Virus record (IMG/VR): IMGVR_UViG_3300018432_000013
Location: 1-64,000 of that record
Source: a virus
Reading direction: 5' to 3' (one strand)
Length of the DNA stretch: 64,000 bases
A model generated the notes under the pieces. The model did no database searches and was not told where the DNA came from. It was given only the letters and a program-made list of their open reading frames with translations. Made by a program: the position numbers and the translations under genes. Below, in pieces: positions 1-64,000 of the stretch. The first letter of the stretch is position 1; each line of letters begins with the position of its first letter.

Positions 1-71
1 ATCGCCTGCGCGGGCGCCTGTTGCGCGAGGAGCGGGTAGGGCGGGGGCTCTATCTAGGAGACGCGGCCCAG

Positions 72-200
72 CTACTGGGTGTGACGCTCTGTGAGCTCAG
101 CGAGTGCGAGGCCGGCGTGCGTGAGTTCGAGCTCGACGAGGTCCGCCGCCTCTTCACGGAACGCGTGGGCTCTCGCCGCTGACAGGCCTGCGGACCTCAC
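72..200 (-). CDS. small hypothetical protein (42 aa, MRSAGLSAARAHAFREE...)
   Basis: Read by hand; GTG start overlaps the stop of 197..808 (GTGA coupling). Confidence 0.45.
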   Translation of the reverse strand: MRSAGLSAARAHAFREEAADLVELELTHAGLALAELTERHTQ

Positions 201-808
201 GATCGCGACTTCTCACGCTCAAGACGATCCTTCACGAAGCGCTGCAGTTCACGTAGCCGCATGCGTACGCTCTTCGGGAGCTCGTTGATCGCCTTCACGC
301 TGAGCGGAACGTAACCAGTGCCCGCGAGATTGACGCTTTGGAGCGTGCCGCAGTACGTGCAAACCGAGGGCGAGCCGGGCCCTGGGACGTGTGGCGTACC
401 ATCGAACTTCGTGAAGCCGTCCACCCGCTTCCCGCAACCTGAGCACGCCCAGTCCCCGCTGGGAAACTGCCCTTGGCCGTGCTCGATAAAACGTTCCGCC
501 GCTTGATCGACGATCACCTTGGCCATGAGGAAGGTGCCCTCACCGGCAGTAGCGCTATCCATGGCCTGTAGAAACAGCCGCGCATCCTCGTTCGCGGCCC
601 AGCGATCGATGACGTCTGAGAGGCACGCAATCACGGCCGCGCGTTCACTTGGACGACCGGCCTCACGTGCCATCTGACCCGGTAGATCGTTGAAGCGCAG
701 CTCCGCAAACGGATGCTGCTTTATCCAGAGTTGCGCAGCCTCTGCCATGGCTGTGACGCAACGATGGTACCCCTCAGGGAACTCTTGCCCGACGTCCTTC
801 ATCTGCAC
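197..808 (-). CDS. hypothetical protein with C-terminal zinc ribbon
   Basis: CSGC and CTYC pairs; AGGAG SD upstream. Confidence 0.7.
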   Translation of the reverse strand: MQMKDVGQEFPEGYHRCVTAMAEAAQLWIKQHPFAELRFNDLPGQMAREAGRPSERAAVIACLSDVIDRWAANEDARLFLQAMDSATAGEGTFLMAKVIVDQAAERFIEHGQGQFPSGDWACSGCGKRVDGFTKFDGTPHVPGPGSPSVCTYCGTLQSVNLAGTGYVPLSVKAINELPKSVRMRLRELQRFVKDRLEREKSRS

Positions 809-833
809 GCTCCTGTGGCACGCCTCAGGTAGG

Positions 834-862
834 TTCCCGGCGCTAGCCTCTTTTGCTATAAA
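834..862 (+). promoter_or_regulatory. sigma70-like promoter TTCCCG-N17-TATAAA with TG extension, probably leaderless
   Basis: -10 ends 8 nt before ATG 871; no SD. Confidence 0.5.
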
Positions 863-870
863 CCAGAGCC

Positions 871-1407
871 ATGCCCAAGAAAAGAGAGCCTGGCTTTCGT
901 GTCGAGCGGCGTGCGCAAAACAAGTGGTGGGCGGTCAACGAACCGATCGACCAGAAGCCCGAGTACCGCGGGCCCTTCGAGAGCCAGGGCGAGGCAGAGG
1001 CCGCGCTGCTTGATCTCTTGAACGTGCGGGTCTGGATCGAGCGGGACGGCGACCAGTGGCTCGTGCGTTCGACCGTTCTGAAAACCGAACTCCCGGCGCA
1101 GGGACCGTACAAGGACAAGCTGACAGCGGAGATCCTCGCCAAAGAAGTCACGGCCGAATTGCGAACCCAACTCGGCTTGCGGCCAGTGCCTGGACTGAGC
1201 GCCGATCGCGGCGTGTTCATGGAGGGTGGGGTGGCGCTTCAGGAGCAGCCGCTCAACACGATCGAGCTCGGCCTCGAGACACGGCCCGCTGACTTTTCAG
1301 AACGACTCAAACGGGCAGGCGACTCAACGCTCTTTGCTCTGAGCTTGGCGGAGATGACCTCGATTTGCTTCTCGCTGCATGGAAGCGGCTCGACCCCGCT
1401 GGCATGA
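871..1407 (+). CDS. hypothetical protein with two GP[FY]xxxxxA repeats
   Basis: YRGPFESQGEAE and QGPYKDKLTAE. Confidence 0.65.
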   Translation: MPKKREPGFRVERRAQNKWWAVNEPIDQKPEYRGPFESQGEAEAALLDLLNVRVWIERDGDQWLVRSTVLKTELPAQGPYKDKLTAEILAKEVTAELRTQLGLRPVPGLSADRGVFMEGGVALQEQPLNTIELGLETRPADFSERLKRAGDSTLFALSLAEMTSICFSLHGSGSTPLA

Positions 1408-1706
1408 CGCATCAGACCCTGCTCGTACGTCACGCGCGCGCCGTCATCGAATGGCTTGCCCGGCCAGAAGGGCCAGCGACCGAGTTGCACAAGCTCGAAG
1501 ACCGCGTGCGCGGACTTGCCGGCATCATCTCGAGCAAGATCGAACGGGGCATGGAGTTCGTGCTCATCCTGTGCAATCACGGCACCGGGCCCGACGATCC
1601 GAACGCGCGCCTCACGCATATCTCCAGCATGGACCGCGCGACGGTTATCAGCTTGGTTGGCGAGTACGTGGACAGCCTCGGCAGAAAGAGGCGCGCCGTC
1701 TCATAG
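1404..1706 (+). CDS. hypothetical protein
   Basis: ATGA overlap with previous gene fixes start at 1404. Confidence 0.65.
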   Translation: MTHQTLLVRHARAVIEWLARPEGPATELHKLEDRVRGLAGIISSKIERGMEFVLILCNHGTGPDDPNARLTHISSMDRATVISLVGEYVDSLGRKRRAVS

Positions 1707-2201
1707 GCCGAGTTCAAGATACATCGCGAGAACGCGCTTCAGCTTGCGCACTTCATCACGCAGGAGCACGAGCTCGTCGCGCTCAGACAGCGCCAAGGGC
1801 GACGTTCGGCGAGGTGGCTCCTCGTGCGGCGTCCGACGAAACACCTCCTCAAGCTTGAGGTGCAGTGAGGACGGGGGAGGGCTCTGTGCGGGCGGTTCGG
1901 ACAGCTGCTTTTTGGCTCGCATCAGCACCCCGGGCTTCCGGGAGGTGGCCGCTTCAGCTACAGGTTTCCCAGGCTTTGAGAGCTGCTTGCTCGCTGGTTT
2001 TTTACGTGGCGGTACGCCGCGTGGCTTGGTCAGCGGCTCGCCTACTTTGATGCGGCGACTCCACTCGTAGAGCTGGTGCTTGCGAACGCCAAGCTCCTTT
2101 TCCATCTCTTCGACACTTCGTCTCCCGCGCTTGGTGAACGCCTCGACTGCGCTGATCTTGAAGGCGTCGGTATGGGAGCGCAGCTTAGAGCTCCGGGTCA
2201 T
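1701..2201 (-). CDS. IS3 OrfA-like HTH protein with C-terminal leucine zipper, no catalytic partner
   Basis: HTDAFKISAV...VEEMEKELGVRKHQLYEW is HTH_Tnp_1-like; ELVLLRDEVRKLK zipper. Confidence 0.65.
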   Translation of the reverse strand: MTRSSKLRSHTDAFKISAVEAFTKRGRRSVEEMEKELGVRKHQLYEWSRRIKVGEPLTKPRGVPPRKKPASKQLSKPGKPVAEAATSRKPGVLMRAKKQLSEPPAQSPPPSSLHLKLEEVFRRTPHEEPPRRTSPLALSERDELVLLRDEVRKLKRVLAMYLELGL

Positions 2202-2577
2202 AGAAAATCCGCACAGGTATCCCAGTGGCGCGCGCGATGCGGTCGACCGTTCGTGTCGATACGCGCGCCTGCTCGCCGCTAATCACCTTGAGCAGGACCG
2301 CGTAACCGCCGCTGTCCTCCTCAGACCACATGCCGATCCGTCGCGCGCATTCAGCGCGCCAGCGGTCCCCGTAGTCGGCGAGTTCAAGCTCACGTAGATC
2401 GTGGCAATATTCGCGGATGCGCTCGCATGCGACTTCAGCACTCGGTTGAAGGGTCGCCGCATCGCGAAGCCGTCGTCGACTCGTGACGTGCTCAGCGCGC
2501 GCGATGAGGAGCTGATGCTTGTCGGCGTACTCGTGCGCCGGATACGACGTTGCCTGTTTTCTTGCTAGTCCAGCCAT
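2185..2577 (-). CDS. XRE/Cro-like HTH regulator
   Basis: C-terminal VSTRTVDRIARATGIPVRIFY. Confidence 0.6.
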   Translation of the reverse strand: MAGLARKQATSYPAHEYADKHQLLIARAEHVTSRRRLRDAATLQPSAEVACERIREYCHDLRELELADYGDRWRAECARRIGMWSEEDSGGYAVLLKVISGEQARVSTRTVDRIARATGIPVRIFYDPEL

Positions 2578-2605
2578 ACGGCCTCTTTTGTCGTACTGCG
2601 TTGAA

Positions 2606-2896
2606 CTACCTCAGCTCCGCACGCAGCTTCTTGAGCGCGGACTTCCACTTCGACGCATCTGCCGGCCGCGGCAAAATGCCGACGAGCTCTAGCAGGCGAT
2701 CCAAAAGCGCCTTTCGCATCGCACCGCCCGTCTGCACGTACGAGCCGAGCAGCATGATGGCTTCATCGAGTTCCGCAGATTCGCGCGGGATGCGTGGCGG
2801 CAACACGAGCTTGGCAGCGAGGGAAGGGCGTACTTCCGCCTTCGTTGCGGGTTGGGAAAGCGAAGGGCTTGGGCGGCGACGAAGAACTTCAACCAT
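2606..2896 (-). CDS. hypothetical protein
   Basis: Likely start MVEVLRR at 2896; upstream extension looks non-coding. Confidence 0.5.
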   Translation of the reverse strand: MVEVLRRRPSPSLSQPATKAEVRPSLAAKLVLPPRIPRESAELDEAIMLLGSYVQTGGAMRKALLDRLLELVGILPRPADASKWKSALKKLRAELR

Positions 2897-3218
2897 GGCG
2901 CTTTCGTGTTTTGCCTCAGGTGAACCGCAAAAGCGAGTGTTCTGCCGAGATCTAAGAACGAGAGATCCTGAGTACTGGAAGCAGCCGGGCAAAGTGAGAT
3001 GGTCCCTGCCGGGCAGCCTGACTACATCCCTTCGGGCGATCGTGGAACCGTCTCGGACAAAGTGAGACTGGCTGACCATAGAAAACCCGCTGGCTGCGCC
3101 TTCAGGACGCAAATACCAGCGGGTCTTGTTCGTTTCAGGAGGGCTGCGTCGCGCGCAGCCGTCGATGTGCTGCGATCAGGTGTACTTGAGACGGAGCTCC
3201 GCCCTGCAGGGGGCTACT

Positions 3219-4070
3219 TCAGCCACCGATGTTCCAACGCTTGCGAAGCGCGGCAATCGCCGGGTGGTCCTTGCCGTCGTCAAGCTCCGCCTGTTGGCGC
3301 TCGGCGATAGCGGCCTTCTGCGCGGGCTGCTGCGCGTCCGGAGGTGCCACGCGCTCCATGCGCGACTTCTGATCGGCGAGCAGTCGATTGGTTCGGTCGA
3401 GCTGCATCTGCTTGGACAGCAGCTTGACGAACGGCGCGCGGCCGCGCTTCGGATGGAGTTCGAAGCGGCCGCGAAACAGGGCCTTGTCCTCGGGCTTGAG
3501 GTTGCGGTGATGGTCGCCCGTGCTGAGCTCTTCGAGGATGCGGCGCACCGTGCGCTCGTGCAGCCCGCTCGCGCGCGCGAGGTCCTCTGCGTAGACCTCC
3601 ACCGCGCCGCTGCGCGCGACTTTCGCACCCTGGCGCTTGTCCCACCGGCGCAAGAGGCCGAGCACGATCGCGCGGTTGGCATCGAGCTCGCGCACGTCGT
3701 CAGGCACCACGCGCACCCAGCCGCCGAGGCTCTCGTCGAAGCTCCCGGGAATCGCATAGCCATTCGTATCGAAAAAGGGCTTGAGCTTTTGGACCAGGCG
3801 GTAGCACTGCGATCGCGAGTACCCCGTCCAGCGCATCAGCGTCCGCACGTCGATGCGCGCCCCGAAGCTAAAGCGGTAGCGGTCCGCAGCATACGCGACG
3901 GCGAGTGCGCCGGTCATGCCTGGCAAGCGCAGAATGCTGTTCGGAACCCGCAAAAAGCGGGGACTAGCGGTACTCGAGGGCGGTTCAATAGAGTCCCCAA
4001 CCCAGGACGGTTCCGGGTCAGATCCACTCGTGATTTGTTTGGCGCTCGAGACCCCACATGATAGGGTCAA
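3219..4070 (-). CDS. replication initiator protein with two winged HTH domains
   Basis: FLRVPNSIL N-terminal motif (HTH_36-like); VRTLMRWTGYSRSQCYRLVQKL and AEDLARASGLHERTVRRILEEL; GAGGA SD before TTG. Confidence 0.6.
   Translation of the reverse strand: MTLSCGVSSAKQITSGSDPEPSWVGDSIEPPSSTASPRFLRVPNSILRLPGMTGALAVAYAADRYRFSFGARIDVRTLMRWTGYSRSQCYRLVQKLKPFFDTNGYAIPGSFDESLGGWVRVVPDDVRELDANRAIVLGLLRRWDKRQGAKVARSGAVEVYAEDLARASGLHERTVRRILEELSTGDHHRNLKPEDKALFRGRFELHPKRGRAPFVKLLSKQMQLDRTNRLLADQKSRMERVAPPDAQQPAQKAAIAERQQAELDDGKDHPAIAALRKRWNIGG
4039..4067 (+). promoter_or_regulatory. sigma70-like promoter TTGGCG-N17-TAGGGT with TG extension, antisense to rep
   Basis: Direct match with 17-nt spacer inside the first rep codons. 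Confidence 0.55.
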
Positions 4071-4073
4071 CTC

Positions 4074-4152
4074 AATCCTCGGGGCCGCGTTGTAAGCGCG
4101 GTATTGGGGCGGGCTCTTTCGGTGTTGCGACCGGAAGGGCCCAAAGCTTTTA
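4074..4152 (+). ncRNA. candidate counter-transcribed antisense RNA over the rep RBS and leader
   Basis: Promoter upstream; hairpins 4085-4101 and 4111-4142 (13 bp, fully paired only on + via G-U); U-run at end. Confidence 0.5.
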
Positions 4153-4370
4153 ATGTCGGCTGCTCAGCGCCCTATGAAGCTGAGACTGGTGTGTGCGCCC
4201 AAACACAGCAGACCCCCGCCCGGGAATCAACTTTTCAGTATCGCCAGAGCACCTTTCGGACCTGAAACGGAGAGCTCTACTGAAAAAGGCGCATCAAGGC
4301 TGTACGGGTGTGCTGATCCGTCACGATCTCGCATGCCTGTAGTAACGTGGCGGCGGAAAGGGTGGGGGCT

Positions 4371-4380
4371 GGGCACTAAC
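4371..4380 (+). promoter_or_regulatory. RGGCACYAAC motif (putative promoter)
   Basis: GGGCACTAAC 32 nt before ATG 4413, SD between. Confidence 0.6.
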
Positions 4381-4412
4381 TGCTGGGGAACCTCCACCTG
4401 GAAGAGGCCCCC

Positions 4413-5150
4413 ATGCCGAACGAGAAGCTCACCGAAATCGTCGTCCTGCTCGACCGCTCGGGCTCCATGTCACGCATTCAGATCGAGATGATGCTCGGCT
4501 GGAAGACCTTCATGGACGAGCAGCTGCGCCACCCTGACCCCGCGGTCGTTTCGCTCTACCAGTTCGATGATCAGTTCGAAGCGGTCTACGAGGAGCGCGC
4601 GATCCGCGACGCCGTCCTTGTGCTTCGTCCTCGCGGTGACACCGCACTGCTCGACGCCATGGGTCGTGCCATCACGCTCGTCGGCGAGCGCCTTGCGAAA
4701 AAGCGAGAAGAGCATCGTCCCGGCAAGGTGGTCTTTCTCGTCATCACCGACGGCATGGAGAACCGCTCGCATGAGTTCTCACGCCTGAAGATCGCCGAGA
4801 TGGTCAAGCACCAGCAGGAGAAGTACGGCTGGCAGTTCGCCTTCCTCGGCTCGAACCTCGACTCGTTTGCCGAGGCGCAAAGCCTTGGCATCGAGCGCGG
4901 CGCGGTGGCGAACTTTCAGAGCAACGCAGCCGGTGTGCAGGCCATGTACGGCGCCTCCAGCCGAGGCCTGAGCGCCTACCGCTCGGCAACTGGGCGAGAC
5001 GCCAAGCTCAACATCGGCGAGCAGCCGCAATCGCAGGTGCAGCCTGTCGCAGCGCCCATCATCGACCCCAACAGCGACCTCGACCTCGAGCCAGATCCCG
5101 AGCCCGAGCTTGCGCCTGGCACACCGAGCGCTCCGAACGAGGACCTGTGA
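4413..5150 (+). CDS. von Willebrand factor A domain protein
   Basis: MIDAS LLDRSGSM, TALLDA, VITDGMEN. Confidence 0.9.
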   Translation: MPNEKLTEIVVLLDRSGSMSRIQIEMMLGWKTFMDEQLRHPDPAVVSLYQFDDQFEAVYEERAIRDAVLVLRPRGDTALLDAMGRAITLVGERLAKKREEHRPGKVVFLVITDGMENRSHEFSRLKIAEMVKHQQEKYGWQFAFLGSNLDSFAEAQSLGIERGAVANFQSNAAGVQAMYGASSRGLSAYRSATGRDAKLNIGEQPQSQVQPVAAPIIDPNSDLDLEPDPEPELAPGTPSAPNEDL

Positions 5151-5566
5151 CCAAGCCGAACTTCGAGCTCCTCTACCTTCAGTCGGAGCTGCGCGTGGGG
5201 CGCACCACGCGCGCGCTTCAGAAGATCGTCGAGCTCGTGCACAAGCTCGACGCACCGGACGCCTCGGAGATCCGGCTTGTTGCGCAAGAGGCGCTCGCTG
5301 GACCTGATCCGTCGGTGCGCACCGACTTTGACGACCTAACTTCACGCGCGCTCTTTGACGCCGTCATGCAGACGGAGCCGGAGTCGCCTGACGTGATGAC
5401 CGCTCGCTACGGATCGCTGACGATCGTCGCTTCGCCCATCGTGCCGCGCGACCTCGTGCTCGTCTCCGATGGCGAGGACGTTCGCAGCTTCAAACTTGTG
5501 CCGATCGAGTCCGAAGGCACCGAACCAGAGAAGTCCCGGGCTCACTGGTGCGAGGGCTGCGACTAG
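5147..5566 (+). CDS. hypothetical protein
   Basis: GTGA coupling to vWA gene. Confidence 0.65.
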   Translation: MTKPNFELLYLQSELRVGRTTRALQKIVELVHKLDAPDASEIRLVAQEALAGPDPSVRTDFDDLTSRALFDAVMQTEPESPDVMTARYGSLTIVASPIVPRDLVLVSDGEDVRSFKLVPIESEGTEPEKSRAHWCEGCD

Positions 5567-5699
5567 GCAGGGTGACGGTCTCGGCCCGCGAAGAACAGGC
5601 GCAGGTCACCGTATCGAGACCTTGGGAGCGACGAATAGAGCTTCCTGAAGAGGCTGCTCTCGTAAACCGAGACCGTCGGCCGCGATCTTCGCACAAGCA

Positions 5700-5709
5700 G
5701 GGCACTAAC
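5700..5709 (+). promoter_or_regulatory. RGGCACYAAC motif
   Basis: 8 nt before GTG 5718. Confidence 0.6.
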
Positions 5710-5717
5710 GCTTCTTT

Positions 5718-5975
5718 GTGAGCAGCGTGACGCGCCGGATCCGTCGTGGACTGTGCCCGGTCTACCTCGCTCGGACGCGCGCGCTGCGCCGCCAACGAGA
5801 GGAGCTCGTGCGCCGTGCCCAAGAGCTTGCCGCAGCGATTGAAGCCGCCGTCGCCGTCGTCTACGACGGCACCACGATTCCCGGCGTACGCAGCGGAGGG
5901 GCTTTCCTGTCCGCACTATGCACCGTTGCCCGACTCGCGGCGCTGCCGACACTACTGGGACGGAAGCTCCGCTGA
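5718..5975 (+). CDS. hypothetical protein
   Basis: Motif-anchored start; GC-rich third positions. Confidence 0.5.
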   Translation: MSSVTRRIRRGLCPVYLARTRALRRQREELVRRAQELAAAIEAAVAVVYDGTTIPGVRSGGAFLSALCTVARLAALPTLLGRKLR

Positions 5976-6150
5976 CTTCCCGTCGGATGAGCACTACCCG
6001 GACCTCGAAGGCGCGTGCGATCGCGACGACGAGTTCATGTGCATCTTCTGGCTGGCCAAGTACCCGAGCGCCTACGAAGACCCGCGAGGCAAGGTCCACC
6101 GCGTCGATACGGACGGTGTCGTACACCTCACACCTGCACCGAAAAGGTGA
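5815..6150 (+). CDS. Cys-rich hypothetical protein (CPHY..RCRHY..GAC..FMC), overlapping previous ORF
   Basis: GAGGAG 11 nt before GTG 5815; four spaced Cys suggest metal binding; start uncertain. Confidence 0.55.
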   Translation: MPKSLPQRLKPPSPSSTTAPRFPAYAAEGLSCPHYAPLPDSRRCRHYWDGSSADFPSDEHYPDLEGACDRDDEFMCIFWLAKYPSAYEDPRGKVHRVDTDGVVHLTPAPKR

Positions 6151-6189
6151 TCGGGTGCAAGCCAGCGCACGTCCAAAATCGCTGATCGC

Positions 6190-6199
6190 AGGCACTAAC
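6190..6199 (+). promoter_or_regulatory. RGGCACYAAC motif
   Basis: AGGCACTAAC 7 nt before ATG 6207. Confidence 0.6.
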
Positions 6200-6206
6200 C
6201 ATCCAC

Positions 6207-6629
6207 ATGGAAACAGCCCGCTCAGACCGTGCCCATGACCCTGTGGAAAACCCTGTGCACTACAAGCGCCTCCGACACGAGCCCATCGTGGTCATGGAAG
6301 CTCTCGGACTCGGGCCTCAGTTTCACCTCGCGAGCGCGCTAAAATACGTGGCTCGCGCAGGCCACAAGGGCGCCGCGCTGGAGGATCTGAGCAAGGCTCT
6401 TTGGTGCGTCGGTCGAGCTGTGGAGTACTACTCTCCCGCACCGCTCCAGATGACCAAAGCAGAGGTCGACGCAGTACTCCAAGACTGGGGGCTCAGCGCT
6501 AACCTGTCCGCGGCAGTCCAGCACTTGATCGGCGGAACCTGGGTGGCTGCGCATCTTTTGCTCAGCATGGAGATCGAACAGCTCAAGCACGCCGCAAGTA
6601 GTCTTGCAGACGGGCATGCTGCGCGGTGA
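6207..6629 (+). CDS. DUF3310 domain protein
   Basis: DPVENPVHY...ALKYVARAGHKG..EDLSKALW. Confidence 0.85.
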   Translation: METARSDRAHDPVENPVHYKRLRHEPIVVMEALGLGPQFHLASALKYVARAGHKGAALEDLSKALWCVGRAVEYYSPAPLQMTKAEVDAVLQDWGLSANLSAAVQHLIGGTWVAAHLLLSMEIEQLKHAASSLADGHAAR

Positions 6630-8230
6630 AGGCTCGCAAGATCATCCTTGAGAACTTCATGACGCACGAGCAGACCGAGGTCTCGCTCCCGGAGACCGGC
6701 GTCATGCTCATCACAGGCCCCAATGGCGCCGGCAAGAGCGCCCTCGTGGTCGAGAGCGTGGCGCAGGCTTACTTCGGTCGAACGCTGCGCGGCAAGCCGC
6801 CCTGGAGCGGCGACCCGGCCTCGGTTCGGGTCGTGACGGACCTCTTGGACATCACCCGACGCAAGCAGGGCCAAAAGCTCATCTGGCACCTGCATGGCGA
6901 ACTGCCGACGACTTACGACACGCCCACCAAGGCGCAGGCTGCCCTGCAAGGCTTTGTGGGCACGTTCGACGTCTGGCGCCGCACGAGCGTGTTCTCGAGC
7001 TCGGACGCGGCGCACTTCTCCCTCGCCCGCGACCGCGATCGCAAGCTGCTCTTGGAGACCATTCTCGGTCTCGACCGCTTTGACCCGGCGCTCCAGCGTT
7101 GCCGCGTGGACTTGCGCGACGCCACGAACGCCCTGCGCACCTTGGAAGCCAAGGCGATGGTGCTGCGCGAGCGCATCAAGGGGACACTCGACCGTTTGCG
7201 CGATCTCGAGGACGCAGAGGAGAGCGAGGAAGCCGTCGTCGAGCCGCTGATCTCAGCGGAAAAGCTCGCATCCGGACGCGCACGTCTGCTTGTCATTCGA
7301 GAACTCTGCGAGAAGCAAGAGATTCGGCGCGTTGCCATGGAACGCGAAAACCACAAATGCTCGGCCGATGCGCAGCAGAAGGTGCGAGCTCGCAACCTGC
7401 TCGATCACGACAACTGCCCGACGTGCGCCCAACCCATTCCCACATCCCTACGTGCGAGCCTGCATGCCGAGGTCGAGGCTGCGGTCGAGAAGAGCCAGCA
7501 AAACGAAGAGTCGTTCAAGGCGGCACGTGTCAAGCAACGTGCGGATGTCGGCGCGCTGCAGGAAGAGGCAGACAAGATCCGCGCGCTACTGACCCACGCT
7601 GCGGCCATCGAGCGCGACCACGTGCGGCTGCGGCAAAACCAAGAGCAGCGTGTTGAAAAGCGGTCCCTATTCTTGGAGGAGCTGCGGGCAGCCAAGGAGA
7701 GCCTACGCAAGACGGAAGCCGACATGCTTCTCATGCGTCGAGACGTGGCGGAGCTTGAAGTGGTCGAGCGCGTGCTTGGACTGCGCGGCGTGCGCGCGCA
7801 CATGCTCGGCTCCGCCATGGCGGCGATCACCGCGCTCGCCAACGGTTGGCTCGCACGTCTGTTTCCCGGGGTGACCCTGTCACTCAAGGAAACCAACGAC
7901 CAGATCGAGCTCAACCTCCACGGGCTCAAGCACGAGTACGGCTACCACGCCGCCTCAAGCGGACAGCGGCGGCGCGTCGACATCGCCATCCTGCTCGCAC
8001 TGAGTGACATGGAGGCGGCCTCGCGCGGCGTCGAGCGCGAGATGCTCATCTTCGACGAGGTGGGCGACACGCTTGATGTGGAGCAAGGCCTGCCTGCCTT
8101 CATCGAGGTCGTGCAGGAGATTGCGGAAGAGCGCTGCGTCGTCATCGTGTCGCACAACCAGGCGCTGATGGAAGGATTGCAACCGACCGCACGTCTTTAC
8201 GTCGCCGATGGCCAGGTGTTCGAGCACTAA
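6626..8230 (+). CDS. SbcC/Rad50/T4 gp46-like SMC ATPase
   Basis: Walker A GPNGAGKS, coiled coil with CPTC hook, SSGQRRR signature, LIFDE Walker B, H-loop SH. Confidence 0.92.
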   Translation: MKARKIILENFMTHEQTEVSLPETGVMLITGPNGAGKSALVVESVAQAYFGRTLRGKPPWSGDPASVRVVTDLLDITRRKQGQKLIWHLHGELPTTYDTPTKAQAALQGFVGTFDVWRRTSVFSSSDAAHFSLARDRDRKLLLETILGLDRFDPALQRCRVDLRDATNALRTLEAKAMVLRERIKGTLDRLRDLEDAEESEEAVVEPLISAEKLASGRARLLVIRELCEKQEIRRVAMERENHKCSADAQQKVRARNLLDHDNCPTCAQPIPTSLRASLHAEVEAAVEKSQQNEESFKAARVKQRADVGALQEEADKIRALLTHAAAIERDHVRLRQNQEQRVEKRSLFLEELRAAKESLRKTEADMLLMRRDVAELEVVERVLGLRGVRAHMLGSAMAAITALANGWLARLFPGVTLSLKETNDQIELNLHGLKHEYGYHAASSGQRRRVDIAILLALSDMEAASRGVEREMLIFDEVGDTLDVEQGLPAFIEVVQEIAEERCVVIVSHNQALMEGLQPTARLYVADGQVFEH

Positions 8231-8248
8231 CTCTCCTTGGGAGGGGAG

Positions 8249-8497
8249 ATGGCCAACAAACCACTGACACCAGGTCAGCGACACGCGCTCATGCTCGTCG
8301 CAGAAGTTCTTCGTGAGCGCAACATCGTGAGCGTGTGCCTTTGTGACGACGAAGGGCTCTACACCGCGAAAGGGTCGTTCGTACTGACGACCTATGACGT
8401 AGCCGAGGAAGCGACGAATCCCGATGCCGCGCCGGCTGAGCACCCGCCCAACGTGACGCTGCTCGCGGCGGTCGAAAAGCTCGGGGACGGGAAGTGA
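8249..8497 (+). CDS. hypothetical protein
   Basis: GGAGGGGAG SD; motif variant GAGCACTAAC at 8222-8231. Confidence 0.7.
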   Translation: MANKPLTPGQRHALMLVAEVLRERNIVSVCLCDDEGLYTAKGSFVLTTYDVAEEATNPDAAPAEHPPNVTLLAAVEKLGDGK

Positions 8498-8781
8498 GCG
8501 CAGACAGCGACCTCGAACACTTTCGAGCAGGCGTACGCCACGCGCTCGACACCGCGCGCGACAACCCAGACTTTCGCCCGATCGCCTGTGCCATCGTCGA
8601 GGACTGGGTGCGCTCACTCGCGGGCCCTGCGGGCGGCATTGATGTCTCCATCCGCAACCACGGCCGGCGTATCGTCGGCCTCTGGCACGACGCAGATCAT
8701 CTCGCGCACAGCAGCTCCCTCTACGAGACGCTGGTCGCCTATCAGCAAGAACGCGAGCGCGCCGCAAAGGGATCCCTATGA
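8494..8781 (+). CDS. hypothetical protein
   Basis: GTGA and ATGA coupling on both sides. Confidence 0.7.
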   Translation: MSADSDLEHFRAGVRHALDTARDNPDFRPIACAIVEDWVRSLAGPAGGIDVSIRNHGRRIVGLWHDADHLAHSSSLYETLVAYQQERERAAKGSL

Positions 8782-9068
8782 CCCAGGTCGCGTCGCAAAA
8801 CCGGCTGTTCTACGCAGGCCCTCAGCACCTCGCTGGTGCTGTCGGCGCGGCCTACGAAGCGGGCTTTCCTGCGGTCAGCACGATTGGCCTTCGCGAGTGC
8901 CAAGACAAGCGCGGGCGTCGCCACACCGTAGTCCTCGTGGAGGTCCCCTGGTATCGCGCCAAAGACTGGTTTCTCCACAGCCGCGCTTCATTACTTGCAG
9001 TCCTAGAACAGCATCTTTACCGACCCGAGTACTTCACGCTCCACGTGAAGTGGGTGATGTTTGCGTGA
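8778..9068 (+). CDS. hypothetical protein
   Basis: ATGA coupling. Confidence 0.65.
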   Translation: MTQVASQNRLFYAGPQHLAGAVGAAYEAGFPAVSTIGLRECQDKRGRRHTVVLVEVPWYRAKDWFLHSRASLLAVLEQHLYRPEYFTLHVKWVMFA

Positions 9069-9085
9069 TGAGAGTGCGTGATCTC

Positions 9086-9095
9086 GGGCACCAAC
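9086..9095 (+). promoter_or_regulatory. RGGCACYAAC motif
   Basis: GGGCACCAAC 6 nt before ATG 9102. Confidence 0.55.
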
Positions 9096-9101
9096 ATGGC
9101 C

Positions 9102-9566
9102 ATGTACCTCTCGAACGAAGAGCTGTTCGCGATGGCCGTGACAGAGCTCGACGTGGAGATCCGCGAGCACCCCAACTTCATGCTGATCGCGGCCGCTTCT
9201 TCCGCGCTACTCGGTACGCTCTACGGCGCGGCAGACAGTCTGACCGAACATCAGACCCTGATTCTCTGTAAGAAACTCGGGTTTGCGCTTGAGTCGCACG
9301 ACGACGTCCGTGTCGTCATGAACATCATGCATCGGTTCTTGGAGCTGCAGGCCACGCAGCAACAAGAGCGTGCGGACGCTCCGCTGCAGGCGTTTGACGC
9401 GCTGTTCTTTCGCGATCGGCACGGCCGGCTGATGGCACGCTTTACCATCGGACTCTTCACCTTCGATGCCGTTGAGCTGACGGAGGAGTGGGAGGTGCAG
9501 TTCGTGCGCGCCTATCACGAATCCTTGCAGCAAGCCTTGGCAGCAGGGTTTGGAAAGAGAATCTAG
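9102..9566 (+). CDS. hypothetical protein
   Basis: Start could be 9078, 9096 or 9102. Confidence 0.7.
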   Translation: MYLSNEELFAMAVTELDVEIREHPNFMLIAAASSALLGTLYGAADSLTEHQTLILCKKLGFALESHDDVRVVMNIMHRFLELQATQQQERADAPLQAFDALFFRDRHGRLMARFTIGLFTFDAVELTEEWEVQFVRAYHESLQQALAAGFGKRI

Positions 9567-9568
9567 CC

Positions 9569-10093
9569 ATGCAACCAAGTACGCCAAAGGCCCTCTCGCC
9601 GATGACCGCCGCGCAGCGCAACAAGCTCTTCGGCCGCTTCGACTTTCAGGCCAAGCCACTCCCGAAAAATCCTGAGAACATCGTCATCACCGGAGGCTGG
9701 GCCAAGGAAAACCTCATCACCATTCCGCTCGGCGCGATCGAGCCCGCGCAAGGCAACGACCAGGCGGTCTTTCATCGCCTGGTCGCTCCGCGCATGCAAG
9801 AGCTCGTCGCCGAATGGGCAAGGCTTGGGCTCGCTGAGGACGTGCTCACGTGGAATGGCTCGTACTGCGCGCGCTTCGTGCGCGGCACGACGCGAAAGAC
9901 GCTGAGCGCGCACAGCTGGGGATCTGCCTTCGACATCAACGTGAAGTGGAACCTCCTCGGACGAGAGCCCGCCGCGCTCGGCACCAAGGGCTCCGTGCTG
10001 CGTCTCGTGCCTGTGGCCGAGAAGTACGGCTTCTACTGGGGCGGCCGCTTCACAAGACGGGATGCGATGCACTTCGAGTTGGCTCGGCTGTAG
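9569..10093 (+). CDS. endolysin, M15 family zinc peptidase
   Basis: SAHSWGSAFDIN (SxHxxGxAxD) and WGGRF..DAMHFE. Confidence 0.9.
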   Translation: MQPSTPKALSPMTAAQRNKLFGRFDFQAKPLPKNPENIVITGGWAKENLITIPLGAIEPAQGNDQAVFHRLVAPRMQELVAEWARLGLAEDVLTWNGSYCARFVRGTTRKTLSAHSWGSAFDINVKWNLLGREPAALGTKGSVLRLVPVAEKYGFYWGGRFTRRDAMHFELARL

Positions 10094-10117
10094 CGGACGC
10101 GCTGAGAAGGAGACGCT

Positions 10118-10765
10118 ATGGACTTCATCAACGGACTTGGCACCGTGCTCGAGAACATCAGCGAGCACGTACTGCCCCATGCGCCGTTTCTTGGCGTGAC
10201 GTTCATCCTATTGGTGATAGGCCACCGACTCTCGACACGCGTCTTTACCAAGTCACGCGCCTACCGCTTCTACGGTCCGGGACCGCAAGGCAAATGGAAG
10301 TGGCGCTTCTTCTATTGGGGGCGCGAGACGCTCCCCATGCAGCCCATTCTTGCGGGCGTAGTGATCGGCCTGCTCTGGCGAGACCCGGAAGGCCTTGGCT
10401 GGAATCGCGCTGCGTCGGTCGCCTACTTCGCCTCGTCCGGCGCAATCTCGATGATGCTCTGGGCGGTGATGAAAGCTTGGGCCAAGAAGAAGGGGCTTGT
10501 GCTGCTCCTGCCCGGAGAGAGTGAGCCGCCCGTAGGCATTCAGCCAGAAAGCCTGCGCCCCTACGACGACGTGCCCGCCCTTGTCGCGCCTACGCTCGAC
10601 GAAGCCTCCCGGGTCAGTGCATTCGAGGACAACGAGGAGCGCGCACCCACACTGCGCCCCTTGCCGCCACCACCGAGGCTCGATCCCAACTTGAAGATCA
10701 AGTTCACGACCATCACGCACTCGCCTGAAGAAGGCGAACCAGAAACCGAGAGCCGCAAGCCATGA
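10118..10765 (+). CDS. putative holin (about 3 TM helices, long Pro/acidic C-tail)
   Basis: Hydrophobic segments; directly after endolysin; AGGAG SD. Confidence 0.6.
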   Translation: MDFINGLGTVLENISEHVLPHAPFLGVTFILLVIGHRLSTRVFTKSRAYRFYGPGPQGKWKWRFFYWGRETLPMQPILAGVVIGLLWRDPEGLGWNRAASVAYFASSGAISMMLWAVMKAWAKKKGLVLLLPGESEPPVGIQPESLRPYDDVPALVAPTLDEASRVSAFEDNEERAPTLRPLPPPPRLDPNLKIKFTTITHSPEEGEPETESRKP

Positions 10766-11148
10766 TCCTCTACTGGGCGTATGCGCTGAAGCTCTGGACT
10801 TGGATACGCGACAACGCCTTGTGGCTTCTTCTGCTCGTGCTTGGTGCAGCTGCGGGACGCAAGCTCTTCGCGCGCAAAGACAGCGAGGTCAGCTCCCTCA
10901 AAGACGCACTCGACGTGCAGAAACATCAAGCGGCAATCGAAAACCTACGCGGGCGGCGCGAGGAAGCGCTGAAGCAAGATGCAGCGAGCGCGCAACTCGA
11001 AGCGCAGCGCAGCACCGAGCAGCTCATCCTTGAGGCGCGCATCGTCGACCACAAACGCAGCATCGTTGCGCTCCATCAGAAGTCGGTCGATGTGGCCACC
11101 CTCAGTGACACTGAAGTCGAGGAGCGTTTCCGTGACGCCGGGCTGTAG
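10762..11148 (+). CDS. putative inner-membrane spanin (Rz-like)
   Basis: N-terminal TM followed by coiled coil; lysis cassette position. Confidence 0.55.
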   Translation: MILYWAYALKLWTWIRDNALWLLLLVLGAAAGRKLFARKDSEVSSLKDALDVQKHQAAIENLRGRREEALKQDAASAQLEAQRSTEQLILEARIVDHKRSIVALHQKSVDVATLSDTEVEERFRDAGL

Positions 11149-11614
11149 GTGGCTTGTGATCTGCGTGCTCTGTAGCTTGAGCGCTGGCTTCGCGCGCGCA
11201 GAGGCACCCCTTCAGCTTGTCCCGGGCAAGCTGCTCACCGTGGGCAACGAGCGCGGCTACTGGTGGCCGCTTGCGACCGCCGAAGCCCTGCGGGCAGAGC
11301 ATCTCGAGCTCCCGCAGCTGCGGACGCTGCTCGCAACCAACGAAGAGCTCATCGCGCTGCTGAAGCAGCGCCTCGTAGAGAAGGACACGCGCTTCAAGCA
11401 GCTGCAGTTCGTCTGCGGACTTAGTGAAGCGCGTGCGTTGGTCGCTGAAGATGCCATCAGCGCAGCGATGCGCAGCGAGAACGCCGCAGACAAACGAGCA
11501 CGCGAAGCCGAAGAGAGTGCGCGTGCTTGGTATCGTCATCCCGCACTTTGGTTCTCAGCCGGCGCCGTGTTCGTAGCAGGCGCAGCAGGAGCAGGCTTTG
11601 CCGCCCTCAACTAA
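11132..11614 (+). CDS. putative second spanin component: signal peptide, coiled coil, C-terminal TM
   Basis: GTG 11132 after GAGGAG; WLVICVLCSLSAGFARA signal; LWFSAGAVFVAGAAGAGF tail. Confidence 0.5.
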   Translation: MTPGCRWLVICVLCSLSAGFARAEAPLQLVPGKLLTVGNERGYWWPLATAEALRAEHLELPQLRTLLATNEELIALLKQRLVEKDTRFKQLQFVCGLSEARALVAEDAISAAMRSENAADKRAREAEESARAWYRHPALWFSAGAVFVAGAAGAGFAALN

Positions 11615-12146
11615 ACTCCGTGCAACGCATCACGTCCTGATTGGACTCACACTGCTGTGGTTCTTCACGGTCAGCTTGCCGATCCTGGTGCTCGCCAAAG
11701 TGTGCGGCTTGGTCGCTGACGTGCGTCTGCTTCCAGACGTAGTTGTCGTCGCGGATATCTCCGCCCGCGGAGCCCGCTTTTGGAAGTGGTCCACGACGAT
11801 TGGCCGCCTGATTTTGATTCATCCAGTCGTTTACGAGCGCGACGGCTACGAACGCATCTTGGCGCATGAGCGAGTGCACGTTCGTCAGCACGAAGATCTC
11901 TGCTTCATCGCCTGGCAGCTGTCGCTGTTTTTTAGCCCGCTCGGTCTCGGTTTTTGGTGGGCAGGCCTTTTGCTCTGGTGGAGTGCCGGCCTCTGGCAGT
12001 TGTTAATGTACCTCTCAGCTGCCATGCGCTACGGCGCAGAAAACGCCTACGGCGAGGCCGAGCACGAGCGCGCAGCCTACGCGCAGACAGACGGTATTCA
12101 GCCCTGGTTGACCCGGCACGAAGCGAAGAGGGGTCGACTTTCGTGA
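11598..12146 (+). CDS. membrane protein with HExxH zincin motif
   Basis: ILAHERVHVRQ and downstream ERAAY; TM segments. Confidence 0.7.
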   Translation: MPPSTKLRATHHVLIGLTLLWFFTVSLPILVLAKVCGLVADVRLLPDVVVVADISARGARFWKWSTTIGRLILIHPVVYERDGYERILAHERVHVRQHEDLCFIAWQLSLFFSPLGLGFWWAGLLLWWSAGLWQLLMYLSAAMRYGAENAYGEAEHERAAYAQTDGIQPWLTRHEAKRGRLS

Positions 12147-12724
12147 CCTGGGCGCTCGGCATGGATCCCTCGCTCTCGCACACTGCGCTGGTGCTCGGCC
12201 ACGGCGACCCCGGCCAAAAGAAACAGGTCGCGCTACAGAGCTTCAAAATCAAGGTCGAGCTCAAGAAGTTCCCGCACGAGATCGCACGCCTCGGCGCGCT
12301 CGTGGAGCGCTTTCTCTCGGTGCTCGAGGTGTGCGAGGAAGAGATTCCCCGAGACGTCCCGCGCGTGCTCTGCCTCGAAAACTACTCCTTCGGCTCAGTC
12401 GGCCGCAACGCCCAGCTCGGAGAGTGGGGCGGCCAGATTCGCTTGCATGCCTGGTCACGTGGGTGGACCACGATCGCCATTCCTCCAACGACGCTGAAGA
12501 AGTTCGTCACCGGAAGCGGCAAGAGCGAGAAGGACATGCTGATGATGCATGTGCTGCAGCGCTGGAAGTACGAGTCGACGGACAACAACAACGCCGATGC
12601 GTATGCGCTCATGCGCGTGGGGCTCTTGTTCGCGTCACACCTGCAGGGCGAGCACGTCACGCAGGAGACACTCGACCTGTTCAAAAAGTGCGTGGTGTAC
12701 ACACCCTACGGAGCGACCGGATGA
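12143..12724 (+). CDS. ruvC: RuvC-like Holliday junction resolvase
   Basis: LGMDPSLSHT, CLENY, LKKFVTGSGKSEK, NNADAYAL. Confidence 0.85.
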   Translation: MTWALGMDPSLSHTALVLGHGDPGQKKQVALQSFKIKVELKKFPHEIARLGALVERFLSVLEVCEEEIPRDVPRVLCLENYSFGSVGRNAQLGEWGGQIRLHAWSRGWTTIAIPPTTLKKFVTGSGKSEKDMLMMHVLQRWKYESTDNNNADAYALMRVGLLFASHLQGEHVTQETLDLFKKCVVYTPYGATG

Positions 12725-12726
12725 GC

Positions 12727-13134
12727 CTACGAGTGCGGCAGGACTTCGGCGCCACCGAGACCGAGGTGATGATCGGTCGACCACACGCAGCCGATCTTCT
12801 TTTCCTCAAGGTGCACCAAGCTCGAGGCGTCGACGTACGTCAGCTTGCTGCCGCGCAGCCGCTCCAGCATCGCCACGACCGCCGTATGATGCGCTGCATT
12901 GGCCTCATAGATGCGAAGTCCCTTGAGTGCGTCAATCAACTGCCGAAAACTGCGCGCTGCCTCTTCGCCCGTACGATGCAGAAACCAGCTGTAGGTCTCG
13001 GCCACGACCAGGACCGACGTACTCCAGCGTGGAGGCGGCGCCCCGAAAAGTGCCACTGCTGCCTCGTGCCAGCGATCACGTTGGCTCATGAGGGCGATGA
13101 AGACGCCGCTATCCAAAAAGACCGCGCGGCTCAT
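12727..13134 (-). CDS. vapC: PIN-domain toxin
   Basis: VFLDSGVFIA, VVAETY, LTYVDASS, VWSTDHH. Confidence 0.9.
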   Translation of the reverse strand: MSRAVFLDSGVFIALMSQRDRWHEAAVALFGAPPPRWSTSVLVVAETYSWFLHRTGEEAARSFRQLIDALKGLRIYEANAAHHTAVVAMLERLRGSKLTYVDASSLVHLEEKKIGCVWSTDHHLGLGGAEVLPHS

Positions 13135-13361
13135 GGGTGCTCGCGACTGTACACCACGGCATCAACCGAGGCGCTGTCGCCAGGCTCCCCTTCGACTATC
13201 CCAGCAAAGGCCATCCAGGGCTGGTTGCCAGGAAGCTCGCGCGCGAGCTCTCCTTCGAGTCCGCGTCGGCAGAGTTCAGCGAGAGAGACACCCCTGCGTT
13301 TGGCAACCATTTTGGCGCGCTCGTAGAGCGCCTCATCAAACGATATCTGCGTTCTCACCAT
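13131..13361 (-). CDS. vapB: ribbon-helix-helix antitoxin
   Basis: MVRTQISFDE...AKRRGVSLAELCRRGL; ATGA coupled to vapC. Confidence 0.85.
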   Translation of the reverse strand: MVRTQISFDEALYERAKMVAKRRGVSLAELCRRGLEGELARELPGNQPWMAFAGIVEGEPGDSASVDAVVYSREHP

Positions 13362-13396
13362 GTTATCATGGTAACGCATCCGTGATAACACTGCAA
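13361..13396 (-). promoter_or_regulatory. vapBC promoter TTGCAG-N17-TACCAT with operator inverted repeat TGTTATCA..TGATAACA
   Basis: IR arms 13361-13368 and 13383-13390; -10 ends 6 nt before ATG. Confidence 0.7.
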
Positions 13397-13407
13397 GAGG
13401 TGAAGGG

Positions 13408-14181
13408 ATGAGCTGGAACTCTCAGAAGCTGCTCGATCACGGCGTCGTGTACTTGCTCGATGCCATGCCGCACTGGTCCGGCGATCACGCGACCGGGCTC
13501 ACCGCGGCCGACGCACGCATCGTACAAGCCGCGCGCGTCTCGATGGCGCACCTGCCACCTGAGATCCAGCGCGAGCTCGGCCTGGTGGTGGAGCCAGAGG
13601 AGCGTTCGATCGCATCGAATGAAAATCTCATTCGCTACCTGATGCGCAACGCGCACACTTCGCCGTTTGAGAAGGTGCGCTTCGAGTTCTTCGTGAAGCT
13701 GCCCATCTTCGTGGCGCGGCAGTGGATTCGACACCGCACAGGCTCTTTCAATGAGGTCAGCGCGCGTTACGCGCAGCTCCCGTGCGAGTTCTACGTGCCT
13801 GAGCCAGAACGCATGCAGGCGCAGAGCAGCAGCAACAAGCAGGCGAGCGGCGACAAGCTACCGCGCCCCATTGCGCAGGACTGCGCCGAGGAAATCAACG
13901 CCACGAGCTTCAGTGCCTACCTGAGCTACGAGCACATGCTGAACCGTGGCCTCGCCCGAGAGCTCGCACGCATGGTGCTGCCCACCAACTTCTACACCCA
14001 GTGGTACTGGACCGTGGATCTGCACAACCTCTTCCACTTCTTGAAGCTGCGCCTGCACCCGCATGCCCAGTACGAGATCCGCGTCTACGCAGAGGCCATG
14101 CTCGCCATGGTCGAGCGCGTGGCGCCTGTCGCGACGGCCGCCTTCCGCAGCCACATCCTACGCGAGGAGAAGCCCGCATGA
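13408..14181 (+). CDS. thyX: flavin-dependent thymidylate synthase
   Basis: HTSPFE, RQWIRHRTGSFNEVSARY, HAQYEIR. Confidence 0.96.
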   Translation: MSWNSQKLLDHGVVYLLDAMPHWSGDHATGLTAADARIVQAARVSMAHLPPEIQRELGLVVEPEERSIASNENLIRYLMRNAHTSPFEKVRFEFFVKLPIFVARQWIRHRTGSFNEVSARYAQLPCEFYVPEPERMQAQSSSNKQASGDKLPRPIAQDCAEEINATSFSAYLSYEHMLNRGLARELARMVLPTNFYTQWYWTVDLHNLFHFLKLRLHPHAQYEIRVYAEAMLAMVERVAPVATAAFRSHILREEKPA

Positions 14182-15092
14182 CTTTCCACGGCGTACAGGG
14201 AGCGGAAGACTACGACGGCTTTCCAAAGGGCTACGCGTATATGTTCGCGGAGCCGAAGTTCGATGGCTACCGCCTCGCCTCAGTGATCGTGGACGGCGTC
14301 GTGACGTTCTACTGCCGCGAGCCAAAGCCCGTCATGTGGGGCGCGAACCTCGACCACATCCGCAACGAGCTTCTCGAGCTCGGCTTCGACAACTGCATGG
14401 TCGATGGCGAGGTCATGGCCAACGACTGGAACAAGACGGGCATCATCCGGCTCGGCTGCGGCTCGAAGGGCTACAAGCGCCCGAGCGACGAAGTGCTCGC
14501 AGAGATTCATCGCGAGACCAAGTACTACGTCTTTGACTGGGTGGACCTCACCAAGGTCATGCACGTCGAAAACCGCCAGAAGAAGATGGTGCCGATCTTC
14601 CCGATGCCACTTGAGGCGCGTCAGGCCGAGCTCGCCACGTACCTGCGCGGCGCCGAGCTCACCGACATCCTGCGCCCCGTGCAGAGCGAGCGCGTGACGA
14701 GCGAGGCAGAGCTACAGGCCGCCTACCAGCGCGCGCTCACGCAGGGCTACGAGGGCCTCATCCTGAAGTTCCCGGCGAGCCTCTACGCCTTCATGAAGAA
14801 CAAGTGCTGGCGCAAGCTCAAGCCTCACGAAACCATCGAGCTGCAGGTCGTCGAGGTGGTCGAAGGCGAGGGCAAGCACCGCGGCCGCCTGGGCGCGCTT
14901 CGCTGCGTGAAGAAGGACGGCACCGAGGTCTCGGTCGGTACCGGCTGGAACGACCCGGAGCGAGAGCGCGTCTACCGCGAGCGTGCCCAGATCCCCGGCA
15001 AGATCATCGAGTGCGAGATCGCCACGTCCGCGGCCGCCAAGGCGCGCCACCCAGCCTTCAAGCGCTGGCGCGAAGACCGGACGAGCCTCTAA
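14178..15092 (+). CDS. ATP-dependent DNA ligase
   Basis: EPKFDGYR, VDGEV, YVFD, EGLILK, WRKLK motifs and OB domain. Confidence 0.93.
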   Translation: MTFHGVQGAEDYDGFPKGYAYMFAEPKFDGYRLASVIVDGVVTFYCREPKPVMWGANLDHIRNELLELGFDNCMVDGEVMANDWNKTGIIRLGCGSKGYKRPSDEVLAEIHRETKYYVFDWVDLTKVMHVENRQKKMVPIFPMPLEARQAELATYLRGAELTDILRPVQSERVTSEAELQAAYQRALTQGYEGLILKFPASLYAFMKNKCWRKLKPHETIELQVVEVVEGEGKHRGRLGALRCVKKDGTEVSVGTGWNDPERERVYRERAQIPGKIIECEIATSAAAKARHPAFKRWREDRTSL

Positions 15093-15096
15093 GCGC

Positions 15097-16377
15097 TCAT
15101 GGCGCGCCTGTCGTAAACCAAGCACCAAGGATGGTCTCCGTATCACCCACCTCCAACACGCCAGACTCGACCACGATGCGATACGCGTAGTCGACCGTGT
15201 TCACGAGATGCCCAGACGTGGTGACCGTAATCGTATCGTCATCCCCTCCACCAGGGCTCGTCGCAACTGCACCGTTGACCGTGGTTGGTGCTCCGGATGC
15301 TGCCTGCCTCACCACACGCACGTTCATACGATTCGCGCCTTCCGGCACAGCGGATGGAACGATCCGAGCCGTTGCGCTGATCAGAATCGATCCATGCGGC
15401 GGCTTGATGGGAATATTCCAGGTCTGCCGAACTGTGCCTGAAAAGGCCGGCACAAAGCCGACATCTGAGACGGTGCTCAGGGACCAGTCTGTTGACCGGC
15501 TGAAGCCGCTTGCGACATCGGCCATGTGAGTGCCCACCAGCTGTGCGGCAATCCACGCGTTCACAGCGTTGAGTCCGTCGGTCACGCCTGTGAGTCCGGC
15601 ACTCACGCTAGCGACCCCAGCCAGCGCCGACTGCGCATCCCCGTCCAGCTCCGCAATCGCGGCTTGTACGTTGGTGGCTGCGACGCTCCCCACGGGAGTC
15701 GATGTCACTGCCGCAGCGCTGACTGTTCCAGCGACTGCACCATTGACCGCCGCGAGCATGGCAGCCATGGCTTCCTGAATCGTCCGCGCCTGCAGCGAGA
15801 TGGGGGTATCCGCGATCGAGAAGACGTACTGTGTGCGGTTCGTCAGGATGTCGCTGTTCACGATCGAGGTCTGCCCGTTGACGAGCTTGACGTCCGCGAG
15901 CAGCACATGCCCAGCGCGCAGCAGAGGTCGCGAAGCCGTGCCTGCCGGCGCGGGAGCGCCTGCTGCGACCACGAAGCGGTAGCCTTCCGCGCGCGAGTAG
16001 AACACCGTCTCGCCTTCGCCATCGAGTCGCGGGTCGGACACGACACGCTCGAACTTCGCAAACACCGAGAGGTAGCGCTCCTGGCCGCCCGTGCTGACCG
16101 TTGTGGAGGCGCTGTTCTCATCGACGGACACATCCACATTCTCGTTCGTCGGAGCGAGGATGCGGTTGCCGGTCTCGTCGTACGCCACGAGCGGGCCCGT
16201 CACCGTCACACTGAGCAGTGGCGTTGGTGCGCGCTCACTGACGGCGCCATTGAGCGCCAGCCCAAAAAGCCCGGCACCCTGCACGACGCCCTGAATTGAT
16301 TGCTCTGCGGCAAGGAAGGCGGCGGAGAGCTCAGCCGGCGTCACGGGCTGCTTAAAGTACCAGTCGTATTGCTGCAT
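15097..16377 (-). CDS. tail fibre or baseplate-attached receptor-binding protein
   Basis: Last gene of baseplate cluster; ATNVQAAIAEL fibre-like coiled segment. Confidence 0.6.
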   Translation of the reverse strand: MQQYDWYFKQPVTPAELSAAFLAAEQSIQGVVQGAGLFGLALNGAVSERAPTPLLSVTVTGPLVAYDETGNRILAPTNENVDVSVDENSASTTVSTGGQERYLSVFAKFERVVSDPRLDGEGETVFYSRAEGYRFVVAAGAPAPAGTASRPLLRAGHVLLADVKLVNGQTSIVNSDILTNRTQYVFSIADTPISLQARTIQEAMAAMLAAVNGAVAGTVSAAAVTSTPVGSVAATNVQAAIAELDGDAQSALAGVASVSAGLTGVTDGLNAVNAWIAAQLVGTHMADVASGFSRSTDWSLSTVSDVGFVPAFSGTVRQTWNIPIKPPHGSILISATARIVPSAVPEGANRMNVRVVRQAASGAPTTVNGAVATSPGGGDDDTITVTTSGHLVNTVDYAYRIVVESGVLEVGDTETILGAWFTTGAP

Positions 16378-16403
16378 GCGAACCCCCAGGAGAGCGTACC
16401 AGG

Positions 16404-17798
16404 TCAGTGCAAGATAAAGTTCTCGCCGAGCAGCGAGTAGCCGAGCGCCACGTGATCGATTTCCGGCCCGACGGTGGATGTACCGTCGATGATGCGATGG
16501 TGCGTGTGCGGCGGCTTCATGAAGTCGACAAGCTCGTCGACACGCTTGTACTGCACCGCAGTGAGCGGCACTGCAGCGTGCACAGCAAAGCTGTAGAGCT
16601 GATACTGCGTCTCCGGACCGAGCACCGTGGTCTCTCCAAGCTCACCCACGCCGAGAAGCCACCCATCCCATGGGACGGGATGGATCTCCACCTCGAGCCC
16701 GAGCAAGAAACGCACAGCATCCACCACGCCGGGTGTTGTGCCCTTCTGCTGGTAGATGCTGACCAGCACGGCGAGTAGGCGCCGCCGATCGGCAAGGCTG
16801 AGCTCAGAGGTAGGGAAGGGGTTACCGAGATCAGCGAGCATAGCGTCGACGAAGCGCTCAGGTGCGAGGTCCGGATCGATCAAGTCTGCGAAGCGGTCGA
16901 TCTCGTACAGAAGGACATTTGTGACCTCCTGCAGCACGCTGATGAAGCGAAAGAGGTCGCGCGTCGACTTGTCCTCGCGCTTGTTCTGCTCGGGAATGAA
17001 GTCCCAAAGCTGAAAGCGCCGTCCTTCAGGCGTATCAGGGTTGAAGCCGGTGAACGTGATGCTGTTATTGGGGGGCTCGTCGACCACGTTGCCGCGCACA
17101 TCTCTCGCATTGCTCACGGTGAGCGTATATGCCGCGCCGAAAGTGAGTGGCGCAGAGAAGGTGAGGGCGACGGTCGTGTTGTCGATACGCTCTGCCGCCA
17201 CAGGCTGAAGCAGCACCGCGAACGTGCTCACCCTACTAAGCACATAGTTTTCCGGGTTGAGCGCGGTGGCGTTGCCGTCCACCTCCCCAAAGTCCATCGG
17301 CTCATCGAAGCGGGCGAGCACCGTCCGTACATCGCGCGCTCCCGCATTCTCAAGCGCAGGCCGGGTGAGATCCTGCATCGTGAATGACCACGATGCGATG
17401 GGGTCGCCGAATATTGAGGTGACTGTGACGGTCACAACCTCGCTCGACTGAAACGGCTGCGGCGGCACCATTGCGAACACGAGTACCGCAGGTTCGTCAG
17501 GGCTCAGCGGCTCTACATAGACCAACCAGCCACCTGTTTCGCCGCCCGCCTCGAAGACCGTGACGTCATTGACCGATACGCGATAGTTGCTTGCGTCCGG
17601 CAGGTTGCTGCCAGGATCGAAGATCTGGAACCTGATGTTCGACGCAAGATGCGTCTCCACAGGCGAGAAGTAGAGCGGAACCTCAATCTCACCGTCTTCC
17701 GGGATGCGATTGATGACGGTCTCGGCGTAGACATCCGAATCTTCAGTGACGAGCCCGACCTGAACACTGGGAAACTGCGTGATGATCGTATCTGCCAT
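16404..17798 (-). CDS. baseplate wedge protein (P2 gpI-like) with Ig-like domains
   Basis: IDPDLAPERFVDAML..YQQKGTTPGV; FDEPMD..YTLTVSNARDVRGN. Confidence 0.8.
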   Translation of the reverse strand: MADTIITQFPSVQVGLVTEDSDVYAETVINRIPEDGEIEVPLYFSPVETHLASNIRFQIFDPGSNLPDASNYRVSVNDVTVFEAGGETGGWLVYVEPLSPDEPAVLVFAMVPPQPFQSSEVVTVTVTSIFGDPIASWSFTMQDLTRPALENAGARDVRTVLARFDEPMDFGEVDGNATALNPENYVLSRVSTFAVLLQPVAAERIDNTTVALTFSAPLTFGAAYTLTVSNARDVRGNVVDEPPNNSITFTGFNPDTPEGRRFQLWDFIPEQNKREDKSTRDLFRFISVLQEVTNVLLYEIDRFADLIDPDLAPERFVDAMLADLGNPFPTSELSLADRRRLLAVLVSIYQQKGTTPGVVDAVRFLLGLEVEIHPVPWDGWLLGVGELGETTVLGPETQYQLYSFAVHAAVPLTAVQYKRVDELVDFMKPPHTHHRIIDGTSTVGPEIDHVALGYSLLGENFILH

Positions 17799-18859
17799 CA
17801 CGCGCCTCCAAACCAGAGAAAGTAGAGCCGCAGTATCAACGTGCGCGGCACGTATGCAGTTGCGGCACTAACAGCGATGTCGTGGAGCGTGTATGTGCGC
17901 CCGTCATGACGCAGCTGCCGTGAATAGAAGACGATGTCATCAAGCAAGGCCTCAAAACGCCATCCGCCTGCGAAGTAAAGCCCTTCGGGCACGTGCGTGG
18001 GTGTGCGGACCTGAACTCTAGCCCGCAGGAGTTTCGTCCCGGGCGCGACGGTCACCACTTGCGAGACTTCGTTCATTGAAGGGTCGACGAACGCCTCCAT
18101 GATTTGCGCTGCATGTCCGAGCTCCACGACGAAGACGCCGGGGATGCTTGCGTGCGGGATACGCCCTTGCTTCGTCCCGAGATCAAGCGAGAAGACGTTG
18201 AGATCGGTTGGTTCAGCGGGCGCAGGTGGCGACGGCGGTTCGTTCTCCGAGCCCAGGAATACCCACGTGTTCGAAACGAGCGGTCCGCTCTGCCCGGCCA
18301 CCAACGCGTCGTTAATCGTGAGTGTGTAAATCTCTCCTGCCCACTGTTGACTCGTGGTGAGAATCAGCGTGCCGAGGTCCCATCCGCTGACTACGACAGA
18401 AAGTGCGGTGAGTCCGTTGTCGAACGTGTAGTTCGACGGGTCCATGTTTGCAGGCACTCCATCCATCGCGTCGTTGAAGCTCAGCACGAGGGTTGCAGTA
18501 TCAGTGGCTTCGCTCCCCACGACGTACACGCCCGAAGCGGGCATGAAGCCAGCAAAAGCTTTCTCATTCAGGATAAGGGGTGACGCGGCCGGCGGCCCGA
18601 CACCTGTGATCGCCGCGAGATCAACCGCGAGCGTGTAAATCATCTGCGGGATCTGCTGGCTCGTCGTCAGCGTCACGCGCTTGGTTGGATACACGTTGTC
18701 GTAGGCGACGGCAGTGCACACGAGCCCGAAGTTGAACGCGTACGACGCGGGATCGGCTATGCCGGGCGAGTTCGGGAGGTCGATGAACGCCGAAAAGATC
18801 AACTCGAGCGTCGTCGCGTCGAGGACGTCAACGAACTGCAGGTTGATCCAGGCGCTCAC
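17798..18859 (-). CDS. virion protein with two Ig-like repeats
   Basis: Repeated DP.[SN]Y.F..GL...LTTSQQ....YTL. Confidence 0.7.
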   Translation of the reverse strand: MSAWINLQFVDVLDATTLELIFSAFIDLPNSPGIADPASYAFNFGLVCTAVAYDNVYPTKRVTLTTSQQIPQMIYTLAVDLAAITGVGPPAASPLILNEKAFAGFMPASGVYVVGSEATDTATLVLSFNDAMDGVPANMDPSNYTFDNGLTALSVVVSGWDLGTLILTTSQQWAGEIYTLTINDALVAGQSGPLVSNTWVFLGSENEPPSPPAPAEPTDLNVFSLDLGTKQGRIPHASIPGVFVVELGHAAQIMEAFVDPSMNEVSQVVTVAPGTKLLRARVQVRTPTHVPEGLYFAGGWRFEALLDDIVFYSRQLRHDGRTYTLHDIAVSAATAYVPRTLILRLYFLWFGGA

Positions 18860-19581
18860 TGGCGTCCCACCTGAATCTGATCAAAGAATCCACGACGCTG
18901 CGTGTCGGTGGTGTAGAAGCCGTAACCAGCGCGGCCACCCACCAAGGGTTGCGATCCGGTATTGATGCCAAGCGCATCATCGACGAACCCGTAGAACCCA
19001 GGGGCGAAAGGCCCCTCCATCCCCGGCACGACTTCCCAGACGGGCGACGTGACGGAGTGTGCAACCAGGTTGTTCTGGTAGACCTGCAGGAGCACGTCAC
19101 CTGAGCCCTGCACGATCGCATCAAGCCGCAAATGCAGCCACGTCGCTGGTGCAAAGGCATTGGTGGAGCGCATGAGCACGCTGTTGCTATCAGGCGCCGG
19201 TTCGAGGTCGGGCAGGCCTGACGTCAGCGCGCCCTTCTTCAGCACAATGTGATGCGGATCGTCGTCGCCCAGGCCGAGCAGATAAGCCGCGTCGTTGACC
19301 GACTGGCCCTGCAGCCCGAGAAACAAAAACGGCGCAAAGTTCTGCGGGCCGCCGCTACGGCCGCGCTGAATCGCACCACGAATGCTTCCTCCTGAGGCCA
19401 TGGGCGCAAAGCCCTGCTGCGACGCGTGCAGCCCAACGGCGCCGTCTGCGAGCTCAAGTGAGTTGAAGCCGTAGACGAAGTCACCGCCCCCGTTGGGCCG
19501 CACGATGCCTGCAGTCACACCACGGTCGACCTGGGGCATGCCGAGGCTCTCTTCGAGAAGGGTCCAATCCGTCGATGCCAT
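18856..19581 (-). CDS. beta-rich structural protein (lectin-like)
   Basis: Coupled in tail operon; WLHLRLD strand; GGAG SD. Confidence 0.6.
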   Translation of the reverse strand: MASTDWTLLEESLGMPQVDRGVTAGIVRPNGGGDFVYGFNSLELADGAVGLHASQQGFAPMASGGSIRGAIQRGRSGGPQNFAPFLFLGLQGQSVNDAAYLLGLGDDDPHHIVLKKGALTSGLPDLEPAPDSNSVLMRSTNAFAPATWLHLRLDAIVQGSGDVLLQVYQNNLVAHSVTSPVWEVVPGMEGPFAPGFYGFVDDALGINTGSQPLVGGRAGYGFYTTDTQRRGFFDQIQVGRQ

Positions 19582-19593
19582 GCGAGGTCTCCT

Positions 19594-20472
19594 TCACGTC
19601 TCCGAAAACGTCGTCTGCATATAAAGCCCGTCCGGGATGGCCCAGTCGTAGAAGTGCTCCGCGTTCGTGGTGGCCACAAGCGTGATCGTCGGCACGAGCG
19701 TCACCCAACCGAGCGCGTCAGGCGCGTGCAGTACAGTCAGACGACCGCTCGTATCCGCAGGATCGCTCGTGAGGCTCACCGGCCCGTAGCCCTTGCCAAA
19801 ACCTTCGTACTCATTGAGGGCGTCCCCGAACTTGCGGAAGTCGAACTCGATGCGGCGGAAGAAGGTTGCTCCTTCTGCCATGCCGGCCATCTCTTCGCGA
19901 TTCGGCACATCAAAGAGCGTGTCTCTGGCCGTGCCTCCGGTGACCCAGAGATGAATCGCCGGCCCGGTCCGGTGCGAAACGATCCGCACGCGATCGCCGT
20001 GCACCGTGGCACGTGCATCGACGAGCACCTCGTTCAGCGCATTGGCGACCTCTCCTGGCCGCGCATCAGTAATGTCGTTGAAGTGCCGCGCTGCGAACGT
20101 CACCGTCACAGGCTCGCGATCCATCACCGAAATGAGCAGCGTCTGTCCCACCGCCAGCGCGAATGGTCCGGGCTCCGACGTCACGATGGCGGGGCCTGCA
20201 CCCCAGAGATCTTCAAAATCCTCGACTGTCTTCGGCGTGTTCGTCGAAAAGTCGAAGAAGGCGTAGGCGAGATCTTGAAAGAAGCCGCGGAACAGAAACT
20301 TCTTCGCGCCCCAGCCCGCTTCAAAGCCCTCTTTGCCGTCGAGGTCCTGCGTCGTCTCGTCGCCTGCAAAGCCCGCGATAGTGCGTGCAGGGGCGTACGT
20401 CGCCCGCGTCCACGAGGCTGCCTCGTAGCGCTGCGCGCCTGCCGTCACGAACGTACCGTTGATCAAGGGCAT
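19594..20472 (-). CDS. structural protein sharing a domain with the sheath insertion
   Basis: GPFALAVGQTL..VTF..EVANALN..VTGGTA. Confidence 0.6.
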   Translation of the reverse strand: MPLINGTFVTAGAQRYEAASWTRATYAPARTIAGFAGDETTQDLDGKEGFEAGWGAKKFLFRGFFQDLAYAFFDFSTNTPKTVEDFEDLWGAGPAIVTSEPGPFALAVGQTLLISVMDREPVTVTFAARHFNDITDARPGEVANALNEVLVDARATVHGDRVRIVSHRTGPAIHLWVTGGTARDTLFDVPNREEMAGMAEGATFFRRIEFDFRKFGDALNEYEGFGKGYGPVSLTSDPADTSGRLTVLHAPDALGWVTLVPTITLVATTNAEHFYDWAIPDGLYMQTTFSET

Positions 20473-20479
20473 TCAAATC

Positions 20480-22015
20480 TCACAAGGGAGAGAGCAGCGC
20501 GTCGGTCTCACCGTTGAGCACCACGACTGTGCCGAGCCGCGGAAACTGGTGCGCCTGCACGATGAGATCGCGGTGCGCACCGTTCACGAGCAGATCGTTG
20601 AAGCCGTCGCCGAGCTTGCGGATGCCGGAGACGTCGCGAATCGCGTTGGCAATATCGCTCAGCGCGAGCACCCCATCGAATGTGCCTTCGCTCGTCTGCG
20701 CAGCGTAGAAGCCGAAGTTCACGTCGGGGTTGTCGCGCTCATCCTCGGTGCCTTCATCAACGTTCAGCGCGAACAGCTTTGCCAGCGCCGCGCGAATGGC
20801 TGTATCCGCCGCCTTGGGTGCGACGCCTTTGCGCAGAAACACCGTCGCTTGGATGTTCACGACGAGATACTCGGCGGGCAGCACGTCGACGTGGAAGGTG
20901 ATCGTGTTCGGGTAGCTCACCGTGACCATCTCGAGCACGTCGTCGAGCATCTGGCCTGAGGGCCTACCACCACCTGCTGGCACGACGAAGAGCTGCCCGG
21001 CGTTCTCGCGGATGGCGGGTACTTGGTTACGCGTGAGCATCAGCGCGCGCGCTACCCCGGAGACGCGCCGCGCATTGATTTCGTAGTCCTCGCGCGCGAC
21101 GGTGCGCGTCAGGGCACGCAGCCGCTGAGGCGCCTCGACTTGAATCTGCGCGCGACTCTTGCGCGGGCTGCCGCCACGCGCTTCCACCGGGTTGGTCACC
21201 GCAATCTGAACGGGATTGCCGAGGTCGTCGGTGATCACGCTGTCGACTTTTCGCAGCGCGTTCGGCTCGAGGTTGCCTGCTGCGCCCCCGCCCGTTTTGT
21301 AACGCACTTCGATCGTGCCGGAGGGGATAGCGCCGTTGGTGCCGTTTCCAAAGCGAAGAATGGCGCGCTCGTACTGGTCGACGCTGATCGTGTAATGCAG
21401 GTCGTCGCTGGCGGAGCCGAGGAAGTTGTCGACGCGCGTGAACGCGCCAAGTTGCGTGTCGATCGCCTCAGACGCATCAAGATAGGGCGTATTGCTGAGG
21501 CGCACCTCTTGGTTGGCAAAGCCCGTCGCCGGGAAGGTCTCAAACCAGCCAGCGCTGTGTTCGACCGGAAGTATGACGGTGGTCTGACCGGCACTCACGA
21601 CGCCCGCCTGCACCGTCTGAAACACGATGGGGTCGCGCACCTCCGGGGTGCGCACGAGCGTGCCCGAAGGGATCTGCACATCGGCGAGGTAGTTCGGCTG
21701 GGCAAGCGTGAAGAGTACATCCGTCGTTGCTGCGGTTGCGCCGGCCGGCGCGTAATTCAGGAGCTTGGCGAGCGCGACAACGCTCTGACGCTGCCTTGCG
21801 AGCGTCAGACGCGACTCACGCGCACGTGCATCGAGGTAGAAGCCGAGCACGTCTCCCGTGAAGGACGTCAGCTCGATCAGCAGATTGCCGAAATTCGCAA
21901 CGGCTTGCTCAGTCCAATCCGGGTACGCGACAGAGATGAGGTTGTAGAGGCGCGCCCGGATCGAGTCGAAGTCGAAGTCGCTGTAGTCGACCGATGGTGT
22001 GGGTAGAATCGCCAT
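20480..22015 (-). CDS. baseplate J/gp47 protein
   Basis: DYSDFDFDSIR, FGNGTNGAIP, RTVAREDYE. Confidence 0.9.
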   Translation of the reverse strand: MAILPTPSVDYSDFDFDSIRARLYNLISVAYPDWTEQAVANFGNLLIELTSFTGDVLGFYLDARARESRLTLARQRQSVVALAKLLNYAPAGATAATTDVLFTLAQPNYLADVQIPSGTLVRTPEVRDPIVFQTVQAGVVSAGQTTVILPVEHSAGWFETFPATGFANQEVRLSNTPYLDASEAIDTQLGAFTRVDNFLGSASDDLHYTISVDQYERAILRFGNGTNGAIPSGTIEVRYKTGGGAAGNLEPNALRKVDSVITDDLGNPVQIAVTNPVEARGGSPRKSRAQIQVEAPQRLRALTRTVAREDYEINARRVSGVARALMLTRNQVPAIRENAGQLFVVPAGGGRPSGQMLDDVLEMVTVSYPNTITFHVDVLPAEYLVVNIQATVFLRKGVAPKAADTAIRAALAKLFALNVDEGTEDERDNPDVNFGFYAAQTSEGTFDGVLALSDIANAIRDVSGIRKLGDGFNDLLVNGAHRDLIVQAHQFPRLGTVVVLNGETDALLSPL

Positions 22016-22041
22016 GCGCTGTTGCCGGCATGATACCTAGT

Positions 22042-22545
22042 TCAGGTAGGGAGGGGCACATCCAGTTTCTCCGTGCCTGCGAGGACGTTGCCGCTGCCCG
22101 CCTGCACGATCTGAAACTCCACGCGCACGAATGCGCTGACCTGCCCCTGCGCATCCAAACCGCGTAGGACCTGCACCTTCATCACGCGTGCACGAGGCTC
22201 CCAGCGATCGATGGCGCTCACGACGCGACTGCGAACGAGGTCGCCGTATGCCTCGTCGAGATTGGCGTACTGCAAGCGATGCAGCAGACTCCCAAACTCA
22301 GGACGCCAGGGAAGCTCGCCTGTCATGCGCCCATCGTCAGCGCGCACGGCGAGCACCTGTGCGATCGCCGACCGCACGAGCTCATACCCACCGCCTGCAG
22401 TGAAGTCCGCTTTCCGATCTCGGCGAAACGGCGTGAGCAGTCCGTAGCCAAGCAGCGAGCGCTCTCCGGCAGACGCTGCGTTGGCGCCGGCCGCGCCTGC
22501 GGAGGCCTCGATGGGCGGCGGCTCTTCAAGCACTGGGAAAGGCAT
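22042..22545 (-). CDS. GPW/gp25 baseplate wedge protein
   Basis: GELPWRPEFGSLL, AIDRWEPR. Confidence 0.9.
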   Translation of the reverse strand: MPFPVLEEPPPIEASAGAAGANAASAGERSLLGYGLLTPFRRDRKADFTAGGGYELVRSAIAQVLAVRADDGRMTGELPWRPEFGSLLHRLQYANLDEAYGDLVRSRVVSAIDRWEPRARVMKVQVLRGLDAQGQVSAFVRVEFQIVQAGSGNVLAGTEKLDVPLPT

Positions 22546-22556
22546 GAGCAGGCTCC

Positions 22557-23288
22557 TCAGCAGCGTGGCTGCGCGTTGAGTGGTGGGATGGGCAGTCCGC
22601 GCCGCACGCCGCGCAGCAGGTCGATAAGCTTCTGCACCTGTGTGCGCGCGCCGAACACGTCATGACCGAGCGGCCCAAGGGGCTGAAGTGGCGCTACCCC
22701 AAGCAGCGCCAAGAACAGGTTCAAAAGCTCGAAGATGGGTGAGAGCGGCGCCATCGCCTCATCCACGGCACACATCCGCATCGCATTGATTTTGCGCGCG
22801 CAGTCGAGCACCGCAGCGAGGGGATCGCTCTCGCTGATGATCTGCTGCGCGAGCCGGTCGATATCTTGCTCCTTGAGCGCGATCTGGGCGAGCTCAACCA
22901 TAAAGCCCTCGAGCACGCGAATCACGACGTCGAGCACGTGCGCCACCATCAGCGGCCCGGAAATCTGCGGGACGAGCTGCGCAAGCGACGCAAACGTCTT
23001 GGCAGCGTTCGAGATCTCCTTCGCGATCTTCACGGGGTTGAGCGTCGCCACCGCATCGAGGATCTTCACGATGGCCAGCACCGCCGCCAGGATGTCGAAG
23101 ATGGGCTTGGTCGGCGCGAGCACGAGCTGCACCTGGGCGAGCAGGCTGCGCGCGACCTCGGCTTCGGTCGCGTAGAGCTGCGACATCATCGCGCCGATTT
23201 TGGCCCCGCCCGGGAAGGTGAGCTCGAGACCGCGCGCGCCGAGCAGCGGGATGGGGCACGTCACGCCGGTTGCGACGTTGAGAGGCAT
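22557..23288 (-). CDS. hydrophobic helical hypothetical protein in baseplate cluster
   Basis: TGATG-coupled to spike gene. Confidence 0.7.
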   Translation of the reverse strand: MPLNVATGVTCPIPLLGARGLELTFPGGAKIGAMMSQLYATEAEVARSLLAQVQLVLAPTKPIFDILAAVLAIVKILDAVATLNPVKIAKEISNAAKTFASLAQLVPQISGPLMVAHVLDVVIRVLEGFMVELAQIALKEQDIDRLAQQIISESDPLAAVLDCARKINAMRMCAVDEAMAPLSPIFELLNLFLALLGVAPLQPLGPLGHDVFGARTQVQKLIDLLRGVRRGLPIPPLNAQPRC

Positions 23289-23836
23289 CAGAGCGCTCCA
23301 AAGCCAGCAGCGACGCCGTTGACGAACACCTGCAGGCCCTCGATGTACACGAAGCCGTCCGCCTTGAGGTTGAGCGTGCTCGTCGCCTGCACCGTGATCG
23401 AACGCGTCACGCCATTCATCTGCACCGAGTTTCCGCTCAGCTTGTCGTGAAGGGTAAGTGAGCGGCTCTCTGGACGGTCGTCGATCAGCACGACGTAACT
23501 CTCTGTCTCGATGGCCTGGGCGTTGGGGTCGCCTTCGGTGCCCGTAAGCTGCTCTCCGTGCCCGAGATTGCCGCCGAGGTAGTAGGGCTGGTCGACGTCC
23601 CCCATCCGGAAGAAGACAGCCACCTCGGCGCCCACAGGCGGCACGAACACGCTCCCGCGCTTCTTCGACCCGCCACCGAAACCGAGCGGGAGCGCCCAGT
23701 TCGTTCCCTGCTCGATGATGCCGGGGATCTGAACGCGTACGCGCCCGAGCCCCTCCGGGTCGTCGCGCTCGATGACCGGGCCCGTGAACAACCCATGAAG
23801 CGGCATGTCCGGCCTACCGAGATCGTGATGGAACAT
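23288..23836 (-). CDS. baseplate spike protein V (gp5 OB-fold)
   Basis: DDPEGLGRVRV, PPVGAEVAVFF.GD..QPYYLG. Confidence 0.9.
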   Translation of the reverse strand: MFHHDLGRPDMPLHGLFTGPVIERDDPEGLGRVRVQIPGIIEQGTNWALPLGFGGGSKKRGSVFVPPVGAEVAVFFRMGDVDQPYYLGGNLGHGEQLTGTEGDPNAQAIETESYVVLIDDRPESRSLTLHDKLSGNSVQMNGVTRSITVQATSTLNLKADGFVYIEGLQVFVNGVAAGFGAL

Positions 23837-25311
23837 CAGCCACCTCCTGCGGGCTTGCTGGCCTTCGTCGCCGGCACCCGCTCTCGCCAACCTGTCGCAA
23901 TCTGCTGCCCACTCTTGTCGAGAATGGGCACGGGCTGAAGCGCATCCTTGTCGCACGGCGTCCCGGTCACAGACGCCGGGCTCTTCTTCGCGCGCGAAGG
24001 CTCGCCTGCAACGACGGGCAGTCCGCTCTCAGCGCCGAGCTTCGCGCGCGTGGTCGGGCCTGTGCCGTCTGAGAGCATCTTCAGCTTCATCGCGTATTTG
24101 CCCGGGGCCACGCTGTGCTCGACCTCCTGCACGTAGTAGGCGCCGCTCAAACGCTGCCCGACCCCGGAGAGCGTCACGATGGACTTGGCCAGCATGGACG
24201 GGTCTCCGACCGCCTCGAGTGTGATCTTCACCGCACCGCGCTGCCCCGCGCGAAACTTGGCTTTGGCCTCCGTCTTGGCCGCTTCGGCGCCGCCTTCCGG
24301 AGAACACATCAGCGGGCCCTGATCGACGGGAGCGTACGCCGTGGTCGCCGCAACCGAGGTCGACTCGAGCGCGGCCGAGCGCAGGTCCTCCGACTTGAGC
24401 AGCGAAATCTCGAGCCCGCCTGCCCCCTCGCTACGAACAACACCTGCGGAGCTTGCTGGCGGTGCGGCCGACTGCGCTGCTGCAGCGGGCGGCACACCGC
24501 CCGAGTAGCTCCTCTCCAGCGCACCCGTGCGCAGATCGGGCGACTTGATGAGCGTTATTTCCCCTGTGCCCTCGCGCTCGGTATCGGTCGCATTCGAGGC
24601 GGAGACAGTGGTCGTCTGTTTGGTGAGCGGGTCTCTCACCGTCTTGGTCACGATGGCTGGGCGCTTGGTGACGTCGGTCTCGACATCGATGTTCGTCACG
24701 TCGCCGCGGCCCGGGTCGGTGTACCAGATGAAGCTACGTAGCGGTGGCTGCAGGAGCTTGGCCTCGTGAAAGTGCAAGCCGTCCTGGTCCACGTAAAACT
24801 CGAAGCCCTGTTGCGACGCAAGCTTGCGCAAGAGCTGCGCATCGGTCGTATTCGCCTGGGTGATGAAGGGAAACTTTGCGCCTGTGTCTTCGATGAGAAG
24901 CCTCTCGCCATCGTAGCCGTACTCGCGCGCAATCTGCTGCACCACCTGGCTACGCGTCATACCCTTGAACGTGCGGCTGCGCTTGGCGGCGTCCATGACC
25001 ACGCTTTTTCCGCGCGCCTCGATCGTCAACTCCATGAAGCCTTTGACCTTCATGATGAGGCACTCGCGGGTGAGGGCCATGTTCCCCGCATAGCCCCACG
25101 ACACCTGCACGAGATTGCCCTGCATCCAAAGGGGATCGTCGAAGTTAGACAGGTCGAAGTTGTCGACCTTGAGCGCGCACTTGTCCGCCTGCTTTTGATT
25201 GTCCGTGTACACGAGCGACTTCACACGGTGCGTCTGCTCTGTCACGCGCTGCGAGTTGCCCGAGACATCCTTGACCGTCACGTAGATCAGCGGTGCGCTG
25301 CGCTCGCTCAT
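23836..25311 (-). CDS. baseplate hub / late control D protein
   Basis: VSWGYAG, QANTTDAQLLRKLA..GFEFYV, SGAYYVQEVEH. Confidence 0.85.
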   Translation of the reverse strand: MSERSAPLIYVTVKDVSGNSQRVTEQTHRVKSLVYTDNQKQADKCALKVDNFDLSNFDDPLWMQGNLVQVSWGYAGNMALTRECLIMKVKGFMELTIEARGKSVVMDAAKRSRTFKGMTRSQVVQQIAREYGYDGERLLIEDTGAKFPFITQANTTDAQLLRKLASQQGFEFYVDQDGLHFHEAKLLQPPLRSFIWYTDPGRGDVTNIDVETDVTKRPAIVTKTVRDPLTKQTTTVSASNATDTEREGTGEITLIKSPDLRTGALERSYSGGVPPAAAAQSAAPPASSAGVVRSEGAGGLEISLLKSEDLRSAALESTSVAATTAYAPVDQGPLMCSPEGGAEAAKTEAKAKFRAGQRGAVKITLEAVGDPSMLAKSIVTLSGVGQRLSGAYYVQEVEHSVAPGKYAMKLKMLSDGTGPTTRAKLGAESGLPVVAGEPSRAKKSPASVTGTPCDKDALQPVPILDKSGQQIATGWRERVPATKASKPAGGG

Positions 25312-25427
25312 CGTGTCACCCAGCGCACGAGCGCGTGAATCAGCAACAGCCCTGCACACCACACCATAAACACCGCTGCGTTTACTGCGACATAAAACAT
25401 CCCGAGCAGCAGCACGGCAGAATGCAT
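25308..25427 (-). CDS. 39-aa hydrophobic membrane peptide (MHSAVLLLGMFYVAVNAAVFMVWCAGLLLIHALVRWVTR)
   Basis: Read by hand; TGATG overlap upstream and ATGA overlap downstream. Confidence 0.6.
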   Translation of the reverse strand: MHSAVLLLGMFYVAVNAAVFMVWCAGLLLIHALVRWVTR

Positions 25428-25714
25428 CACGGCTCCACCTCGATAGAGAGCCCGGCCTCCGCAAACCGCTGCTGCAGCCACTCGCTTGCAGCCTCGTAGG
25501 AATCGAACCCGGTCATCTCGAAGCGCTTACCTCCGGCAACCAACGAGACCTCCACGCCACGTTCGGCACGATAAATGGATCCGGTACGCTGCGTGCGGGT
25601 GCGGCCTGCAACCTGCACCTCAGAGAGGATGACCCCGAGCTCAGGTATCTCCCCCGAACCATGCGAGCGATGCACACTGAAACGAATCGCCCACTCGATC
25701 TTGAGACCCTTCAT
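25427..25714 (-). CDS. hypothetical protein inserted in tail operon
   Basis: ATGA-coupled to LysM gene. Confidence 0.6.
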   Translation of the reverse strand: MKGLKIEWAIRFSVHRSHGSGEIPELGVILSEVQVAGRTRTQRTGSIYRAERGVEVSLVAGGKRFEMTGFDSYEAASEWLQQRFAEAGLSIEVEP

Positions 25715-26058
25715 GCGACATCGTCCTCGCGGCGCCGCGCCTCACTGAACACCATCTCCTGCACGACGCGCACCGACGGGATGAACAGCACCTGACCGAC
25801 CTGCAGCTGAATCGTTGGGTCGATGATGGGGTCCGGCTGAAAATCTGCGATCACCCACCAGAGCCCTGCCGGCCGCGGCAGGCCCGCATAGTGACGCGCA
25901 GCAAGCGCCCAGAGTGACTCGCCCCAGCGCACCACATGCTGCTGCGTGTCGTTCAACGGTCGAAAGCGAAAGGGCGTGCGCTCGGTGAGATACAGGCGAT
26001 CCGCCTCATCGGTGACCGCGAGCGAGTACGTGTGCCGGCTGTAACGGCGCGGCGGCAT
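25711..26058 (-). CDS. LysM/tail X baseplate protein
   Basis: HVVRWGESLWALAARHY..WWVIADF..GQVLFIPS. Confidence 0.88.
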   Translation of the reverse strand: MPPRRYSRHTYSLAVTDEADRLYLTERTPFRFRPLNDTQQHVVRWGESLWALAARHYAGLPRPAGLWWVIADFQPDPIIDPTIQLQVGQVLFIPSVRVVQEMVFSEARRREDDVA

Positions 26059-26639
26059 CAGAGATCCCCCCCGAAACGACGCGACGTGCTGCGCTGAAAA
26101 CCACCGAGGCGCGCATCGAGGCTCGTGTACCTGAGATCGCGCATCTCCTCGATACTCAAGGATGCCGTGAACTCGGTCGGCTCCCCCGTCACGTTGAAGC
26201 CTGTGTACTTGAAGTCGACGTCGTTAATGATCGCTTCAAACGAGAGAAACTCCGGCCACACGACGAGCACCTTGGGCGGGCTGTTGCGCGTGACAAAACT
26301 CGAGTCGCCTCGCGGCACGCAAAGCGAGAAAAGAAAGCTCTCTGCGTGAAACCGATCGTCGAGCGTGAACGGCTCAAGGCGTGAGTCCGGACGCTCTACC
26401 AACCCCGCCGCTACTGCCGCCGCAGGCGCCGAAACCCGGAAATACAGGTCGAGCTTGAGCCCGAGATCATCTGTGTGGGAAAACTGCCGCAGCGTATGGC
26501 TCATCCCCGGGATTGTCGTCTTCTGCCAGACGGCTTTGATGGTGAGGGCAAGCTCATTCGGGTTGAACTGCGCACGCAGCGACTCCTGGTCAGGACTGTC
26601 GAGGTTCACGAGGACAAGGCGTGGCGACCGCTGATACAT
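26058..26639 (-). CDS. tail tube initiator (CIS tube-like)
   Basis: AQFNPNEL, PPKVLVVWP; follows tape measure. Confidence 0.8.
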   Translation of the reverse strand: MYQRSPRLVLVNLDSPDQESLRAQFNPNELALTIKAVWQKTTIPGMSHTLRQFSHTDDLGLKLDLYFRVSAPAAAVAAGLVERPDSRLEPFTLDDRFHAESFLFSLCVPRGDSSFVTRNSPPKVLVVWPEFLSFEAIINDVDFKYTGFNVTGEPTEFTASLSIEEMRDLRYTSLDARLGGFQRSTSRRFGGDL

Positions 26640-29011
26640 CAGAAGGCTCCGCTCCACGGGTTTTCCGTATGCGAGGCCGCAGCCTCATCACGCTGCGCGC
26701 GCTTCACGGACTCGTAAACGATCTGCCCATCAATGTAGAGCTTGTTGTCGACCACGTAGACCGGCGCGTTCGGATCCTGACTCTTCTGATACTTCTTGAG
26801 CAGCATCTCGTACCCGCGAATCTGTTGCTCACCGGAGAGGCTCGCCACCGTAGTGGCTGGACTCTGTGCATAGTCCCCGCGCCGAAGCTTGATGGCCTCG
26901 AGCCGGTGCTCGAGGCTGTTAAGTTCCTCCGTATCCACCGTGGGCGGCACAACGCCAGGGTCCATCATCGTCCCGGCTGCGTCGACGGCGGCACCGCCCA
27001 CCGCACCTGCGATAAAGCCGGCCGGGCCTGCAATACTGCCCGCAATCCCGCCCATAATCGCGAACTTGTTGTTCCAGATCGTCTTGAACATCTCAATGAC
27101 CGCAGTGCCGAGCTTAAGCAGAAAGACGAACGTGTCGCAGAGGAAGATGAACGCACCCGCCACCGACTCCGCGATGAGCTTTCCTTGCGCCTCGAAGTCG
27201 CCTTTGCTCATCGCCTTGGTCATCTTTCCGTAAGCGCTGTCGGTGATGCCGAGCGTATCCGTGAGCTTCGTGAATGCCTCCCAGATGCGCGTGAGCGCCG
27301 GGCCCGCACGATCGTCGAGCAGCAACGTGAGCGTGTCGGTGAACGCCAAAAAGCCCGCCTTCAGCTTCTCGAAGAAGAGCGTGAAGTTCACGATCATGTC
27401 CTGCGTCTCGACGTCGAGCCCCTCAAACTCGGTCGCAAGCGCCCCGGTGAGCTTGCCTTCGGTCAAGAAGGCCGCGACCGACTGAAAGACGGTCTTCCAC
27501 TTGGAGAAGAACGCCACCACCTTGTCCGTCGCACCACCAAGGTTCTGCGAAAAGACGAGGTAGAGACCAGCGCCGAAGGCGAGCAGCGCACCTGTGAGCA
27601 CCGCGGTGGCGAGCGCGAGAGGCACAGCAATCGCAAGAAAGCCGCCAAGGAAGGTCAGTACCACCGGACCACCGATCATGACGGCGCCGACCAGCACCGC
27701 GATCGCACCCGCGAGGATCATAGAGATGCCCGCAGTGACCGTCATAATGCTGCCAGCGACAAAGAGCCCGGCTAGAAACTTCTTCATATCGGGCGGGATC
27801 TCGGCGATGAACTGCTGGATACGAACAAGCCCCTCCACCAAGAGCTTGAGCGCGGGAAGGAAGAGATCCTTGAAGCCCTTGCCGAGCTCGGTGAGCAGAT
27901 TCTCCCAACTGTTGCCGAGCCGCGTTGAAAACGCGTCGTAAGTTGCGAGCATGGCGCCGGAGATCTTGTCGATCACGCTCGTGTCCTGAAACCCAACCAT
28001 CTTCTTGCGCAGGTAATCGAGCGCGTCGGCGCCCTTGTAGATCGTGTTCGTCGCGTCGTCCTTGATGCCCGCGCCAAAGAGCTGCTCAGTCACGCCCGAG
28101 TAGGCAGTGATGCCGAAGCGCTGAAGAAGGTCCTTCACAATCGTGACGTTCTCCGACATCGATGGGTTGCTCTGCAGCTGCGAGAACAGGTCGACGAAGA
28201 TGTCACCTGCTTTGCGAATCTTGCCGTTGGCGTCCTCGACGTCGATGCCGATCTTTTTGAACTTGCCCGCGTTCTCCGCCATGTAGAGCAGGGCGCTCGA
28301 CACCGAACTCGCGGCCACGGTCGCGTCAACGCCGGTGTTCTTCACGAGACCCATCATGATCAGGACCTCGTTCAGATCCTGCTTCGCGATAGAGGCGCCG
28401 CGGCCGACGGTACCGAGCGCAATGCGCAAGTCAGAAGCCTGCAAGCCTGTGATGTTCGAAATGCCGATGAGCGAACTCGCCACACGCTTCATGTTCTCGG
28501 GGCTTGCTGAAATCGAAAACACCTTCATCGCAGCGCCCATGGCTGACGCCGAATCCGCAAAGCCGACGCCGCCTGCAGCCGCGAGGTTCAAGGCAGGATT
28601 GAGCATGTCGAGCGTCTCGCGGCCCGAAAAGCCAAGCGCTGCGATCTCCTCGATGCCCTTGTTGACCTCGCTCGTTGCGCGGCCCGTGCGCTGCGAGGCG
28701 GCCATCGCAGACTGCGACATCTTCTCAAGCTCCTGGCCACCAACCTGCGCGACCTGGCCGACGCGCGTCATCTCGGCTTCAAAGCGCCCCGCTTTGCCAG
28801 CGAGGGCCATGGACGCCTCGAGCCCGCCCAAGCCTGCTGTCACCATCCCGATACCTGCTGCCATGCCAGCAAAGCCCGCACCGATCGCCTGGATGGCGGT
28901 ACGCGACTGCGTCTCGAGCCCGCCAAACGCACGCTGCAAGCGGAACAGCACACCCGACATCGCGTCGCGTGCAGTGAACGTCACTCCGAGCCCCATGGAG
29001 TTGAGCGCCAC
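26639..29011 (-). CDS. tail tape measure protein
   Basis: 790 aa Ala/Gly-rich helical protein with TM region; canonical position. Confidence 0.9.
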   Translation of the reverse strand: MALNSMGLGVTFTARDAMSGVLFRLQRAFGGLETQSRTAIQAIGAGFAGMAAGIGMVTAGLGGLEASMALAGKAGRFEAEMTRVGQVAQVGGQELEKMSQSAMAASQRTGRATSEVNKGIEEIAALGFSGRETLDMLNPALNLAAAGGVGFADSASAMGAAMKVFSISASPENMKRVASSLIGISNITGLQASDLRIALGTVGRGASIAKQDLNEVLIMMGLVKNTGVDATVAASSVSSALLYMAENAGKFKKIGIDVEDANGKIRKAGDIFVDLFSQLQSNPSMSENVTIVKDLLQRFGITAYSGVTEQLFGAGIKDDATNTIYKGADALDYLRKKMVGFQDTSVIDKISGAMLATYDAFSTRLGNSWENLLTELGKGFKDLFLPALKLLVEGLVRIQQFIAEIPPDMKKFLAGLFVAGSIMTVTAGISMILAGAIAVLVGAVMIGGPVVLTFLGGFLAIAVPLALATAVLTGALLAFGAGLYLVFSQNLGGATDKVVAFFSKWKTVFQSVAAFLTEGKLTGALATEFEGLDVETQDMIVNFTLFFEKLKAGFLAFTDTLTLLLDDRAGPALTRIWEAFTKLTDTLGITDSAYGKMTKAMSKGDFEAQGKLIAESVAGAFIFLCDTFVFLLKLGTAVIEMFKTIWNNKFAIMGGIAGSIAGPAGFIAGAVGGAAVDAAGTMMDPGVVPPTVDTEELNSLEHRLEAIKLRRGDYAQSPATTVASLSGEQQIRGYEMLLKKYQKSQDPNAPVYVVDNKLYIDGQIVYESVKRAQRDEAAASHTENPWSGAF

Positions 29012-29044
29012 GCTGCTTGCCCCTTAATCGCGCATGATACCAGC

Positions 29045-29350
29045 CTATCGCTTGCGGTACGCGCTGCGCAGTGCGGCCGCTTCTTTCTGCCGTGTCTCGT
29101 GCAGGGTCTCGACCATCTTCAACGCTTCATCGAAGTCCGCTTCGAGCACATCACGTCTCGACCAGCCAAGGCCGCTACCGCCGTGCTGCACGTACCCGAG
29201 CGCAAAGCAAAGCTCCGAGACGAGATCCGCCGGCATCCGTGGAAACAGCCGGCACAACGACACTTCGTCTATGGTGGGACAATGCGGGACTAGGAACCTG
29301 TCCTCGTCGCCTTCCTCGACGGCGACCAGTACCCCCGCTGGTCCAAAGGG
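29045..29350 (-). CDS. tail assembly chaperone frameshift extension (T-like)
   Basis: -1 frame relative to upstream chaperone; entered at CCCTTTG. Confidence 0.65.
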   Translation of the reverse strand, partial: PFGPAGVLVAVEEGDEDRFLVPHCPTIDEVSLCRLFPRMPADLVSELCFALGYVQHGGSGLGWSRRDVLEADFDEALKMVETLHETRQKEAAALRSAYRKR

Positions 29351-30018
29351 AGAGTCACCTCGCTCTCCGCTCCGCACTCCTCGCATTCGATGTCGAAGTC
29401 CGTCTCGACGCCGCAGTCGTGACTGTCGAGCATCTTCACGAGATCGAGCGCCACTGTGTAGTCGAGGTCGTCGAGATAGGCGCGCCGGTCGGTCACGCCC
29501 TCGATCTCCTCGATGCGCGCAAGCAGGCTCGAGGTCACGCGCGTCGTCTTGTTCGACTTGAGGATCATGAGAGCTTTGCGCTCAAGTTCCCCTGTCATCA
29601 GGTGAAACGTGTAGCGCTTTCCATCCGGACCGAGCTCCTTGAAGACGTTGCCGCTCTTGAAGACGGCTGCATCGTCAGGCTTGAGCTTGAAGAGCGGCAG
29701 GGAGTTCAGGTCGATGGACCAGTTGATGATGTTCTTGCAGACCGAACACGGCACGCGAAAGTCGAAGTCCTTGCCGTGCGTGGCGATGCGCACCTGCAGC
29801 TGCGCGTAGAAGCGATCCCCAGACAGGACCTTCTCCCACTCGATGCGGCCCGTGAACGGGTAGGGGCCCGGGTCGACGGTCGCCGACCACACGGACCCGA
29901 GGAGCTGATCAAGCGTCGCGCCCTTTTGCTGCGCCTGCTTGTCCGCGAGGATGTTGGCTTCCTGCACCTTGAGCTTGCGCAGCTCGACGGCGAGACCTGA
30001 AGGGCATGTGACGAGCAC
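29290..30018 (-). CDS. tail assembly chaperone with two CxxC motifs
   Basis: Between tube and tape measure; CSVC and CEEC; GGGAGG SD. Confidence 0.75.
   Translation of the reverse strand: MLVTCPSGLAVELRKLKVQEANILADKQAQQKGATLDQLLGSVWSATVDPGPYPFTGRIEWEKVLSGDRFYAQLQVRIATHGKDFDFRVPCSVCKNIINWSIDLNSLPLFKLKPDDAAVFKSGNVFKELGPDGKRYTFHLMTGELERKALMILKSNKTTRVTSSLLARIEEIEGVTDRRAYLDDLDYTVALDLVKMLDSHDCGVETDFDIECEECGAESEVTLPLDQRGYWSPSRKATRTGS
29344..29350 (-). other. -1 ribosomal slippery site C CCT TTG
   Basis: X XXY YYZ in correct phase. Confidence 0.6.
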
Positions 30019-30039
30019 TGGTGGTTGCCTCCCATCAGC

Positions 30040-30049
30040 GTTAGTGCCC
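30040..30049 (-). promoter_or_regulatory. RGGCACYAAC motif
   Basis: 21 nt before GTG 30018, just after a terminator. Confidence 0.6.
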
Positions 30050-30071
30050 GGTCATGCGCGACCTGGACACG

Positions 30072-30129
30072 AAAAGCGTGAGCCCGAAAGAAGGACGCCC
30101 ATCTCCAAACGGCCCTCTCTCGGCTCACG
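30072..30129 (-). terminator. intrinsic terminator after tube gene
   Basis: CGTGAGCC...GGCTCACG stem then CTTTT. Confidence 0.55.
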
Positions 30130-30192
30130 GGGAAGCGCGCAAGTCTGGTAGCAAGCCAGGTCCTCGCAGCACCTCCGCAAAGCTTGGTGCGC

Positions 30193-30669
30193 TCAGAAGA
30201 TGCTGGGCGCGCCGACGAGCTCGTAGAAGTCGATGGCGAGCGTGATCTGCTCGACGACGTTCTCGTCTGCGTCGTTGTCCCAGTCACCCGCGACGAAGCG
30301 CTTTGGCCAGGCGCCAAAGAGCCGCCACCTGCGGATCGTCTGGCCGGCTCGGTCGAGCTGGCGCACGTCGACGTTGCGCTTGTAGTAGGGCTCGTTCATG
30401 CCGGCGTTGGCGATCGCGTCGCCGATGGACTTGTGCCAGAGGTAGAGCTCCAGGTTGCCCGTCACGCCGCGCGCGAGCGTGACGTCGTCGACGGTGATGC
30501 GGCCCGCGCTCTTGTGCGGAATCATGGTGCCGCCTTCCCACTGCGCGACCTCGCCAAACTCGCTGGCGAGCTCGCTGCAGCTCTGAAAGGACCCGTTCAG
30601 GATTCCGTCGATCTCGACGATGAACCGAAACTTCGGGTGGTACTGGCGCGGTGCTCCAAGGATCGGCAT
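30193..30669 (-). CDS. tail tube protein (T4 gp19-like)
   Basis: FRFIVEIDG, VTLARGVT, WRLFGAWP. Confidence 0.92.
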   Translation of the reverse strand: MPILGAPRQYHPKFRFIVEIDGILNGSFQSCSELASEFGEVAQWEGGTMIPHKSAGRITVDDVTLARGVTGNLELYLWHKSIGDAIANAGMNEPYYKRNVDVRQLDRAGQTIRRWRLFGAWPKRFVAGDWDNDADENVVEQITLAIDFYELVGAPSIF

Positions 30670-30683
30670 GTCGTGTTACCCCT

Positions 30684-32894
30684 TCAGCTCGCGGCCAGCT
30701 CCGCTTCAATCGCCCGTGTGTCCTGCGAGAACCGCAGGAAGATGAACTCTGCTGGCTTCTGCGTGGCGAGGCCGACGCGCGCAATCAGCTGCCCAGCAAA
30801 CACCACCGTGGGTGTGTTGAGCGCCTCCGAAACGTCGACGATGAAGGCCTTGCTGCGCTCGCGCGAACGGAACGCACCGACCAACATCTGCGCATTGAGG
30901 AAGGCCTGGATGGTGCGCTCCACCTCCGCGCGCAGCGTCTCGTCGTTGTTTCTGAAGCGCACGAACTCAAGTCCGTCCTTGATCGCCTGCTCGATGAAGA
31001 TGACGCCGCGCCGCTCGCTGATGGACGGGAAGTTGCTGTCACCCTTGAGCGTGCGCACGCCGTCAAGCACGGGCACTCCGCCCACGTAGCGGATGGGGTT
31101 GATGCGCTCCGGATAGAGCAGGTCACGATTGGCCTCCTCCTGCGTCGCGTCAGTCTCGAGCCCGGCACAACTGAAGATGCGGCCCTTCTCGGTGCCCGCG
31201 GGCGCCTGGTACACGCCGCCCGAGCTCGAAGCATCGGTGCGCGCGTAGATGCCCGCGATGTGCCCGCACGGCGGAATGGTCAGCGTCTTGGCCGAGCCGT
31301 AAAGCGCCTTGTTCGGGTTGAGCACCTTGATGTTCGGGTAGTAGATGGCCCCGAACTCCGACAGGTTCTCGAGTCCCGCCGTGGTGGTCACGTACGTACG
31401 CACCTGCTCGACCGTGAGCCCAAGCGGCGACGAGAGCACCGGGAAGAGCGCGCCCTTCTTCTGCATCGTCGCGTACGTGATCATCGCCACGTGCATCAGC
31501 GCCGTCTCGCGATCGGGGCTGATGAGGACGCGCGCGTCCTCGTTCAGATTGAAGCCGTGCAGGCCTGTCTGCGCACCGCGCGCTCCGATAAAGTCGAGGT
31601 CGCCGATGCCCGACAACCCATCCGCACCGCCCGTAAGCGGGCCGAAGGTCCCGTTCGCCGGCCGCACGCCGGGAATGAGCTCGACTGTCTTGATGAGGTT
31701 CGAACCTGCGTTCTCATCGTTGAGGGCGACCTCGTGGTAGTCGGGAGAGAGCGTGTCGACCGAGAGGTTCGGCCACGTCTCGCGCACGATGCCGTCCTCT
31801 TCGACCGTCAAGTTGAACTCGGTCTCGCGCCCGCTCGTCGCCGTTGAAACCACGATCACGAGGTCGTTGGCGTAGCTGCCGTCGGTCTTGCCGCGTACTT
31901 CGATCACGTCGGCTGCAGATCCCGTCCCGCCCTCATGCACGGCCGTGTCGAGGCCGAGCGCCGTGCGCGCCGTCGAGCTGTGTTGCACCTGCACGCTCGA
32001 CCCGCCGCCTGTCGTCGTCGAGCTGAGCCGGAGATTGCTCCCCGCAGCCGAGATGAGTGAGCCCGCGACGGCCGCTTCCACGATCGACTTCACTTCGGTG
32101 ATCGACACCGCAGCCAGGTCAGCAACGTTGCCAGAACCCGCCACATCGCCCGTCGCAAAGCCGAGAACGCCGTTGGCCGTGCCGCCGGTAACATCGACGT
32201 GGCTCGTCGTTCCTTTACGGTCACTCGTGAGCCGAACCGCGCCACCGTCCACATCGGCGCGCGCGCCGTTGATCTTGGCATTGATGACGGCAGCAGCCTC
32301 AGCGGCGGTCGCTGCCCCGATCGCAGCAAACTCCGACGTGAGGAAGGTGATGGTCTGAGGAGCGCCGCCATCGATGGCCACCGTCAGTGTTTGGTTGTCT
32401 GCGAGCGCGTAAGGCCCCGCGTTGGCGGCCGTGCGTGAAGCGGCGACCCCCGTGAAGGTCGCCGTGGCTGGATCACCGCCGTCGATGACCACGTTGAGCG
32501 TCTGGCCGCTCGTGAGCGAAAAGGGCCCAGGCAGTGAGCCCACGACGTAGCCGGCCGAAGGTGCGCCTGCACCACTTGAAAGATTCAAGAGCCCTTCGGC
32601 GCTCGTCTTGCTCGATGCATCCGTTGCGTCCGTGTGGTGCACGACGCGCTTGACGTACATCGCGCCGCCGCCGTTCTCGAAGAACCCTTGCACCGCGTGG
32701 CTCAGGTAGCCGTTCAAGATGTGCCCGCCAAAGACGCGCTTGTACTGATCGAACGACGTGATGAGCTGCGACTTGAAAGGGCCGCGCTCTGTGATGCCGA
32801 GCGCCGCTGTGATGGCACTGGGGCCTGCGATGATGGACCGGACCTGAGGGCTTTCCTCTTCGATCGAGATGCCGGAGCTAAGCTGACGGGCCAT
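30684..32894 (-). CDS. contractile tail sheath protein with large insertion
   Basis: FFENGG..YVKRV, PPCGHIAGIYARTD, INPIR, KPAEFI. Confidence 0.93.
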   Translation of the reverse strand: MARQLSSGISIEEESPQVRSIIAGPSAITAALGITERGPFKSQLITSFDQYKRVFGGHILNGYLSHAVQGFFENGGGAMYVKRVVHHTDATDASSKTSAEGLLNLSSGAGAPSAGYVVGSLPGPFSLTSGQTLNVVIDGGDPATATFTGVAASRTAANAGPYALADNQTLTVAIDGGAPQTITFLTSEFAAIGAATAAEAAAVINAKINGARADVDGGAVRLTSDRKGTTSHVDVTGGTANGVLGFATGDVAGSGNVADLAAVSITEVKSIVEAAVAGSLISAAGSNLRLSSTTTGGGSSVQVQHSSTARTALGLDTAVHEGGTGSAADVIEVRGKTDGSYANDLVIVVSTATSGRETEFNLTVEEDGIVRETWPNLSVDTLSPDYHEVALNDENAGSNLIKTVELIPGVRPANGTFGPLTGGADGLSGIGDLDFIGARGAQTGLHGFNLNEDARVLISPDRETALMHVAMITYATMQKKGALFPVLSSPLGLTVEQVRTYVTTTAGLENLSEFGAIYYPNIKVLNPNKALYGSAKTLTIPPCGHIAGIYARTDASSSGGVYQAPAGTEKGRIFSCAGLETDATQEEANRDLLYPERINPIRYVGGVPVLDGVRTLKGDSNFPSISERRGVIFIEQAIKDGLEFVRFRNNDETLRAEVERTIQAFLNAQMLVGAFRSRERSKAFIVDVSEALNTPTVVFAGQLIARVGLATQKPAEFIFLRFSQDTRAIEAELAAS

Positions 32895-33223
32895 CAGGTC
32901 TCCCCTTTGTGCTTACGCTGCTTCAGCGCGATCTGAGGTTTGTCGTCCGCATTGCCCACGTCCGCATCGGCGGGCTTGTCCTGGATCTGCAAAAGACCCG
33001 CACGCAATGCATCAGCAAGCGCGTAGTCAGGGATGCCCTCGCGCGATTCTCCAGCGAGCACCGTGATGCTGTTCGGCAAGTTCAGCTGCAGCTTGCGCGT
33101 CGCAAGCTCGCCAGTCCGACGATCGTGCAGAACCTGCGCGAACGAGGTAGCTGCCCTTGGCGCATCCGGATGCGTCACCGAGAACGTTACGGGGCGCTTG
33201 TGTGGATTTTTGAGCGCGACCAT
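32894..33223 (-). CDS. hypothetical protein
   Basis: TGATG-coupled to sheath; TGATACGCT -10 7 nt upstream. Confidence 0.7.
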   Translation of the reverse strand: MVALKNPHKRPVTFSVTHPDAPRAATSFAQVLHDRRTGELATRKLQLNLPNSITVLAGESREGIPDYALADALRAGLLQIQDKPADADVGNADDKPQIALKQRKHKGET

Positions 33224-33230
33224 CGCGGGG

Positions 33231-33239
33231 AGCGTATCA
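33231..33239 (-). promoter_or_regulatory. extended -10 TGATACGCT, leaderless
   Basis: 7 nt before ATG 33223; identical copy at 34274-34282. Confidence 0.55.
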
Positions 33240-33274
33240 CTCGCGCTCCTAAGGACGAAAGAAGGAATCGAGCC

Positions 33275-34267
33275 TTACAGGTCATCGACATCCACGATCA
33301 CGGCTGTCACCGGACGTGTGATGCCCACACCGCCTGTACCCTCTTCGTCAAAACCAGGAAGCCCTGAAAGCGGCACCTGACGAATGACTGCGCGCGCACC
33401 AAACGTCGTCAGGCTGGAATCATCACCACCCGCGTTGATGCTCGGTGCCCCACCGCGCGCCAAAACAAGCTCGAACCGCACCTGTCCGCGTGATGGATCG
33501 GCTGGGTCGAGGTCGACGTAGAGGTAGGGGTTGCGCTCAAAGAACGTCACCAGTACGGACTGCAAGTTGATGAGCACCACATGCCGGTCGGACGTCCCGA
33601 TGATCTGAAAGCTCAGGTCTCCGTACTTAGGCTGGGGCATACGAACGCGATAGCCAAAGGCGTCCACGTACTGCTCCACCTCGGGCTCGGTCCCCTCCTC
33701 AAGCTCAGGCCCTATCACCACCAGTGATGGCAGATGCTGAAGCTCTGTGAGATTGAACGTGTCCCCTGTGGCCGCGTCGTAGTCCGTGTGGATGTGGCTC
33801 GTCGTCACGTTCTGGAGCACCTGCTTTTTGAGCGCGCGCAGAAACGTTCTCACGATACGCACAAGCATGCTCTCGCCCGTAAGTACGACCCGCCGATACG
33901 TGAAAGCGCCCAGAGCTACCGCGAACTCCCCGGGGATGGGCACACCCGCATCGTCGAGGTTCTGCACAGTCACATCGACCGGGCCGATCACGTCTGCGTT
34001 CGAGACGGGTAGCCGTGCGTAGATCAGCGCGTGGTTGACCACGAGCACTTGCGGCGCAACAGCATCACCAAACCGCACCTGCACAGTGGGGCCCCAGTAC
34101 GGGCTCGGCGACCAATCCGACTCCACGATGGTCACGAGATGATCCGGGTCGGTGGCGCGCACCGCCTCCCCACGCCGTCGAAAGTCGCCGCCCAGGATGC
34201 GAATCATCCCGTGCCCGCCCACATGCCCTGTGGCGGGGTAGACGTTCGTGACTGTCGGAACTGCCAT
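33275..34267 (-). CDS. tail terminator-like protein with N-terminal IPT/TIG domain
   Basis: PTVTNVYPATGHVGG...AFTY; precedes sheath. Confidence 0.65.
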   Translation of the reverse strand: MAVPTVTNVYPATGHVGGHGMIRILGGDFRRRGEAVRATDPDHLVTIVESDWSPSPYWGPTVQVRFGDAVAPQVLVVNHALIYARLPVSNADVIGPVDVTVQNLDDAGVPIPGEFAVALGAFTYRRVVLTGESMLVRIVRTFLRALKKQVLQNVTTSHIHTDYDAATGDTFNLTELQHLPSLVVIGPELEEGTEPEVEQYVDAFGYRVRMPQPKYGDLSFQIIGTSDRHVVLINLQSVLVTFFERNPYLYVDLDPADPSRGQVRFELVLARGGAPSINAGGDDSSLTTFGARAVIRQVPLSGLPGFDEEGTGGVGITRPVTAVIVDVDDL

Positions 34268-34279
34268 ATCCCGAGCGTA

Positions 34280-35584
34280 TCACTTCTTCTTGTTCGCTTT
34301 TCGAGCCGCCTTGCGCTGGTTCGCTCGATGAGCCTTCACATGCGCGTTGTGCTGTGGATTGGCTTCGCGCTGGTTTTTGCGGAACGCCTTCACGTGCGCT
34401 GAATGCGGCGCCCGGTGCGCCTTCACGTGCGCGCTCTGCTGCGGGTTGGCTTTGCTGCGTTTGCGCTGAAACGCCTTCACGTGCGCGTTGTGCTGCGGCG
34501 TGACGTGTTTGCGGAACGCCTTCACGTGGGCATTCTGCTGCGGATTCTTTTTGCGGTTCTGCTTCCGGTACGCCTTCACGTGCGCGTTGTGCTGCTGCTT
34601 GCGCGGCAACGGCGGGCGCTTCCAAGCGCGACGCGGGCCCTTTCGCGTGATGCGCGGCCGCACCATCCTGTACTTCCGCATCTTGATTTTGGGCGTGGCG
34701 CCGATGAGCTTCTTCGAGAAGCGCGGCTTCTTCACGCGCACCTTCGCCACGCGCGGAACCTTCGGCTTTCGGAACTTCGGTGCGATCACCCGCTTGGGCT
34801 TTTTGAACTTCTGCGGCCGCTTCAGCTTGACGATCGTCTTACGCAGCCGCTGCCCGCGCCCTGTACGCGCCATCTTCAAGCTGCGCCCTGTCGCGCCTCC
34901 TGCGAATCGCTCGGCGGCCGACGCAAGGCTGCGGCCGGGCAAATCAGGGTGATTGATGACCCCGAGCAGCCCGCCAAGCTTACGCGCCACGCGCGCCATG
35001 AAGCGCTCGGCGCCGCGCTTGCCGCCGTACATCTCAATCACGGGCCGGATGAAGGGGCGCGCCGGGATACGCACCATTCCAAGGCCCGCGTGCTGGCCTC
35101 CCATGCCGCCCGAGCTCTTCAAACCCGCCTTGCGCAGCGCCTGCGCGATGAGACGCATGCGTGCGCGAGAAATGGCGGAGCGCACGACCCCGCCGTACTC
35201 GTGCAACCGCCCGATGTCTGCAAGGCTTCGCCCGTCCGCGCCGCGCGAGGCGTAGAGCACGCCGACGAACACTTCATCTTGCTTGGCCACGGTGACGACG
35301 TTGTTGCGCAGCTCGCCTGTGCGAATCAGCGCTTTGGTCCCGCCAAACCCGAGCAGCTTGCGCAGCGCGAGCGTCACTGGAGAAAGCGGTTTGAAGCGCA
35401 GGCCGCCCGGGGCTTGCTGGCGAATACCCTCGACGATCTTGCGGCGGTAAAACTCGCCCTCTTCAACGAGCGCTGCCTGCATCGCCTGTGGAAAGCGCAC
35501 CGAGAGGTTCGCGAACGCATCGCCGAGCTTCGCCCAGTCGCCGGTCAGCGATGCGTTGTAAACGCCGTGCTTTCCGCCCGCCAT
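34280..35584 (-). CDS. virion morphogenesis / tail completion protein (Mu gpG-like) with long basic C-tail
   Basis: FKPLSPVT, ALIRTGELRN, HEYG, IPARPFIRP. Confidence 0.8.
   Translation of the reverse strand: MAGGKHGVYNASLTGDWAKLGDAFANLSVRFPQAMQAALVEEGEFYRRKIVEGIRQQAPGGLRFKPLSPVTLALRKLLGFGGTKALIRTGELRNNVVTVAKQDEVFVGVLYASRGADGRSLADIGRLHEYGGVVRSAISRARMRLIAQALRKAGLKSSGGMGGQHAGLGMVRIPARPFIRPVIEMYGGKRGAERFMARVARKLGGLLGVINHPDLPGRSLASAAERFAGGATGRSLKMARTGRGQRLRKTIVKLKRPQKFKKPKRVIAPKFRKPKVPRVAKVRVKKPRFSKKLIGATPKIKMRKYRMVRPRITRKGPRRAWKRPPLPRKQQHNAHVKAYRKQNRKKNPQQNAHVKAFRKHVTPQHNAHVKAFQRKRSKANPQQSAHVKAHRAPHSAHVKAFRKNQREANPQHNAHVKAHRANQRKAARKANKKK
34332..34585 (-). repeat. six coding repeats AHVKA[FYH][RQ]
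   Basis: GCCTTCACRTGSGC units at 34332, 34386, 34419, 34473, 34518, 34572; all spacings multiples of 3. Confidence 0.9.
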
Positions 35585-35588
35585 GACC

Positions 35589-36074
35589 TCAGCGCGCCTG
35601 TTCGCGCGACCGAAACTCGAGCTGCAGCAGGTTGCGCTTGCCGCCGAGCCCAAACCCGATGGGCAGTGTCTCGCGCAAATACAGACCAGGCGTGGAAGGG
35701 ATCTGCATCACGAGCGCGCCGCCCATTTCATAGATCGCCGTGAGTCGATCGTTGACACGAATCTTGGGCTGCCCGGTAGGGTCGAGCAGGTCGCGCAACT
35801 CAAGCTCCATGAAGTGCACGACGCAGACAAAACGCGCCTCGCGCACAAGCCCCGTCTGCATCGCGCGCGCGTTGTTGAACATCCCGGGCTCGATCTGCGC
35901 CTGCAACCGCAGCGAAGTCTCACGCCGCGTATCAGCGCCGCCTGTGGAGCCGTCAGGGACGTTTCGCGGCTCGCCAAAGTCTTCGTCGTAACCCCCGCCC
36001 ACCACGAGCGAAGTGGCCAGTGTATCTAGCTGACCGAGCTCGATCTGGAACGGATGGATCAGTCGGCCACGCAT
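35589..36074 (-). CDS. head closure / head-tail joining protein
   Basis: GYDEDFGEP motif, beta-rich, neck position. Confidence 0.6.
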   Translation of the reverse strand: MRGRLIHPFQIELGQLDTLATSLVVGGGYDEDFGEPRNVPDGSTGGADTRRETSLRLQAQIEPGMFNNARAMQTGLVREARFVCVVHFMELELRDLLDPTGQPKIRVNDRLTAIYEMGGALVMQIPSTPGLYLRETLPIGFGLGGKRNLLQLEFRSREQAR

Positions 36075-36081
36075 GTCAGGT

Positions 36082-36113
36082 AGGCTATCAGATGCCTACG
36101 TCCGGGCACTAAC
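36082..36113. promoter_or_regulatory. back-to-back promoters: TGATAGCCT (-) and GGGCACTAAC (+)
   Basis: 7 nt and 9 nt from the two divergent ATGs in a 48-nt gap. Confidence 0.6.
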
Positions 36114-36122
36114 GGTAGAAGC

Positions 36123-37034
36123 ATGCCGAAAGCCAGAACGACGAAGCAGCCAGCCACACCCGTGCGTGCCAAGGTCGACGACGCGCTCTGGGAAAAGATC
36201 CTGCTGTTTTACGTGAACAACCCGAAGCAGCACATGCAGGCCACCAAGGTCTTCGGGCTCTCGCGCCGCACCCTAACGGGGCTCTTCTACGAGGGCGCAC
36301 AGCACCTCAATAAGCCCCCGATGAAGAACCTGGTCGGCACCGTCGAGGTCCGTGCGCGCGCTCTTCGTGCAGGCCTACGAGACCAGGAGCTCGCGCGCGC
36401 CGACCAGGAAATCGACGCCATCATCAACGCCACTTCAGCAAGCGCTCTTGCGCAGAGCGTGGATGATGCGGCCCGCGCGCGCAGCGAGGAGGGAGCCGTC
36501 GTCGGTGCTGCGCGCCGCAACATCCTCTCACTGCAGTCGCTTCTGATCCCCCTGCTCGCAGGCGCCAAGAAGCGCGCGCGTGACCTCGAGAAGCTGCTCG
36601 ACAACGACCAGATTGAACCCTGGGAGCTGCTCAAGCTTTTCCGCGAGCTCGGCAAGTTCCAGCACGACCTCAACAGCGCTGCCAAGATCAACATGGACAT
36701 GGAGCGCATGCTGATGGGTGAGCCTGCCGAGTCGAAGACAGCGCAACCCATGACCCAGCGCGACGCCGTGCGCGTCCTCGAGCTCGGCGCGCGCACTCTC
36801 GAACGCATGCGCGGCAACGGCCGCCTGATTGAAGGTAAGGGGATCGAGGTCGCGCGTGTAGTAGCTAGCGCTGACGACGAGGAAGAGCTCGACCCGGAAG
36901 ACCTTGAGCCTGAGCCTTTCCCCGATGCGGGCGAAGAGAGTGAGCGCTTTGTACAACCTGAAGATCTCGCTGCGGCTGTGCGCACTCACTACGACCCAGA
37001 CGAGGAGATCTTCAACACGGAGGACGAGCCATGA
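36123..37034 (+). CDS. HTH/coiled-coil protein with acidic tail; terminase small subunit candidate
   Basis: QATKVFGLSRRTL HTH; MERMLMGEP; D/E-rich end. Confidence 0.5.
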   Translation: MPKARTTKQPATPVRAKVDDALWEKILLFYVNNPKQHMQATKVFGLSRRTLTGLFYEGAQHLNKPPMKNLVGTVEVRARALRAGLRDQELARADQEIDAIINATSASALAQSVDDAARARSEEGAVVGAARRNILSLQSLLIPLLAGAKKRARDLEKLLDNDQIEPWELLKLFRELGKFQHDLNSAAKINMDMERMLMGEPAESKTAQPMTQRDAVRVLELGARTLERMRGNGRLIEGKGIEVARVVASADDEEELDPEDLEPEPFPDAGEESERFVQPEDLAAAVRTHYDPDEEIFNTEDEP

Positions 37035-37231
37035 CGGGCTTCTTTGTCGGCCGCGTGTTCTTCCACATCTACACCGAAAAGGAAAACGTCTGCTGCAACG
37101 AGTGCGGCAAGTGGCTCGACGCGTCCATTGCCGCAGAGCACGCGCGCAAACGCCACCGCGGCCGCGCCGATGGTGTGCTCGCTGGGCAGCTCGGCCTGCC
37201 GTTCACGAACACGCCCGACGTACCGCGCTAG
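37031..37231 (+). CDS. small C2H2-type zinc finger protein
   Basis: CNECGKWLDASIAAEHARKRH; ATGA coupling. Confidence 0.6.
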   Translation: MTGFFVGRVFFHIYTEKENVCCNECGKWLDASIAAEHARKRHRGRADGVLAGQLGLPFTNTPDVPR

Positions 37232-37824
37232 CTCACTGCCTGCGGCGCAAAACGTTTCGCGATACGCGCAAAGTCGCGAAGTCTGCGCAGCTCGTCAATC
37301 GCAGCCTCGATGTCGACCGAGGCACGATGCGCGGCGCCAGCATCAGGCTTCTTCAAGCCGAAGTCAGCGAGGTTGAAGATGCGCCGGCCGGAGCCCACTT
37401 CAAGAATCTGGTACGAGCACGCCCAGTCAAACAGCGGAAGCGCACGCTCGATCATGCGCTTGTCGAACTGGACGGAGTAGCCGATCAGCATGATCTCGCC
37501 CGGCCTCATGCCCATCCTGCGCAGAAACTCAAGCAGGCGCATCTCCACGAGCTGCGGCGTCGTAGAGCGCTGCGCCCGTTCATACTCCCTGCGCACTTCC
37601 GCAAGCAGCCCGCTCTTCTCGTGCCACTCGCGCACTTTGGGATCGAGCTGCGCTTCAAGGTGGCCGTAGGTCGCTGCCTCCGTCACGAGCGACCCGAACC
37701 GGCCAAGCGTGTTGAGGCGCTCATCGAGTGCCACGGCTGCAATCTCGAGGACAAAGTCATGCTCGAAGTCGACGCCCGTAGTCTCGAGGTCAACGCCGAG
37801 CAGGTAGTTCGTCTTGGCAATCAT
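37228..37824 (-). CDS. orn: oligoribonuclease-like DEDDh exonuclease
   Basis: VDLETTG..VLEIA, H..SGLL, GYSVQFDKRMI, HRASVDI. Confidence 0.8.
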   Translation of the reverse strand: MIAKTNYLLGVDLETTGVDFEHDFVLEIAAVALDERLNTLGRFGSLVTEAATYGHLEAQLDPKVREWHEKSGLLAEVRREYERAQRSTTPQLVEMRLLEFLRRMGMRPGEIMLIGYSVQFDKRMIERALPLFDWACSYQILEVGSGRRIFNLADFGLKKPDAGAAHRASVDIEAAIDELRRLRDFARIAKRFAPQAVS

Positions 37825-38171
37825 CAGCGGCTCCGCTCTCGCAGAAGCTGCGCTGCATGCTCAAGTCCATGCGCGTACGCCGCCGCCATGGAGAGCTCGA
37901 ACTCGCCTGCCGCCCGAAAGCGCTGCACGTGTAGCTCGGCCTCGCCCTCCAGCAACGCCGCAAGTTCGCGATCGTTGTCGATCAAGCGATACCAATCGTC
38001 CCGTAACAGCGCAGGGCCGGCGACCAAAGTATCAGCCTCCTGCCCTTGATAGACGTAGCGGAAATCCGCTCCGTCGAAGTGGTAGTAAGCGCCGTCGCTC
38101 ATGCCTGGATGCGCAAAGCGCACGCCCGGCGCGATCTCCATCTCGCGAAACGCCGCATGCCCCTTCACCAC
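37824..38171 (-). CDS. hypothetical protein
   Basis: TGATG-coupled to orn; GAGG SD. Confidence 0.65.
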   Translation of the reverse strand: MVKGHAAFREMEIAPGVRFAHPGMSDGAYYHFDGADFRYVYQGQEADTLVAGPALLRDDWYRLIDNDRELAALLEGEAELHVQRFRAAGEFELSMAAAYAHGLEHAAQLLRERSR

Positions 38172-38201
38172 TCACCTCGTGGCGAGTGCAGTGACGAGGC
38201 T

Positions 38202-38621
38202 TCAAGGACGAACTGGAACGCCATACACAACGTTGGTGCCCGAAACTCCACCCGCGATGATGAGCGCAAGCTCGCGTGGTGCAACTTTGTGTGCGGTTGC
38301 CGCGCGCATGATGGCCACGCGCGGCTCGACACCGCTCAGGATGAGCGTTCGTGTCAGACGAGCGGCCTTTTCCATGGGCGACTCTTCTGAAGTCCCAACC
38401 CCAATCACGACGGTCACATCGCCCTCTGGGGCGCCTGGATCGATCAGCACCACTCGCTTGCCGTCCGCCATAAAGCCTCCCCGATAGGCGCGCTCCTCGT
38501 CGAGTCGCTTGCCGCGCTTGCCGCGCGATCGTATGCCGCGCGCTGCTTTGCGCGTGAGGAGCGTCTTGCCCTCCTTGAGCGCCTCGACGCGCTCGCGCAG
38601 CGTGTTGTACTTCTTCGGCAT
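38202..38621 (-). CDS. basic hypothetical protein
   Basis: TGATG-coupled to adaptor gene. Confidence 0.6.
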   Translation of the reverse strand: MPKKYNTLRERVEALKEGKTLLTRKAARGIRSRGKRGKRLDEERAYRGGFMADGKRVVLIDPGAPEGDVTVVIGVGTSEESPMEKAARLTRTLILSGVEPRVAIMRAATAHKVAPRELALIIAGGVSGTNVVYGVPVRP

Positions 38622-39709
38622 CAGGCCGCTCCCAGCCGGGGACCTCGGCGATAGAGATGGATGATGTGATCAAGCTCCGGGTCACCTGTGGTTCCGCCGA
38701 CGAGCGCGCCGCGCGTGGCGGCATCCACGCCCCCGAACATCGAGTAGCTCTGGTCACGCGTCGTCTCGCCGGTGAGCTTCCAGCGCTTCAACGCGTCATC
38801 ACGCGACGCCACGTCGGCAAGCTTGGCGAGGTCTCGAAACGCCATCAGCGCCACGGCGCGCGCGACCAGCATGGGCGTGCTACCCGTCGGCGAACTGTCC
38901 GGATCCGTGTACCCGAACACCCCGCGCACCGTCACGCTTCGGCGCGCAAACCCAAAGCCGTACCCATCTGCCCAGTACCCGAGCGACGCATACTCGATGC
39001 GCGGCGCCTCGCGATCGTCCGGGTCGAGCAGCCCCTGCAGGTGGCGGTTGTACACACGCAGCACGCCGAGGTCTGTCCCGGGCTCGAGTTCGAAGTTGGC
39101 TGGCGTGCCGATATGCACCGAGAGCAGCGCGATAATCGGCTCCTCCAGCATCACGACGCGCGAGCCCTGCGGCGCAAGCTGCATGGCCTTGTAGCGCGGC
39201 TCGAACGAGCGCCCCGTGAACTGCTCAAAGAGCCGACTCGCAAGCACGAGCTTCATCACCAGCGTTGCGTCGGTCACGGACGTCGGCACACCCTCTTCCC
39301 GCAGCGTCGCCACCTCGGCGTAGCAAGGCGTGGGGAGCGCCATGGAGAAGTAACGAGGCGGCAAGCTCTCCACGATCTCAAAGGACGTGACGAACACCCA
39401 CTCGACCGTATCCGCTTGCAGGATGCGATACCACCAGCGCACTTCGTACGGGCCGGTGGCGGCGTCCTCAGGCGCTGTCCAGTCCGCCACGTAGCGCCCG
39501 GGAGACAATCGATCCCCAAGCGGTGCGTCCGCCAAATCCACGAGCGCCCGGTCCCCTTCGGTCGGCGGAAAGACCTGCACTCCCGCTGTGCGGTCGAAGA
39601 TGGCGAACTCGATGGCGCCTGGATCGACAAGCAAGCCGCTCACGATGAAGAACGCGTCAAGGGCCGGGCGGCCGCTGTGGCTACGCTGACCGCGCGCGAG
39701 GATAGTCAT
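38621..39709 (-). CDS. head-tail adaptor with extra N-terminal beta domain
   Basis: YAEVATLREEG..ASRLFEQFTGRSF, TGDPELDHII..YR. Confidence 0.7.
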   Translation of the reverse strand: MTILARGQRSHSGRPALDAFFIVSGLLVDPGAIEFAIFDRTAGVQVFPPTEGDRALVDLADAPLGDRLSPGRYVADWTAPEDAATGPYEVRWWYRILQADTVEWVFVTSFEIVESLPPRYFSMALPTPCYAEVATLREEGVPTSVTDATLVMKLVLASRLFEQFTGRSFEPRYKAMQLAPQGSRVVMLEEPIIALLSVHIGTPANFELEPGTDLGVLRVYNRHLQGLLDPDDREAPRIEYASLGYWADGYGFGFARRSVTVRGVFGYTDPDSSPTGSTPMLVARAVALMAFRDLAKLADVASRDDALKRWKLTGETTRDQSYSMFGGVDAATRGALVGGTTGDPELDHIIHLYRRGPRLGAA

Positions 39710-39766
39710 GGGACGCGTCACTCCTCAGCGCGCCCACAGAGAGCGGGCTGCGCGGTCCGATAGGTT

Positions 39767-40504
39767 TCAGCGATTGCGGCGTCGGCGACCGGACGGCGGG
39801 CTCGCAGGCGCGTCCTCTTCGCCGTCTCCACGTCCCTCGAGCGCGTCGGGCCCGAAGTCTGTGTCGCCCGGCGCGACGTAGTTCGGCTCGTCGTCCGGAT
39901 TGGCCGATTGCCCGTCGATGAGCACGGGCGCCTGAAACTGCTGATCACGATCGATGTTGGCAGCGTTGACGCTGAGCGTCTTGTCGTCGACACCCTGCGC
40001 CGCCGCCTCATCGAACACCGCGCTATCCGTCTCCTGCGTGACATGCGGGATGTCGGAGTACGTGTTGCGCGTGACGGTGCCGGAAGGCTGCGGCATCGGG
40101 TACACGCGCGGCGGCGGATACCCGTTCGGCGGAAACTCGTCGTTCGGTGCCTGGAGATCTGCCGTGGTCAGCACGCCTGCACGAGCCACCGAGGTCCGGC
40201 GCGGATCGTTGGCACGTAGCTGCGGCGACTGGTTCGGGCGCAGCGCCGATGCGCGCTCCCGTCGCGCGTTCTCGCGCTCTTCGACCTTGCTGGCGTCTTC
40301 TTCACTCAGGACGTCGAAGACGCTCTGCGACAGCGGATCGCTCTCGTCCTGCAGCAACTCCTTGAGCTGCTCACCGAGCGCGACCGGAATGCGGTACCAG
40401 CCCGCCGATTCACGAAAGCGCTGACCCATGAACGTATAGGTCTGCACCTTGTAACCCTGCTTGGGGTTGTAGGGCTTGATGCGAGCGAGCACAAAATCAG
40501 CCAT
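39767..40504 (-). CDS. hypothetical virion-cluster protein with acidic disordered C-terminus
   Basis: ARIKPYNPKQG..GWYRI; SD present. Confidence 0.7.
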   Translation of the reverse strand: MADFVLARIKPYNPKQGYKVQTYTFMGQRFRESAGWYRIPVALGEQLKELLQDESDPLSQSVFDVLSEEDASKVEERENARRERASALRPNQSPQLRANDPRRTSVARAGVLTTADLQAPNDEFPPNGYPPPRVYPMPQPSGTVTRNTYSDIPHVTQETDSAVFDEAAAQGVDDKTLSVNAANIDRDQQFQAPVLIDGQSANPDDEPNYVAPGDTDFGPDALEGRGDGEEDAPASPPSGRRRRNR

Positions 40505-40540
40505 GGTCGTTCCCCCTTGAATCTGGATCAGGTTCTCATA

Positions 40541-41218
40541 CTACGGCCCCATTTTCGTGCCCTTTCGTGGCACCTTGCGGGCCGCCTTCATCTCAGCTTG
40601 GTTGGTGCCCCGAACCCGCTCGACCGCGAACTGCGGCTCCACCGTATGCATGGGAAGTGCACGCAAGCGCGGGTCTGGAACATCGCCGCCCTCTCGGCGC
40701 AGCGTCTCGTTCTCGGCCTTGAGCTGCAGGTTGTTCTCTCTTTCGGCTGCAAGCTGTCCTGACAGTCGTGCGTTCTCGAGCGCTGCGCGGTCGTTGGAGA
40801 TCCTCAGCTTTTGCAGCTGCTCGACAAGCGCGCGCAACTCCTCGACCTCGGCGTGCTCCTGCGCGCCTGCAATCCTTGCCTGCGTGAGATCTCCACGCAG
40901 CCGCATCAGTGCCGCCTGCGCCTCGCTGAGCTCCTGACGCAGCCGCAGCGACTCGACCTCCTTGCTCAGAAGCTGCAGGTCGAGCGCTGGGGCTGCGTGC
41001 GTCCCGTGCAGCGCGGACGTTGGTGACCCAACTGCGGCGACGTCCGCTGCGCCGCGGGCTGTGGCCGCTGCGGACTTCTCTGCGGCCCTCTCCGCCCTCT
41101 TCATACGCCCCGTCGGTCCGATCATCGGCGCAATCCACGTATCGAAGACGAGCTTCACCAGCGCTGCCGCAGCAGCGGCAAGGATCGTGATCAACCACGT
41201 GGGTGGCGTGAGATTCAT
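40541..41218 (-). CDS. membrane-anchored coiled-coil protein
   Basis: N-terminal TM; long heptad region. Confidence 0.7.
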   Translation of the reverse strand: MNLTPPTWLITILAAAAAALVKLVFDTWIAPMIGPTGRMKRAERAAEKSAAATARGAADVAAVGSPTSALHGTHAAPALDLQLLSKEVESLRLRQELSEAQAALMRLRGDLTQARIAGAQEHAEVEELRALVEQLQKLRISNDRAALENARLSGQLAAERENNLQLKAENETLRREGGDVPDPRLRALPMHTVEPQFAVERVRGTNQAEMKAARKVPRKGTKMGP

Positions 41219-41241
41219 TCACCTCAGAGCTCCTCGACGGT

Positions 41242-41727
41242 TTAGTCGTCGTCCTTGTCGTCGGGGCCGAGCACGCCGGCTGCGCGCAGCTTCTCGCGTG
41301 CAGACTTGCGCTGCTCCTTCGGCATGCGCTTGAGCGCGTCGCGCAGCATCTCCTTCACATCGCGGCGACTGCCGGGCTTAGCCTTCGCCGCTGTCTGAGG
41401 GTTTGCGGTAGCGTCCGTGGCCGAGGCGAACATCTGCTGCTCATCGAAGATGGGCATGGTCTCGTTGTTCGGGCCGGCGCGGTCGGTGACGTAGTTGATG
41501 AGGTCGACCGGAAGAATGATCGCGCCCCAGGCGGGAATGCAGAACCACACCGCCCCGCCCTGTCCGCCGAGCACCACACCCTCCCATGAGTTGTCTATCT
41601 GCAGATGGTCATCGACAACCAGGTTAGAGCCCTCGTAGATGAGCCCATCCGGATTGAAGTCCTGATAGGTGGACTTGAAGTCGTCGATCGTCGTCTGCTC
41701 TTCAGTCGTGAGTTGCAAGCGTTCCAT
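41242..41727 (-). CDS. hypothetical protein
   Basis: AAGGA SD; typical codon usage. Confidence 0.7.
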   Translation of the reverse strand: MERLQLTTEEQTTIDDFKSTYQDFNPDGLIYEGSNLVVDDHLQIDNSWEGVVLGGQGGAVWFCIPAWGAIILPVDLINYVTDRAGPNNETMPIFDEQQMFASATDATANPQTAAKAKPGSRRDVKEMLRDALKRMPKEQRKSAREKLRAAGVLGPDDKDDD

Positions 41728-41745
41728 AGCGGCTTTCCTTTCGCC

Positions 41746-44679
41746 TTATGCGGCCCACGCACGTGCGTGCTGCAAACCAAGAGCAGGCGCGCCGACCTTG
41801 GCAAAGGTCGCGGCATTGCCCGTGCGATCGGTGATGGTGCCAGGCACGTCATTGCCGGCAGCACGCGCGTCGAGGTCGAAGTCGAACAGCATTCCAGGCA
41901 GCCCCGGAACCGGCATGATCCGTTCGCTCGCCATGACGGCATCCCACTGTGCCTGGTACTGCGCGAGCGACGCCACGCCGAGCGCGTACGTGAAGCCGTA
42001 GATCTCCCAACCCTCCGCAGCCAGTAGCGCGGTGTGATTGACGCGGCCCAGCATCGGGGCGCCCGTCGTCGCAGCAGCAAAGCCGCCCGTGAGAGTGACT
42101 GCTGTTCCGACGTCGAGGCGCTTGGCACGCAGACGCGCAGCCGAGCCGTCATAGGTTCCCTGCAGAAGATGGATCTTGCCGACGTCGCTTGCGCTCATCA
42201 CAGCGGACGATGAGTTGACTGCAGTCGAGCCATTCCCGACGCCTAACACTACCGTGCTGTTCAGGCCGACCGACGCGAACGACCAGCCATGCGTAGTGTT
42301 GGCGCGCTGTCCGAGCAGACCACGCGTCGCAGACGTGACGGACTGCGAGACCAGGCGCGCGAGGATCGACACCGTGAAGCCTGCAGGGTCACCAGGCAGC
42401 GCGTTGACTGCTGCGGCGAAGTAGCTCGCAAGCGTCCACGTGTTGCCGCCGTACAAGATCGGGCTCGTCTCGTAGCTCCACACGCGCTCGACGCGCTGCG
42501 CGACAGTCAGGCCCGTCCCTACGCGTGCGAGATGGTCGGTGCCGATGCGATCGAGCACCGTTGCAGGCACGCCGTTGTCGGGGCCGCCGTTGGCGATAGT
42601 GTCTGCAGTCAGGTCGTGAACGCGGTCGGTCTTGCCGGCGATCGCCAGCATCCGATAACCGGCTGTGACAATCGCGGCTGTGTGCTGCTGAATGTCCGCC
42701 AGCGAGAGCGAGGCGTTGCCGAAACCAAAGCCGCGCGCATCCCAGTCCTGCGCAACGATAGTGAGATTGTTGCTTGCACCGAAGCTCAAGGCGACCGTGG
42801 CGGGCGTGAAAGTTACGGCAACGGGCGCTCCCGTGCTCACCCCGTTTAGATAGAACTCAAGGAACCCCGCCTCATAGCGCATGTGCAGAATCAGGGGCTG
42901 TCCAACGTTGCCGGCCGTCAGATTCGGGATCGCAGCCGTCACGCTGTTGTTGACGGTCGCCTGCAGCTGTATGCCGGCCGTGGCGAACACGCGGAACTTG
43001 TTAGCCGCTTCGAAGAGGCAGCGATACAGCGGCGAGGATGCGATGGACCACGGCGTGCCAATGAATGAGCACCACCATGTCGCACCGATGCTGATCGAGC
43101 CGAGTAGATAGTGCGCAGCGCTAAACCCCTGCACCCCGTACGTCTTGCGCCCGTCAACACTCGGATCGATCACGCGCACCGTTGGCGTGCCGACCTTGCT
43201 CATGACGTCTGCAGCAGCGCCCGTGATGTTGTCGGCAAGTGCTGTTGGCGCGACTGGCCCCGTTGCAACAACAACCGCTACTTCAAGCGTCCCTGTGCGC
43301 GTAAGATGATCGGTGCCGATGCGATCAAGCACGGTGGAAGGCATAGCCAAGCCGTTTGACTCGATGTCTGCCGACAGATCATAAATGTGCTGCGTTTTAT
43401 TCGGGATGGGCTGGATGCGCCCACTCGCGAGGATCGCCAACGCGTTGTCCGCGATTTCTACAGCCGTAGGGACAAAGTGTCCGCCAGCCGCACCGAATGC
43501 AGACGCAGCCGACGCTGGGTTATCAAGCTGCGACCGAACACCGATAAACGTGCTCGTGGCCATTGGTGTGAAGCCGGTAATGTTGGTGCCAGTTCCAACT
43601 TCGACACCATTGAAGTAGAGCCGTACTTTGCTCCCGTCGTGCACGCCGTGGATCACGCAGGGAATACCGAAATCACCGGACGACCAAGTACGAGCGGGCG
43701 CATTGGTCCCGACTGACGCGCCGTCCACAGCCGAAAAGAGAACCACGCCTCCTACGGAGAGTATCTGCCACCCGGCACCGAAGTAACCCCTACAGAACAG
43801 CGCCCCTGTGGTGGTGGCGTAGACGATTCCATACCAGACCACGTGGAAGCCAGCCACGATGCCGGCTATGCCGCCAAGGTTGGCAGTCGCGAGGTAGTTC
43901 GCCGTTGAAAAGCCACGCGCCCCGTACGTCTTACGCCCCGCCGGATTGTGGACACCAGCAAGCGCACGCTTTGCGGACCAGTGATGCGTCACCGTCGCGC
44001 CGGCGATCGTGTCGGGAAGATCACCGAGAGTGCGGGTGGCCATCGCGAGCGCGGCGATGTCTGCGTCGCTTGGCGTGCCGCGAAACGTCAAAGTACCAAG
44101 CAGGCTCCCGCCTAAGAACGGGCCGGCGCCGCTCGCGCCAGCCCCCGAAGTCATCACGGACGAGAACGGTGTATAGCCAACGCAGGCGTTCGTGGAGAAC
44201 AGATGCGGCCCGAAATAGAACTTGAGCAGATTGCCCGCGCCGGTATGCAAGGCGGTGAACAGCAGCACCTGGCCGACTTGACTCGGCGCGACGGTGTACT
44301 GTGTGGACAGGGCCGCTAGAGCGGCGTTGATAAAGTAACACTCCAGCCTGTTGATCGTGTCGAGCTGCGCCAAGTAGCCCCCGCCACCGACGCCGGACGC
44401 GCCCCAACGGCCAAGCAGGCGCCGGAAGCTCGCCACGAGACTCTCTAAGCGCGTCGCTATGACGTAGCCAAAGCCCGTCGCCACCCCCGCCTCGCCACCC
44501 AGATTCTGCGTCGTGTAGTAGTTGGCGGCGCTGAAGTCGGACAGCGCGTACATCCATGCACTACGCAGTGCATTGGCCTTGCGCTGCGCAAGCGTGAGAG
44601 AACCGCCACCCCCGCGCGAGCCCGGATACCGACGCTCGCTACCCGGAAACCGTCGGTGCAATGCACGCTGCGAACTCAC
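41746..44679 (-). CDS. large repeat protein with about four LamG/ConA-like domains (head fibre or decoration candidate)
   Basis: Repeats RKTYG..GFS.A.YL, TVLDRIGTDHL; DGSKVRLYFNGVEVG. Confidence 0.75.
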   Translation of the reverse strand: MSSQRALHRRFPGSERRYPGSRGGGGSLTLAQRKANALRSAWMYALSDFSAANYYTTQNLGGEAGVATGFGYVIATRLESLVASFRRLLGRWGASGVGGGGYLAQLDTINRLECYFINAALAALSTQYTVAPSQVGQVLLFTALHTGAGNLLKFYFGPHLFSTNACVGYTPFSSVMTSGAGASGAGPFLGGSLLGTLTFRGTPSDADIAALAMATRTLGDLPDTIAGATVTHHWSAKRALAGVHNPAGRKTYGARGFSTANYLATANLGGIAGIVAGFHVVWYGIVYATTTGALFCRGYFGAGWQILSVGGVVLFSAVDGASVGTNAPARTWSSGDFGIPCVIHGVHDGSKVRLYFNGVEVGTGTNITGFTPMATSTFIGVRSQLDNPASAASAFGAAGGHFVPTAVEIADNALAILASGRIQPIPNKTQHIYDLSADIESNGLAMPSTVLDRIGTDHLTRTGTLEVAVVVATGPVAPTALADNITGAAADVMSKVGTPTVRVIDPSVDGRKTYGVQGFSAAHYLLGSISIGATWWCSFIGTPWSIASSPLYRCLFEAANKFRVFATAGIQLQATVNNSVTAAIPNLTAGNVGQPLILHMRYEAGFLEFYLNGVSTGAPVAVTFTPATVALSFGASNNLTIVAQDWDARGFGFGNASLSLADIQQHTAAIVTAGYRMLAIAGKTDRVHDLTADTIANGGPDNGVPATVLDRIGTDHLARVGTGLTVAQRVERVWSYETSPILYGGNTWTLASYFAAAVNALPGDPAGFTVSILARLVSQSVTSATRGLLGQRANTTHGWSFASVGLNSTVVLGVGNGSTAVNSSSAVMSASDVGKIHLLQGTYDGSAARLRAKRLDVGTAVTLTGGFAAATTGAPMLGRVNHTALLAAEGWEIYGFTYALGVASLAQYQAQWDAVMASERIMPVPGLPGMLFDFDLDARAAGNDVPGTITDRTGNAATFAKVGAPALGLQHARAWAA

Positions 44680-44686
44680 TCAAACC

Positions 44687-45079
44687 TCACTCGTTCTGCG
44701 TCATGTCACTCAGGTGCCCGTAGAACTCCGCCGAGGCGGTGTCGGCCTCGATGGAAAAGTGCGTCCACTTCCTACGGATGTAGCGATCGATCGACTCGCC
44801 AGCCTCGATGGGGAACGCGATGGTCGCGGCCGTGGTCCACGCGGGTGGCGTGCCCGTCACGCGCGCTGCGCGATCCGCTTCAATCGAAGCGGACGTTCCG
44901 AACAGGAGCCAGATCGTGCCGCCGCGCGCCTTGAACAGCACGCGCCGCATCTTCCACGCAGTCGGCACGACGAAGACCCTGTGAGTCAGGTCCGGCAGCG
45001 TGTAGGCGAAGTTCAGCTGTCCCGTTTCGAGCGCGGGAAAGCGCATCGCCGACTCGATGATGTGTGACAGCCAGGTCAT
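44687..45079 (-). CDS. hypothetical protein
   Basis: In capsid operon. Confidence 0.65.
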   Translation of the reverse strand: MTWLSHIIESAMRFPALETGQLNFAYTLPDLTHRVFVVPTAWKMRRVLFKARGGTIWLLFGTSASIEADRAARVTGTPPAWTTAATIAFPIEAGESIDRYIRRKWTHFSIEADTASAEFYGHLSDMTQNE

Positions 45080-45099
45080 CGCTCAGGCCCCCAACGAGC

Positions 45100-45165
45100 A
45101 AAAGAAGAGGGCGTGGCATGCGCTGTCCGTAGTCCCCCGACCGAACGACCCTGCACACCACGCCC
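45100..45165 (-). terminator. long-loop intrinsic terminator after capsid and decoration genes
   Basis: GGGCGTGGTGTGC...GCATGCCACGCCC then TCTTCTTTT. Confidence 0.55.
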
Positions 45166-45195
45166 CGCGAGAAGCGCCCCCCGACGCAGCCTCGC

Positions 45196-45513
45196 TCAGC
45201 AGCTGACGACAAGCACCGTGAACGTCGTCGCAGAGAGGTCCGTCGCAGCAGCGACCTCCGTGCCAGCGGCGACGCTGACCTTGAGCTTGTCGGTCGCACG
45301 GTCGTAGTAGACGCGGTGCGTTGCGGGATCGAGCCCGATCACCGCGATGATGTCGAGCGAGCCGCGCCCGACGGCCTGCCGCACGAAGGCGCGGAAGTTC
45401 GCCGTGCCGCCCGCCGCGTACGCGTTGTCCCCTGCGAATCGCAGGAGGTCCATCATACCGGGCCGGCTATCGTGGCTGAAGCGGCCCTGAACTGTTGCTG
45501 CACCAAGCGCCAT
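45196..45513 (-). CDS. capsid decoration-like protein
   Basis: Follows capsid gene; GDNAYAAGG, EVAAATDLS. Confidence 0.6.
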   Translation of the reverse strand: MALGAATVQGRFSHDSRPGMMDLLRFAGDNAYAAGGTANFRAFVRQAVGRGSLDIIAVIGLDPATHRVYYDRATDKLKVSVAAGTEVAAATDLSATTFTVLVVSC

Positions 45514-45559
45514 GGTCAGATCTCCCCAATCGTCAGGATAAAGGTCTGTGGCTCGCCGA

Positions 45560-46513
45560 TCAGGCGACGCGCACGTTCGTCGCCTTCACGACCGCGGGCT
45601 CGTAGGCGTACTTGGTGTCCATCCGCAGGGTGGCCACGATCTTGAGGATGCCCGCCGAGATATCCTTGTCGGTCTCGATGCGGATCTGACGCCAGATGCC
45701 GACGTTGATGTTCTTCGGGTCGAGCAGGAGCACGACCGAGGAGTTCGCGCCGCCGCCGAGGTTCTCAGGGAACATCGGCACCGACTGAATCGGGATGCCC
45801 GAGTAGACGACCGGCGCGTTGCCGGTGAGCTGCTCGGCTGAGATGGGCGCCATGTTCAGGCCGACCAAGCTGTCGCGGTAGTCGATCTCCGCATCGATGC
45901 TCGTGAGGTACACGAGGTCGTTTCTGCGACGCAGGTACTCGGTCGGCATGGCCTTGACCATGTCGCGGAAGATGTTCTTCGTGAGGGTCACCGTGCCGGC
46001 GTTGACGACGTTCGAGCTTGCGCCCTTCACGATGCCGTCGAACTGCGCGAGGAAGGTGTCGGTCGACGTGACGTCGCCGTTGATGACCACTTCGTCGATG
46101 TCGCGCGAGATTGCCTCGGCCATCAGCGTCATGATCGTGTTCTTGAGCGCGCCGCGCTCGATGGAGTCCTCGAGCACTTCGTTGTCGAGGTCGACCTCTG
46201 CCTTGAACAGCTTGGCGTCGAGCTCGAGTTTGCCGAGGTTCGGCTTGGCACGGTCAGCCGCGGGAAGCGCGGTGGCTTCCTGGCCCGCGCGCAAGACACG
46301 GCCGGCGAAACGAATCGTCTCGACGATGTGCTTGGGGGCCTTCATGGGGATGACCGTGGCGATCTTCAGGATCACCGCCTCCTTGATCAGGAGTCGGATG
46401 AACTTCTGCGCCTGTGCCGGCTGCAGCAGACCTCCGTCTGTCATCAGATCCGCCAGGGCGAGGTCGGCCTTGGCGAGCAGCGTCCGGTTGGACATCCCTT
46501 CGAACATGCTCAT
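45560..46513 (-). CDS. major capsid protein (HK97 fold)
   Basis: GGLLQPAQAQKFI, EVLEDSIE, VINGD; strong codon bias. Confidence 0.92.
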   Translation of the reverse strand: MSMFEGMSNRTLLAKADLALADLMTDGGLLQPAQAQKFIRLLIKEAVILKIATVIPMKAPKHIVETIRFAGRVLRAGQEATALPAADRAKPNLGKLELDAKLFKAEVDLDNEVLEDSIERGALKNTIMTLMAEAISRDIDEVVINGDVTSTDTFLAQFDGIVKGASSNVVNAGTVTLTKNIFRDMVKAMPTEYLRRRNDLVYLTSIDAEIDYRDSLVGLNMAPISAEQLTGNAPVVYSGIPIQSVPMFPENLGGGANSSVVLLLDPKNINVGIWRQIRIETDKDISAGILKIVATLRMDTKYAYEPAVVKATNVRVA

Positions 46514-46526
46514 CTGTGTCTTCCTT

Positions 46527-47564
46527 TCAGCCGTTCGCCGAGGCGCGGTCGAAGTCGTATTCGGTGTCAGAGAGGTACTTGGCGTTCATGTCAGCTGGCC
46601 AAGTCACGCGACCCGACTCGCGTTGCTTGTTCAGTTCGACCGAGAGGCGGTTGCTTTGAAGAGGCTCTTCTTCGAGCTGCTGGACGCGCTTCTTCAGCGC
46701 CTGCACCTGCGAGCGGTAGGCCTTGAGCACGCGCTCAGCGATGCTCACAAGCTTCACCGCGCCCTCCGCGTCGAAGCTCTTCTGCTGCGGCACGGGCTCA
46801 CTCTTTTCGCTGACCTCGAAGGCCTTGCCGATACCGGCGACGAGCGTCCGGTAGGCTTTTGCCTCGTCGTCCGACTTCGTGAGGGCGGCTTGCGCCGTCT
46901 CGAACTGGCTCAGCTGCACGAGCGCGTACAGCACATCGCTGATGCGCCAGCGCAGCTCTTCCGGAGGCGGCGTGTCCGTCGTGTCGACCGCGAGCGACTC
47001 GGCGACCTCGTTGAGCTTCTCACTCGCCGTCTTCAGGGCCTTCTTGAGGTCCTTGGTGGCGACCTTGCAGACACCGTCCACCCAGCCCGGAGCGGTCTGC
47101 TCCGCGGGCGCTTGGACGACGGTGCCGAGCTTACTGACCGCACTCGCGAGCGCGAGCTCGACCCCGGGAGGATCGATCTCAGACAACTCGTCTGGGGAAA
47201 CGCTCTGTGCGAGCGCAGTCAGCTCTTCGATCGCCTTAACGATCCCCGCGTACGTGGCCTTGGCCATCTTCGCGGGCGCAGGGGGCTCAGCTGCAGGGGG
47301 CGGTTCGGCCGCGCCTGGCTCACTGCCTGGCTCACTGCCTGGGCATGACGCCTTTGGGTCTGCGTTGCCCGGGGATGTTGCCTGAGACGCCTCGGTCTTC
47401 TCCGTCTTGAAGCCGCCTTTGCCGTCCTCGCGCAGCTCGTGCCCGCTCTGGTCGTCACGCTTCACGAGCAGCCAAACACGCTGATTTGCGCCGCGATCTA
47501 CGACCGAGACCTCCTTCGTGAGGATGTCCGTCAGGCGGTAAATCTTGGCTTGGGTATCAGGCAT
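46527..47564 (-). CDS. capsid scaffold-like protein
   Basis: EVSVVDRGAN motif, helical body, W..DMN end; between protease and capsid. Confidence 0.65.
   Translation of the reverse strand: MPDTQAKIYRLTDILTKEVSVVDRGANQRVWLLVKRDDQSGHELREDGKGGFKTEKTEASQATSPGNADPKASCPGSEPGSEPGAAEPPPAAEPPAPAKMAKATYAGIVKAIEELTALAQSVSPDELSEIDPPGVELALASAVSKLGTVVQAPAEQTAPGWVDGVCKVATKDLKKALKTASEKLNEVAESLAVDTTDTPPPEELRWRISDVLYALVQLSQFETAQAALTKSDDEAKAYRTLVAGIGKAFEVSEKSEPVPQQKSFDAEGAVKLVSIAERVLKAYRSQVQALKKRVQQLEEEPLQSNRLSVELNKQRESGRVTWPADMNAKYLSDTEYDFDRASANG
47313..47342. repeat. 12-bp tandem repeat x2.5 (PGSE)
   Basis: GCCTGGCTCACT repeated. Confidence 0.8.
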
Positions 47565-47617
47565 GATCCGCTCCGGAGGGTATCAACGATTTTCCGTGCC
47601 GCGCAACACCTTAGCCT

Positions 47618-49594
47618 TTACGCGGCTGTATCTTCTGCGGTACGGATGGCCGATCCACCGATCGAGAAGCCGGTAAAGACCCCCGCCTTGACCGCGCCCC
47701 AGAGCTCGTCGGACTCAACCAGGACACCCATCAACCAGGTGCCCTTCTTGACTGCCTGACCGCCTATTTCGCAGTCCACAGGCGCGACGTAGGACTCCAC
47801 GATGCGGACAGAGTCATTGATCAGCGTCTGGTGCATCAGGCCGGTGTTTTGGTAAAACGCCATGAAGCGATAGGCGCTCTTACGGATTTCTTCCGCTGAA
47901 TAGATATCGCCCTGCGAGTCGACGGTTTCAGGCTCGAGAACGACGCCGAGCACGAAGCGCTCGTCCTCATCAGCGGTGCCCTTGAGCACATGCACTTCGC
48001 GCTTGTTGATCTCCGCGGCCGAGCCTTCTTCGATCACAGGCACGATGGTGTCGATGTATTCGACCTCGACCTCACCCGGCACCGGGTGCGACGCGACGAA
48101 GATCTTGTGGGCAAGCCCCGGCAATGTGAACGGCCGACCGAGCTGCTCAAGAAGCTTGCGCGCTTCGGTGGAGTCCGCACCGCCGACCAGAAACTTCTCG
48201 GTTCGGCTGACCAGCTGCGGGAGCTGCTCTGGAATGGGCTCTTCGAAGAAGGCGAGCGCGAGCTCCTCGGTCATCACGCCTTCACCGCGCCCGAACTCGA
48301 CTGCGCGCACGAACGCATCCGGCGTCTCTGCGAACGCTCTGTAGAGCGCTGCCTCAAGGCGCGCTTCAGGCATCAGCTCTGCGAACACATCGGGCGAGGC
48401 AGGAAAGGGCTCGGCGACGTAGTGCTTCACGAACGTGCGGCGCGGGACCTCGTTCACGAGCCGCACCGTGTCATCGGTGAAGAGCTGCGCCTGCACGAGC
48501 TGATCGCGAATCTCGCGCGGGTCCTGTCCGCAAGCAGACTTCCAGTACCTGAGTTCAGGCGGAACATCCCACTCAAGGGATGGAGGGAGCGCACTCTCGC
48601 CCTCCGGAGGCATGTACCCGCTCTGCACCGCATTCTCGGTCAGCACGTACGGCAGGAGACTCTTGCGCAACATCACGCTGCTCTTGCCCACGACGAGCAC
48701 GCCGCGCAGGGCGCCTGACACGAAGAGCTCCGTGAACGCATCCGTGCGCGCGCCGCGCGTGAAGCCAAACTTCCCGATCGACGCGCGCTCGGACACCTTC
48801 GCAAGACCCACGTACGGCGCCTCGCGCGGCTCGAGAAACGCGACGTGCAGCGCTGAACCAGCCGGCGTGAAGCGCGCTGCGGCCTTCTCCATGTCGACCC
48901 GCGACACCGCACCTGGCACGAACAGCTCGACGTTCTCTCCGAGCTTGATGACGATGCCGTCCGGCCGCTGAAAGAGCTCTCCCTCCTGCACGACCAAGCG
49001 CGGATCACTACGCACCTTGATGGCCTCGGCGTAGAGCGCCTGCTCGTCGTTCTTGATCGGCATGTCGCGCCTCTCAAGCTCCTCGTGAACGAGCGCGGCG
49101 GCCTCGACGATGCGCTCACGGGAAATGCCCGTCACGCTCATCACCTGCATGTTCTTGGCGAAGTTCACCTCGAACAGATGCGCGAGCCGGCGATTGAGGT
49201 GAATGAGCGCAGTCGTGTCGCTCTTGCGAACATCGGCGCGGGTGACGCCGTCGACGATCTGCTTTTGGAGTGCGTGGATACGCTCCTCTGCGTCGCAGAG
49301 CTCCTGCCAGGCGTCGACACGCGTCGACTTACGCAACGGATGCTCTGCAGGCAGCAAGTCCACGTCTGGGGTAGTGCCCTGATCATCGAGCGCCTTGAGA
49401 AACTGCTCGACGCGCGTGACCATCCACGGCTTCGGGTCCGCGCCTGGATAGGCAGCAGACTTCCAGTCCGCCAGCGCCCGCTCTGCGACCTTCCGCAAGC
49501 CAAGCACCGAGACCCGAAACTTCGGGTCCTTGGTCTGATGCAGGTCAGCGTAGTACTTGCTGACCTGCAGCGTCAGCGTCTCGGGTTTGGCCAC
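47618..49594 (-). CDS. XkdF-like prohead protease with ~520 aa multi-domain N-terminal extension
   Basis: VLEPETVDSQGDIYSAEEIRKSA..MH..VESY..GFSIGG. Confidence 0.85.
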   Translation of the reverse strand: MAKPETLTLQVSKYYADLHQTKDPKFRVSVLGLRKVAERALADWKSAAYPGADPKPWMVTRVEQFLKALDDQGTTPDVDLLPAEHPLRKSTRVDAWQELCDAEERIHALQKQIVDGVTRADVRKSDTTALIHLNRRLAHLFEVNFAKNMQVMSVTGISRERIVEAAALVHEELERRDMPIKNDEQALYAEAIKVRSDPRLVVQEGELFQRPDGIVIKLGENVELFVPGAVSRVDMEKAAARFTPAGSALHVAFLEPREAPYVGLAKVSERASIGKFGFTRGARTDAFTELFVSGALRGVLVVGKSSVMLRKSLLPYVLTENAVQSGYMPPEGESALPPSLEWDVPPELRYWKSACGQDPREIRDQLVQAQLFTDDTVRLVNEVPRRTFVKHYVAEPFPASPDVFAELMPEARLEAALYRAFAETPDAFVRAVEFGRGEGVMTEELALAFFEEPIPEQLPQLVSRTEKFLVGGADSTEARKLLEQLGRPFTLPGLAHKIFVASHPVPGEVEVEYIDTIVPVIEEGSAAEINKREVHVLKGTADEDERFVLGVVLEPETVDSQGDIYSAEEIRKSAYRFMAFYQNTGLMHQTLINDSVRIVESYVAPVDCEIGGQAVKKGTWLMGVLVESDELWGAVKAGVFTGFSIGGSAIRTAEDTAA

Positions 49595-49621
49595 CAGCGC
49601 ACCTCCAGAAGAGCCGAAGGC

Positions 49622-50209
49622 TCAGCGCGGGTCAGAGCCCCACTGATAGTCCGTGTCCTTGTCGGCGCGCGAAGGCTTGATGCACTTGGCGAGGTCCGTC
49701 GGCCATTCCGGCACCGCAGCATCTCCACCTTCCGCACCCGCCTCCGCGCCGGCTGCCGCTGTGCTGCTGGCGGCCGCGCCGGGCTTGTCCTGCGGACGAT
49801 TGGAGCCGAGCTCCTTGATCATCTGCTCGAGGTAGTTACCGAACGAGGCGCTCTTGGCCGTCCAGTTCGTCTTGCCGTCGGCTTGCTGGTACGTGGGCGA
49901 CACCTCGGTCTCGGTGGTGTCAAGCTGCTCCTCGTCCTTGTAGATCACGACGTTCGGGAGCTCGCCGGGCTTGAACTCGAACTTCGTGATCTTGTCGACC
50001 TCTGCCTTGAGCGCGCCGAGGCGCTTTTTGGCAACCTCAGGCTTTTTGGCCGCTGCGTCCTTGCGGGCCTTTTCGACCTGCTCCTTGGCGTAGACGCCGA
50101 ACTCCTTCGCCGTCATCTTCTTCTCGGCGGGCTCGGCCGCGGGCTGCTCGGTAGCAGCTTCCTCGCTCAGGCACGCATCGAGTTCCTTCGAGAGCTTGTC
50201 GAAATCCAT
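49622..50209 (-). CDS. charged hypothetical protein
   Basis: AAGGAG SD before ATG 50209; WPTDL motif like scaffold end. Confidence 0.7.
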   Translation of the reverse strand: MDFDKLSKELDACLSEEAATEQPAAEPAEKKMTAKEFGVYAKEQVEKARKDAAAKKPEVAKKRLGALKAEVDKITKFEFKPGELPNVVIYKDEEQLDTTETEVSPTYQQADGKTNWTAKSASFGNYLEQMIKELGSNRPQDKPGAAASSTAAAGAEAGAEGGDAAVPEWPTDLAKCIKPSRADKDTDYQWGSDPR

Positions 50210-50223
50210 AGAGGTCTCCTTCG

Positions 50224-50556
50224 TCAGGTCGGCAGCCAAATCAGATCGCGCCCGTTGTCAGCGCACCAGGTATCCTTGCCCTCGCGCGACGGCGCGTACG
50301 GAATGCCGTCGAGCTCGCAGCGAAGCGCTTTCGGAAGCTCGTCGAGCGCGCGCTGCACGGCCCAACCCACCTCATTGCGCAACACGAGCAGCCACTTCGA
50401 CGCGATCTGCGTGCGCCGCTTGAACTCGTCGCGCGTCATGGTGGAGCCGTCCGCGAGGAACGACCCACCAACCACCTCAGCCAAAGACTCGACGACCTCG
50501 CGGAGCTTCTGAGGCTCCTCGCGAAACGCGAGATACAGGTGCGTGAGCGTATCCAC
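50224..50556 (-). CDS. hypothetical protein
   Basis: GTG start; TGATACCAT -10 at 50595-50603. Confidence 0.65.
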   Translation of the reverse strand: MDTLTHLYLAFREEPQKLREVVESLAEVVGGSFLADGSTMTRDEFKRRTQIASKWLLVLRNEVGWAVQRALDELPKALRCELDGIPYAPSREGKDTWCADNGRDLIWLPT

Positions 50557-50642
50557 CGTTCTCTTCCCCCAAAGAGATAGGCCAACTGGCCTGGATGGTA
50601 TCAGGGATGATCCGCGTCGCAAAAGCTATCCGTGTGTCCCCG

Positions 50643-51695
50643 TCACACGTTGGCCACGGGGGTGCAGCGACAGCGCCCATGAATGGGCGGGATACACGCC
50701 CCTACAGCCTCAAGCTTCTCGGTCGTGTACGTGGTCCGGTATTCGCCGACGTCGTCTCGCTCCCCGACTCCCGAACGCAGCACGGTCGCGATCTCGCGCC
50801 GATGCCCGAACGCCTTCGTATAGAGCACTTTTTCGCCGAACTCGTTGCGCCCCACCCGGATCCACGGCGCCGCCTCTTTGCTGCTGTCGAGGTTTCCGGC
50901 CATGCGCTCGAACACCCCGAGCGCGCCCGCAGTCGTGAAGGTCTGCCCGTGCAAGAACCTGCAGACGTCGCAAGTGACCTCGTCGAGCACAGCGTCGTAT
51001 GTCCAGGTTGGGATCTCCGCGTCCCGGAACGCCGTCATCTGTCCATACGTGCGGGCGTAGCCGACGAAAGCCCCCGCCACGATGTCGAGGTAGTTCGCCT
51101 GGCGAGCGAGCACGACCTCTGGTGAGAGCAGGGCTTCGAGCTGGCGTACGAGGTACTTACGCGTCCAGCCCTCCGCGAGCGCCTGCCCGACAAGCGCGCG
51201 CATCTCCTGGTTGAGCGCGGTGTTGCGCGCCTGCATGGCGGCCGCCACGTAGAAGGCCTGCCCGTCTGCGAGGTGCTGCACCACCGCATCGTTGACGAGG
51301 TCGAGCTCGGGCAGCGCAACATCCTTGAGCGCGCGCAGACGCGCAAGCGCGACGAGCGCCTCTGCCTCCTCCGCGAATACGGGCGCCGTGACCTTGGCGT
51401 AAAGGGCAGGGCGGGGCAGGGCGAGCTCTGCGCGCTGCAGAAAGTCCTCGCGCTCCGCCGCCGTGAGATCCTGAAAGTCCACGCCGAGCGCGCGCAGCAC
51501 CCGCGCTGCAAACGACTCGTCAAGCTTCTCGGTCGCCGCCATGAGCTCGCGCTGAATCCGCGCAACGATCCGATCGAAGCCCCTTCGCTTAGTTGGGTCG
51601 TCCGCCTTCTCGAGCACCTCGTACCCGAGCGAGAACAAGATCTCGTCCGTTGCGCGCAGCCCGCGAATCAGCGCGTGATCGTCGCAGCAGCTCAC
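50643..51695 (-). CDS. head morphogenesis protein (SPP1 gp7 / Mu gpF family)
   Basis: AVLDEVTCDVCRFLHG, PPIHGRCRC. Confidence 0.9.
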   Translation of the reverse strand: MSCCDDHALIRGLRATDEILFSLGYEVLEKADDPTKRRGFDRIVARIQRELMAATEKLDESFAARVLRALGVDFQDLTAAEREDFLQRAELALPRPALYAKVTAPVFAEEAEALVALARLRALKDVALPELDLVNDAVVQHLADGQAFYVAAAMQARNTALNQEMRALVGQALAEGWTRKYLVRQLEALLSPEVVLARQANYLDIVAGAFVGYARTYGQMTAFRDAEIPTWTYDAVLDEVTCDVCRFLHGQTFTTAGALGVFERMAGNLDSSKEAAPWIRVGRNEFGEKVLYTKAFGHRREIATVLRSGVGERDDVGEYRTTYTTEKLEAVGACIPPIHGRCRCTPVANV

Positions 51696-52018
51696 TGGAA
51701 ATCTACCTCGACCTCTGCGTGCGCTTGCGATGAATCAATGACGCTGAGCCAGTGGCGAATGCGCACCTCGAGTGCGAAGCGGGCGTAGGGCCCAATCATC
51801 CATCGCCAGCGCTGGTACCAATCCAGCTTCACCACCACGTGAAGACGCGGCCAACCGCCGCCCTCGCCAAACACCAGTGTTCCGTCAATGCAGACGTTGC
51901 GATAGCCCAAGCTGTGCGCGGCAAGCACCGCGGCATCGATCACGCGCTGCTTTTCAATGCGACGGTCGTGGCAGCGAACCTCGACCTCCACATGATAGGG
52001 CGAAGACGCCGCCGTCAC
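51692..52018 (-). CDS. hypothetical protein
   Basis: GTGA coupling on both sides. Confidence 0.6.
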   Translation of the reverse strand: MTAASSPYHVEVEVRCHDRRIEKQRVIDAAVLAAHSLGYRNVCIDGTLVFGEGGGWPRLHVVVKLDWYQRWRWMIGPYARFALEVRIRHWLSVIDSSQAHAEVEVDFQ

Positions 52019-53988
52019 GGCTCGACCTCACCCGCAGGCGCCCGCGCGCGCTCCGCTTCCGTCCGCGTGACGAGCTTTCGCGTCACGACACGCGCCATCT
52101 TGTTTCGAAGCGCGACGAGCACGCTCGCAATCTCGTCGAGGTCCTCCTCGTCGACCTCGACCTCGAACTGCTTGCGCGCAGGCGTCACGCGCTGCTTGGG
52201 CGGCTTGGGCGGCTTGTTGCCACCGAACTGCCCGTTCGGCGTGCGTCCCTGGCCATCTGCGGGCGCCTGGTTGTCGCCCGTCTCAGTTGTCGACGACTCG
52301 GGCTCGGAGTTCGGCGCCTGGTTGTCCGGGTTGGTGTCTTCTGCTTCCGGCGTGGAGGCGCCGAGCCCGTCTGACTGGTTGACGCTCGCCAGGGTGAGCT
52401 TGAGCGGCATGTCAGCCCAGGGCGCGTCGATGCGCGGGAAGTTGCGGTTGAAGACCCCCTGCGAGAGCTCCATCAGGATGTTGGGCGGGATGAAGTCCTG
52501 CAGATCGTGAATCATCTTGGCGAGCGACTCTGGATCGCGCTGCGTTGGGCCGTTCGACTTGAGCTTCCAACGCTTGACGTTGAGCGCCGGCAGGATGTCG
52601 CGGTTCATGCGGTAGTCGAACGTCTGGCGCTCCGGCTCGAACACCTGCCGCTCTGCGAAATCCAGGGCGGCCATCGCTGTACTGCGGTTGAAGTCGCGCG
52701 TGTCGCCACGCAGCATCCTGGGCAGTCGAAACGACATGCCCACCTTGTCGATATTACGCTCGTCGTAGTTCTGAAAGAGCCCGTCCGAGTTCTGCGCTTC
52801 CGTGAGCGGCTTGAGCTCGATCTTCATGCGGCCCGAGTTCTCAAACGCCTGCGACTCACCACCCTCCGCCTCGATGACGAGAATCTTGTGGTAGTTCTGC
52901 TTGCCGCGGATGTTGTTGGTGATGAAGCTCTCGAGCCGCTCGGTCGAGTCCTTCGTCAACCTGCCTCCCGAGACGAGCACCGCGAGTGGCGGCACGCTCT
53001 TGTTCTCGAAGTAGCTGAAGTTGACCTCTTCGGACTGGCGCGAGCCGAAGACGCTGAGCAGGTTTCCGATCCAACGCGGCACGCCGTACGCCGTACGCGA
53101 AGAGGGCACCTTGAAGTGCATCATCTCGGTAGCCGCAGTGCTGTGCTTCTCGTCGAGCTGCATCGCGTCGACGTCCGCAAACGCCTTGCCCGAGCGCGAG
53201 CTCACAACGCGTGGATCTCCAAACTCCTTGAAGAAGACCGCTTGCCCGGCGACCTTCTGAATGTAGCGGCGAAACCGGCGCTTGCGTGTGACGTCCTCGA
53301 AGTCCTGGGTGGGCGTGCGCCGCTTGGTTTTGTACTCGGTCATCTCGACGTCGAGCTTCGTCAGGCGCACGGTGAAGGCTTCGACGTAGTTGAACTGGGA
53401 AATCCCGCCCACTCGATTGCGAACGACCTCCCAGTACCCGTTGCCGGTAATCTCGACGTCCTCTCGCGTGCGGCGGCGCAAGTCGACGAAGCTCATCTCT
53501 GAGCAGTCGTCGAAGAACGCCGCCAGCTTCAGCGTCTCGGCGCGCTGCTCGTTGGCGAGCTGCTTGATACGCTGCTGCACCTCTTCGTCGGTCGGCTCTT
53601 CCACCTGCACGTTGTCGCTGTCGCCCTGGCGCTCCATGGCGATCAGTGCGCGCACGTCATCTTCGGTAGAGTCAGCCTCGAGATCGGTCACCGCAGTGAA
53701 CGCATGGCCGAAGCCGTCGATGTTCGTCGCGTACGCGTCGACATTCTGGCGCAGCGCATTGCTGTGCTCGAACAGCAGCACGAGCACGCGTGGGTCGTAG
53801 GGCGGCTCAAGCGCCCCGCGCTCGCTGAAGAACTGCTCATCCTCTTCGATGTTCTGAATCGCGCGTGTCTCGAGCACGCCTTCGTCACGCAGCTTGATGA
53901 TGCGTGCGCGCACCTCGCCGATGCGCGGGTCTCGCCCAAACCCATTTTCATCGACCGGCGCAGCCGTCGTTTCAGTCTCATCTGCCAC
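52015..53988 (-). CDS. portal protein (PBSX-like)
   Basis: GNGYWEVVRN, YGVPRW, YFENKSVP, FRLPRMLRG..NRSTA. Confidence 0.92.
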   Translation of the reverse strand: MADETETTAAPVDENGFGRDPRIGEVRARIIKLRDEGVLETRAIQNIEEDEQFFSERGALEPPYDPRVLVLLFEHSNALRQNVDAYATNIDGFGHAFTAVTDLEADSTEDDVRALIAMERQGDSDNVQVEEPTDEEVQQRIKQLANEQRAETLKLAAFFDDCSEMSFVDLRRRTREDVEITGNGYWEVVRNRVGGISQFNYVEAFTVRLTKLDVEMTEYKTKRRTPTQDFEDVTRKRRFRRYIQKVAGQAVFFKEFGDPRVVSSRSGKAFADVDAMQLDEKHSTAATEMMHFKVPSSRTAYGVPRWIGNLLSVFGSRQSEEVNFSYFENKSVPPLAVLVSGGRLTKDSTERLESFITNNIRGKQNYHKILVIEAEGGESQAFENSGRMKIELKPLTEAQNSDGLFQNYDERNIDKVGMSFRLPRMLRGDTRDFNRSTAMAALDFAERQVFEPERQTFDYRMNRDILPALNVKRWKLKSNGPTQRDPESLAKMIHDLQDFIPPNILMELSQGVFNRNFPRIDAPWADMPLKLTLASVNQSDGLGASTPEAEDTNPDNQAPNSEPESSTTETGDNQAPADGQGRTPNGQFGGNKPPKPPKQRVTPARKQFEVEVDEEDLDEIASVLVALRNKMARVVTRKLVTRTEAERARAPAGEVEP

Positions 53989-53996
53989 AGCGAACC

Positions 53997-54284
53997 TCAG
54001 CTTTGCTGCACACCTGCAATCAGCATGGTGGCGCTACCCGCGGCCACGCACTTCACACGAACCGAGAACGCATAGAAGTTGATGCCCAAAAAACCAGGCG
54101 CGGTAAACGTGCCGCCGTAGTCCTGGTAGTGGGCGCCGTCGGCGGAGATCTGCACCTGGTACTCCCCCGACGGAAGGTCGTAAATCTGCACGACCTTCTC
54201 TTTGAGGTGGTAGACAGTCAGCGGCGTACCGACGGCATCAAGCGTGGTCGGCACATCGAGTGCCAGCGAATACGGTCGCGACAT
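53997..54284 (-). CDS. hypothetical beta-rich protein
   Basis: ORF in operon. Confidence 0.6.
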   Translation of the reverse strand: MSRPYSLALDVPTTLDAVGTPLTVYHLKEKVVQIYDLPSGEYQVQISADGAHYQDYGGTFTAPGFLGINFYAFSVRVKCVAAGSATMLIAGVQQS

Positions 54285-54288
54285 GGGC

Positions 54289-54525
54289 TCACCCTTCTTT
54301 CACGTAGACGATGATCGCTTCGATTGCGCGGCCCGACCTGCTCGCGCGGAAGTTCACACTCTGCACCTGCCGCCCATCTCGCTCAGCGCGACCTCTGGCA
54401 CGTGCAAGCGCATCGTCGTGGCTCTTCACGTCGGTCAGCACGAACCGAAGCAAGAGTGCGCGCTTGCCGTCCTTGCCCGGCTGGTCACCGAACACCTCGA
54501 TGGGCAGCTTCTTTGGGAGCTCCAT
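54289..54525 (-). CDS. hypothetical protein
   Basis: ORF in operon. Confidence 0.6.
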   Translation of the reverse strand: MELPKKLPIEVFGDQPGKDGKRALLLRFVLTDVKSHDDALARARGRAERDGRQVQSVNFRASRSGRAIEAIIVYVKEG

Positions 54526-54532
54526 GGTCCGC

Positions 54533-55150
54533 TCACTTGCTCGCGTAGAGCGAGCGCAACCGCGCCCGATCCTGGTCAGACAGCAGATACGTGCGTCCGC
54601 CCTCGAGCGACTTGTCCGTCATCAAACTCGACGCATTCGCATCGTGCGCGAGCCCAAGCACATGCCCGAGCTCATGCCGAACAACCGCATGCGCGATGTC
54701 CTCAAGCGCCAGATTCGAGAGGTAGACGGTGCAGACCACGACCTTGCTCGTCGTCAGGTCCGCAACATGACGCACGCGACCGGCTGGGTTGAAACCGCCC
54801 TGCTCGAACGGCACATCAAAGTCTGCGATCACGTCCGCCTGCGCACTCTGGCTCGCAGCGAGCTGCTCAAGTATGTCCAGGCCAAGCTCAGCCTCGAGCG
54901 ACTCCACCGCTTCATAGAACATCTCGTGCTGCCAGGGAGATCCGCCGACCACGTGCGTCTTGAGCGGCATCGGCTTCTGCCACACCACCTCGGTGCAGTC
55001 CCCGACATAGTCGAATGAGCCGTCCGCGCGCACGCAGCCACGCAAGAGGTCCGCCTCTTCGTGCGTCCGAACGCCGTAGATCAGCAGGCCGATCATCGCC
55101 GCCGCGAACGCTACAAAGCCGACTAACGCCCATCGTTCCTTCATCGTCAT
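54533..55150 (-). CDS. membrane-anchored matrixin-like (M10) metalloprotease
   Basis: HELGHVLGLAH, SSLM Met-turn, N-terminal TM. Confidence 0.88.
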   Translation of the reverse strand: MTMKERWALVGFVAFAAAMIGLLIYGVRTHEEADLLRGCVRADGSFDYVGDCTEVVWQKPMPLKTHVVGGSPWQHEMFYEAVESLEAELGLDILEQLAASQSAQADVIADFDVPFEQGGFNPAGRVRHVADLTTSKVVVCTVYLSNLALEDIAHAVVRHELGHVLGLAHDANASSLMTDKSLEGGRTYLLSDQDRARLRSLYASK

Positions 55151-55167
55151 AGGCCCCTCAACTTGGT

Positions 55168-55177
55168 GTTGGTGCCC
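55168..55177 (-). promoter_or_regulatory. RGGCACYAAC motif
   Basis: 17 nt before ATG 55150, GAGGGG SD between. Confidence 0.6.
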
Positions 55178-55186
55178 GATCGCGGC

Positions 55187-56767
55187 TCACCCGAGCACAC
55201 GAACTTCACCGCCCCGATGTTTCGCCGCGTACGCACGCGCAGCCTCACGCCCGATCCACTGCGCCATGAGGCAATCGCCGGTGTGCCCGTCTGGGGAGTA
55301 GTAGCGAGTCTCTTGCTCCCAAACTTGGACGTTCGGCTCGGTCACGAGCTGCGTCTCCCCGTTCACCACGCCAAGCTCACAAGGGATGAGCCAGCTTGCC
55401 GCCTCGAGCTCTCCAGCGAGCGATTCGACGCCGTACGCTCGCGAGTGCTTGTTCATGCCCGTGCGAAAGCCGCGCACAAGAATCTCCGGATAGTCTTCGG
55501 CGAGCCACTCAAGCAGGTACTGCTGCGCAGAGTTGTTCTCGACGAACATCCAGCTCCGATAGCGCGTCCAAACATCGACCACCTGCGCGATGATCTCCGG
55601 GCTCTTCCAGCGGCCGCGGCGAATGTTCAGAAGCTGCCGCGTCTGATCTGGCCAGAGCAGGAACGTGAAGAGCACGGTGTGATCGGCGGAGTCCTGCTTC
55701 GAGACGCCGAGGTCGATGCCCGTGAACGTGCGAAAGCCGGGCGCGAAGCGAAACGACTTCGGCCGCAGGTCCCAACTGAGCCCCTTTCTGCGCCAGTACT
55801 CAGGGCCTATCCAATGCACGAAGTCGCGCAGGCTCTTGAACATCGGATAGCCGAGCCCGCGCTGTTTGCACTTGTCGATCCACGCCTGTTGAAACCGCGC
55901 ATCCTCATCCGCATGCGCCTCGCACATCATCATGCGTGCGAACTCGGTCGGGCCGTACTCCTCCGTGCGCACCTTGTTGATGCGCTCCTTGGGCCAGCGC
56001 TGCGGAGACGCGAGGTTGCCCGCCGCATCCATCACCGGGTACTTCTTGGCAAGCCACCCTTGCCGCGCGAGCTCGTGCGCGAAGTCGTCCGGATGAAACG
56101 CGTTGGCGAGCACGATGACTTGCGACCGCTTCGAGAGGCGTGAGAACACCGAGGCGCGGATCCACGTCCCCGTCTTGTTGCGCTGGTACGCCGTGCGCGT
56201 GTTCTCTTCGACCAGCACGTCGTCGATGATGACCACGTCGAGACGCGCGCCCTGCACTGCGCCGTTCGGCGAGACCGCCTGCACCGACGGATCCTTGATG
56301 ATGCCGGGACGCGCGATGGTGATCGCGTGGTCGGTCCACATCACACCCCGGCGCAAGTCCGGAAAGATGTGATGCAGGGTCGCGTTCGTCTCGATGTGCC
56401 GGCGCAACGAGGCGATGATCTTCTTCACCTGCTTCTCAGCCGCCGCGAGGATGGCGATACGCAGGCGAGGATTACGGCCGAGCAGCCAGAGCACCCGGCC
56501 GACCGAGAACTGCTGGCTCTTGCCCGACTCGGGGAACGCCCAGATGACCATGTTGCGGCCCGTGTCCGCCGTCCCATGCCACTCGTAGTGCATGGGCAGC
56601 ATCTCGATCGGGTCGCCGGTCTCCTCGTCCTTGAGCGTGAGCTCGCAGAACAGCGCGCAGTCCTCGCGCGCAAGCTCCAGCAGGCTCGCGTACGCCGCCT
56701 GCGCCTGCTTTACCTCAGCGGCCCGATCGTAGGTCGGATCGCCGCTCTGCATGCTCCTGGCCCCCAC
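55187..56767 (-). CDS. terL: terminase large subunit
   Basis: PESGKS Walker A, GARLDVVIIDD Walker B, GIDLG, VENNSAQ, HTGDCLMA; start 56767 or 56752. Confidence 0.92.
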   Translation of the reverse strand: MGARSMQSGDPTYDRAAEVKQAQAAYASLLELAREDCALFCELTLKDEETGDPIEMLPMHYEWHGTADTGRNMVIWAFPESGKSQQFSVGRVLWLLGRNPRLRIAILAAAEKQVKKIIASLRRHIETNATLHHIFPDLRRGVMWTDHAITIARPGIIKDPSVQAVSPNGAVQGARLDVVIIDDVLVEENTRTAYQRNKTGTWIRASVFSRLSKRSQVIVLANAFHPDDFAHELARQGWLAKKYPVMDAAGNLASPQRWPKERINKVRTEEYGPTEFARMMMCEAHADEDARFQQAWIDKCKQRGLGYPMFKSLRDFVHWIGPEYWRRKGLSWDLRPKSFRFAPGFRTFTGIDLGVSKQDSADHTVLFTFLLWPDQTRQLLNIRRGRWKSPEIIAQVVDVWTRYRSWMFVENNSAQQYLLEWLAEDYPEILVRGFRTGMNKHSRAYGVESLAGELEAASWLIPCELGVVNGETQLVTEPNVQVWEQETRYYSPDGHTGDCLMAQWIGREAARAYAAKHRGGEVRVLG

Positions 56768-56823
56768 GGGGCCGAGAGTATCACGAACGACTCCGCTGGC
56801 CGCAACGGGCTAGGTGAGCCGGC

Positions 56824-57144
56824 TCAGTGCACCGAATCGTCGTCTGGAGGCTGGGCCGGGGCCAGCTCAGGCGCGACCAGTCCGAGCGCAACCATGTTCT
56901 CGTGCATGCCTCGGACCATCTCCTCGTTCTCTGCCACCCGCAGGACCTCCTCGCAGATCTCCTCAAACGAATAGTCGGTGTGGTGCACCAACAGGCCTCC
57001 GAGCAGCCCGTGCACGTGCAGCAGCACGTTGGGCGTGATGCCCTTCTGCGGATCGGCCATCAACCGAAGGATCTCCTCAAACGCGATGGCCGCCCGCGCA
57101 GCCGCTTCCACGTGATCTTCGCCGCAGTCTTTACACGCTGCCAT
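56824..57144 (-). CDS. hypothetical protein (N-terminal CxxC..H)
   Basis: GGAGG SD; MAACKDCGEDH. Confidence 0.65.
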   Translation of the reverse strand: MAACKDCGEDHVEAAARAAIAFEEILRLMADPQKGITPNVLLHVHGLLGGLLVHHTDYSFEEICEEVLRVAENEEMVRGMHENMVALGLVAPELAPAQPPDDDSVH

Positions 57145-57841
57145 GGACCTGCGCCTCCTCCGGGTAACAAACAATGAGATGAGAGCAGGGCCTCTTTTCG
57201 CCGTACATCAAACACGCACTCTTGGTCGGTGGTAGGTCAAGCACGGGCCTTCGTTCTTCCTTCACGAGCGCCATGTAATCGATGAGCTGCGAGCGCGCGC
57301 GTAGCACGCGTGTCGCATCGTCCATGGAGATCTCCGTCTCCACCGGCCGCAGATCGATGGGCTCTGTGCGCTTGTAATAAAGCCACTGCGCCGTGCAGGT
57401 CGTCGTCCCGTAGTGCCTCATCGCGAAGAACGCGTAGATGCAGGCCTGCAGGTTCGTGCGCAGGCGTGGTGCAGTCAGCGCGAATCGATAGTGATCCACC
57501 GTCTTGTGATCGACCACGATGGGCCCGCAGGGAGCAATCCACATCAAGTCGGGCTTCAACCGAAAGCCATGCGCTCCGTACGTGACCACCTCGTCCTGCT
57601 CGATACAGGGGGCGTCCGCAAGCGTCGGGAAGTAGTCGCGCGCGAGCGCAGCAAGCCGCCCCATGGGCTTGGTCAAATCAAACTCGATGCCGTAGCGCAC
57701 GTAGTTCTCGACGTGCGCATGAAGATCGTCGCCATCCTCTTGCGGCTTGCCGCGCGTCTCGTGCCGCCCGCCGTACGCGCTCCACGCCCACTTCCGAACG
57801 CACTCCTCGGCTGTCTTGACCTGGCTGTAGGAGGTAATCAC
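57131..57841 (-). CDS. PD-(D/E)XK Cas4/RecB-like nuclease with probable Fe-S cluster
   Basis: SYSQV..CVRKW, GDDLH, PDL..VVDHKT, QACIY, three C-terminal Cys. Confidence 0.85.
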   Translation of the reverse strand: MITSYSQVKTAEECVRKWAWSAYGGRHETRGKPQEDGDDLHAHVENYVRYGIEFDLTKPMGRLAALARDYFPTLADAPCIEQDEVVTYGAHGFRLKPDLMWIAPCGPIVVDHKTVDHYRFALTAPRLRTNLQACIYAFFAMRHYGTTTCTAQWLYYKRTEPIDLRPVETEISMDDATRVLRARSQLIDYMALVKEERRPVLDLPPTKSACLMYGEKRPCSHLIVCYPEEAQVHGSV

Positions 57842-58137
57842 GCGTGTTGCCTCAGCTGTGCTCGGTGGAGACCCGTATCCAACGCAGCCCCGTCTTGCGG
57901 CAGGACGGCGTATGACACGAGGCACTGCGTTATCTGCCGTGGCACTTGCAGTCCAGCCCGCACAACGCGAACCCGTGATTTCCGCAGCCCGCATTCGCGT
58001 CGGTGAGCAACTATCCACAGATACTGATTGGGAAACGGCCATGCTGACAAGCATTCCGCATCTAACCAACGCAACTTAGGTGCGCGAGAGCACACCCATC
58101 CAGCAGGTCGGTACCCTCGATCGATCGCCACGTTCAC
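57838..58137 (-). CDS. hypothetical protein
   Basis: Motif AGGCACCAAC (58145-58154) 7 nt upstream; GTGA coupling to nuclease. Confidence 0.5.
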   Translation of the reverse strand: MNVAIDRGYRPAGWVCSRAPKLRWLDAECLSAWPFPNQYLWIVAHRRECGLRKSRVRVVRAGLQVPRQITQCLVSYAVLPQDGAALDTGLHRAQLRQHA

Positions 58138-58183
58138 AATCTAGGTTGGTGCCTCGTTACACGTCTGCTTGACGGCTGTCAGC

Positions 58184-58504
58184 TCACAAACCTTGACGTA
58201 CGTGGGCCAAAAGCTCGTTCGAGCGCACGATCCCGAGCTGCGCCGCGACCGCGACGAACTCCCGCGCGGTGAGGCGCGGACGCGCGCGCAGCGGCGGGTT
58301 TTGGGATGCGAAACCCGACGAAACGGGAGCTGCAACAGCCTTCGACGCCTTTCGAACGGCTGATGCCGCCTCAGAACGAACGACGTACACGTAATTCTGT
58401 GACAACAAAACCCCGCGCGCTAAAGCACGGTCAACGATCTCCCGCGCGGAGAGTTTCTTCGGGCAGCTGAGAATGAACTGCCTCTTCGAGAGGGTACTTT
58501 TCAT
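58184..58504 (-). CDS. small basic putative DNA-binding protein
   Basis: SKRQFILS..LSAREIVDRA..LSQNYVYVVRS. Confidence 0.65.
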   Translation of the reverse strand: MKSTLSKRQFILSCPKKLSAREIVDRALARGVLLSQNYVYVVRSEAASAVRKASKAVAAPVSSGFASQNPPLRARPRLTAREFVAVAAQLGIVRSNELLAHVRQGL

Positions 58505-58519
58505 AGGGCGGCACTCTAC

Positions 58520-58729
58520 CTAGAGCCGCGACTCGCCCCCACCGTTTTGTGCACGTTGCGCGCAGAGCGCTTCGATTCGTACCGCTGCGTCTTCCTTAGC
58601 GCGCGCCGCCTCAATCTGCGCCGCACTCTGAAACGCGACGAACATCAGGTGCTGCGCCTCCTGACGCAAATCCGCAGCGAGCTTCGTAAACGGATCTCCA
58701 CTCTCCAGCCCGATCAACATGGCTCTCAA
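58520..58729 (-). CDS. hypothetical protein
   Basis: Coupled to upstream ORF. Confidence 0.55.
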   Translation of the reverse strand: MRAMLIGLESGDPFTKLAADLRQEAQHLMFVAFQSAAQIEAARAKEDAAVRIEALCAQRAQNGGGESRL

Positions 58730-58998
58730 CCTCCCTCTTCGTCAGGCTCATCAGGCAACTCGCGCAGAAACACGAGGAGCTTGGCCGCGTTCACCGGCCC
58801 AAGCCCCACCTCGAACCGAAAGAGATACTGATCGGTGTCTTCCTCGACCAGGGCGTGGCCCTCAGGTGTCGTGACAACGTCACCGAGCTGCAGGTCAAAT
58901 CGAACGACCTCGAACGCCAGACGCTCTGCGTCACCGGCGACAACGAGCTCGTCGAGCTGCTTTCTCATGGCCTGATGCTGATCGCTGTAGAAGGGCAT
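58726..58998 (-). CDS. acidic hypothetical protein
   Basis: GGGCACCAAC (59007-59016) 8 nt before ATG. Confidence 0.7.
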   Translation of the reverse strand: MPFYSDQHQAMRKQLDELVVAGDAERLAFEVVRFDLQLGDVVTTPEGHALVEEDTDQYLFRFEVGLGPVNAAKLLVFLRELPDEPDEEGG

Positions 58999-59035
58999 TA
59001 CTGCAGGTTGGTGCCCGAGATCACGGCCGACTGAG

Positions 59036-59085
59036 AAAAAAAAGAGAGGGCGATGCGGAGCGCCGACAGCCGCATCACCCTCTCT
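59036..59085 (-). terminator. strong intrinsic terminator
   Basis: AGAGAGGGTGATGCGG...CCGCATCGCCCTCTCT then T-run. Confidence 0.85.
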
Positions 59086-59103
59086 CCCTCAGGGAAATGA
59101 GGC
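59036..59103 (-). ncRNA. candidate ~68-nt small RNA
   Basis: TGGTAGAGT -10 at 59110-59118; CCTCA-TTTCCC-TGAGG hairpin; terminator. Confidence 0.4.
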
Positions 59104-59155
59104 AGGCAAACTCTACCACCTACCACCTACCAAGCACCCCGCACCTGAGCCCCCA

Positions 59156-59737
59156 TCAAACCTTCGGCTCGTACGGCTCCCAGCGATCCGTATCGAGCAG
59201 CGGTTCGATTTCGATGTGACTCACGGCCGGAAAGCCTAGCGTCTCCGGCGAGGCCAAGGATCGCACCTCTCCAAGCGGACCGTAGGTTCCGTCTTCAAGC
59301 CGCGTGAGCAGAACATGGTCGTTGGGATAGGCCCATTCGAGTCTCCGCACCGCCACCACGTCACGCGCCATCAACTCCCGAAGCGTCATGCCTGCCTCCT
59401 CTCGATCGAGCTCTGCGATCACCTCTGCACCCGGCATCACGAAGCGCGGCGCAGCAACGAGCCCAGACTGCGCTCGATACGTCGCAAGCGTGCGAAGGCG
59501 CGCAAGCTTCAAACGCGCACGTTCAAGCTGCTGACGCGCCGCCGCAAGCTCTTCGAGCAGCTCAAGAACATCATCGGCCAGGTCGAGGCGAAAGAAGTCT
59601 TCAAGGTCGGTAACCAGGCGCTCCAGATCGACCTCGCTGCGGGTGGCAGAGACGGTGATCTCCGGATCGATACGGCTATACGCGTAGCGCGCCGCCTCCG
59701 CGCGCTGCCGCAAAGCAACCAGTAGGCTCTGCTTCAT
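59156..59737 (-). CDS. hypothetical protein
   Basis: TGATG coupling. Confidence 0.7.
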   Translation of the reverse strand: MKQSLLVALRQRAEAARYAYSRIDPEITVSATRSEVDLERLVTDLEDFFRLDLADDVLELLEELAAARQQLERARLKLARLRTLATYRAQSGLVAAPRFVMPGAEVIAELDREEAGMTLRELMARDVVAVRRLEWAYPNDHVLLTRLEDGTYGPLGEVRSLASPETLGFPAVSHIEIEPLLDTDRWEPYEPKV

Positions 59738-59946
59738 CAGCCCTCCTGCCTGGCCTGCCGCATCCTGCGCAGCTCCTGCACGGCCTCATCCGCGGCATCC
59801 TGGGCGCCGTACGCCGCGAGCGACGTCGCTGCCTCCGACTCACCGCCCCGCTGCTCACGATACTTGAGCTTGAGCGCCACGAACGCAGTCGCGTACGCGC
59901 ATTCCCAGACTCGTTCCTCGTTGTCGCACCGCAACTCGGGCAGCAT
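59737..59946 (-). CDS. hypothetical protein
   Basis: GGGCACTAAC (59954-59963) 7 nt before ATG 59946. Confidence 0.65.
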   Translation of the reverse strand: MLPELRCDNEERVWECAYATAFVALKLKYREQRGGESEAATSLAAYGAQDAADEAVQELRRMRQARQEG

Positions 59947-60003
59947 GCGAAAGGTTAGTGCCCGATCTCGTTCCGAGTCGGCTCTTGCTTTCCAAAGCAC
60001 CGT

Positions 60004-60681
60004 TCAGCCGCGGATGTCGATCACCCGACTTGCCTTGTTTTGCAGGCTCAAACGCTCACGCGCCGGCCCTGTCTCGATCGCCTCCATTTGGGGACGTTCA
60101 CTGCGGTGCCGCTCCGTCTCACTCTGCACGGCTTTGATGTACCGGCTAAGCCGGGTGCGCACATCAGGGTGGTGGGTGATCTGCTCATTCTCGAGCGCCG
60201 ACTCCGGCAAGAACGTCACGAGCTTGCTGTCGGTCGGGTCGGTGACCGCGAGCGCCACGCGCCCAAAGAAGTGCACAGCCCAAACGTGTCCATTGTCACG
60301 CGCGAACAGGAACTCTGCCCGGCCGTAGCTAATCAAGCCCATCACATGCTGCAGGGTCCGATAGGCTATCGACTCGCTCACGTGATGGCGCTCGACAAGC
60401 ATCTGGTAGGCGTGCGCGGTGAACCAGGTCCGCTCCTGCGGCGCGTGATCGGCAAAGTTATAGCGCCCGACCTGGAAACCTTCCGGAATCTTCACCACCC
60501 CCGTCGCAGACGGCGACGCAGGTGCAGCAGCTACCTCCACCACCGCAACCGGCGCGGTCACCGCGCTCGCCGTCACCGCAGGCGCGGCCGCCACAGACGC
60601 GCTCTTCAACAACAGACGTTCAGCCACTTTGCCGGCCTGAACCAACAATCCGAGCAGCTCGCGCGTATCGTCATCGAGCAT
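60004..60681 (-). CDS. hypothetical protein with FTAHAYQMLVERH..LVTFLP domain (DUF4258/RelE-like)
   Basis: GGAGG SD; T.HA..R and VT.L pattern. Confidence 0.6.
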   Translation of the reverse strand: MLDDDTRELLGLLVQAGKVAERLLLKSASVAAAPAVTASAVTAPVAVVEVAAAPASPSATGVVKIPEGFQVGRYNFADHAPQERTWFTAHAYQMLVERHHVSESIAYRTLQHVMGLISYGRAEFLFARDNGHVWAVHFFGRVALAVTDPTDSKLVTFLPESALENEQITHHPDVRTRLSRYIKAVQSETERHRSERPQMEAIETGPARERLSLQNKASRVIDIRG

Positions 60682-60760
60682 CGGCGCCTCCCTCTTCTTT
60701 CACGCACTAGCCTGCGACAGGCTTGCGCCAGAGCTCAATAGAAGAGCGCCCTACCTACCC

Positions 60761-61129
60761 TCAGCGCCCTTCCGCTTCCCGCGAAGCCGCCTCGTACACG
60801 AGCTCAAGCACCACGTCCGCCTTCAGCCCGAGCACGTGCGAGACCCCAAACACGTGCGCCAGGAGCCGCTCGCGCTCCGCAGCATCAGGCGCGAGCGCCT
60901 TCGCCCGCTCCCACACCCCGTCGACGATGCGCGGGCCGTGTCCGAGCTCGTAGAAGCGCTTGGGCGGCTTCGGTTCGTCGAGCGCTGCGAACACAGCGTC
61001 GATAAGGCGGCCCCAGTACTCCTGCACGGGCTCGCCAAGGGGCTGATCGGCCACGTAGGCGGGGTAGGTCCGCGCAGCCCTCTCCGCGGCCGCACAGGCC
61101 CGCTCACGCTGCGCGGCCGGAAACTTCAC
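60761..61129 (-). CDS. hypothetical protein
   Basis: AGGAG SD. Confidence 0.65.
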   Translation of the reverse strand: MKFPAAQRERACAAAERAARTYPAYVADQPLGEPVQEYWGRLIDAVFAALDEPKPPKRFYELGHGPRIVDGVWERAKALAPDAAERERLLAHVFGVSHVLGLKADVVLELVYEAASREAEGR

Positions 61130-61283
61130 GACTTCTCCTGCGTCTGTGCCAACGAAACGAGCATGCCAGCAATCCGCAGAGGCCTACAAGATGCGGCACC
61201 CATGCCGGCACCCAGCCAAACGCCCACGCAAACAGCGACGTCCAGGCGACGTACGAGCCAACGCGGATGGCTCGATCAAGCAC
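61104..61283 (-). CDS. small two-TM membrane protein
   Basis: YVAWTSLFAWAFGWV..LVGLCGLLACSF then basic tail. Confidence 0.5.
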   Translation of the reverse strand: MLDRAIRVGSYVAWTSLFAWAFGWVPAWVPHLVGLCGLLACSFRWHRRRRSREVSGRAA

Positions 61284-61467
61284 GATGCCCGGTCTCCTTC
61301 CGGATGAGCGCAGCAAGCACCCGAGCGCGCGCTTCTGCCTCTTCATCGGTTGCGAACGGGCCGTACTCCGCCGAGCGCTCACCGTTGATGTCCACAATGA
61401 CAAACACCTGCGAGCCACGCCGCTCAAACCCGGTCTGCACCCGCAGCCGGATGACCCCTTCATTCAT
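61276..61467 (-). CDS. small protein with YGPFATDEEAE motif
   Basis: AAGGAG SD before ATG 61467. Confidence 0.6.
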   Translation of the reverse strand: MNEGVIRLRVQTGFERRGSQVFVIVDINGERSAEYGPFATDEEAEARARVLAALIRKETGHRA

Positions 61468-62392
61468 GCGGCCGCTCCTTTCCAAAGCCGAGCTTCGTGG
61501 GCCGTACGACCTGCGGCCCCTCGCCGCGATAGAACGGCAAGATCCAGCGCTCGCGATGCTGGCTCCACTTCGGGCCGTACGCCTGGTTGCGCCAGTGGCC
61601 GCGCACGAGCACCTGCACGTTCTGCGGTCCCCGTGTCGTCTCGCCGCGCACGAAGTCTCGCACCGATGCCCGGCAGTCGATGCGGAGCGGATGCCCGAGC
61701 TGCGCTGTGTTGGGTCGCATGGCGCCGTGCTTCTCCCGACCGGCACGAAGCGGAAAGGCATCGCGCTTCTCAGAGCGCGCACCAGCAATCGCGAGCACGA
61801 CCCCTGCAACCAAGCGCGTGATCATCGCCCAGAGCCGCTGCTCTTGATCGCCGCTGTAGAGCGACTCGAGCTCGGGTGTCAGGTTGACGTGATCAAGCCC
61901 TTGCCCAACACGCGCCTGCTCTTCTGCGCTGAACATCCCGACCAAACTCTCGAACGTGTTGACACCCCACGACTGACCGTCGAGATACCCGAAGCTCAAC
62001 GTGTGATGCTGGTACTTCCCAATGCGTGTCGCATACGCGGGGATCTTGGTGACGAACACGCGCGTCACTTCGCCGTGCGACGAATAGAGCACCTTCGGCG
62101 GCACGCAAATCTCGAACGCAGGCCAAGGAAGATCCTGCCCTTCGAGCGCGCCGTGCACGTCTGACGCCATCAACGCGGCTGCGTACGTATCCGGCATGAC
62201 GACGCTCTGCGCACCCCAGACCGCCCACTGCTGCATCAACATCAGCGTGTTGCGATCAACCGCCTGGGACGTCACCTGGTAAGCCTCGTAGAAGTTGTCC
62301 TCGGACGCAGCCAACCAGTGGGCGAACTTGAGAAAGTTCGGGCGCGTCACCTGCGCGACAGAAACCTGTTCAGCGTGCAGCACGCGACTCAT
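61460..62392 (-). CDS. hypothetical protein with C-terminal VRGHWR..WI.P..RG motif
   Basis: Motif recurrent in phage proteins; ATGA coupling. Confidence 0.75.
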   Translation of the reverse strand: MSRVLHAEQVSVAQVTRPNFLKFAHWLAASEDNFYEAYQVTSQAVDRNTLMLMQQWAVWGAQSVVMPDTYAAALMASDVHGALEGQDLPWPAFEICVPPKVLYSSHGEVTRVFVTKIPAYATRIGKYQHHTLSFGYLDGQSWGVNTFESLVGMFSAEEQARVGQGLDHVNLTPELESLYSGDQEQRLWAMITRLVAGVVLAIAGARSEKRDAFPLRAGREKHGAMRPNTAQLGHPLRIDCRASVRDFVRGETTRGPQNVQVLVRGHWRNQAYGPKWSQHRERWILPFYRGEGPQVVRPTKLGFGKERPHE

Positions 62393-62694
62393 CCCTGAAA
62401 GCCGCGCAACGGCGTCGCAGCATCCGCCTCGCAATGACAAGTGCGCAGCGACTCACCGAGGTTTTCAAAGAAATCGGCGGCAAGCAGCTCTGCCTCGAGA
62501 AACATCGCCTGGCCGCGCGACATGATCCGGGTGGTCCCATAGTTACCGGAGTCGGTAGAAACTTCAAACCACGGCTCGTCCTTCACGAGGTACACGCGGA
62601 TGGAAATCCCCGCGAGCACGTCGAGCGTCCAGAACGGTTCCTCACTAGGCTCAAACGGATCGCAACGCACCCACTTCTCTCCGATGATCTTCAT
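62389..62694 (-). CDS. hypothetical protein
   Basis: ATGA coupling on both ends. Confidence 0.65.
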   Translation of the reverse strand: MKIIGEKWVRCDPFEPSEEPFWTLDVLAGISIRVYLVKDEPWFEVSTDSGNYGTTRIMSRGQAMFLEAELLAADFFENLGESLRTCHCEADAATPLRGFQG

Positions 62695-63029
62695 GATGAG
62701 CGCCCCTTTTTCCAGGCTTCGATGTGCGCTCGACGCGCGGCCTTCTCTGCAGCCGTTGGCGGCTTCCATTTCCCGCAATCACACGCGACCAACTGCTCTG
62801 GATCTTGACCGAATGTTGCGATGCCAGCACGGCTCGTTCCACTGCCGTGCGCAAGCGTCACCGTAACGAGATCGAGCTCCACCACGTGCGCGTAGTCGAT
62901 GATGCAGTAGTGAAACTCCGGATCCTCTGTGGAGCGCCAGCACCTGTAAGCCGGATACTTGCGCGCAACAGTCTTCACTGCCTCCGGGTACGCTGCGATC
63001 TCCACTTCCCACTCGCTGTCGTCCGTCAC
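62691..63029 (-). CDS. hypothetical protein
   Basis: GGGGAGG SD. Confidence 0.65.
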   Translation of the reverse strand: MTDDSEWEVEIAAYPEAVKTVARKYPAYRCWRSTEDPEFHYCIIDYAHVVELDLVTVTLAHGSGTSRAGIATFGQDPEQLVACDCGKWKPPTAAEKAARRAHIEAWKKGRSS

Positions 63030-63056
63030 AGTCGCCTCCCCGGGTGAGCTCAGCGT

Positions 63057-63497
63057 TTATAACGACTCCGGATCTCGCGGCAAACCAGCAGCAAACTCCT
63101 GGATCGCGCGCAGCAGGTTCTCCGCAGACACCGCGCGCTTCTCCATCGCGACCAGCTTCCGCCGCAACGTCGCATTCTCCAGCGCGTCGGGTGCGTCAAG
63201 CCTGGACCGGCGCTCCCCAGGGACGATCCCCATTTGGTGCTCAAGTGCGCCTGAAAGCTGGCGCAGCACATGAACCGCGTGCTTGAGCGATGCGAGCTGC
63301 GCGTCCTCAAGCGAAGGCTGGCTCATCGAGCACGTCGTCGACGCCTCGGTCGCCTGTTTGCCGAACCAAAGCTCGACGCGATGCGTCGTCTCACGCCCCG
63401 AGATCGCCCCCGGGTACTCGTACAGCTCAAGCCGCACGAGGTTGCCGTATCGGTAGACCCAGCGCTGCTCCGGGCCATCCTGCTTCATCCACGCCAT
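63057..63497 (-). CDS. hypothetical protein with coiled-coil end
   Basis: ORF in operon. Confidence 0.65.
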   Translation of the reverse strand: MAWMKQDGPEQRWVYRYGNLVRLELYEYPGAISGRETTHRVELWFGKQATEASTTCSMSQPSLEDAQLASLKHAVHVLRQLSGALEHQMGIVPGERRSRLDAPDALENATLRRKLVAMEKRAVSAENLLRAIQEFAAGLPRDPESL

Positions 63498-63499
63498 GC

Positions 63500-63697
63500 T
63501 CAGCGCACCTTCGTGGCTTGGTCGATCAGCCCGTGAAACGTGCCTGCGCAGAGCGGGCAGAGGTCCACGGTGGGCAGCACACCCGGCGCAAACAAACCCT
63601 CAACCAGCGCCTTCAGCTCGACACGCACCACGGCGGACGCGTCGCCCGAGAGCACATGCGCGCACGGCCGCACGCCTAGATTCGAAGGCTTGGTCAT
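63500..63697 (-). CDS. small zinc-ribbon-like protein
   Basis: PCAH...DLCPLC; AAGGA SD. Confidence 0.55.
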   Translation of the reverse strand: MTKPSNLGVRPCAHVLSGDASAVVRVELKALVEGLFAPGVLPTVDLCPLCAGTFHGLIDQATKVR

Positions 63698-63704
63698 GGA
63701 TCCT

Positions 63705-64000
63705 TCAGCCTTTCGTATCAGAGAAGCGCGCAACATCGTCCTCAGTCAGGAGCGACGCCCACAGCTCATCCACATTGAGCATCAACCCGATCAAAACCTC
63801 GGTGATGCCCTGCTCCATGCTCGGCCGGATGAACCACGCCGAGGTCTTCAACCGAACGTGCTGTCGAACGACTCGGTTCTCCGGATCGACCACGAGATAC
63901 TCCACGAGCGAGGGAATGGTCGCGTAGGCGTTGAGCTTGGGGCCGAGGTCCACCGCACGCGTCGAGGGCGAGAGCACTTCCGCAATGAAGGTCGGATTCA
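63705..64000 (-). CDS. Uma2/DUF820 family endonuclease (5' end outside window)
   Basis: NPTFIAEVLSPST..DLGPKLNAYATIPSLVEYLVVD. Confidence 0.88.
   Translation of the reverse strand, partial: NPTFIAEVLSPSTRAVDLGPKLNAYATIPSLVEYLVVDPENRVVRQHVRLKTSAWFIRPSMEQGITEVLIGLMLNVDELWASLLTEDDVARFSDTKG

Follow-up and report, generated by a model that had tools for sequence, protein, structure and literature searches.

A predicted antisense RNA beside a solitary Cas12m repeat upstream of an initiator-like gene in a tailed phage

Gene Arrangement at the Locus

The DNA analyzed here, called the window below, is the first 64 kb (64,000 nt) of a 112,926-bp IMG/VR virus record (IMGVR_UViG_3300018432_000013). The two ends of the record overlap by 123 bp, and the genome is therefore effectively circular. 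It has a GC content of 63% and carries the myovirus genes for tail sheath, baseplate, tape measure, portal, and large terminase. A myxophage lineage named MV-1, in which a 610-aa Cas12m has an adjacent array, has been described in a 2026 preprint (10.64898/2026.09.14.751636), and the phage described there is probably the present one or a near relative.

The locus is a divergent spacer of 342 bp (4071-4412), with gene P0001 on its left (- strand) and the gene of a VWA-domain protein (phrog_7371; 4413-5150, + strand), the first of a rightward operon, on its right. A phage-specific promoter-like motif, GGGCACTAAC, is positioned on the + strand at 4371-4380, 32 nt before the VWA start at 4413. This motif has 12 copies in the window against 0.25 expected and 18 genome-wide; all 18 members of the family point toward an ATG or gene start just downstream, many of them ending 0-9 nt before the ATG, and the copy at 4371-4380 is likely the promoter of the VWA operon. 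Inspection by eye ruled against GGGCACYAAC as a sigma-54 site, its GG-GC spacing being 2 nt too short. The search for tRNA and tmRNA genes returned none.

P0001 encodes a tandem winged-helix DNA-binding protein of 283 aa (3219-4070, - strand) starting at TTG 4070-4068, and the Shine-Dalgarno (SD) sequence GAGGA lies at 4076-4080, 5 nt upstream of the TTG. The GC content by codon position is 0.68/0.49/0.81. The database protein P0002 begins only at M52 of P0001, while P0003 (48% identity) aligns with P0001 from residue 1, and an N-terminal motif, MTL[SA].G...A.K, is common to P0003 and P0008. This conserved N-terminus places the start at TTG 4070. The only other in-frame start, the TTG of codon 40, is downstream of the conserved residues W23, G25, D26, P30, P31, P37, and F39, which shows that the database call from M52 is too short. 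The gene start and SD that the initial annotation had assumed are thus upheld by the N-termini of the homologues.

The identity of the protein is less clear-cut. The family is very small: 11 of 1.84 billion cluster representatives at 50% identity belong to it. Its one Pfam match, to HTH_36, is weak (25.7 bits), there is no match in PHROGs or NCBIfam, and the best hit of a PDB profile search is CAP with an E-value of 0.095. In the AlphaFold model (pLDDT 76), a first winged helix spans residues ~40-117 and a second ~120-220. The only full-length Foldseek matches of this model are RepE54 and related Rep structures (E 0.02-0.05), RepE54 itself having an E-value of ~0.02-0.03, a probability of 0.96, and a TM-score of ~0.42 over ~225 columns. 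Many winged-helix regulators were matched by VIA, DnaD-NTD, Pi, and RctB (Z 4.7-5.8) being some of them, and the ESM Atlas neighbors are HTH_36 proteins, of which a few carry DnaD_N or RP-C. Compared with the iteron-type initiators (RepE/Pi/RepA, Pfam Rep_3), P0001 has the tandem winged helices and lacks the sequence profile and the iterons; no iterons or direct-repeat family was found in or near 4071-4412. The gene had been called rep at the outset, and what is left of that claim is a weak resemblance of the tandem winged helices to RepE, Pi, and DnaD, with neither a Rep profile nor iterons to go with it. Judged from the modeled fold, "initiator-like" is a fair label, and "Rep" is too strong.

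Strand-Specific Hairpins and a Promoter-Like Site

The part of the spacer next to P0001 folds strongly as RNA on one strand. The + strand RNA of 4074-4152 has a folding energy of -43.5 kcal/mol (z -4.59; 0/200 shuffles as good), with identical MFE and centroid structures, whereas the - strand RNA of the same region reaches -24.3 kcal/mol (z -1.26). All 27 stem pairs form on the + strand, and 7 of these are G-U pairs that would become C-A on the - strand, so the strand assignment made earlier from the pairing agrees with these values. When every 70-nt window of the genome was scored on both strands, the site ranked ~16th for stability and 2nd for + strand bias, and the higher-ranking windows lie mostly in GC-rich coding sequence or are perfect palindromes. 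Folded as DNA, neither strand is significant (z -1.8 and -0.8), which marks the structure as a property of the + strand RNA; by these two values a single-stranded DNA hairpin (ssi-type site) is not supported. For the whole spacer compared with shuffles, the + strand is the more structured (z -2.7 against -0.08 for the - strand), and the strand difference is concentrated in 4074-4145, which accounts for 19 kcal/mol against ~8 for the rest. The last + strand hairpin of the spacer encloses the VWA start.

Two stem-loops make up this structure. Stem-loop 1 (4077-4109) has 14 pairs, five of them G-U, and a GUA loop; its outer 6 bp, CCUCGG/UUGGGG (4077-4082/4104-4109), contain the anti-SD, and its inner 8 bp join 4084-4091 to 4095-4102. 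Stem-loop 2 (4111-4142) has a stem of 13 bp (4111-4123/4130-4142) and the loop GUUGCG. The second hairpin is just as it was first described, with exactly two G-U pairs, whereas the first, described as a 5-bp hairpin at 4085-4101, is actually the compound stem of 6 + 8 bp. An unpaired anti-SD at the 5' end had also been proposed, and this has to be given up: AAU alone is unpaired there, and CCUCGG is paired with UUGGGG in both the MFE and the centroid structure. On the opposite strand, the complementary hairpin still forms in the P0001 leader, and its loop CGCAAC faces the loop GUUGCG.

Downstream of stem-loop 2, UUUU is present at 4147-4150, separated from the stem by the 5 nt AAAGC. In the clear terminators of this phage the U-run begins 0-2 nt after the stem, and the terminator scan called no + strand terminator at 4147-4150; the four U, which the initial annotation described as a U-run, are a weak intrinsic terminator at best. 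The same scan showed a weak - strand terminator-like hairpin at 4228-4211, which is within chance expectation. Searching Rfam 15 (E up to 10, positions 3000-5500), a check that had been proposed for this RNA, gave two chance snoRNA matches elsewhere and no match at the site, whether to a ctRNA, CopA, or RNAI family or to any other. No YUNR loop motif is visible in the hairpin sequence.

Upstream of the hairpins lies a promoter-like site on the + strand. A -35-like hexamer, TTGGCG (4039-4044), is located inside P0001 codons 9-11 (A10 K11), and an extended -10-like element, TGaTAGGGT (4059-4067), is located inside the codons of T2, L3, and S4. The spacing between TTGGCG and TAGGGT (4062-4067) is 17 nt, with TG at 4059-4060. 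The site that had been reported within the first codons of the gene is accordingly present, though it matches the consensus at 7/12 positions, plus the TG, and it was not called by the promoter scan. The pattern TTGnnn-N16-18-TAnnnT occurs 23 times in 226 kb (both strands), fewer than in shuffles, and within 4000-4430 on both strands TGaTAGGGT is the sole TAnnnT with a usable TTGnnn -35; on the - strand upstream of P0001, no TAnnnT was found in this interval. The clear early promoters of the phage differ from it, having the form AAnAAGATTGACGG-N15-17-TAnnnT at 71962, 75863, and 76522. The -10 and -35 elements fall on T2, L3, S4, and A10, which are conserved in the homologues and belong to a tail modeled as disordered (pLDDT <50). 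This conservation fits a conserved embedded promoter and could equally be that of a peptide motif.

The strand-specific structure and the position of the promoter are most simply explained by a + strand RNA that begins near 4074, and on sequence grounds the odds lean slightly toward such a predicted RNA.

The Solitary Repeat and the Cas12m Module

The hairpins are followed by a sequence that belongs to a CRISPR system of the phage. A 605-aa ORF matches Cas12m in the PDB (23vw_A, E 7.2e-83; Cas12m2 8hhl, E 4.8e-30) and carries a Cas12f1-like TNB domain. Directly downstream of this ORF is an array on the - strand (104.5-108.5 kb), made of ~43 copies of the repeat GCAACGGCTGCTCAGCGCCCTTGAAGCTGAGAC (33-36 nt). 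Units 1-9 of the array are regular, with spacers of 33-41 nt and one of 26. Beyond these, ~30 units follow at irregular intervals, their spacers ranging over 12-41 nt. Three compensatory changes and four sense-strand wobble changes in the repeat stems fix the RNA sense. A ParA-like ATPase is encoded between the array and the window start, and the Cas12m/array module is ~8.6 kb from the hairpin site across the end overlap.

A solitary Cas12m (type V-M) repeat was identified at 4155-4186 on the + strand (nhmmer E 3.7e-10, model positions 6-36), the only copy in the genome outside the array region and inverted relative to the array. It begins 4 nt after the UUUU, on the same strand as the hairpins. 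Its stem, CUCAGC/GCUGAG, is intact and is formed in the + strand MFE structure; the first 5 model positions are unmatched, and the loop variant is within the array's own range. The odds that a single copy would by chance lie in the orientation of the hairpins and no more than ~100 nt from them are ~4 in 10,000, and the hairpins and the solitary repeat are therefore probably one unit.

After the repeat comes a spacer-like sequence (4187-4210, + strand) of uncertain extent, with no target found. In the phage genome it has no PAM-flanked target, the best matches being at chance level (12/16 positions, or 13 nt internal). By the crlRNA/CreR criterion of ~9-10 or more matching PAM-proximal nt beside a PAM, no such promoter site was found in the phage's own genome; nor do the array spacers have self-targets in the phage genome. 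No + strand terminator is present in 4187-4300. The hairpins have no complementarity to the repeat, and the search for anti-repeat or tracr-like pairing outside the array returned the solitary repeat's own, trivial complement and nothing else. Upstream of this repeat, the sequence is not significantly like the array leader, since 9 of 300 random pieces score as well; an 11-mer, CTCGGGGCCGC, is common to the two and is not significant.

Relatives of the locus were also sought. The phage collection gave none by tblastn and blastn, and searches of viral, metagenome, and genome collections for related loci, made with P0001, P0003, P0004, and P0008 and with alignments, returned none. A repeat-pattern scan had 0 matches in the viral collection and 8 single chance matches, without arrays, in the genome collection. 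The relatives of the VWA gene that were found are low-GC and not syntenic upstream.

Possible Function of the Predicted Antisense RNA

If transcribed, the + strand sequence 4074-4152 would be complementary over its full length to positions -4 to about -80 of the P0001 leader, a stretch that takes in the SD GAGGA; an RNA from ~4074 would cover the SD and not the start codon. Given this RNA and a P0001 leader that we assume to be at least 80 nt long, antisense pairing over the SD would be unavoidable. The sigma-70-type promoter in P0001 codons 2-11 would start the RNA near 4074, and its 6-nt loop GUUGCG could form a kissing contact with CGCAAC, the loop of its counterpart hairpin in the leader; the two complementary loops are a plausible entry point for pairing. 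The duplex would then spread over the SD and lower P0001 translation, in the manner of plasmid countertranscripts. As the terminator is weak, its UUUU lying 5 nt past the stem, some transcripts would probably continue into the solitary Cas12m repeat at 4155-4186 and yield a Cas12m-handle (crRNA-like) RNA, and the unit may thereby couple the Cas12m system to the control region. We consider countertranscript repression of P0001, with a weak terminator and read-through into a Cas12m handle, to be the best single explanation of the locus, at a probability of roughly 0.35-0.4.

The initial annotation had proposed plasmid-style control of a rep gene. Its geometry fits, the SD being covered and the loops complementary, and what falls short is the canonical terminator, the Rfam match, and the Rep identity, which is weak. 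Among the marks of a ctRNA, antisense-specific stem-loops and an overlap with the SD/start region were found here, and a terminator and a match to a curated family were not. The solitary repeat follows directly on the same strand, so the RNA may go beyond a copy-control countertranscript or be something different. The simple copy-control reading is plausible and probably incomplete. "Copy control" would be a further step, which requires that P0001 is an initiator and that the phage has a plasmid-like state, for which the ParA-like gene is the only supporting point.

The same features can be read with the solitary repeat at the center. The hairpins would then be the 5' leader of a Cas12m-handle RNA (a crRNA-like, "crl" RNA or an mRNA leader), starting from 4039-4067 or from a weaker TTGCGA-N19-TAATGT at 4126-4156; Cas12m would bind or cut the handle, and the overlap with the P0001 RBS would be incidental. 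The phage encodes Cas12m, its array stems give the RNA sense, the sole solitary repeat, with an intact stem, shares the strand of the hairpins and begins 4 nt beyond the U-run, no real terminator intervening, and single-repeat crlRNAs are known from type V-A (10.1101/2024.10.29.618823; 10.1101/2023.03.10.532045). Set against this are the spacer-like sequence, which has neither a PAM-flanked target in the phage genome nor a terminator after it, the five unmatched positions at the start of the repeat model, an upstream sequence unlike the array leader, and hairpins that do not complement the repeat, and on balance this account seems unlikely, though it deserves serious consideration. A different possibility is that there is no functional + strand RNA, and that the inverted repeats act as DNA operators, through which P0001 might regulate itself, or are chance structure in a GC-rich spacer. 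The initiator RepE acts at an inverted repeat to repress the promoter of its own gene, and the P0001 fold matches RepE, weakly; high-GC genomes give many stable folds, 15 windows of this one score better than the site, and the evidence comes from a single sequence. However, all seven non-Watson-Crick pairs are G-U on the + strand, for which the two-sided chance is ~0.016 if orientation is random, the DNA fold is not significant, no iteron or direct repeat is nearby, and the two palindromes have no common half-site sequence, which together make operators or chance improbable.

The promoter could also serve the other gene. As an early promoter of the VWA operon it would make the 340-nt + strand region a long structured 5' UTR, and GGGCACTAAC at 4371 would be a second, later promoter. 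The excess of + strand structure over the whole spacer, the hairpin that encloses the VWA start, and the co-orientation of the solitary repeat with the VWA operon speak for such a leader. Yet the strand bias sits mostly in 4074-4145, the operon has its own motif 32 nt before its ATG, and a GC-rich 13-bp stem followed by UUUU would attenuate read-through, and we regard a leader of this kind as quite improbable. Most doubtful is a combined proposal, in which the hairpins, the solitary repeat, and the following sequence would be one RNA tying the phage's Cas12m, of the DNA-binding and non-cutting type, to initiator and partition control. This might occur through Cas12m processing that releases an antisense RNA and a guide, or through a 113-nt hairpin-plus-repeat scaffold acting as a long omega-RNA-like guide. 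Cas12m2 works with one crRNA and no tracrRNA; it binds to DNA at 5'-TTN and brings about silencing with no cleavage (PMC10442227).

Should the antisense RNA prove real, it would mean that an initiator-like gene of a large tailed virus resembling myxophages is under the control of a plasmid-style countertranscript; this would support a plasmid-like replicon lifestyle, the ParA-like ATPase being in the same module. The junction of hairpins and solitary repeat is also a concrete place to ask whether the phage Cas12m acts on its own transcripts or promoters, a question that published Cas12m work has not addressed. Were the combined proposal true, a CRISPR effector would be a built-in regulator of a phage replicon.

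Comparison With Known Systems

The predicted RNA has several likenesses to plasmid countertranscripts such as R1 CopA/CopT, pMV158 RNAII, ColE2 RNAI, and the repABC ctRNA. The target gene carries the promoter at its 5' end, the short RNA predicted from the sequence would form two stem-loops and run antisense to leader and SD, and the complementary 6-nt loops could kiss. In contrast to these systems, the locus has no canonical U-tract terminator, no YUNR loop, and no Rfam match; its target P0001 is only Rep-like, a CRISPR repeat directly follows, and the setting is a tailed phage of 113 kb whose ends overlap by 123 bp rather than a plasmid. Antisense RNAs of phages are another point of comparison. 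Lambda OOP, P22 sar, and P1 c4 are, like the RNA predicted here, short structured antisense RNAs of a constitutive type in a phage early control region beside replication genes, but OOP targets the 3' end of cII and not an RBS, and there is no sequence or Rfam relation.

For the solitary repeat, the nearest counterparts are CreR, crlRNA, viral Cracr, and solitary repeat units/Racr (10.1101/2023.03.10.532045; 10.1101/2024.10.29.618823; PMC10651486), in which, as here, one repeat with an intact stem and a spacer-like sequence are located outside an array in a promoter region. None of these papers describes a type V-M element of this kind. Unlike CreR, crlRNA, and Racr, the cognate effector at this locus (Cas12m, type V-M) is the phage's own, no PAM-flanked promoter target and no terminator were found, and two strong hairpins precede the repeat. 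With regard to MV-1, the preprint (10.64898/2026.09.14.751636) gives 8 spacers and mentions neither the solitary repeat nor the ~30 irregular repeats. In both cases, a Cas12m of ~605-610 aa is encoded beside an array in a complete myxophage genome, without cas1, cas2, or tracrRNA.

Putative Promoter Elements

The motif RGGCACYAAC occurs 18 times genome-wide, with 12 copies inside the window, against 0.25 expected (positions 4371, 5700, 6190, 9086, 30049, 36104, 38241, 40610, 55177, 58154, 59016 and 59963), and six past 64 kb. Every copy is oriented toward an ATG or gene start close downstream, and the gap between the end of the motif and the ATG is often just 0–9 nt, with no Shine-Dalgarno sequence. 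RGGCACYAAC has the look of a promoter element specific to this phage, one that would give rise to leaderless or near-leaderless mRNAs. The spacing within the motif is a poor match to sigma-54.

Three sigma-70-like promoters on the + strand, which lie outside the window among small genes (whole-record positions G000:C1:71962, 75863 and 76522), share the pattern AAnAAGATTGACGG-N15-17-TAnnnT and are likely early promoters. The same small-gene region holds a second repeat family on the - strand (G000:C1:72659-74432), consisting of five copies of ~45 nt each containing ..GAATCTCAGCGCGCGATCCCGCGTGCGATCCCGTGTGCG.., spaced 300–770 nt apart. Also outside the window, a perfect 19-bp palindrome, GAATCGGGCCCGCACTC...GAGTGCGGGCCCGATTC (G000:C1:71340-71386), is equally stable on either strand, carries no U-runs and has the appearance of a bidirectional terminator.

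Cas12m Array and ParA-like Gene

The Cas12m CRISPR array is located on the - strand (L008:2695-5016 in the sub-piece of the record, equal to G000:C1:106194-108515), and ~43 repeat copies were counted in total, including two further copies at G000:C1:104473-104544. The first nine units are regular, and beyond them the spacers become shorter and variable (12–41 nt), with insertions and deletions in the loops of the repeats. Pairing in the stems is nevertheless preserved by three compensatory and four wobble changes. The array is far longer and more unusual than the eight spacers given for the myxophage lineage MV-1 (bioRxiv 10.64898/2026.09.14.751636).

The - strand also encodes a Cas12m homologue of 605 aa (L008:5094-6911) and a ParA-like partition ATPase (L008:7993-8694; NCBIfam ParA_partition, E 1e-43, a match under the NCBIfam curated cutoff). 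The module containing these genes connects to the left end of the window through the 123-bp end overlap, and the ParA-like gene lends some support to a plasmid-like state of the phage.

Initiator-like Gene and Divergent Spacer

In the database, the replication-initiator-like gene P0001 starts at M52 and encodes 232 aa. A fold model and homologue alignment show that its true start is TTG 4070, giving 283 aa; the difference concerns window positions 3917-4070.

In the adjoining divergent spacer, a small - strand-specific hairpin (GAUUCCC-GGGC-GGGGGUC, 4211-4228), followed by UGCUGUGUUU, sits upstream of the anti-repeat, the - strand complement of the solitary Cas12m repeat. Possible roles are termination or attenuation of transcription; alternatively, the hairpin may overlap a -35-like site of P0001, GAAAAGTTGATT. 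A hairpin of this kind is no more than chance predicts.

Follow-up and report, generated by a model that had tools for sequence, protein, structure and literature searches.

The window analyzed here (i.e., the whole 64-kb stretch of DNA) belongs to the 112.9-kb genome of an uncultured phage and carries 12 exact copies of the ten-base element RGGCACYAAC, all at the coordinates and on the strands given in the original prediction, together with the variant GAGCACTAAC, present at 8222 as claimed (Table 1). In the complete genome the number of exact copies amounts to 18, and overall about 20 sites precede genes of this 113-kb phage.

Table 1. Box sites within the window, with the start codons and genes located downstream (SD, Shine-Dalgarno sequence; gap, nucleotides between box and start codon).
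Box	Position	Strand	Start codon	Gap (nt)	SD	Gene and context
GGGCACTAAC	4371..4380	+	ATG 4413	32	GGAAGAGG-type	VWA-domain protein
GGGCACTAAC	5700..5709	+	GTG 5718	8	none	weak coding support for 5718-6150, product uncertain
AGGCACTAAC	6190..6199	+	ATG 6207	7	none	DUF3310 gene, then SbcC-like gene 6626-8230
GAGCACTAAC (one mismatch)	8222..8231	+	ATG 8249	17	GGGAGGGG	box overlaps stop codon of SbcC-like gene
GGGCACCAAC	9086..9095	+	ATG; ATG 9102	0; 6	none	gene of 154-156 aa, function not recognized; GTG also 8 nt upstream
GGGCACTAAC	30040..30049	-	GTG 30018	21	GGGAGG	T4-type baseplate hub gene 29290-30018
GGGCACTAAC	36104..36113	+	ATG 36123	9	none	back to back with leftward TGATAGCCT box 36082-36090 in 48-bp divergent spacer; internal GTG 36162 a possible alternative start
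GGGCACCAAC	38232..38241	-	GTG 38171	60		box in last 30 nt of gene 38202-38621; operon includes DNA polymerase exonuclease-subunit-like gene 37228-37824
GGGCACCAAC	40601..40610	-	ATG 40504	96	present	box in 3' end of gene 40541-41218
GGGCACCAAC	55168..55177	-	ATG 55150	17	GAGGGG	directly after large terminase gene; metzincin-like peptidase gene
AGGCACCAAC	58145..58154	-	GTG 58137	7	none	ORF with weak coding statistics; better candidate gene 57131-58069, starting 75-90 nt downstream
GGGCACCAAC	59007..59016	-	ATG 58998	8	none	90-aa gene
GGGCACTAAC	59954..59963	-	ATG 59946	7	none	69-aa gene, GC3 0.86

Abundance, placement and spacing of the box

Dinucleotide shuffles of the window gave a mean of 0.25 copies (maximum 2), in line with the earlier estimate of less than one chance copy per window, and a second-order Markov simulation of the whole genome gave a mean of 0.40 (maximum 3). 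The reversed motif, used as a control, was found once on one strand of the genome and not at all on the other, versus 18 copies of RGGCACYAAC. According to our own gene calls, 15 of these 18 copies lie between genes, in the orientation of the next one (binomial probability of at least 15 intergenic copies, 2.5e-9), the remaining three (38232, 40601, and 88720) lie on the sense strand 9-60 nt before the stop codon of a gene, and antisense copies are absent from the genome. This full scan, which the original prediction had named as a check capable of refuting it, leaves the claim that the copies point in the sense of the next gene standing as to orientation, with the amendment that three of them are placed in gene 3' ends. 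The alignment of the sites revealed a conserved block of about 12 nt (CC GG GCACYAA C) and no conserved -35 block.

Two spacing classes were distinguished in this phage and in the relative described below, i.e., boxes ending 6-10 nt ahead of a start codon that lacks an SD, and boxes located 17-96 nt upstream of a start with its own SD; the latter class comprises 9 of 20 sites here and about half of those in the relative. Within the window, the previously listed gaps were all correct: seven SD-less starts follow at 6-9 nt, and four starts with a GGAGG-type SD at 17-32 nt. In this genome the short distance is 6-9 nt, and the one-mismatch site 83460 extends it to 10 nt. Solid starts of the short-gap class are those at 6207 (fixed by family matches that begin at residues 4-13), 58998, and 59946, as well as at genome positions 80462 and 87064, the last one opening an ORF with an endonuclease VII domain. 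The "leaderless" starts at 5718 and 58137, whose ORFs have weak coding statistics, and at 92670 are uncertain, and possibly also those at 36123 and 9102. Two copies had been described as directly following terminators; this is clear for 59007, where the box follows a strong hairpin with a T8 run at a distance of about 17 nt, so that a promoter would have to fit into only about 45 nt preceding the ATG, and only plausible for 30040, with a T-run and hairpin about 28 nt upstream.

A shifted version of the box in a sister phage

The sole close relative found was a syntenic phage of 116 kb (G001) with 30-65% protein identity. Exact RGGCACYAAC copies are absent from its genome, which carries its own version of the box, GGTGCACTAA(T/G), at 15 sites versus 0.27 expected, 13 of them intergenic and co-oriented. 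These boxes precede the orthologues of the 36123, 39767, 57131 (i.e., 57131-58069), 88789, and 92906 genes, and one is divergent from the sigma factor gene described below. A GCACTAA box is located in the divergent spacer equivalent to that of the 36104 box, and the orthologue (45951-46520) of the gene downstream of the 40601 box is immediately preceded by GCACTAA together with an SD. At six sites exactly 6 nt separate GCACTAA from an ATG or GTG; the product of one of these six genes has an N-terminal SGGLDS motif, which we take to be QueC-like. The motif search in a related genome, proposed along with the original prediction, has thus recovered a shifted version of the box at orthologous places, and the non-coding flanks of the boxes in the two phages are unalignable. 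The box is absent from three distant relatives (G002-G004), which have only the virion module in common with this phage, and the comparative base is therefore narrow.

A phage sigma factor and other promoter-like classes

The original prediction had recognized no sigma factor gene in the window, and the search of the rest of the genome revealed one at 81360-82001, which is the only sigma-like gene recognized in the whole genome. It encodes a divergent, two-domain protein with an orthologue in the sister phage (27% identity). Taken alone, this protein scores 14.8 bits against Pfam Sigma70_r2 (cut-off 24), whereas within the family alignment 9 of the 11 members match this domain (best E 6.5e-10) and three match Sigma70_r4 or r4_2. 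The alignment contains the motifs G.NGA..ATY...A and P(V/T)H(V)AKNK, presumably regions 2.1-2.2 and 2.4, respectively, and in PDB the C-terminal part of the family profile, a predicted sigma4 helix-turn-helix domain, matches region 4 of AlgU, SigE, and FliA (E 9e-7 to 4e-4). All significant matches listed in the PDB profile search were sigma factors (FliA, 5e-7; AlgU, 9e-7), FliA being the best full-length match. An AlphaFold2 model based on the alignment reached a pLDDT of 81, and nearly all of its best 50 Foldseek matches in PDB were sigma-factor chains or sigma-containing RNA polymerase complexes (probability up to 1.0, E about 2e-3), with low TM-scores because the two sigma domains are free to move. 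The ESM Atlas neighbours of the protein are viral Sigma70_r2 clusters. A T7-type single-subunit RNA polymerase and its promoters were rejected, as the phage has no such polymerase: the only PF00940 match (10 bits) is an 878-aa PolA-type DNA polymerase (UDG-like, 3'-5' exonuclease, and PolA domains), and no other RNA polymerase-like large proteins were seen in the genome. The sigma factor is the best candidate for the reader of the box, a link suggested by co-occurrence in only two genomes.

In both phages, virion genes have extended -10 boxes (TGATACnnT) whose ends lie 6-7 nt from the start codons, and the leaderless geometry is therefore not special to RGGCACYAAC, which, having the same spacing, would sit at the -10 position on leaderless mRNAs. 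Moreover, eight near-consensus sigma28-type promoters (TCAAGT-N14-GCCGATAA) are located in a small-gene array at 66.4-71.9 kb; none was found in the sister phage, in which the sigma factor and the GCACTAA box are kept. The genome under study contains three unusual promoter-like classes versus one phage sigma factor.

The box itself fits none of the bacterial promoter types compared, and both column counts and the comparison with TAnnnT agree with the original statement that it matches neither sigma70 promoters nor the -12 TTGC of sigma54. Its GGCAC resembles the -24 box of sigma54 promoters (GG-N10-GC, TGGCAC-N5-TTGC), but the positions 10-15 nt further downstream show no conservation. For extended -10 promoters of the primary sigma factor (TGnTAnnnT), GGGCACYAAC fits neither TG nor TAnnnT, and TGCACTAAT of the sister phage fits TGn and the last four hexamer positions only. 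Bacterial sigma28 (FliA/WhiG) promoters have the form TAAA-N15-GCCGATAA; this -10 element shares five of eight positions with GGCACTAA, including the TAA end, and FliA is the closest full-length relative of the phage protein by profile, yet a TAAA or TCAAG -35 partner 14-15 nt upstream is absent at every box site, and the true sigma28-type promoters are found elsewhere in the genome.

Interpretation of the box and its alternatives

The ten-base signal is most likely a compact promoter, and its reader is probably a phage-encoded sigma factor. With somewhat more confidence than doubt, we interpret RGGCACYAAC as the core of a phage-private single-box promoter, read by the phage sigma factor together with the host core RNA polymerase and often giving leaderless mRNAs; its promoter activity, start site, and reader are all inferred from the sequence. 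The single conserved block of about 12 bp would occupy the -10 region without a conserved -35, the host core polymerase carrying the two-domain sigma factor would melt the DNA at the box, and transcription would start about 7 nt downstream. Where a start codon follows at 6-10 nt, the mRNA would need no SD and would be leaderless or, since the box-to-start distance varies, have a 1-3 nt leader; genes starting 17-96 nt downstream would receive a short leader with a normal SD, and the promoter reading thus accounts jointly for both spacing classes. A -10-type element with a start about 7 nt downstream and no -35, as originally proposed, agrees with the sequence tests and with the box of the sister phage, the start site being a predicted one. 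As a counterpoint, the box sites lack a conserved -35 element despite the sigma4 domain of the sigma factor. The genes served would belong mainly to DNA metabolism and accessory functions, with some virion-module genes, and would form a class apart from the TGATACnnT virion genes and the sigma28-type small-gene array. The earlier notion of a regulon separate from most virion genes is supported by the use of TGATACnnT in the latter and is qualified by the virion-module genes that the box appears to serve.

T4 late promoters (TATAAATA) are read by gp55, whose likeness to sigma factors is confined to region 2 and which depends on gp33 and the sliding clamp gp45. They share with the box analyzed here a single -10-region element, the lack of a -35, and a sigma-like phage reader (here a candidate), but the consensus GGGCACYAAC is unrelated to TATAAATA, the sigma factor has both sigma2 and sigma4 domains, and the genes served are not mainly virion genes. 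The T4-late system was therefore rejected, and the analogy drawn in the original prediction is loose.

A better analogue is phiEco32 gp36, and the closest known systems appear to be its single-box promoters along with the leaderless late promoters of Thermus phages. The gp36 protein is a very divergent two-domain phage sigma factor of about 214 aa, with a sigma2-like N-terminal and a sigma4-like C-terminal domain; with the host core it reads middle and late promoters, separate from the host-sigma early ones, that have an AATGTA box centred at -11.5 and no conserved -35 (PMC12276001). The likeness lies in a two-domain phage sigma factor and one short conserved box without a conserved -35, the place of our box in the -10 region being predicted from start codons and TGATACnnT spacing. 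On the other hand, our box has a longer consensus that differs from AATGTA, the hosts belong to different lineages, no gp79-like co-factor was recognized here, and leaderless starts are not described in PMC12276001; the alignment of our sigma family with gp36 (NC_010324, 34166-34810) by hhalign gave a probability of only 0.1%, i.e., similarity in sequence was not detectable. In Thermus phages Lalka27a (TAGGGT class) and YS40, leaderless late/middle promoters are numerous in each genome, and the transcripts begin with the A or G of the start codon, about 6 nt past the end of a class-specific -10 box; the boxes fit TANNNT, and a phage factor altering the specificity of the host RNA polymerase was suggested (bioRxiv 10.64898/2026.04.20.719267). 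The many class-specific boxes at leaderless spacing are shared with our phage, but GCACYAA departs from TANNNT, and our phage encodes a sigma factor of its own; the TGATACnnT class is the closer counterpart. As both leaderless mRNAs and private single-box promoters are already known from phages, the designation "new promoter class" was overstated.

Reading of the box by a host alternative sigma factor, or by the host primary one redirected by a phage factor, seems unlikely to us. The phage protein, being closest to FliA by profile, might then read the eight sigma28-type promoters instead; portal relatives point to Myxococcota hosts, and in the tested Myxococcus and Corallococcus genomes no match reached the FliA/WhiG cut-off. 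However, the FliA match is weak, with ECF sigma factors scoring about equally, and the sister phage has retained both the sigma orthologue and the GCACTAA box while lacking any sigma28-type promoter. Furthermore, three of the five tested Myxococcota genomes have a FliA/WhiG-type sigma factor above the cut-off, and hence the host could read the sigma28-type promoters.

It is improbable that the box is the site of a phage DNA-binding regulator (an activator or a stoperator-like repressor) overlapping promoters whose -10 and -35 lie elsewhere: no other promoter element is conserved along with the box, upstream -10 or -35 elements included, at many sites no -10 can fit within the 6-10 nt left before the start codon, and the 59007 box has a terminator-like structure immediately upstream. 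Its asymmetry, length of 10-12 bp, intergenic location, and orientation with transcription would suit such a site, as L5-type stoperators are likewise asymmetric, intergenic, and transcription-oriented. Still less probable is a function in RNA, either as a non-SD ribosome-recruiting signal or as an endoribonuclease site at which polycistronic transcripts would be cut into near-leaderless mRNAs. Cluster K mycobacteriophages do have start-associated sequences, and the 6-10 nt to starts without an SD resemble SD spacing; nevertheless, a fixed short distance is not kept, as the sites at 17-96 nt have their own SD, the box lacks complementarity to the anti-SD, and TGATACnnT, which has the same spacing, is a canonical -10 element at the DNA level.

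Returning to the promoter read by the phage sigma factor, a broader proposal is possible, though on balance we doubt it: an undescribed subfamily of viral two-domain sigma factors (lacking sigma3 and falling below Pfam thresholds) may read a 12-bp single-box promoter that launches leaderless mRNAs, sigma factor and box having drifted together in the sister phages (GGGCACYAAC versus GGTGCACTAAK). Such co-drift, if true, would provide two naturally orthogonal sigma/promoter pairs, and the proposal would imply a three-tier cascade (host-type early, phage-sigma middle, and extended -10 late) in phages of a Myxococcota-like host.

Distribution and spacing of the RGGCACYAAC box

The RGGCACYAAC box had been proposed to constitute a new class of promoters driving leaderless phage mRNAs. 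All 12 copies in the window lie where the original prediction placed them (0.25 expected), and the complete genome (G000) contains 18 copies, compared with 0.40 on average, and 3 at most, in a second-order Markov simulation. As for their placement, assessed with gene calls made from codon usage, 15 copies are intergenic (binomial P = 2.5e-9) and point in the direction of the next gene; the other three are not intergenic and lie on the sense strand, 9–60 nt before a stop codon. None of the 18 is antisense, which agrees with the proposal. As judged from the sequence, the box is a real, functional motif.

The conserved part of these sites comprises only CC-GG-GCACYAA-C. No column from −15 to −45 carries real information, so the predicted absence of a conserved −35 element was confirmed, as was the failure of a sigma54 reading (the −12 element is missing). 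The possibility that the TAA within CACTAAC is the stop codon of upstream genes was rejected, since the reading frames that stop at this TAA are short and CACCAAC is found in half of the copies. Scanning of IMG/VR with the 16-mer GATCTCGGGCACYAAC gave 35 single-copy matches, which are regarded as chance occurrences because none was enriched for the 10-mer, and a literature search with the motif strings retrieved unrelated primers only.

The sites fall into two spacing classes. In class 1, the 10-mer is followed after 6–9 nt by a start codon, without a Shine-Dalgarno sequence. Among the seven starts originally assigned to this geometry, 6207 (a DUF3310 gene, with family matches beginning at residues 4–13), 58998 and 59946 are well supported, 9102 and 36123 are probable, and 5718 and 58137, like genome position 92670, are doubtful because the ORFs are weakly coding. 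In class 2, the gene starts 17–96 nt downstream of the box, behind a GGAGG-type Shine-Dalgarno sequence; this holds for 4413, 8249, 30018 and 55150, as predicted, and for further starts (see table). The box at 59007 is preceded, at a distance of about 17 nt, by a strong hairpin with a T8 tract, so that approximately 45 nt remain for the element from which the following gene is expressed.

Downstream of the box at 5700, about 480 nt (window 5710–6190) contain no convincing ORF, and this region may give rise to a non-coding RNA or encode a small protein. At about 5 of 20 G000 sites (gatcgc, gatctc, gcgatc, gagatc) and at two sites (ggatcgt) of the syntenic relative G001, the box is also preceded by GATC at a distance of 0–2 nt; a DNA methyltransferase is encoded at genome 98146–98997, and a methylation-sensitive control of the promoters is conceivable.

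Coordinates of box-associated and other promoter-like features (window positions unless marked genome)
Feature	Position	Strand	Remark
One-mismatch intergenic copy	8222		GAGCACTAAC
One-mismatch intergenic copy	genome 83460		GGGTACTAAC, ahead of helicase gene
Class 1 start, beyond window	genome 80462		well supported
Class 1 start, beyond window	genome 87064		well supported; ORF with endonuclease VII domain
Class 2 starts	38171, 40504, genome 92906, genome 98146		Shine-Dalgarno-led
Candidate ORFs after box 5700	5718-5975, 5746-6150		weak coding statistics, no family match
GATC next to box	6184-6189, 9080-9085, 55178-55183, 59017-59022, 59964-59969		
TGATACnnT boxes	33231-33239, 34274-34282, 36082-36090, 56775-56783	(-)	end 6-7 nt before virion-gene starts; 56775, large terminase
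TGATACnnT box	47577-47585	(-)	
Weaker TGATACnnT boxes	16393, 29034	(-)	
Sigma28-type promoter	genome 66422	(-)	front small-gene array; locus L011 from 2422
Sigma28-type promoters	genome 67576-71891	(+)	front small-gene array; locus L011 to 7891

The phage, its relatives and a shifted box

The G000 record of IMG/VR (112,926 bp, G+C 63%; the window covers its first 64 kb) has identical 123-bp ends, which indicate a circular or circularly permuted assembly. PHROG and Pfam searches identified virion genes (tape measure, tail sheath, portal, large terminase and T4-type baseplate hub), as well as helicases, an SbcC-like protein, endonuclease VII, a DNA methyltransferase and a PolA-type DNA polymerase whose N-terminal domain is UDG-like; by this gene content G000 is a contractile-tailed phage. 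No tRNA genes are present. Megablast and tblastn revealed no close relative among GenBank phages, and portal relatives (~50% identity) were found mostly in Myxococcota-labelled genomes, a weak pointer to Myxococcota as the host. Within the virion module, a 977-aa protein (window 41746–44679, minus strand) matched neither PHROG nor, by tblastn, any GenBank phage, and G001 encodes no counterpart; the protein probably serves as a variable tail fibre or in receptor binding.

The profile of the phage sigma-like protein described below recovered one IMG/VR relative, G001 (116,020 bp, G+C 64%), with matches to 56 G000 proteins at 25–65% identity and in conserved order. The DNA polymerase, used as bait in viral contigs, retrieved no relatives, and among the 56 viral loci obtained with the portal alignment, none except G001 was enriched for GCACTAA. 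The more distant relatives G002–G004 (107–110 kb, taken whole) have only the virion module in common with G000 and lack the box; a match to the phage sigma, a weak one, was found only in G003 (79412–79936). The latter genome (IMGVR_UViG_3300018422_000001, 110 kb) has an upstream repeat of its own, GCGCTTTTCAAG...TGAAATACCGCTAGC, present in about 15–20 copies.

Exact RGGCACYAAC is absent from G001, and one-mismatch matches occur there at control level. When the k-mers of upstream regions were compared blindly with those of the entire genome, GCACTAA and GTGCACTA ranked highest in G001, and GCACTAAC ranked near the top in G000. The string G[GT]GCACTAA occurs 15 times in G001 (0.27 expected), in 13 cases intergenic and co-oriented, and the logo of these boxes is aA(T/C)(C/G)GT-GCACTAA-(T/G)A. 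They precede orthologues of the G000 genes 36123, 39767, 57131, 88789 and 92906, and another one lies beside the sigma gene, in divergent orientation. The spacers around the boxes at orthologous genes of the two phages could not be aligned. At six G001 sites the gap between GCACTAA and ATG/GTG is exactly 6 nt; one of these sites opens the orthologue of G000 23288–23836. With the same 6-nt gap, GCACTAA directly precedes the start of a G001 protein encoded from 47676 (L061 about 7676), whose N-terminal SGGLDS motif we take to be QueC-like, which is a hint that phages of this group modify their DNA with 7-deazaguanine.

Candidate readers of the box

Searching the rest of the genome for a reader, as the original prediction had advised, was productive: one sigma-like gene, and no second, was found in G000, outside the window (genome 81360–82001), with a TAGGAG Shine-Dalgarno sequence ahead of its ATG. 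The 213-aa product alone scores below the Pfam threshold. Exhaustive HMMER searching yielded 14 relatives, and Sigma70_r2 was matched by 9 of the 11 aligned family members. Among the significant PDB matches listed for the family profile there were only sigma factors (FliA, 5e-7; AlgU, 9e-7; also RpoH, RpoS and ECF SigE). The best 50 Foldseek matches of an alignment-based AlphaFold model (pLDDT 81) were nearly all sigma-factor chains or RNAP complexes that contain a sigma, and the language-model neighbours were viral Sigma70_r2 clusters; the single-sequence fold (pLDDT 58) was uninformative. In the protein, a disordered linker connects a sigma2 domain with a sigma4 domain. Its G001 orthologue is 27% identical, and a closer homologue (P0003, 41%) is encoded on a 117,050-bp JGI contig, which was not among the matches in the viral and metagenome contig scans. 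A T7-type RNA polymerase was rejected as the reader, as none is encoded in G000; a weak PF00940 match proved to be a false lead to RNA polymerase, originating from the DNA polymerase A (genome 89942–92578, L012 5942–8578), which has N-terminal uracil-DNA-glycosylase-like and 3'-5' exonuclease domains.

Two further promoter-like classes were distinguished. The motif TGNTANNNT, mostly TGATACnnT, is intergenic at 20 of its 35 occurrences in G000, and several G001 virion genes show it in the same geometry as their G000 counterparts in the table. It is a textbook extended −10 element in leaderless-mRNA geometry, and its position relative to start codons is the same as that of the GCACYAA box, which suggests that the leaderless arrangement is a general habit of both phages. 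In the 48-bp divergent spacer at window 36075–36122, leftward TGATAGCCT and rightward GGGCACTAAC stand back to back, each 7–9 nt from its own start codon, and the equivalent G001 spacer contains a GCACTAA box. By this comparison, the GCACYAA box would be a second, non-canonical −10-region element. The other class comprises eight near-consensus sigma28-type promoters, TCAAGT-N14-GCCGATAA, at 66.4–71.9 kb of G000; none was found in G001, the early region of which has apparent sigma70-type promoters.

Elimination and co-occurrence in two genomes make the phage sigma the best fit for GCACYAA, and it probably reads the box. This link is put no higher than probable because the sigma28-type promoters of G000, together with FliA as the best full-length profile match of the phage sigma, are also consistent with the protein serving those sites instead. 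Against this, sigma28-type promoters are absent from G001, in which both the sigma and the box are retained, and a FliA/WhiG-type sigma scored above the family cut-off in three of the five Myxococcota genomes tested, so that the host could serve the sigma28-type sites. Extended −10 promoters need a region 3.0 contact, which the phage sigma lacks; the TGATACnnT class is therefore most plausibly recognized by the primary sigma of the host.

That the box is instead the binding site of a regulator is unlikely, since nothing else promoter-like is conserved around it and no room for a −10 element is left between the box and many start codons. A translation or processing signal acting at the RNA level leaves half of the sites unexplained, namely those at which the start codon is distant and is served by a separate Shine-Dalgarno sequence. 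Most likely, the box is a phage-private single-box promoter that often gives leaderless mRNAs.

Relation to known systems and significance

The claim of a new promoter class was not upheld: phages are already known to use both single-box promoters read by their own sigmas and mRNAs without leaders, and the box, on the reading favoured here, is a variant of this strategy. The nearest described system is that of phiEco32, the gp36 protein of which, a distant two-domain sigma, reads middle and late promoters having in common only AATGTA centred at −11.5 (PMC12276001). The box and the phage sigma would work in a similar way; however, the phage-sigma family has no sequence similarity to gp36 and does not belong to its family. 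In the Thermus phages Lalka27a and YS40, leaderless transcripts begin 6 nt after the end of class-specific −10 boxes (bioRxiv 10.64898/2026.04.20.719267). The T4 late promoters, with which the box had been compared, are an analogue, but a looser one than the gp36 system.

The box and the phage sigma open no new principle. If the reading is true, it would show how transcription is organized in an uncultured lineage of 113-kb myoviruses, with three promoter classes, one of them phage-private and probably tied to the phage's own sigma. The box of about 12 bp and the 213-aa sigma would form a small, possibly orthogonal expression module, of which G001 would supply a second sigma/box pair with shifted specificity. 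It would also add one case, outside Thermus phages and Actinobacteria, of a phage with an apparently wide reliance on leaderless mRNAs.
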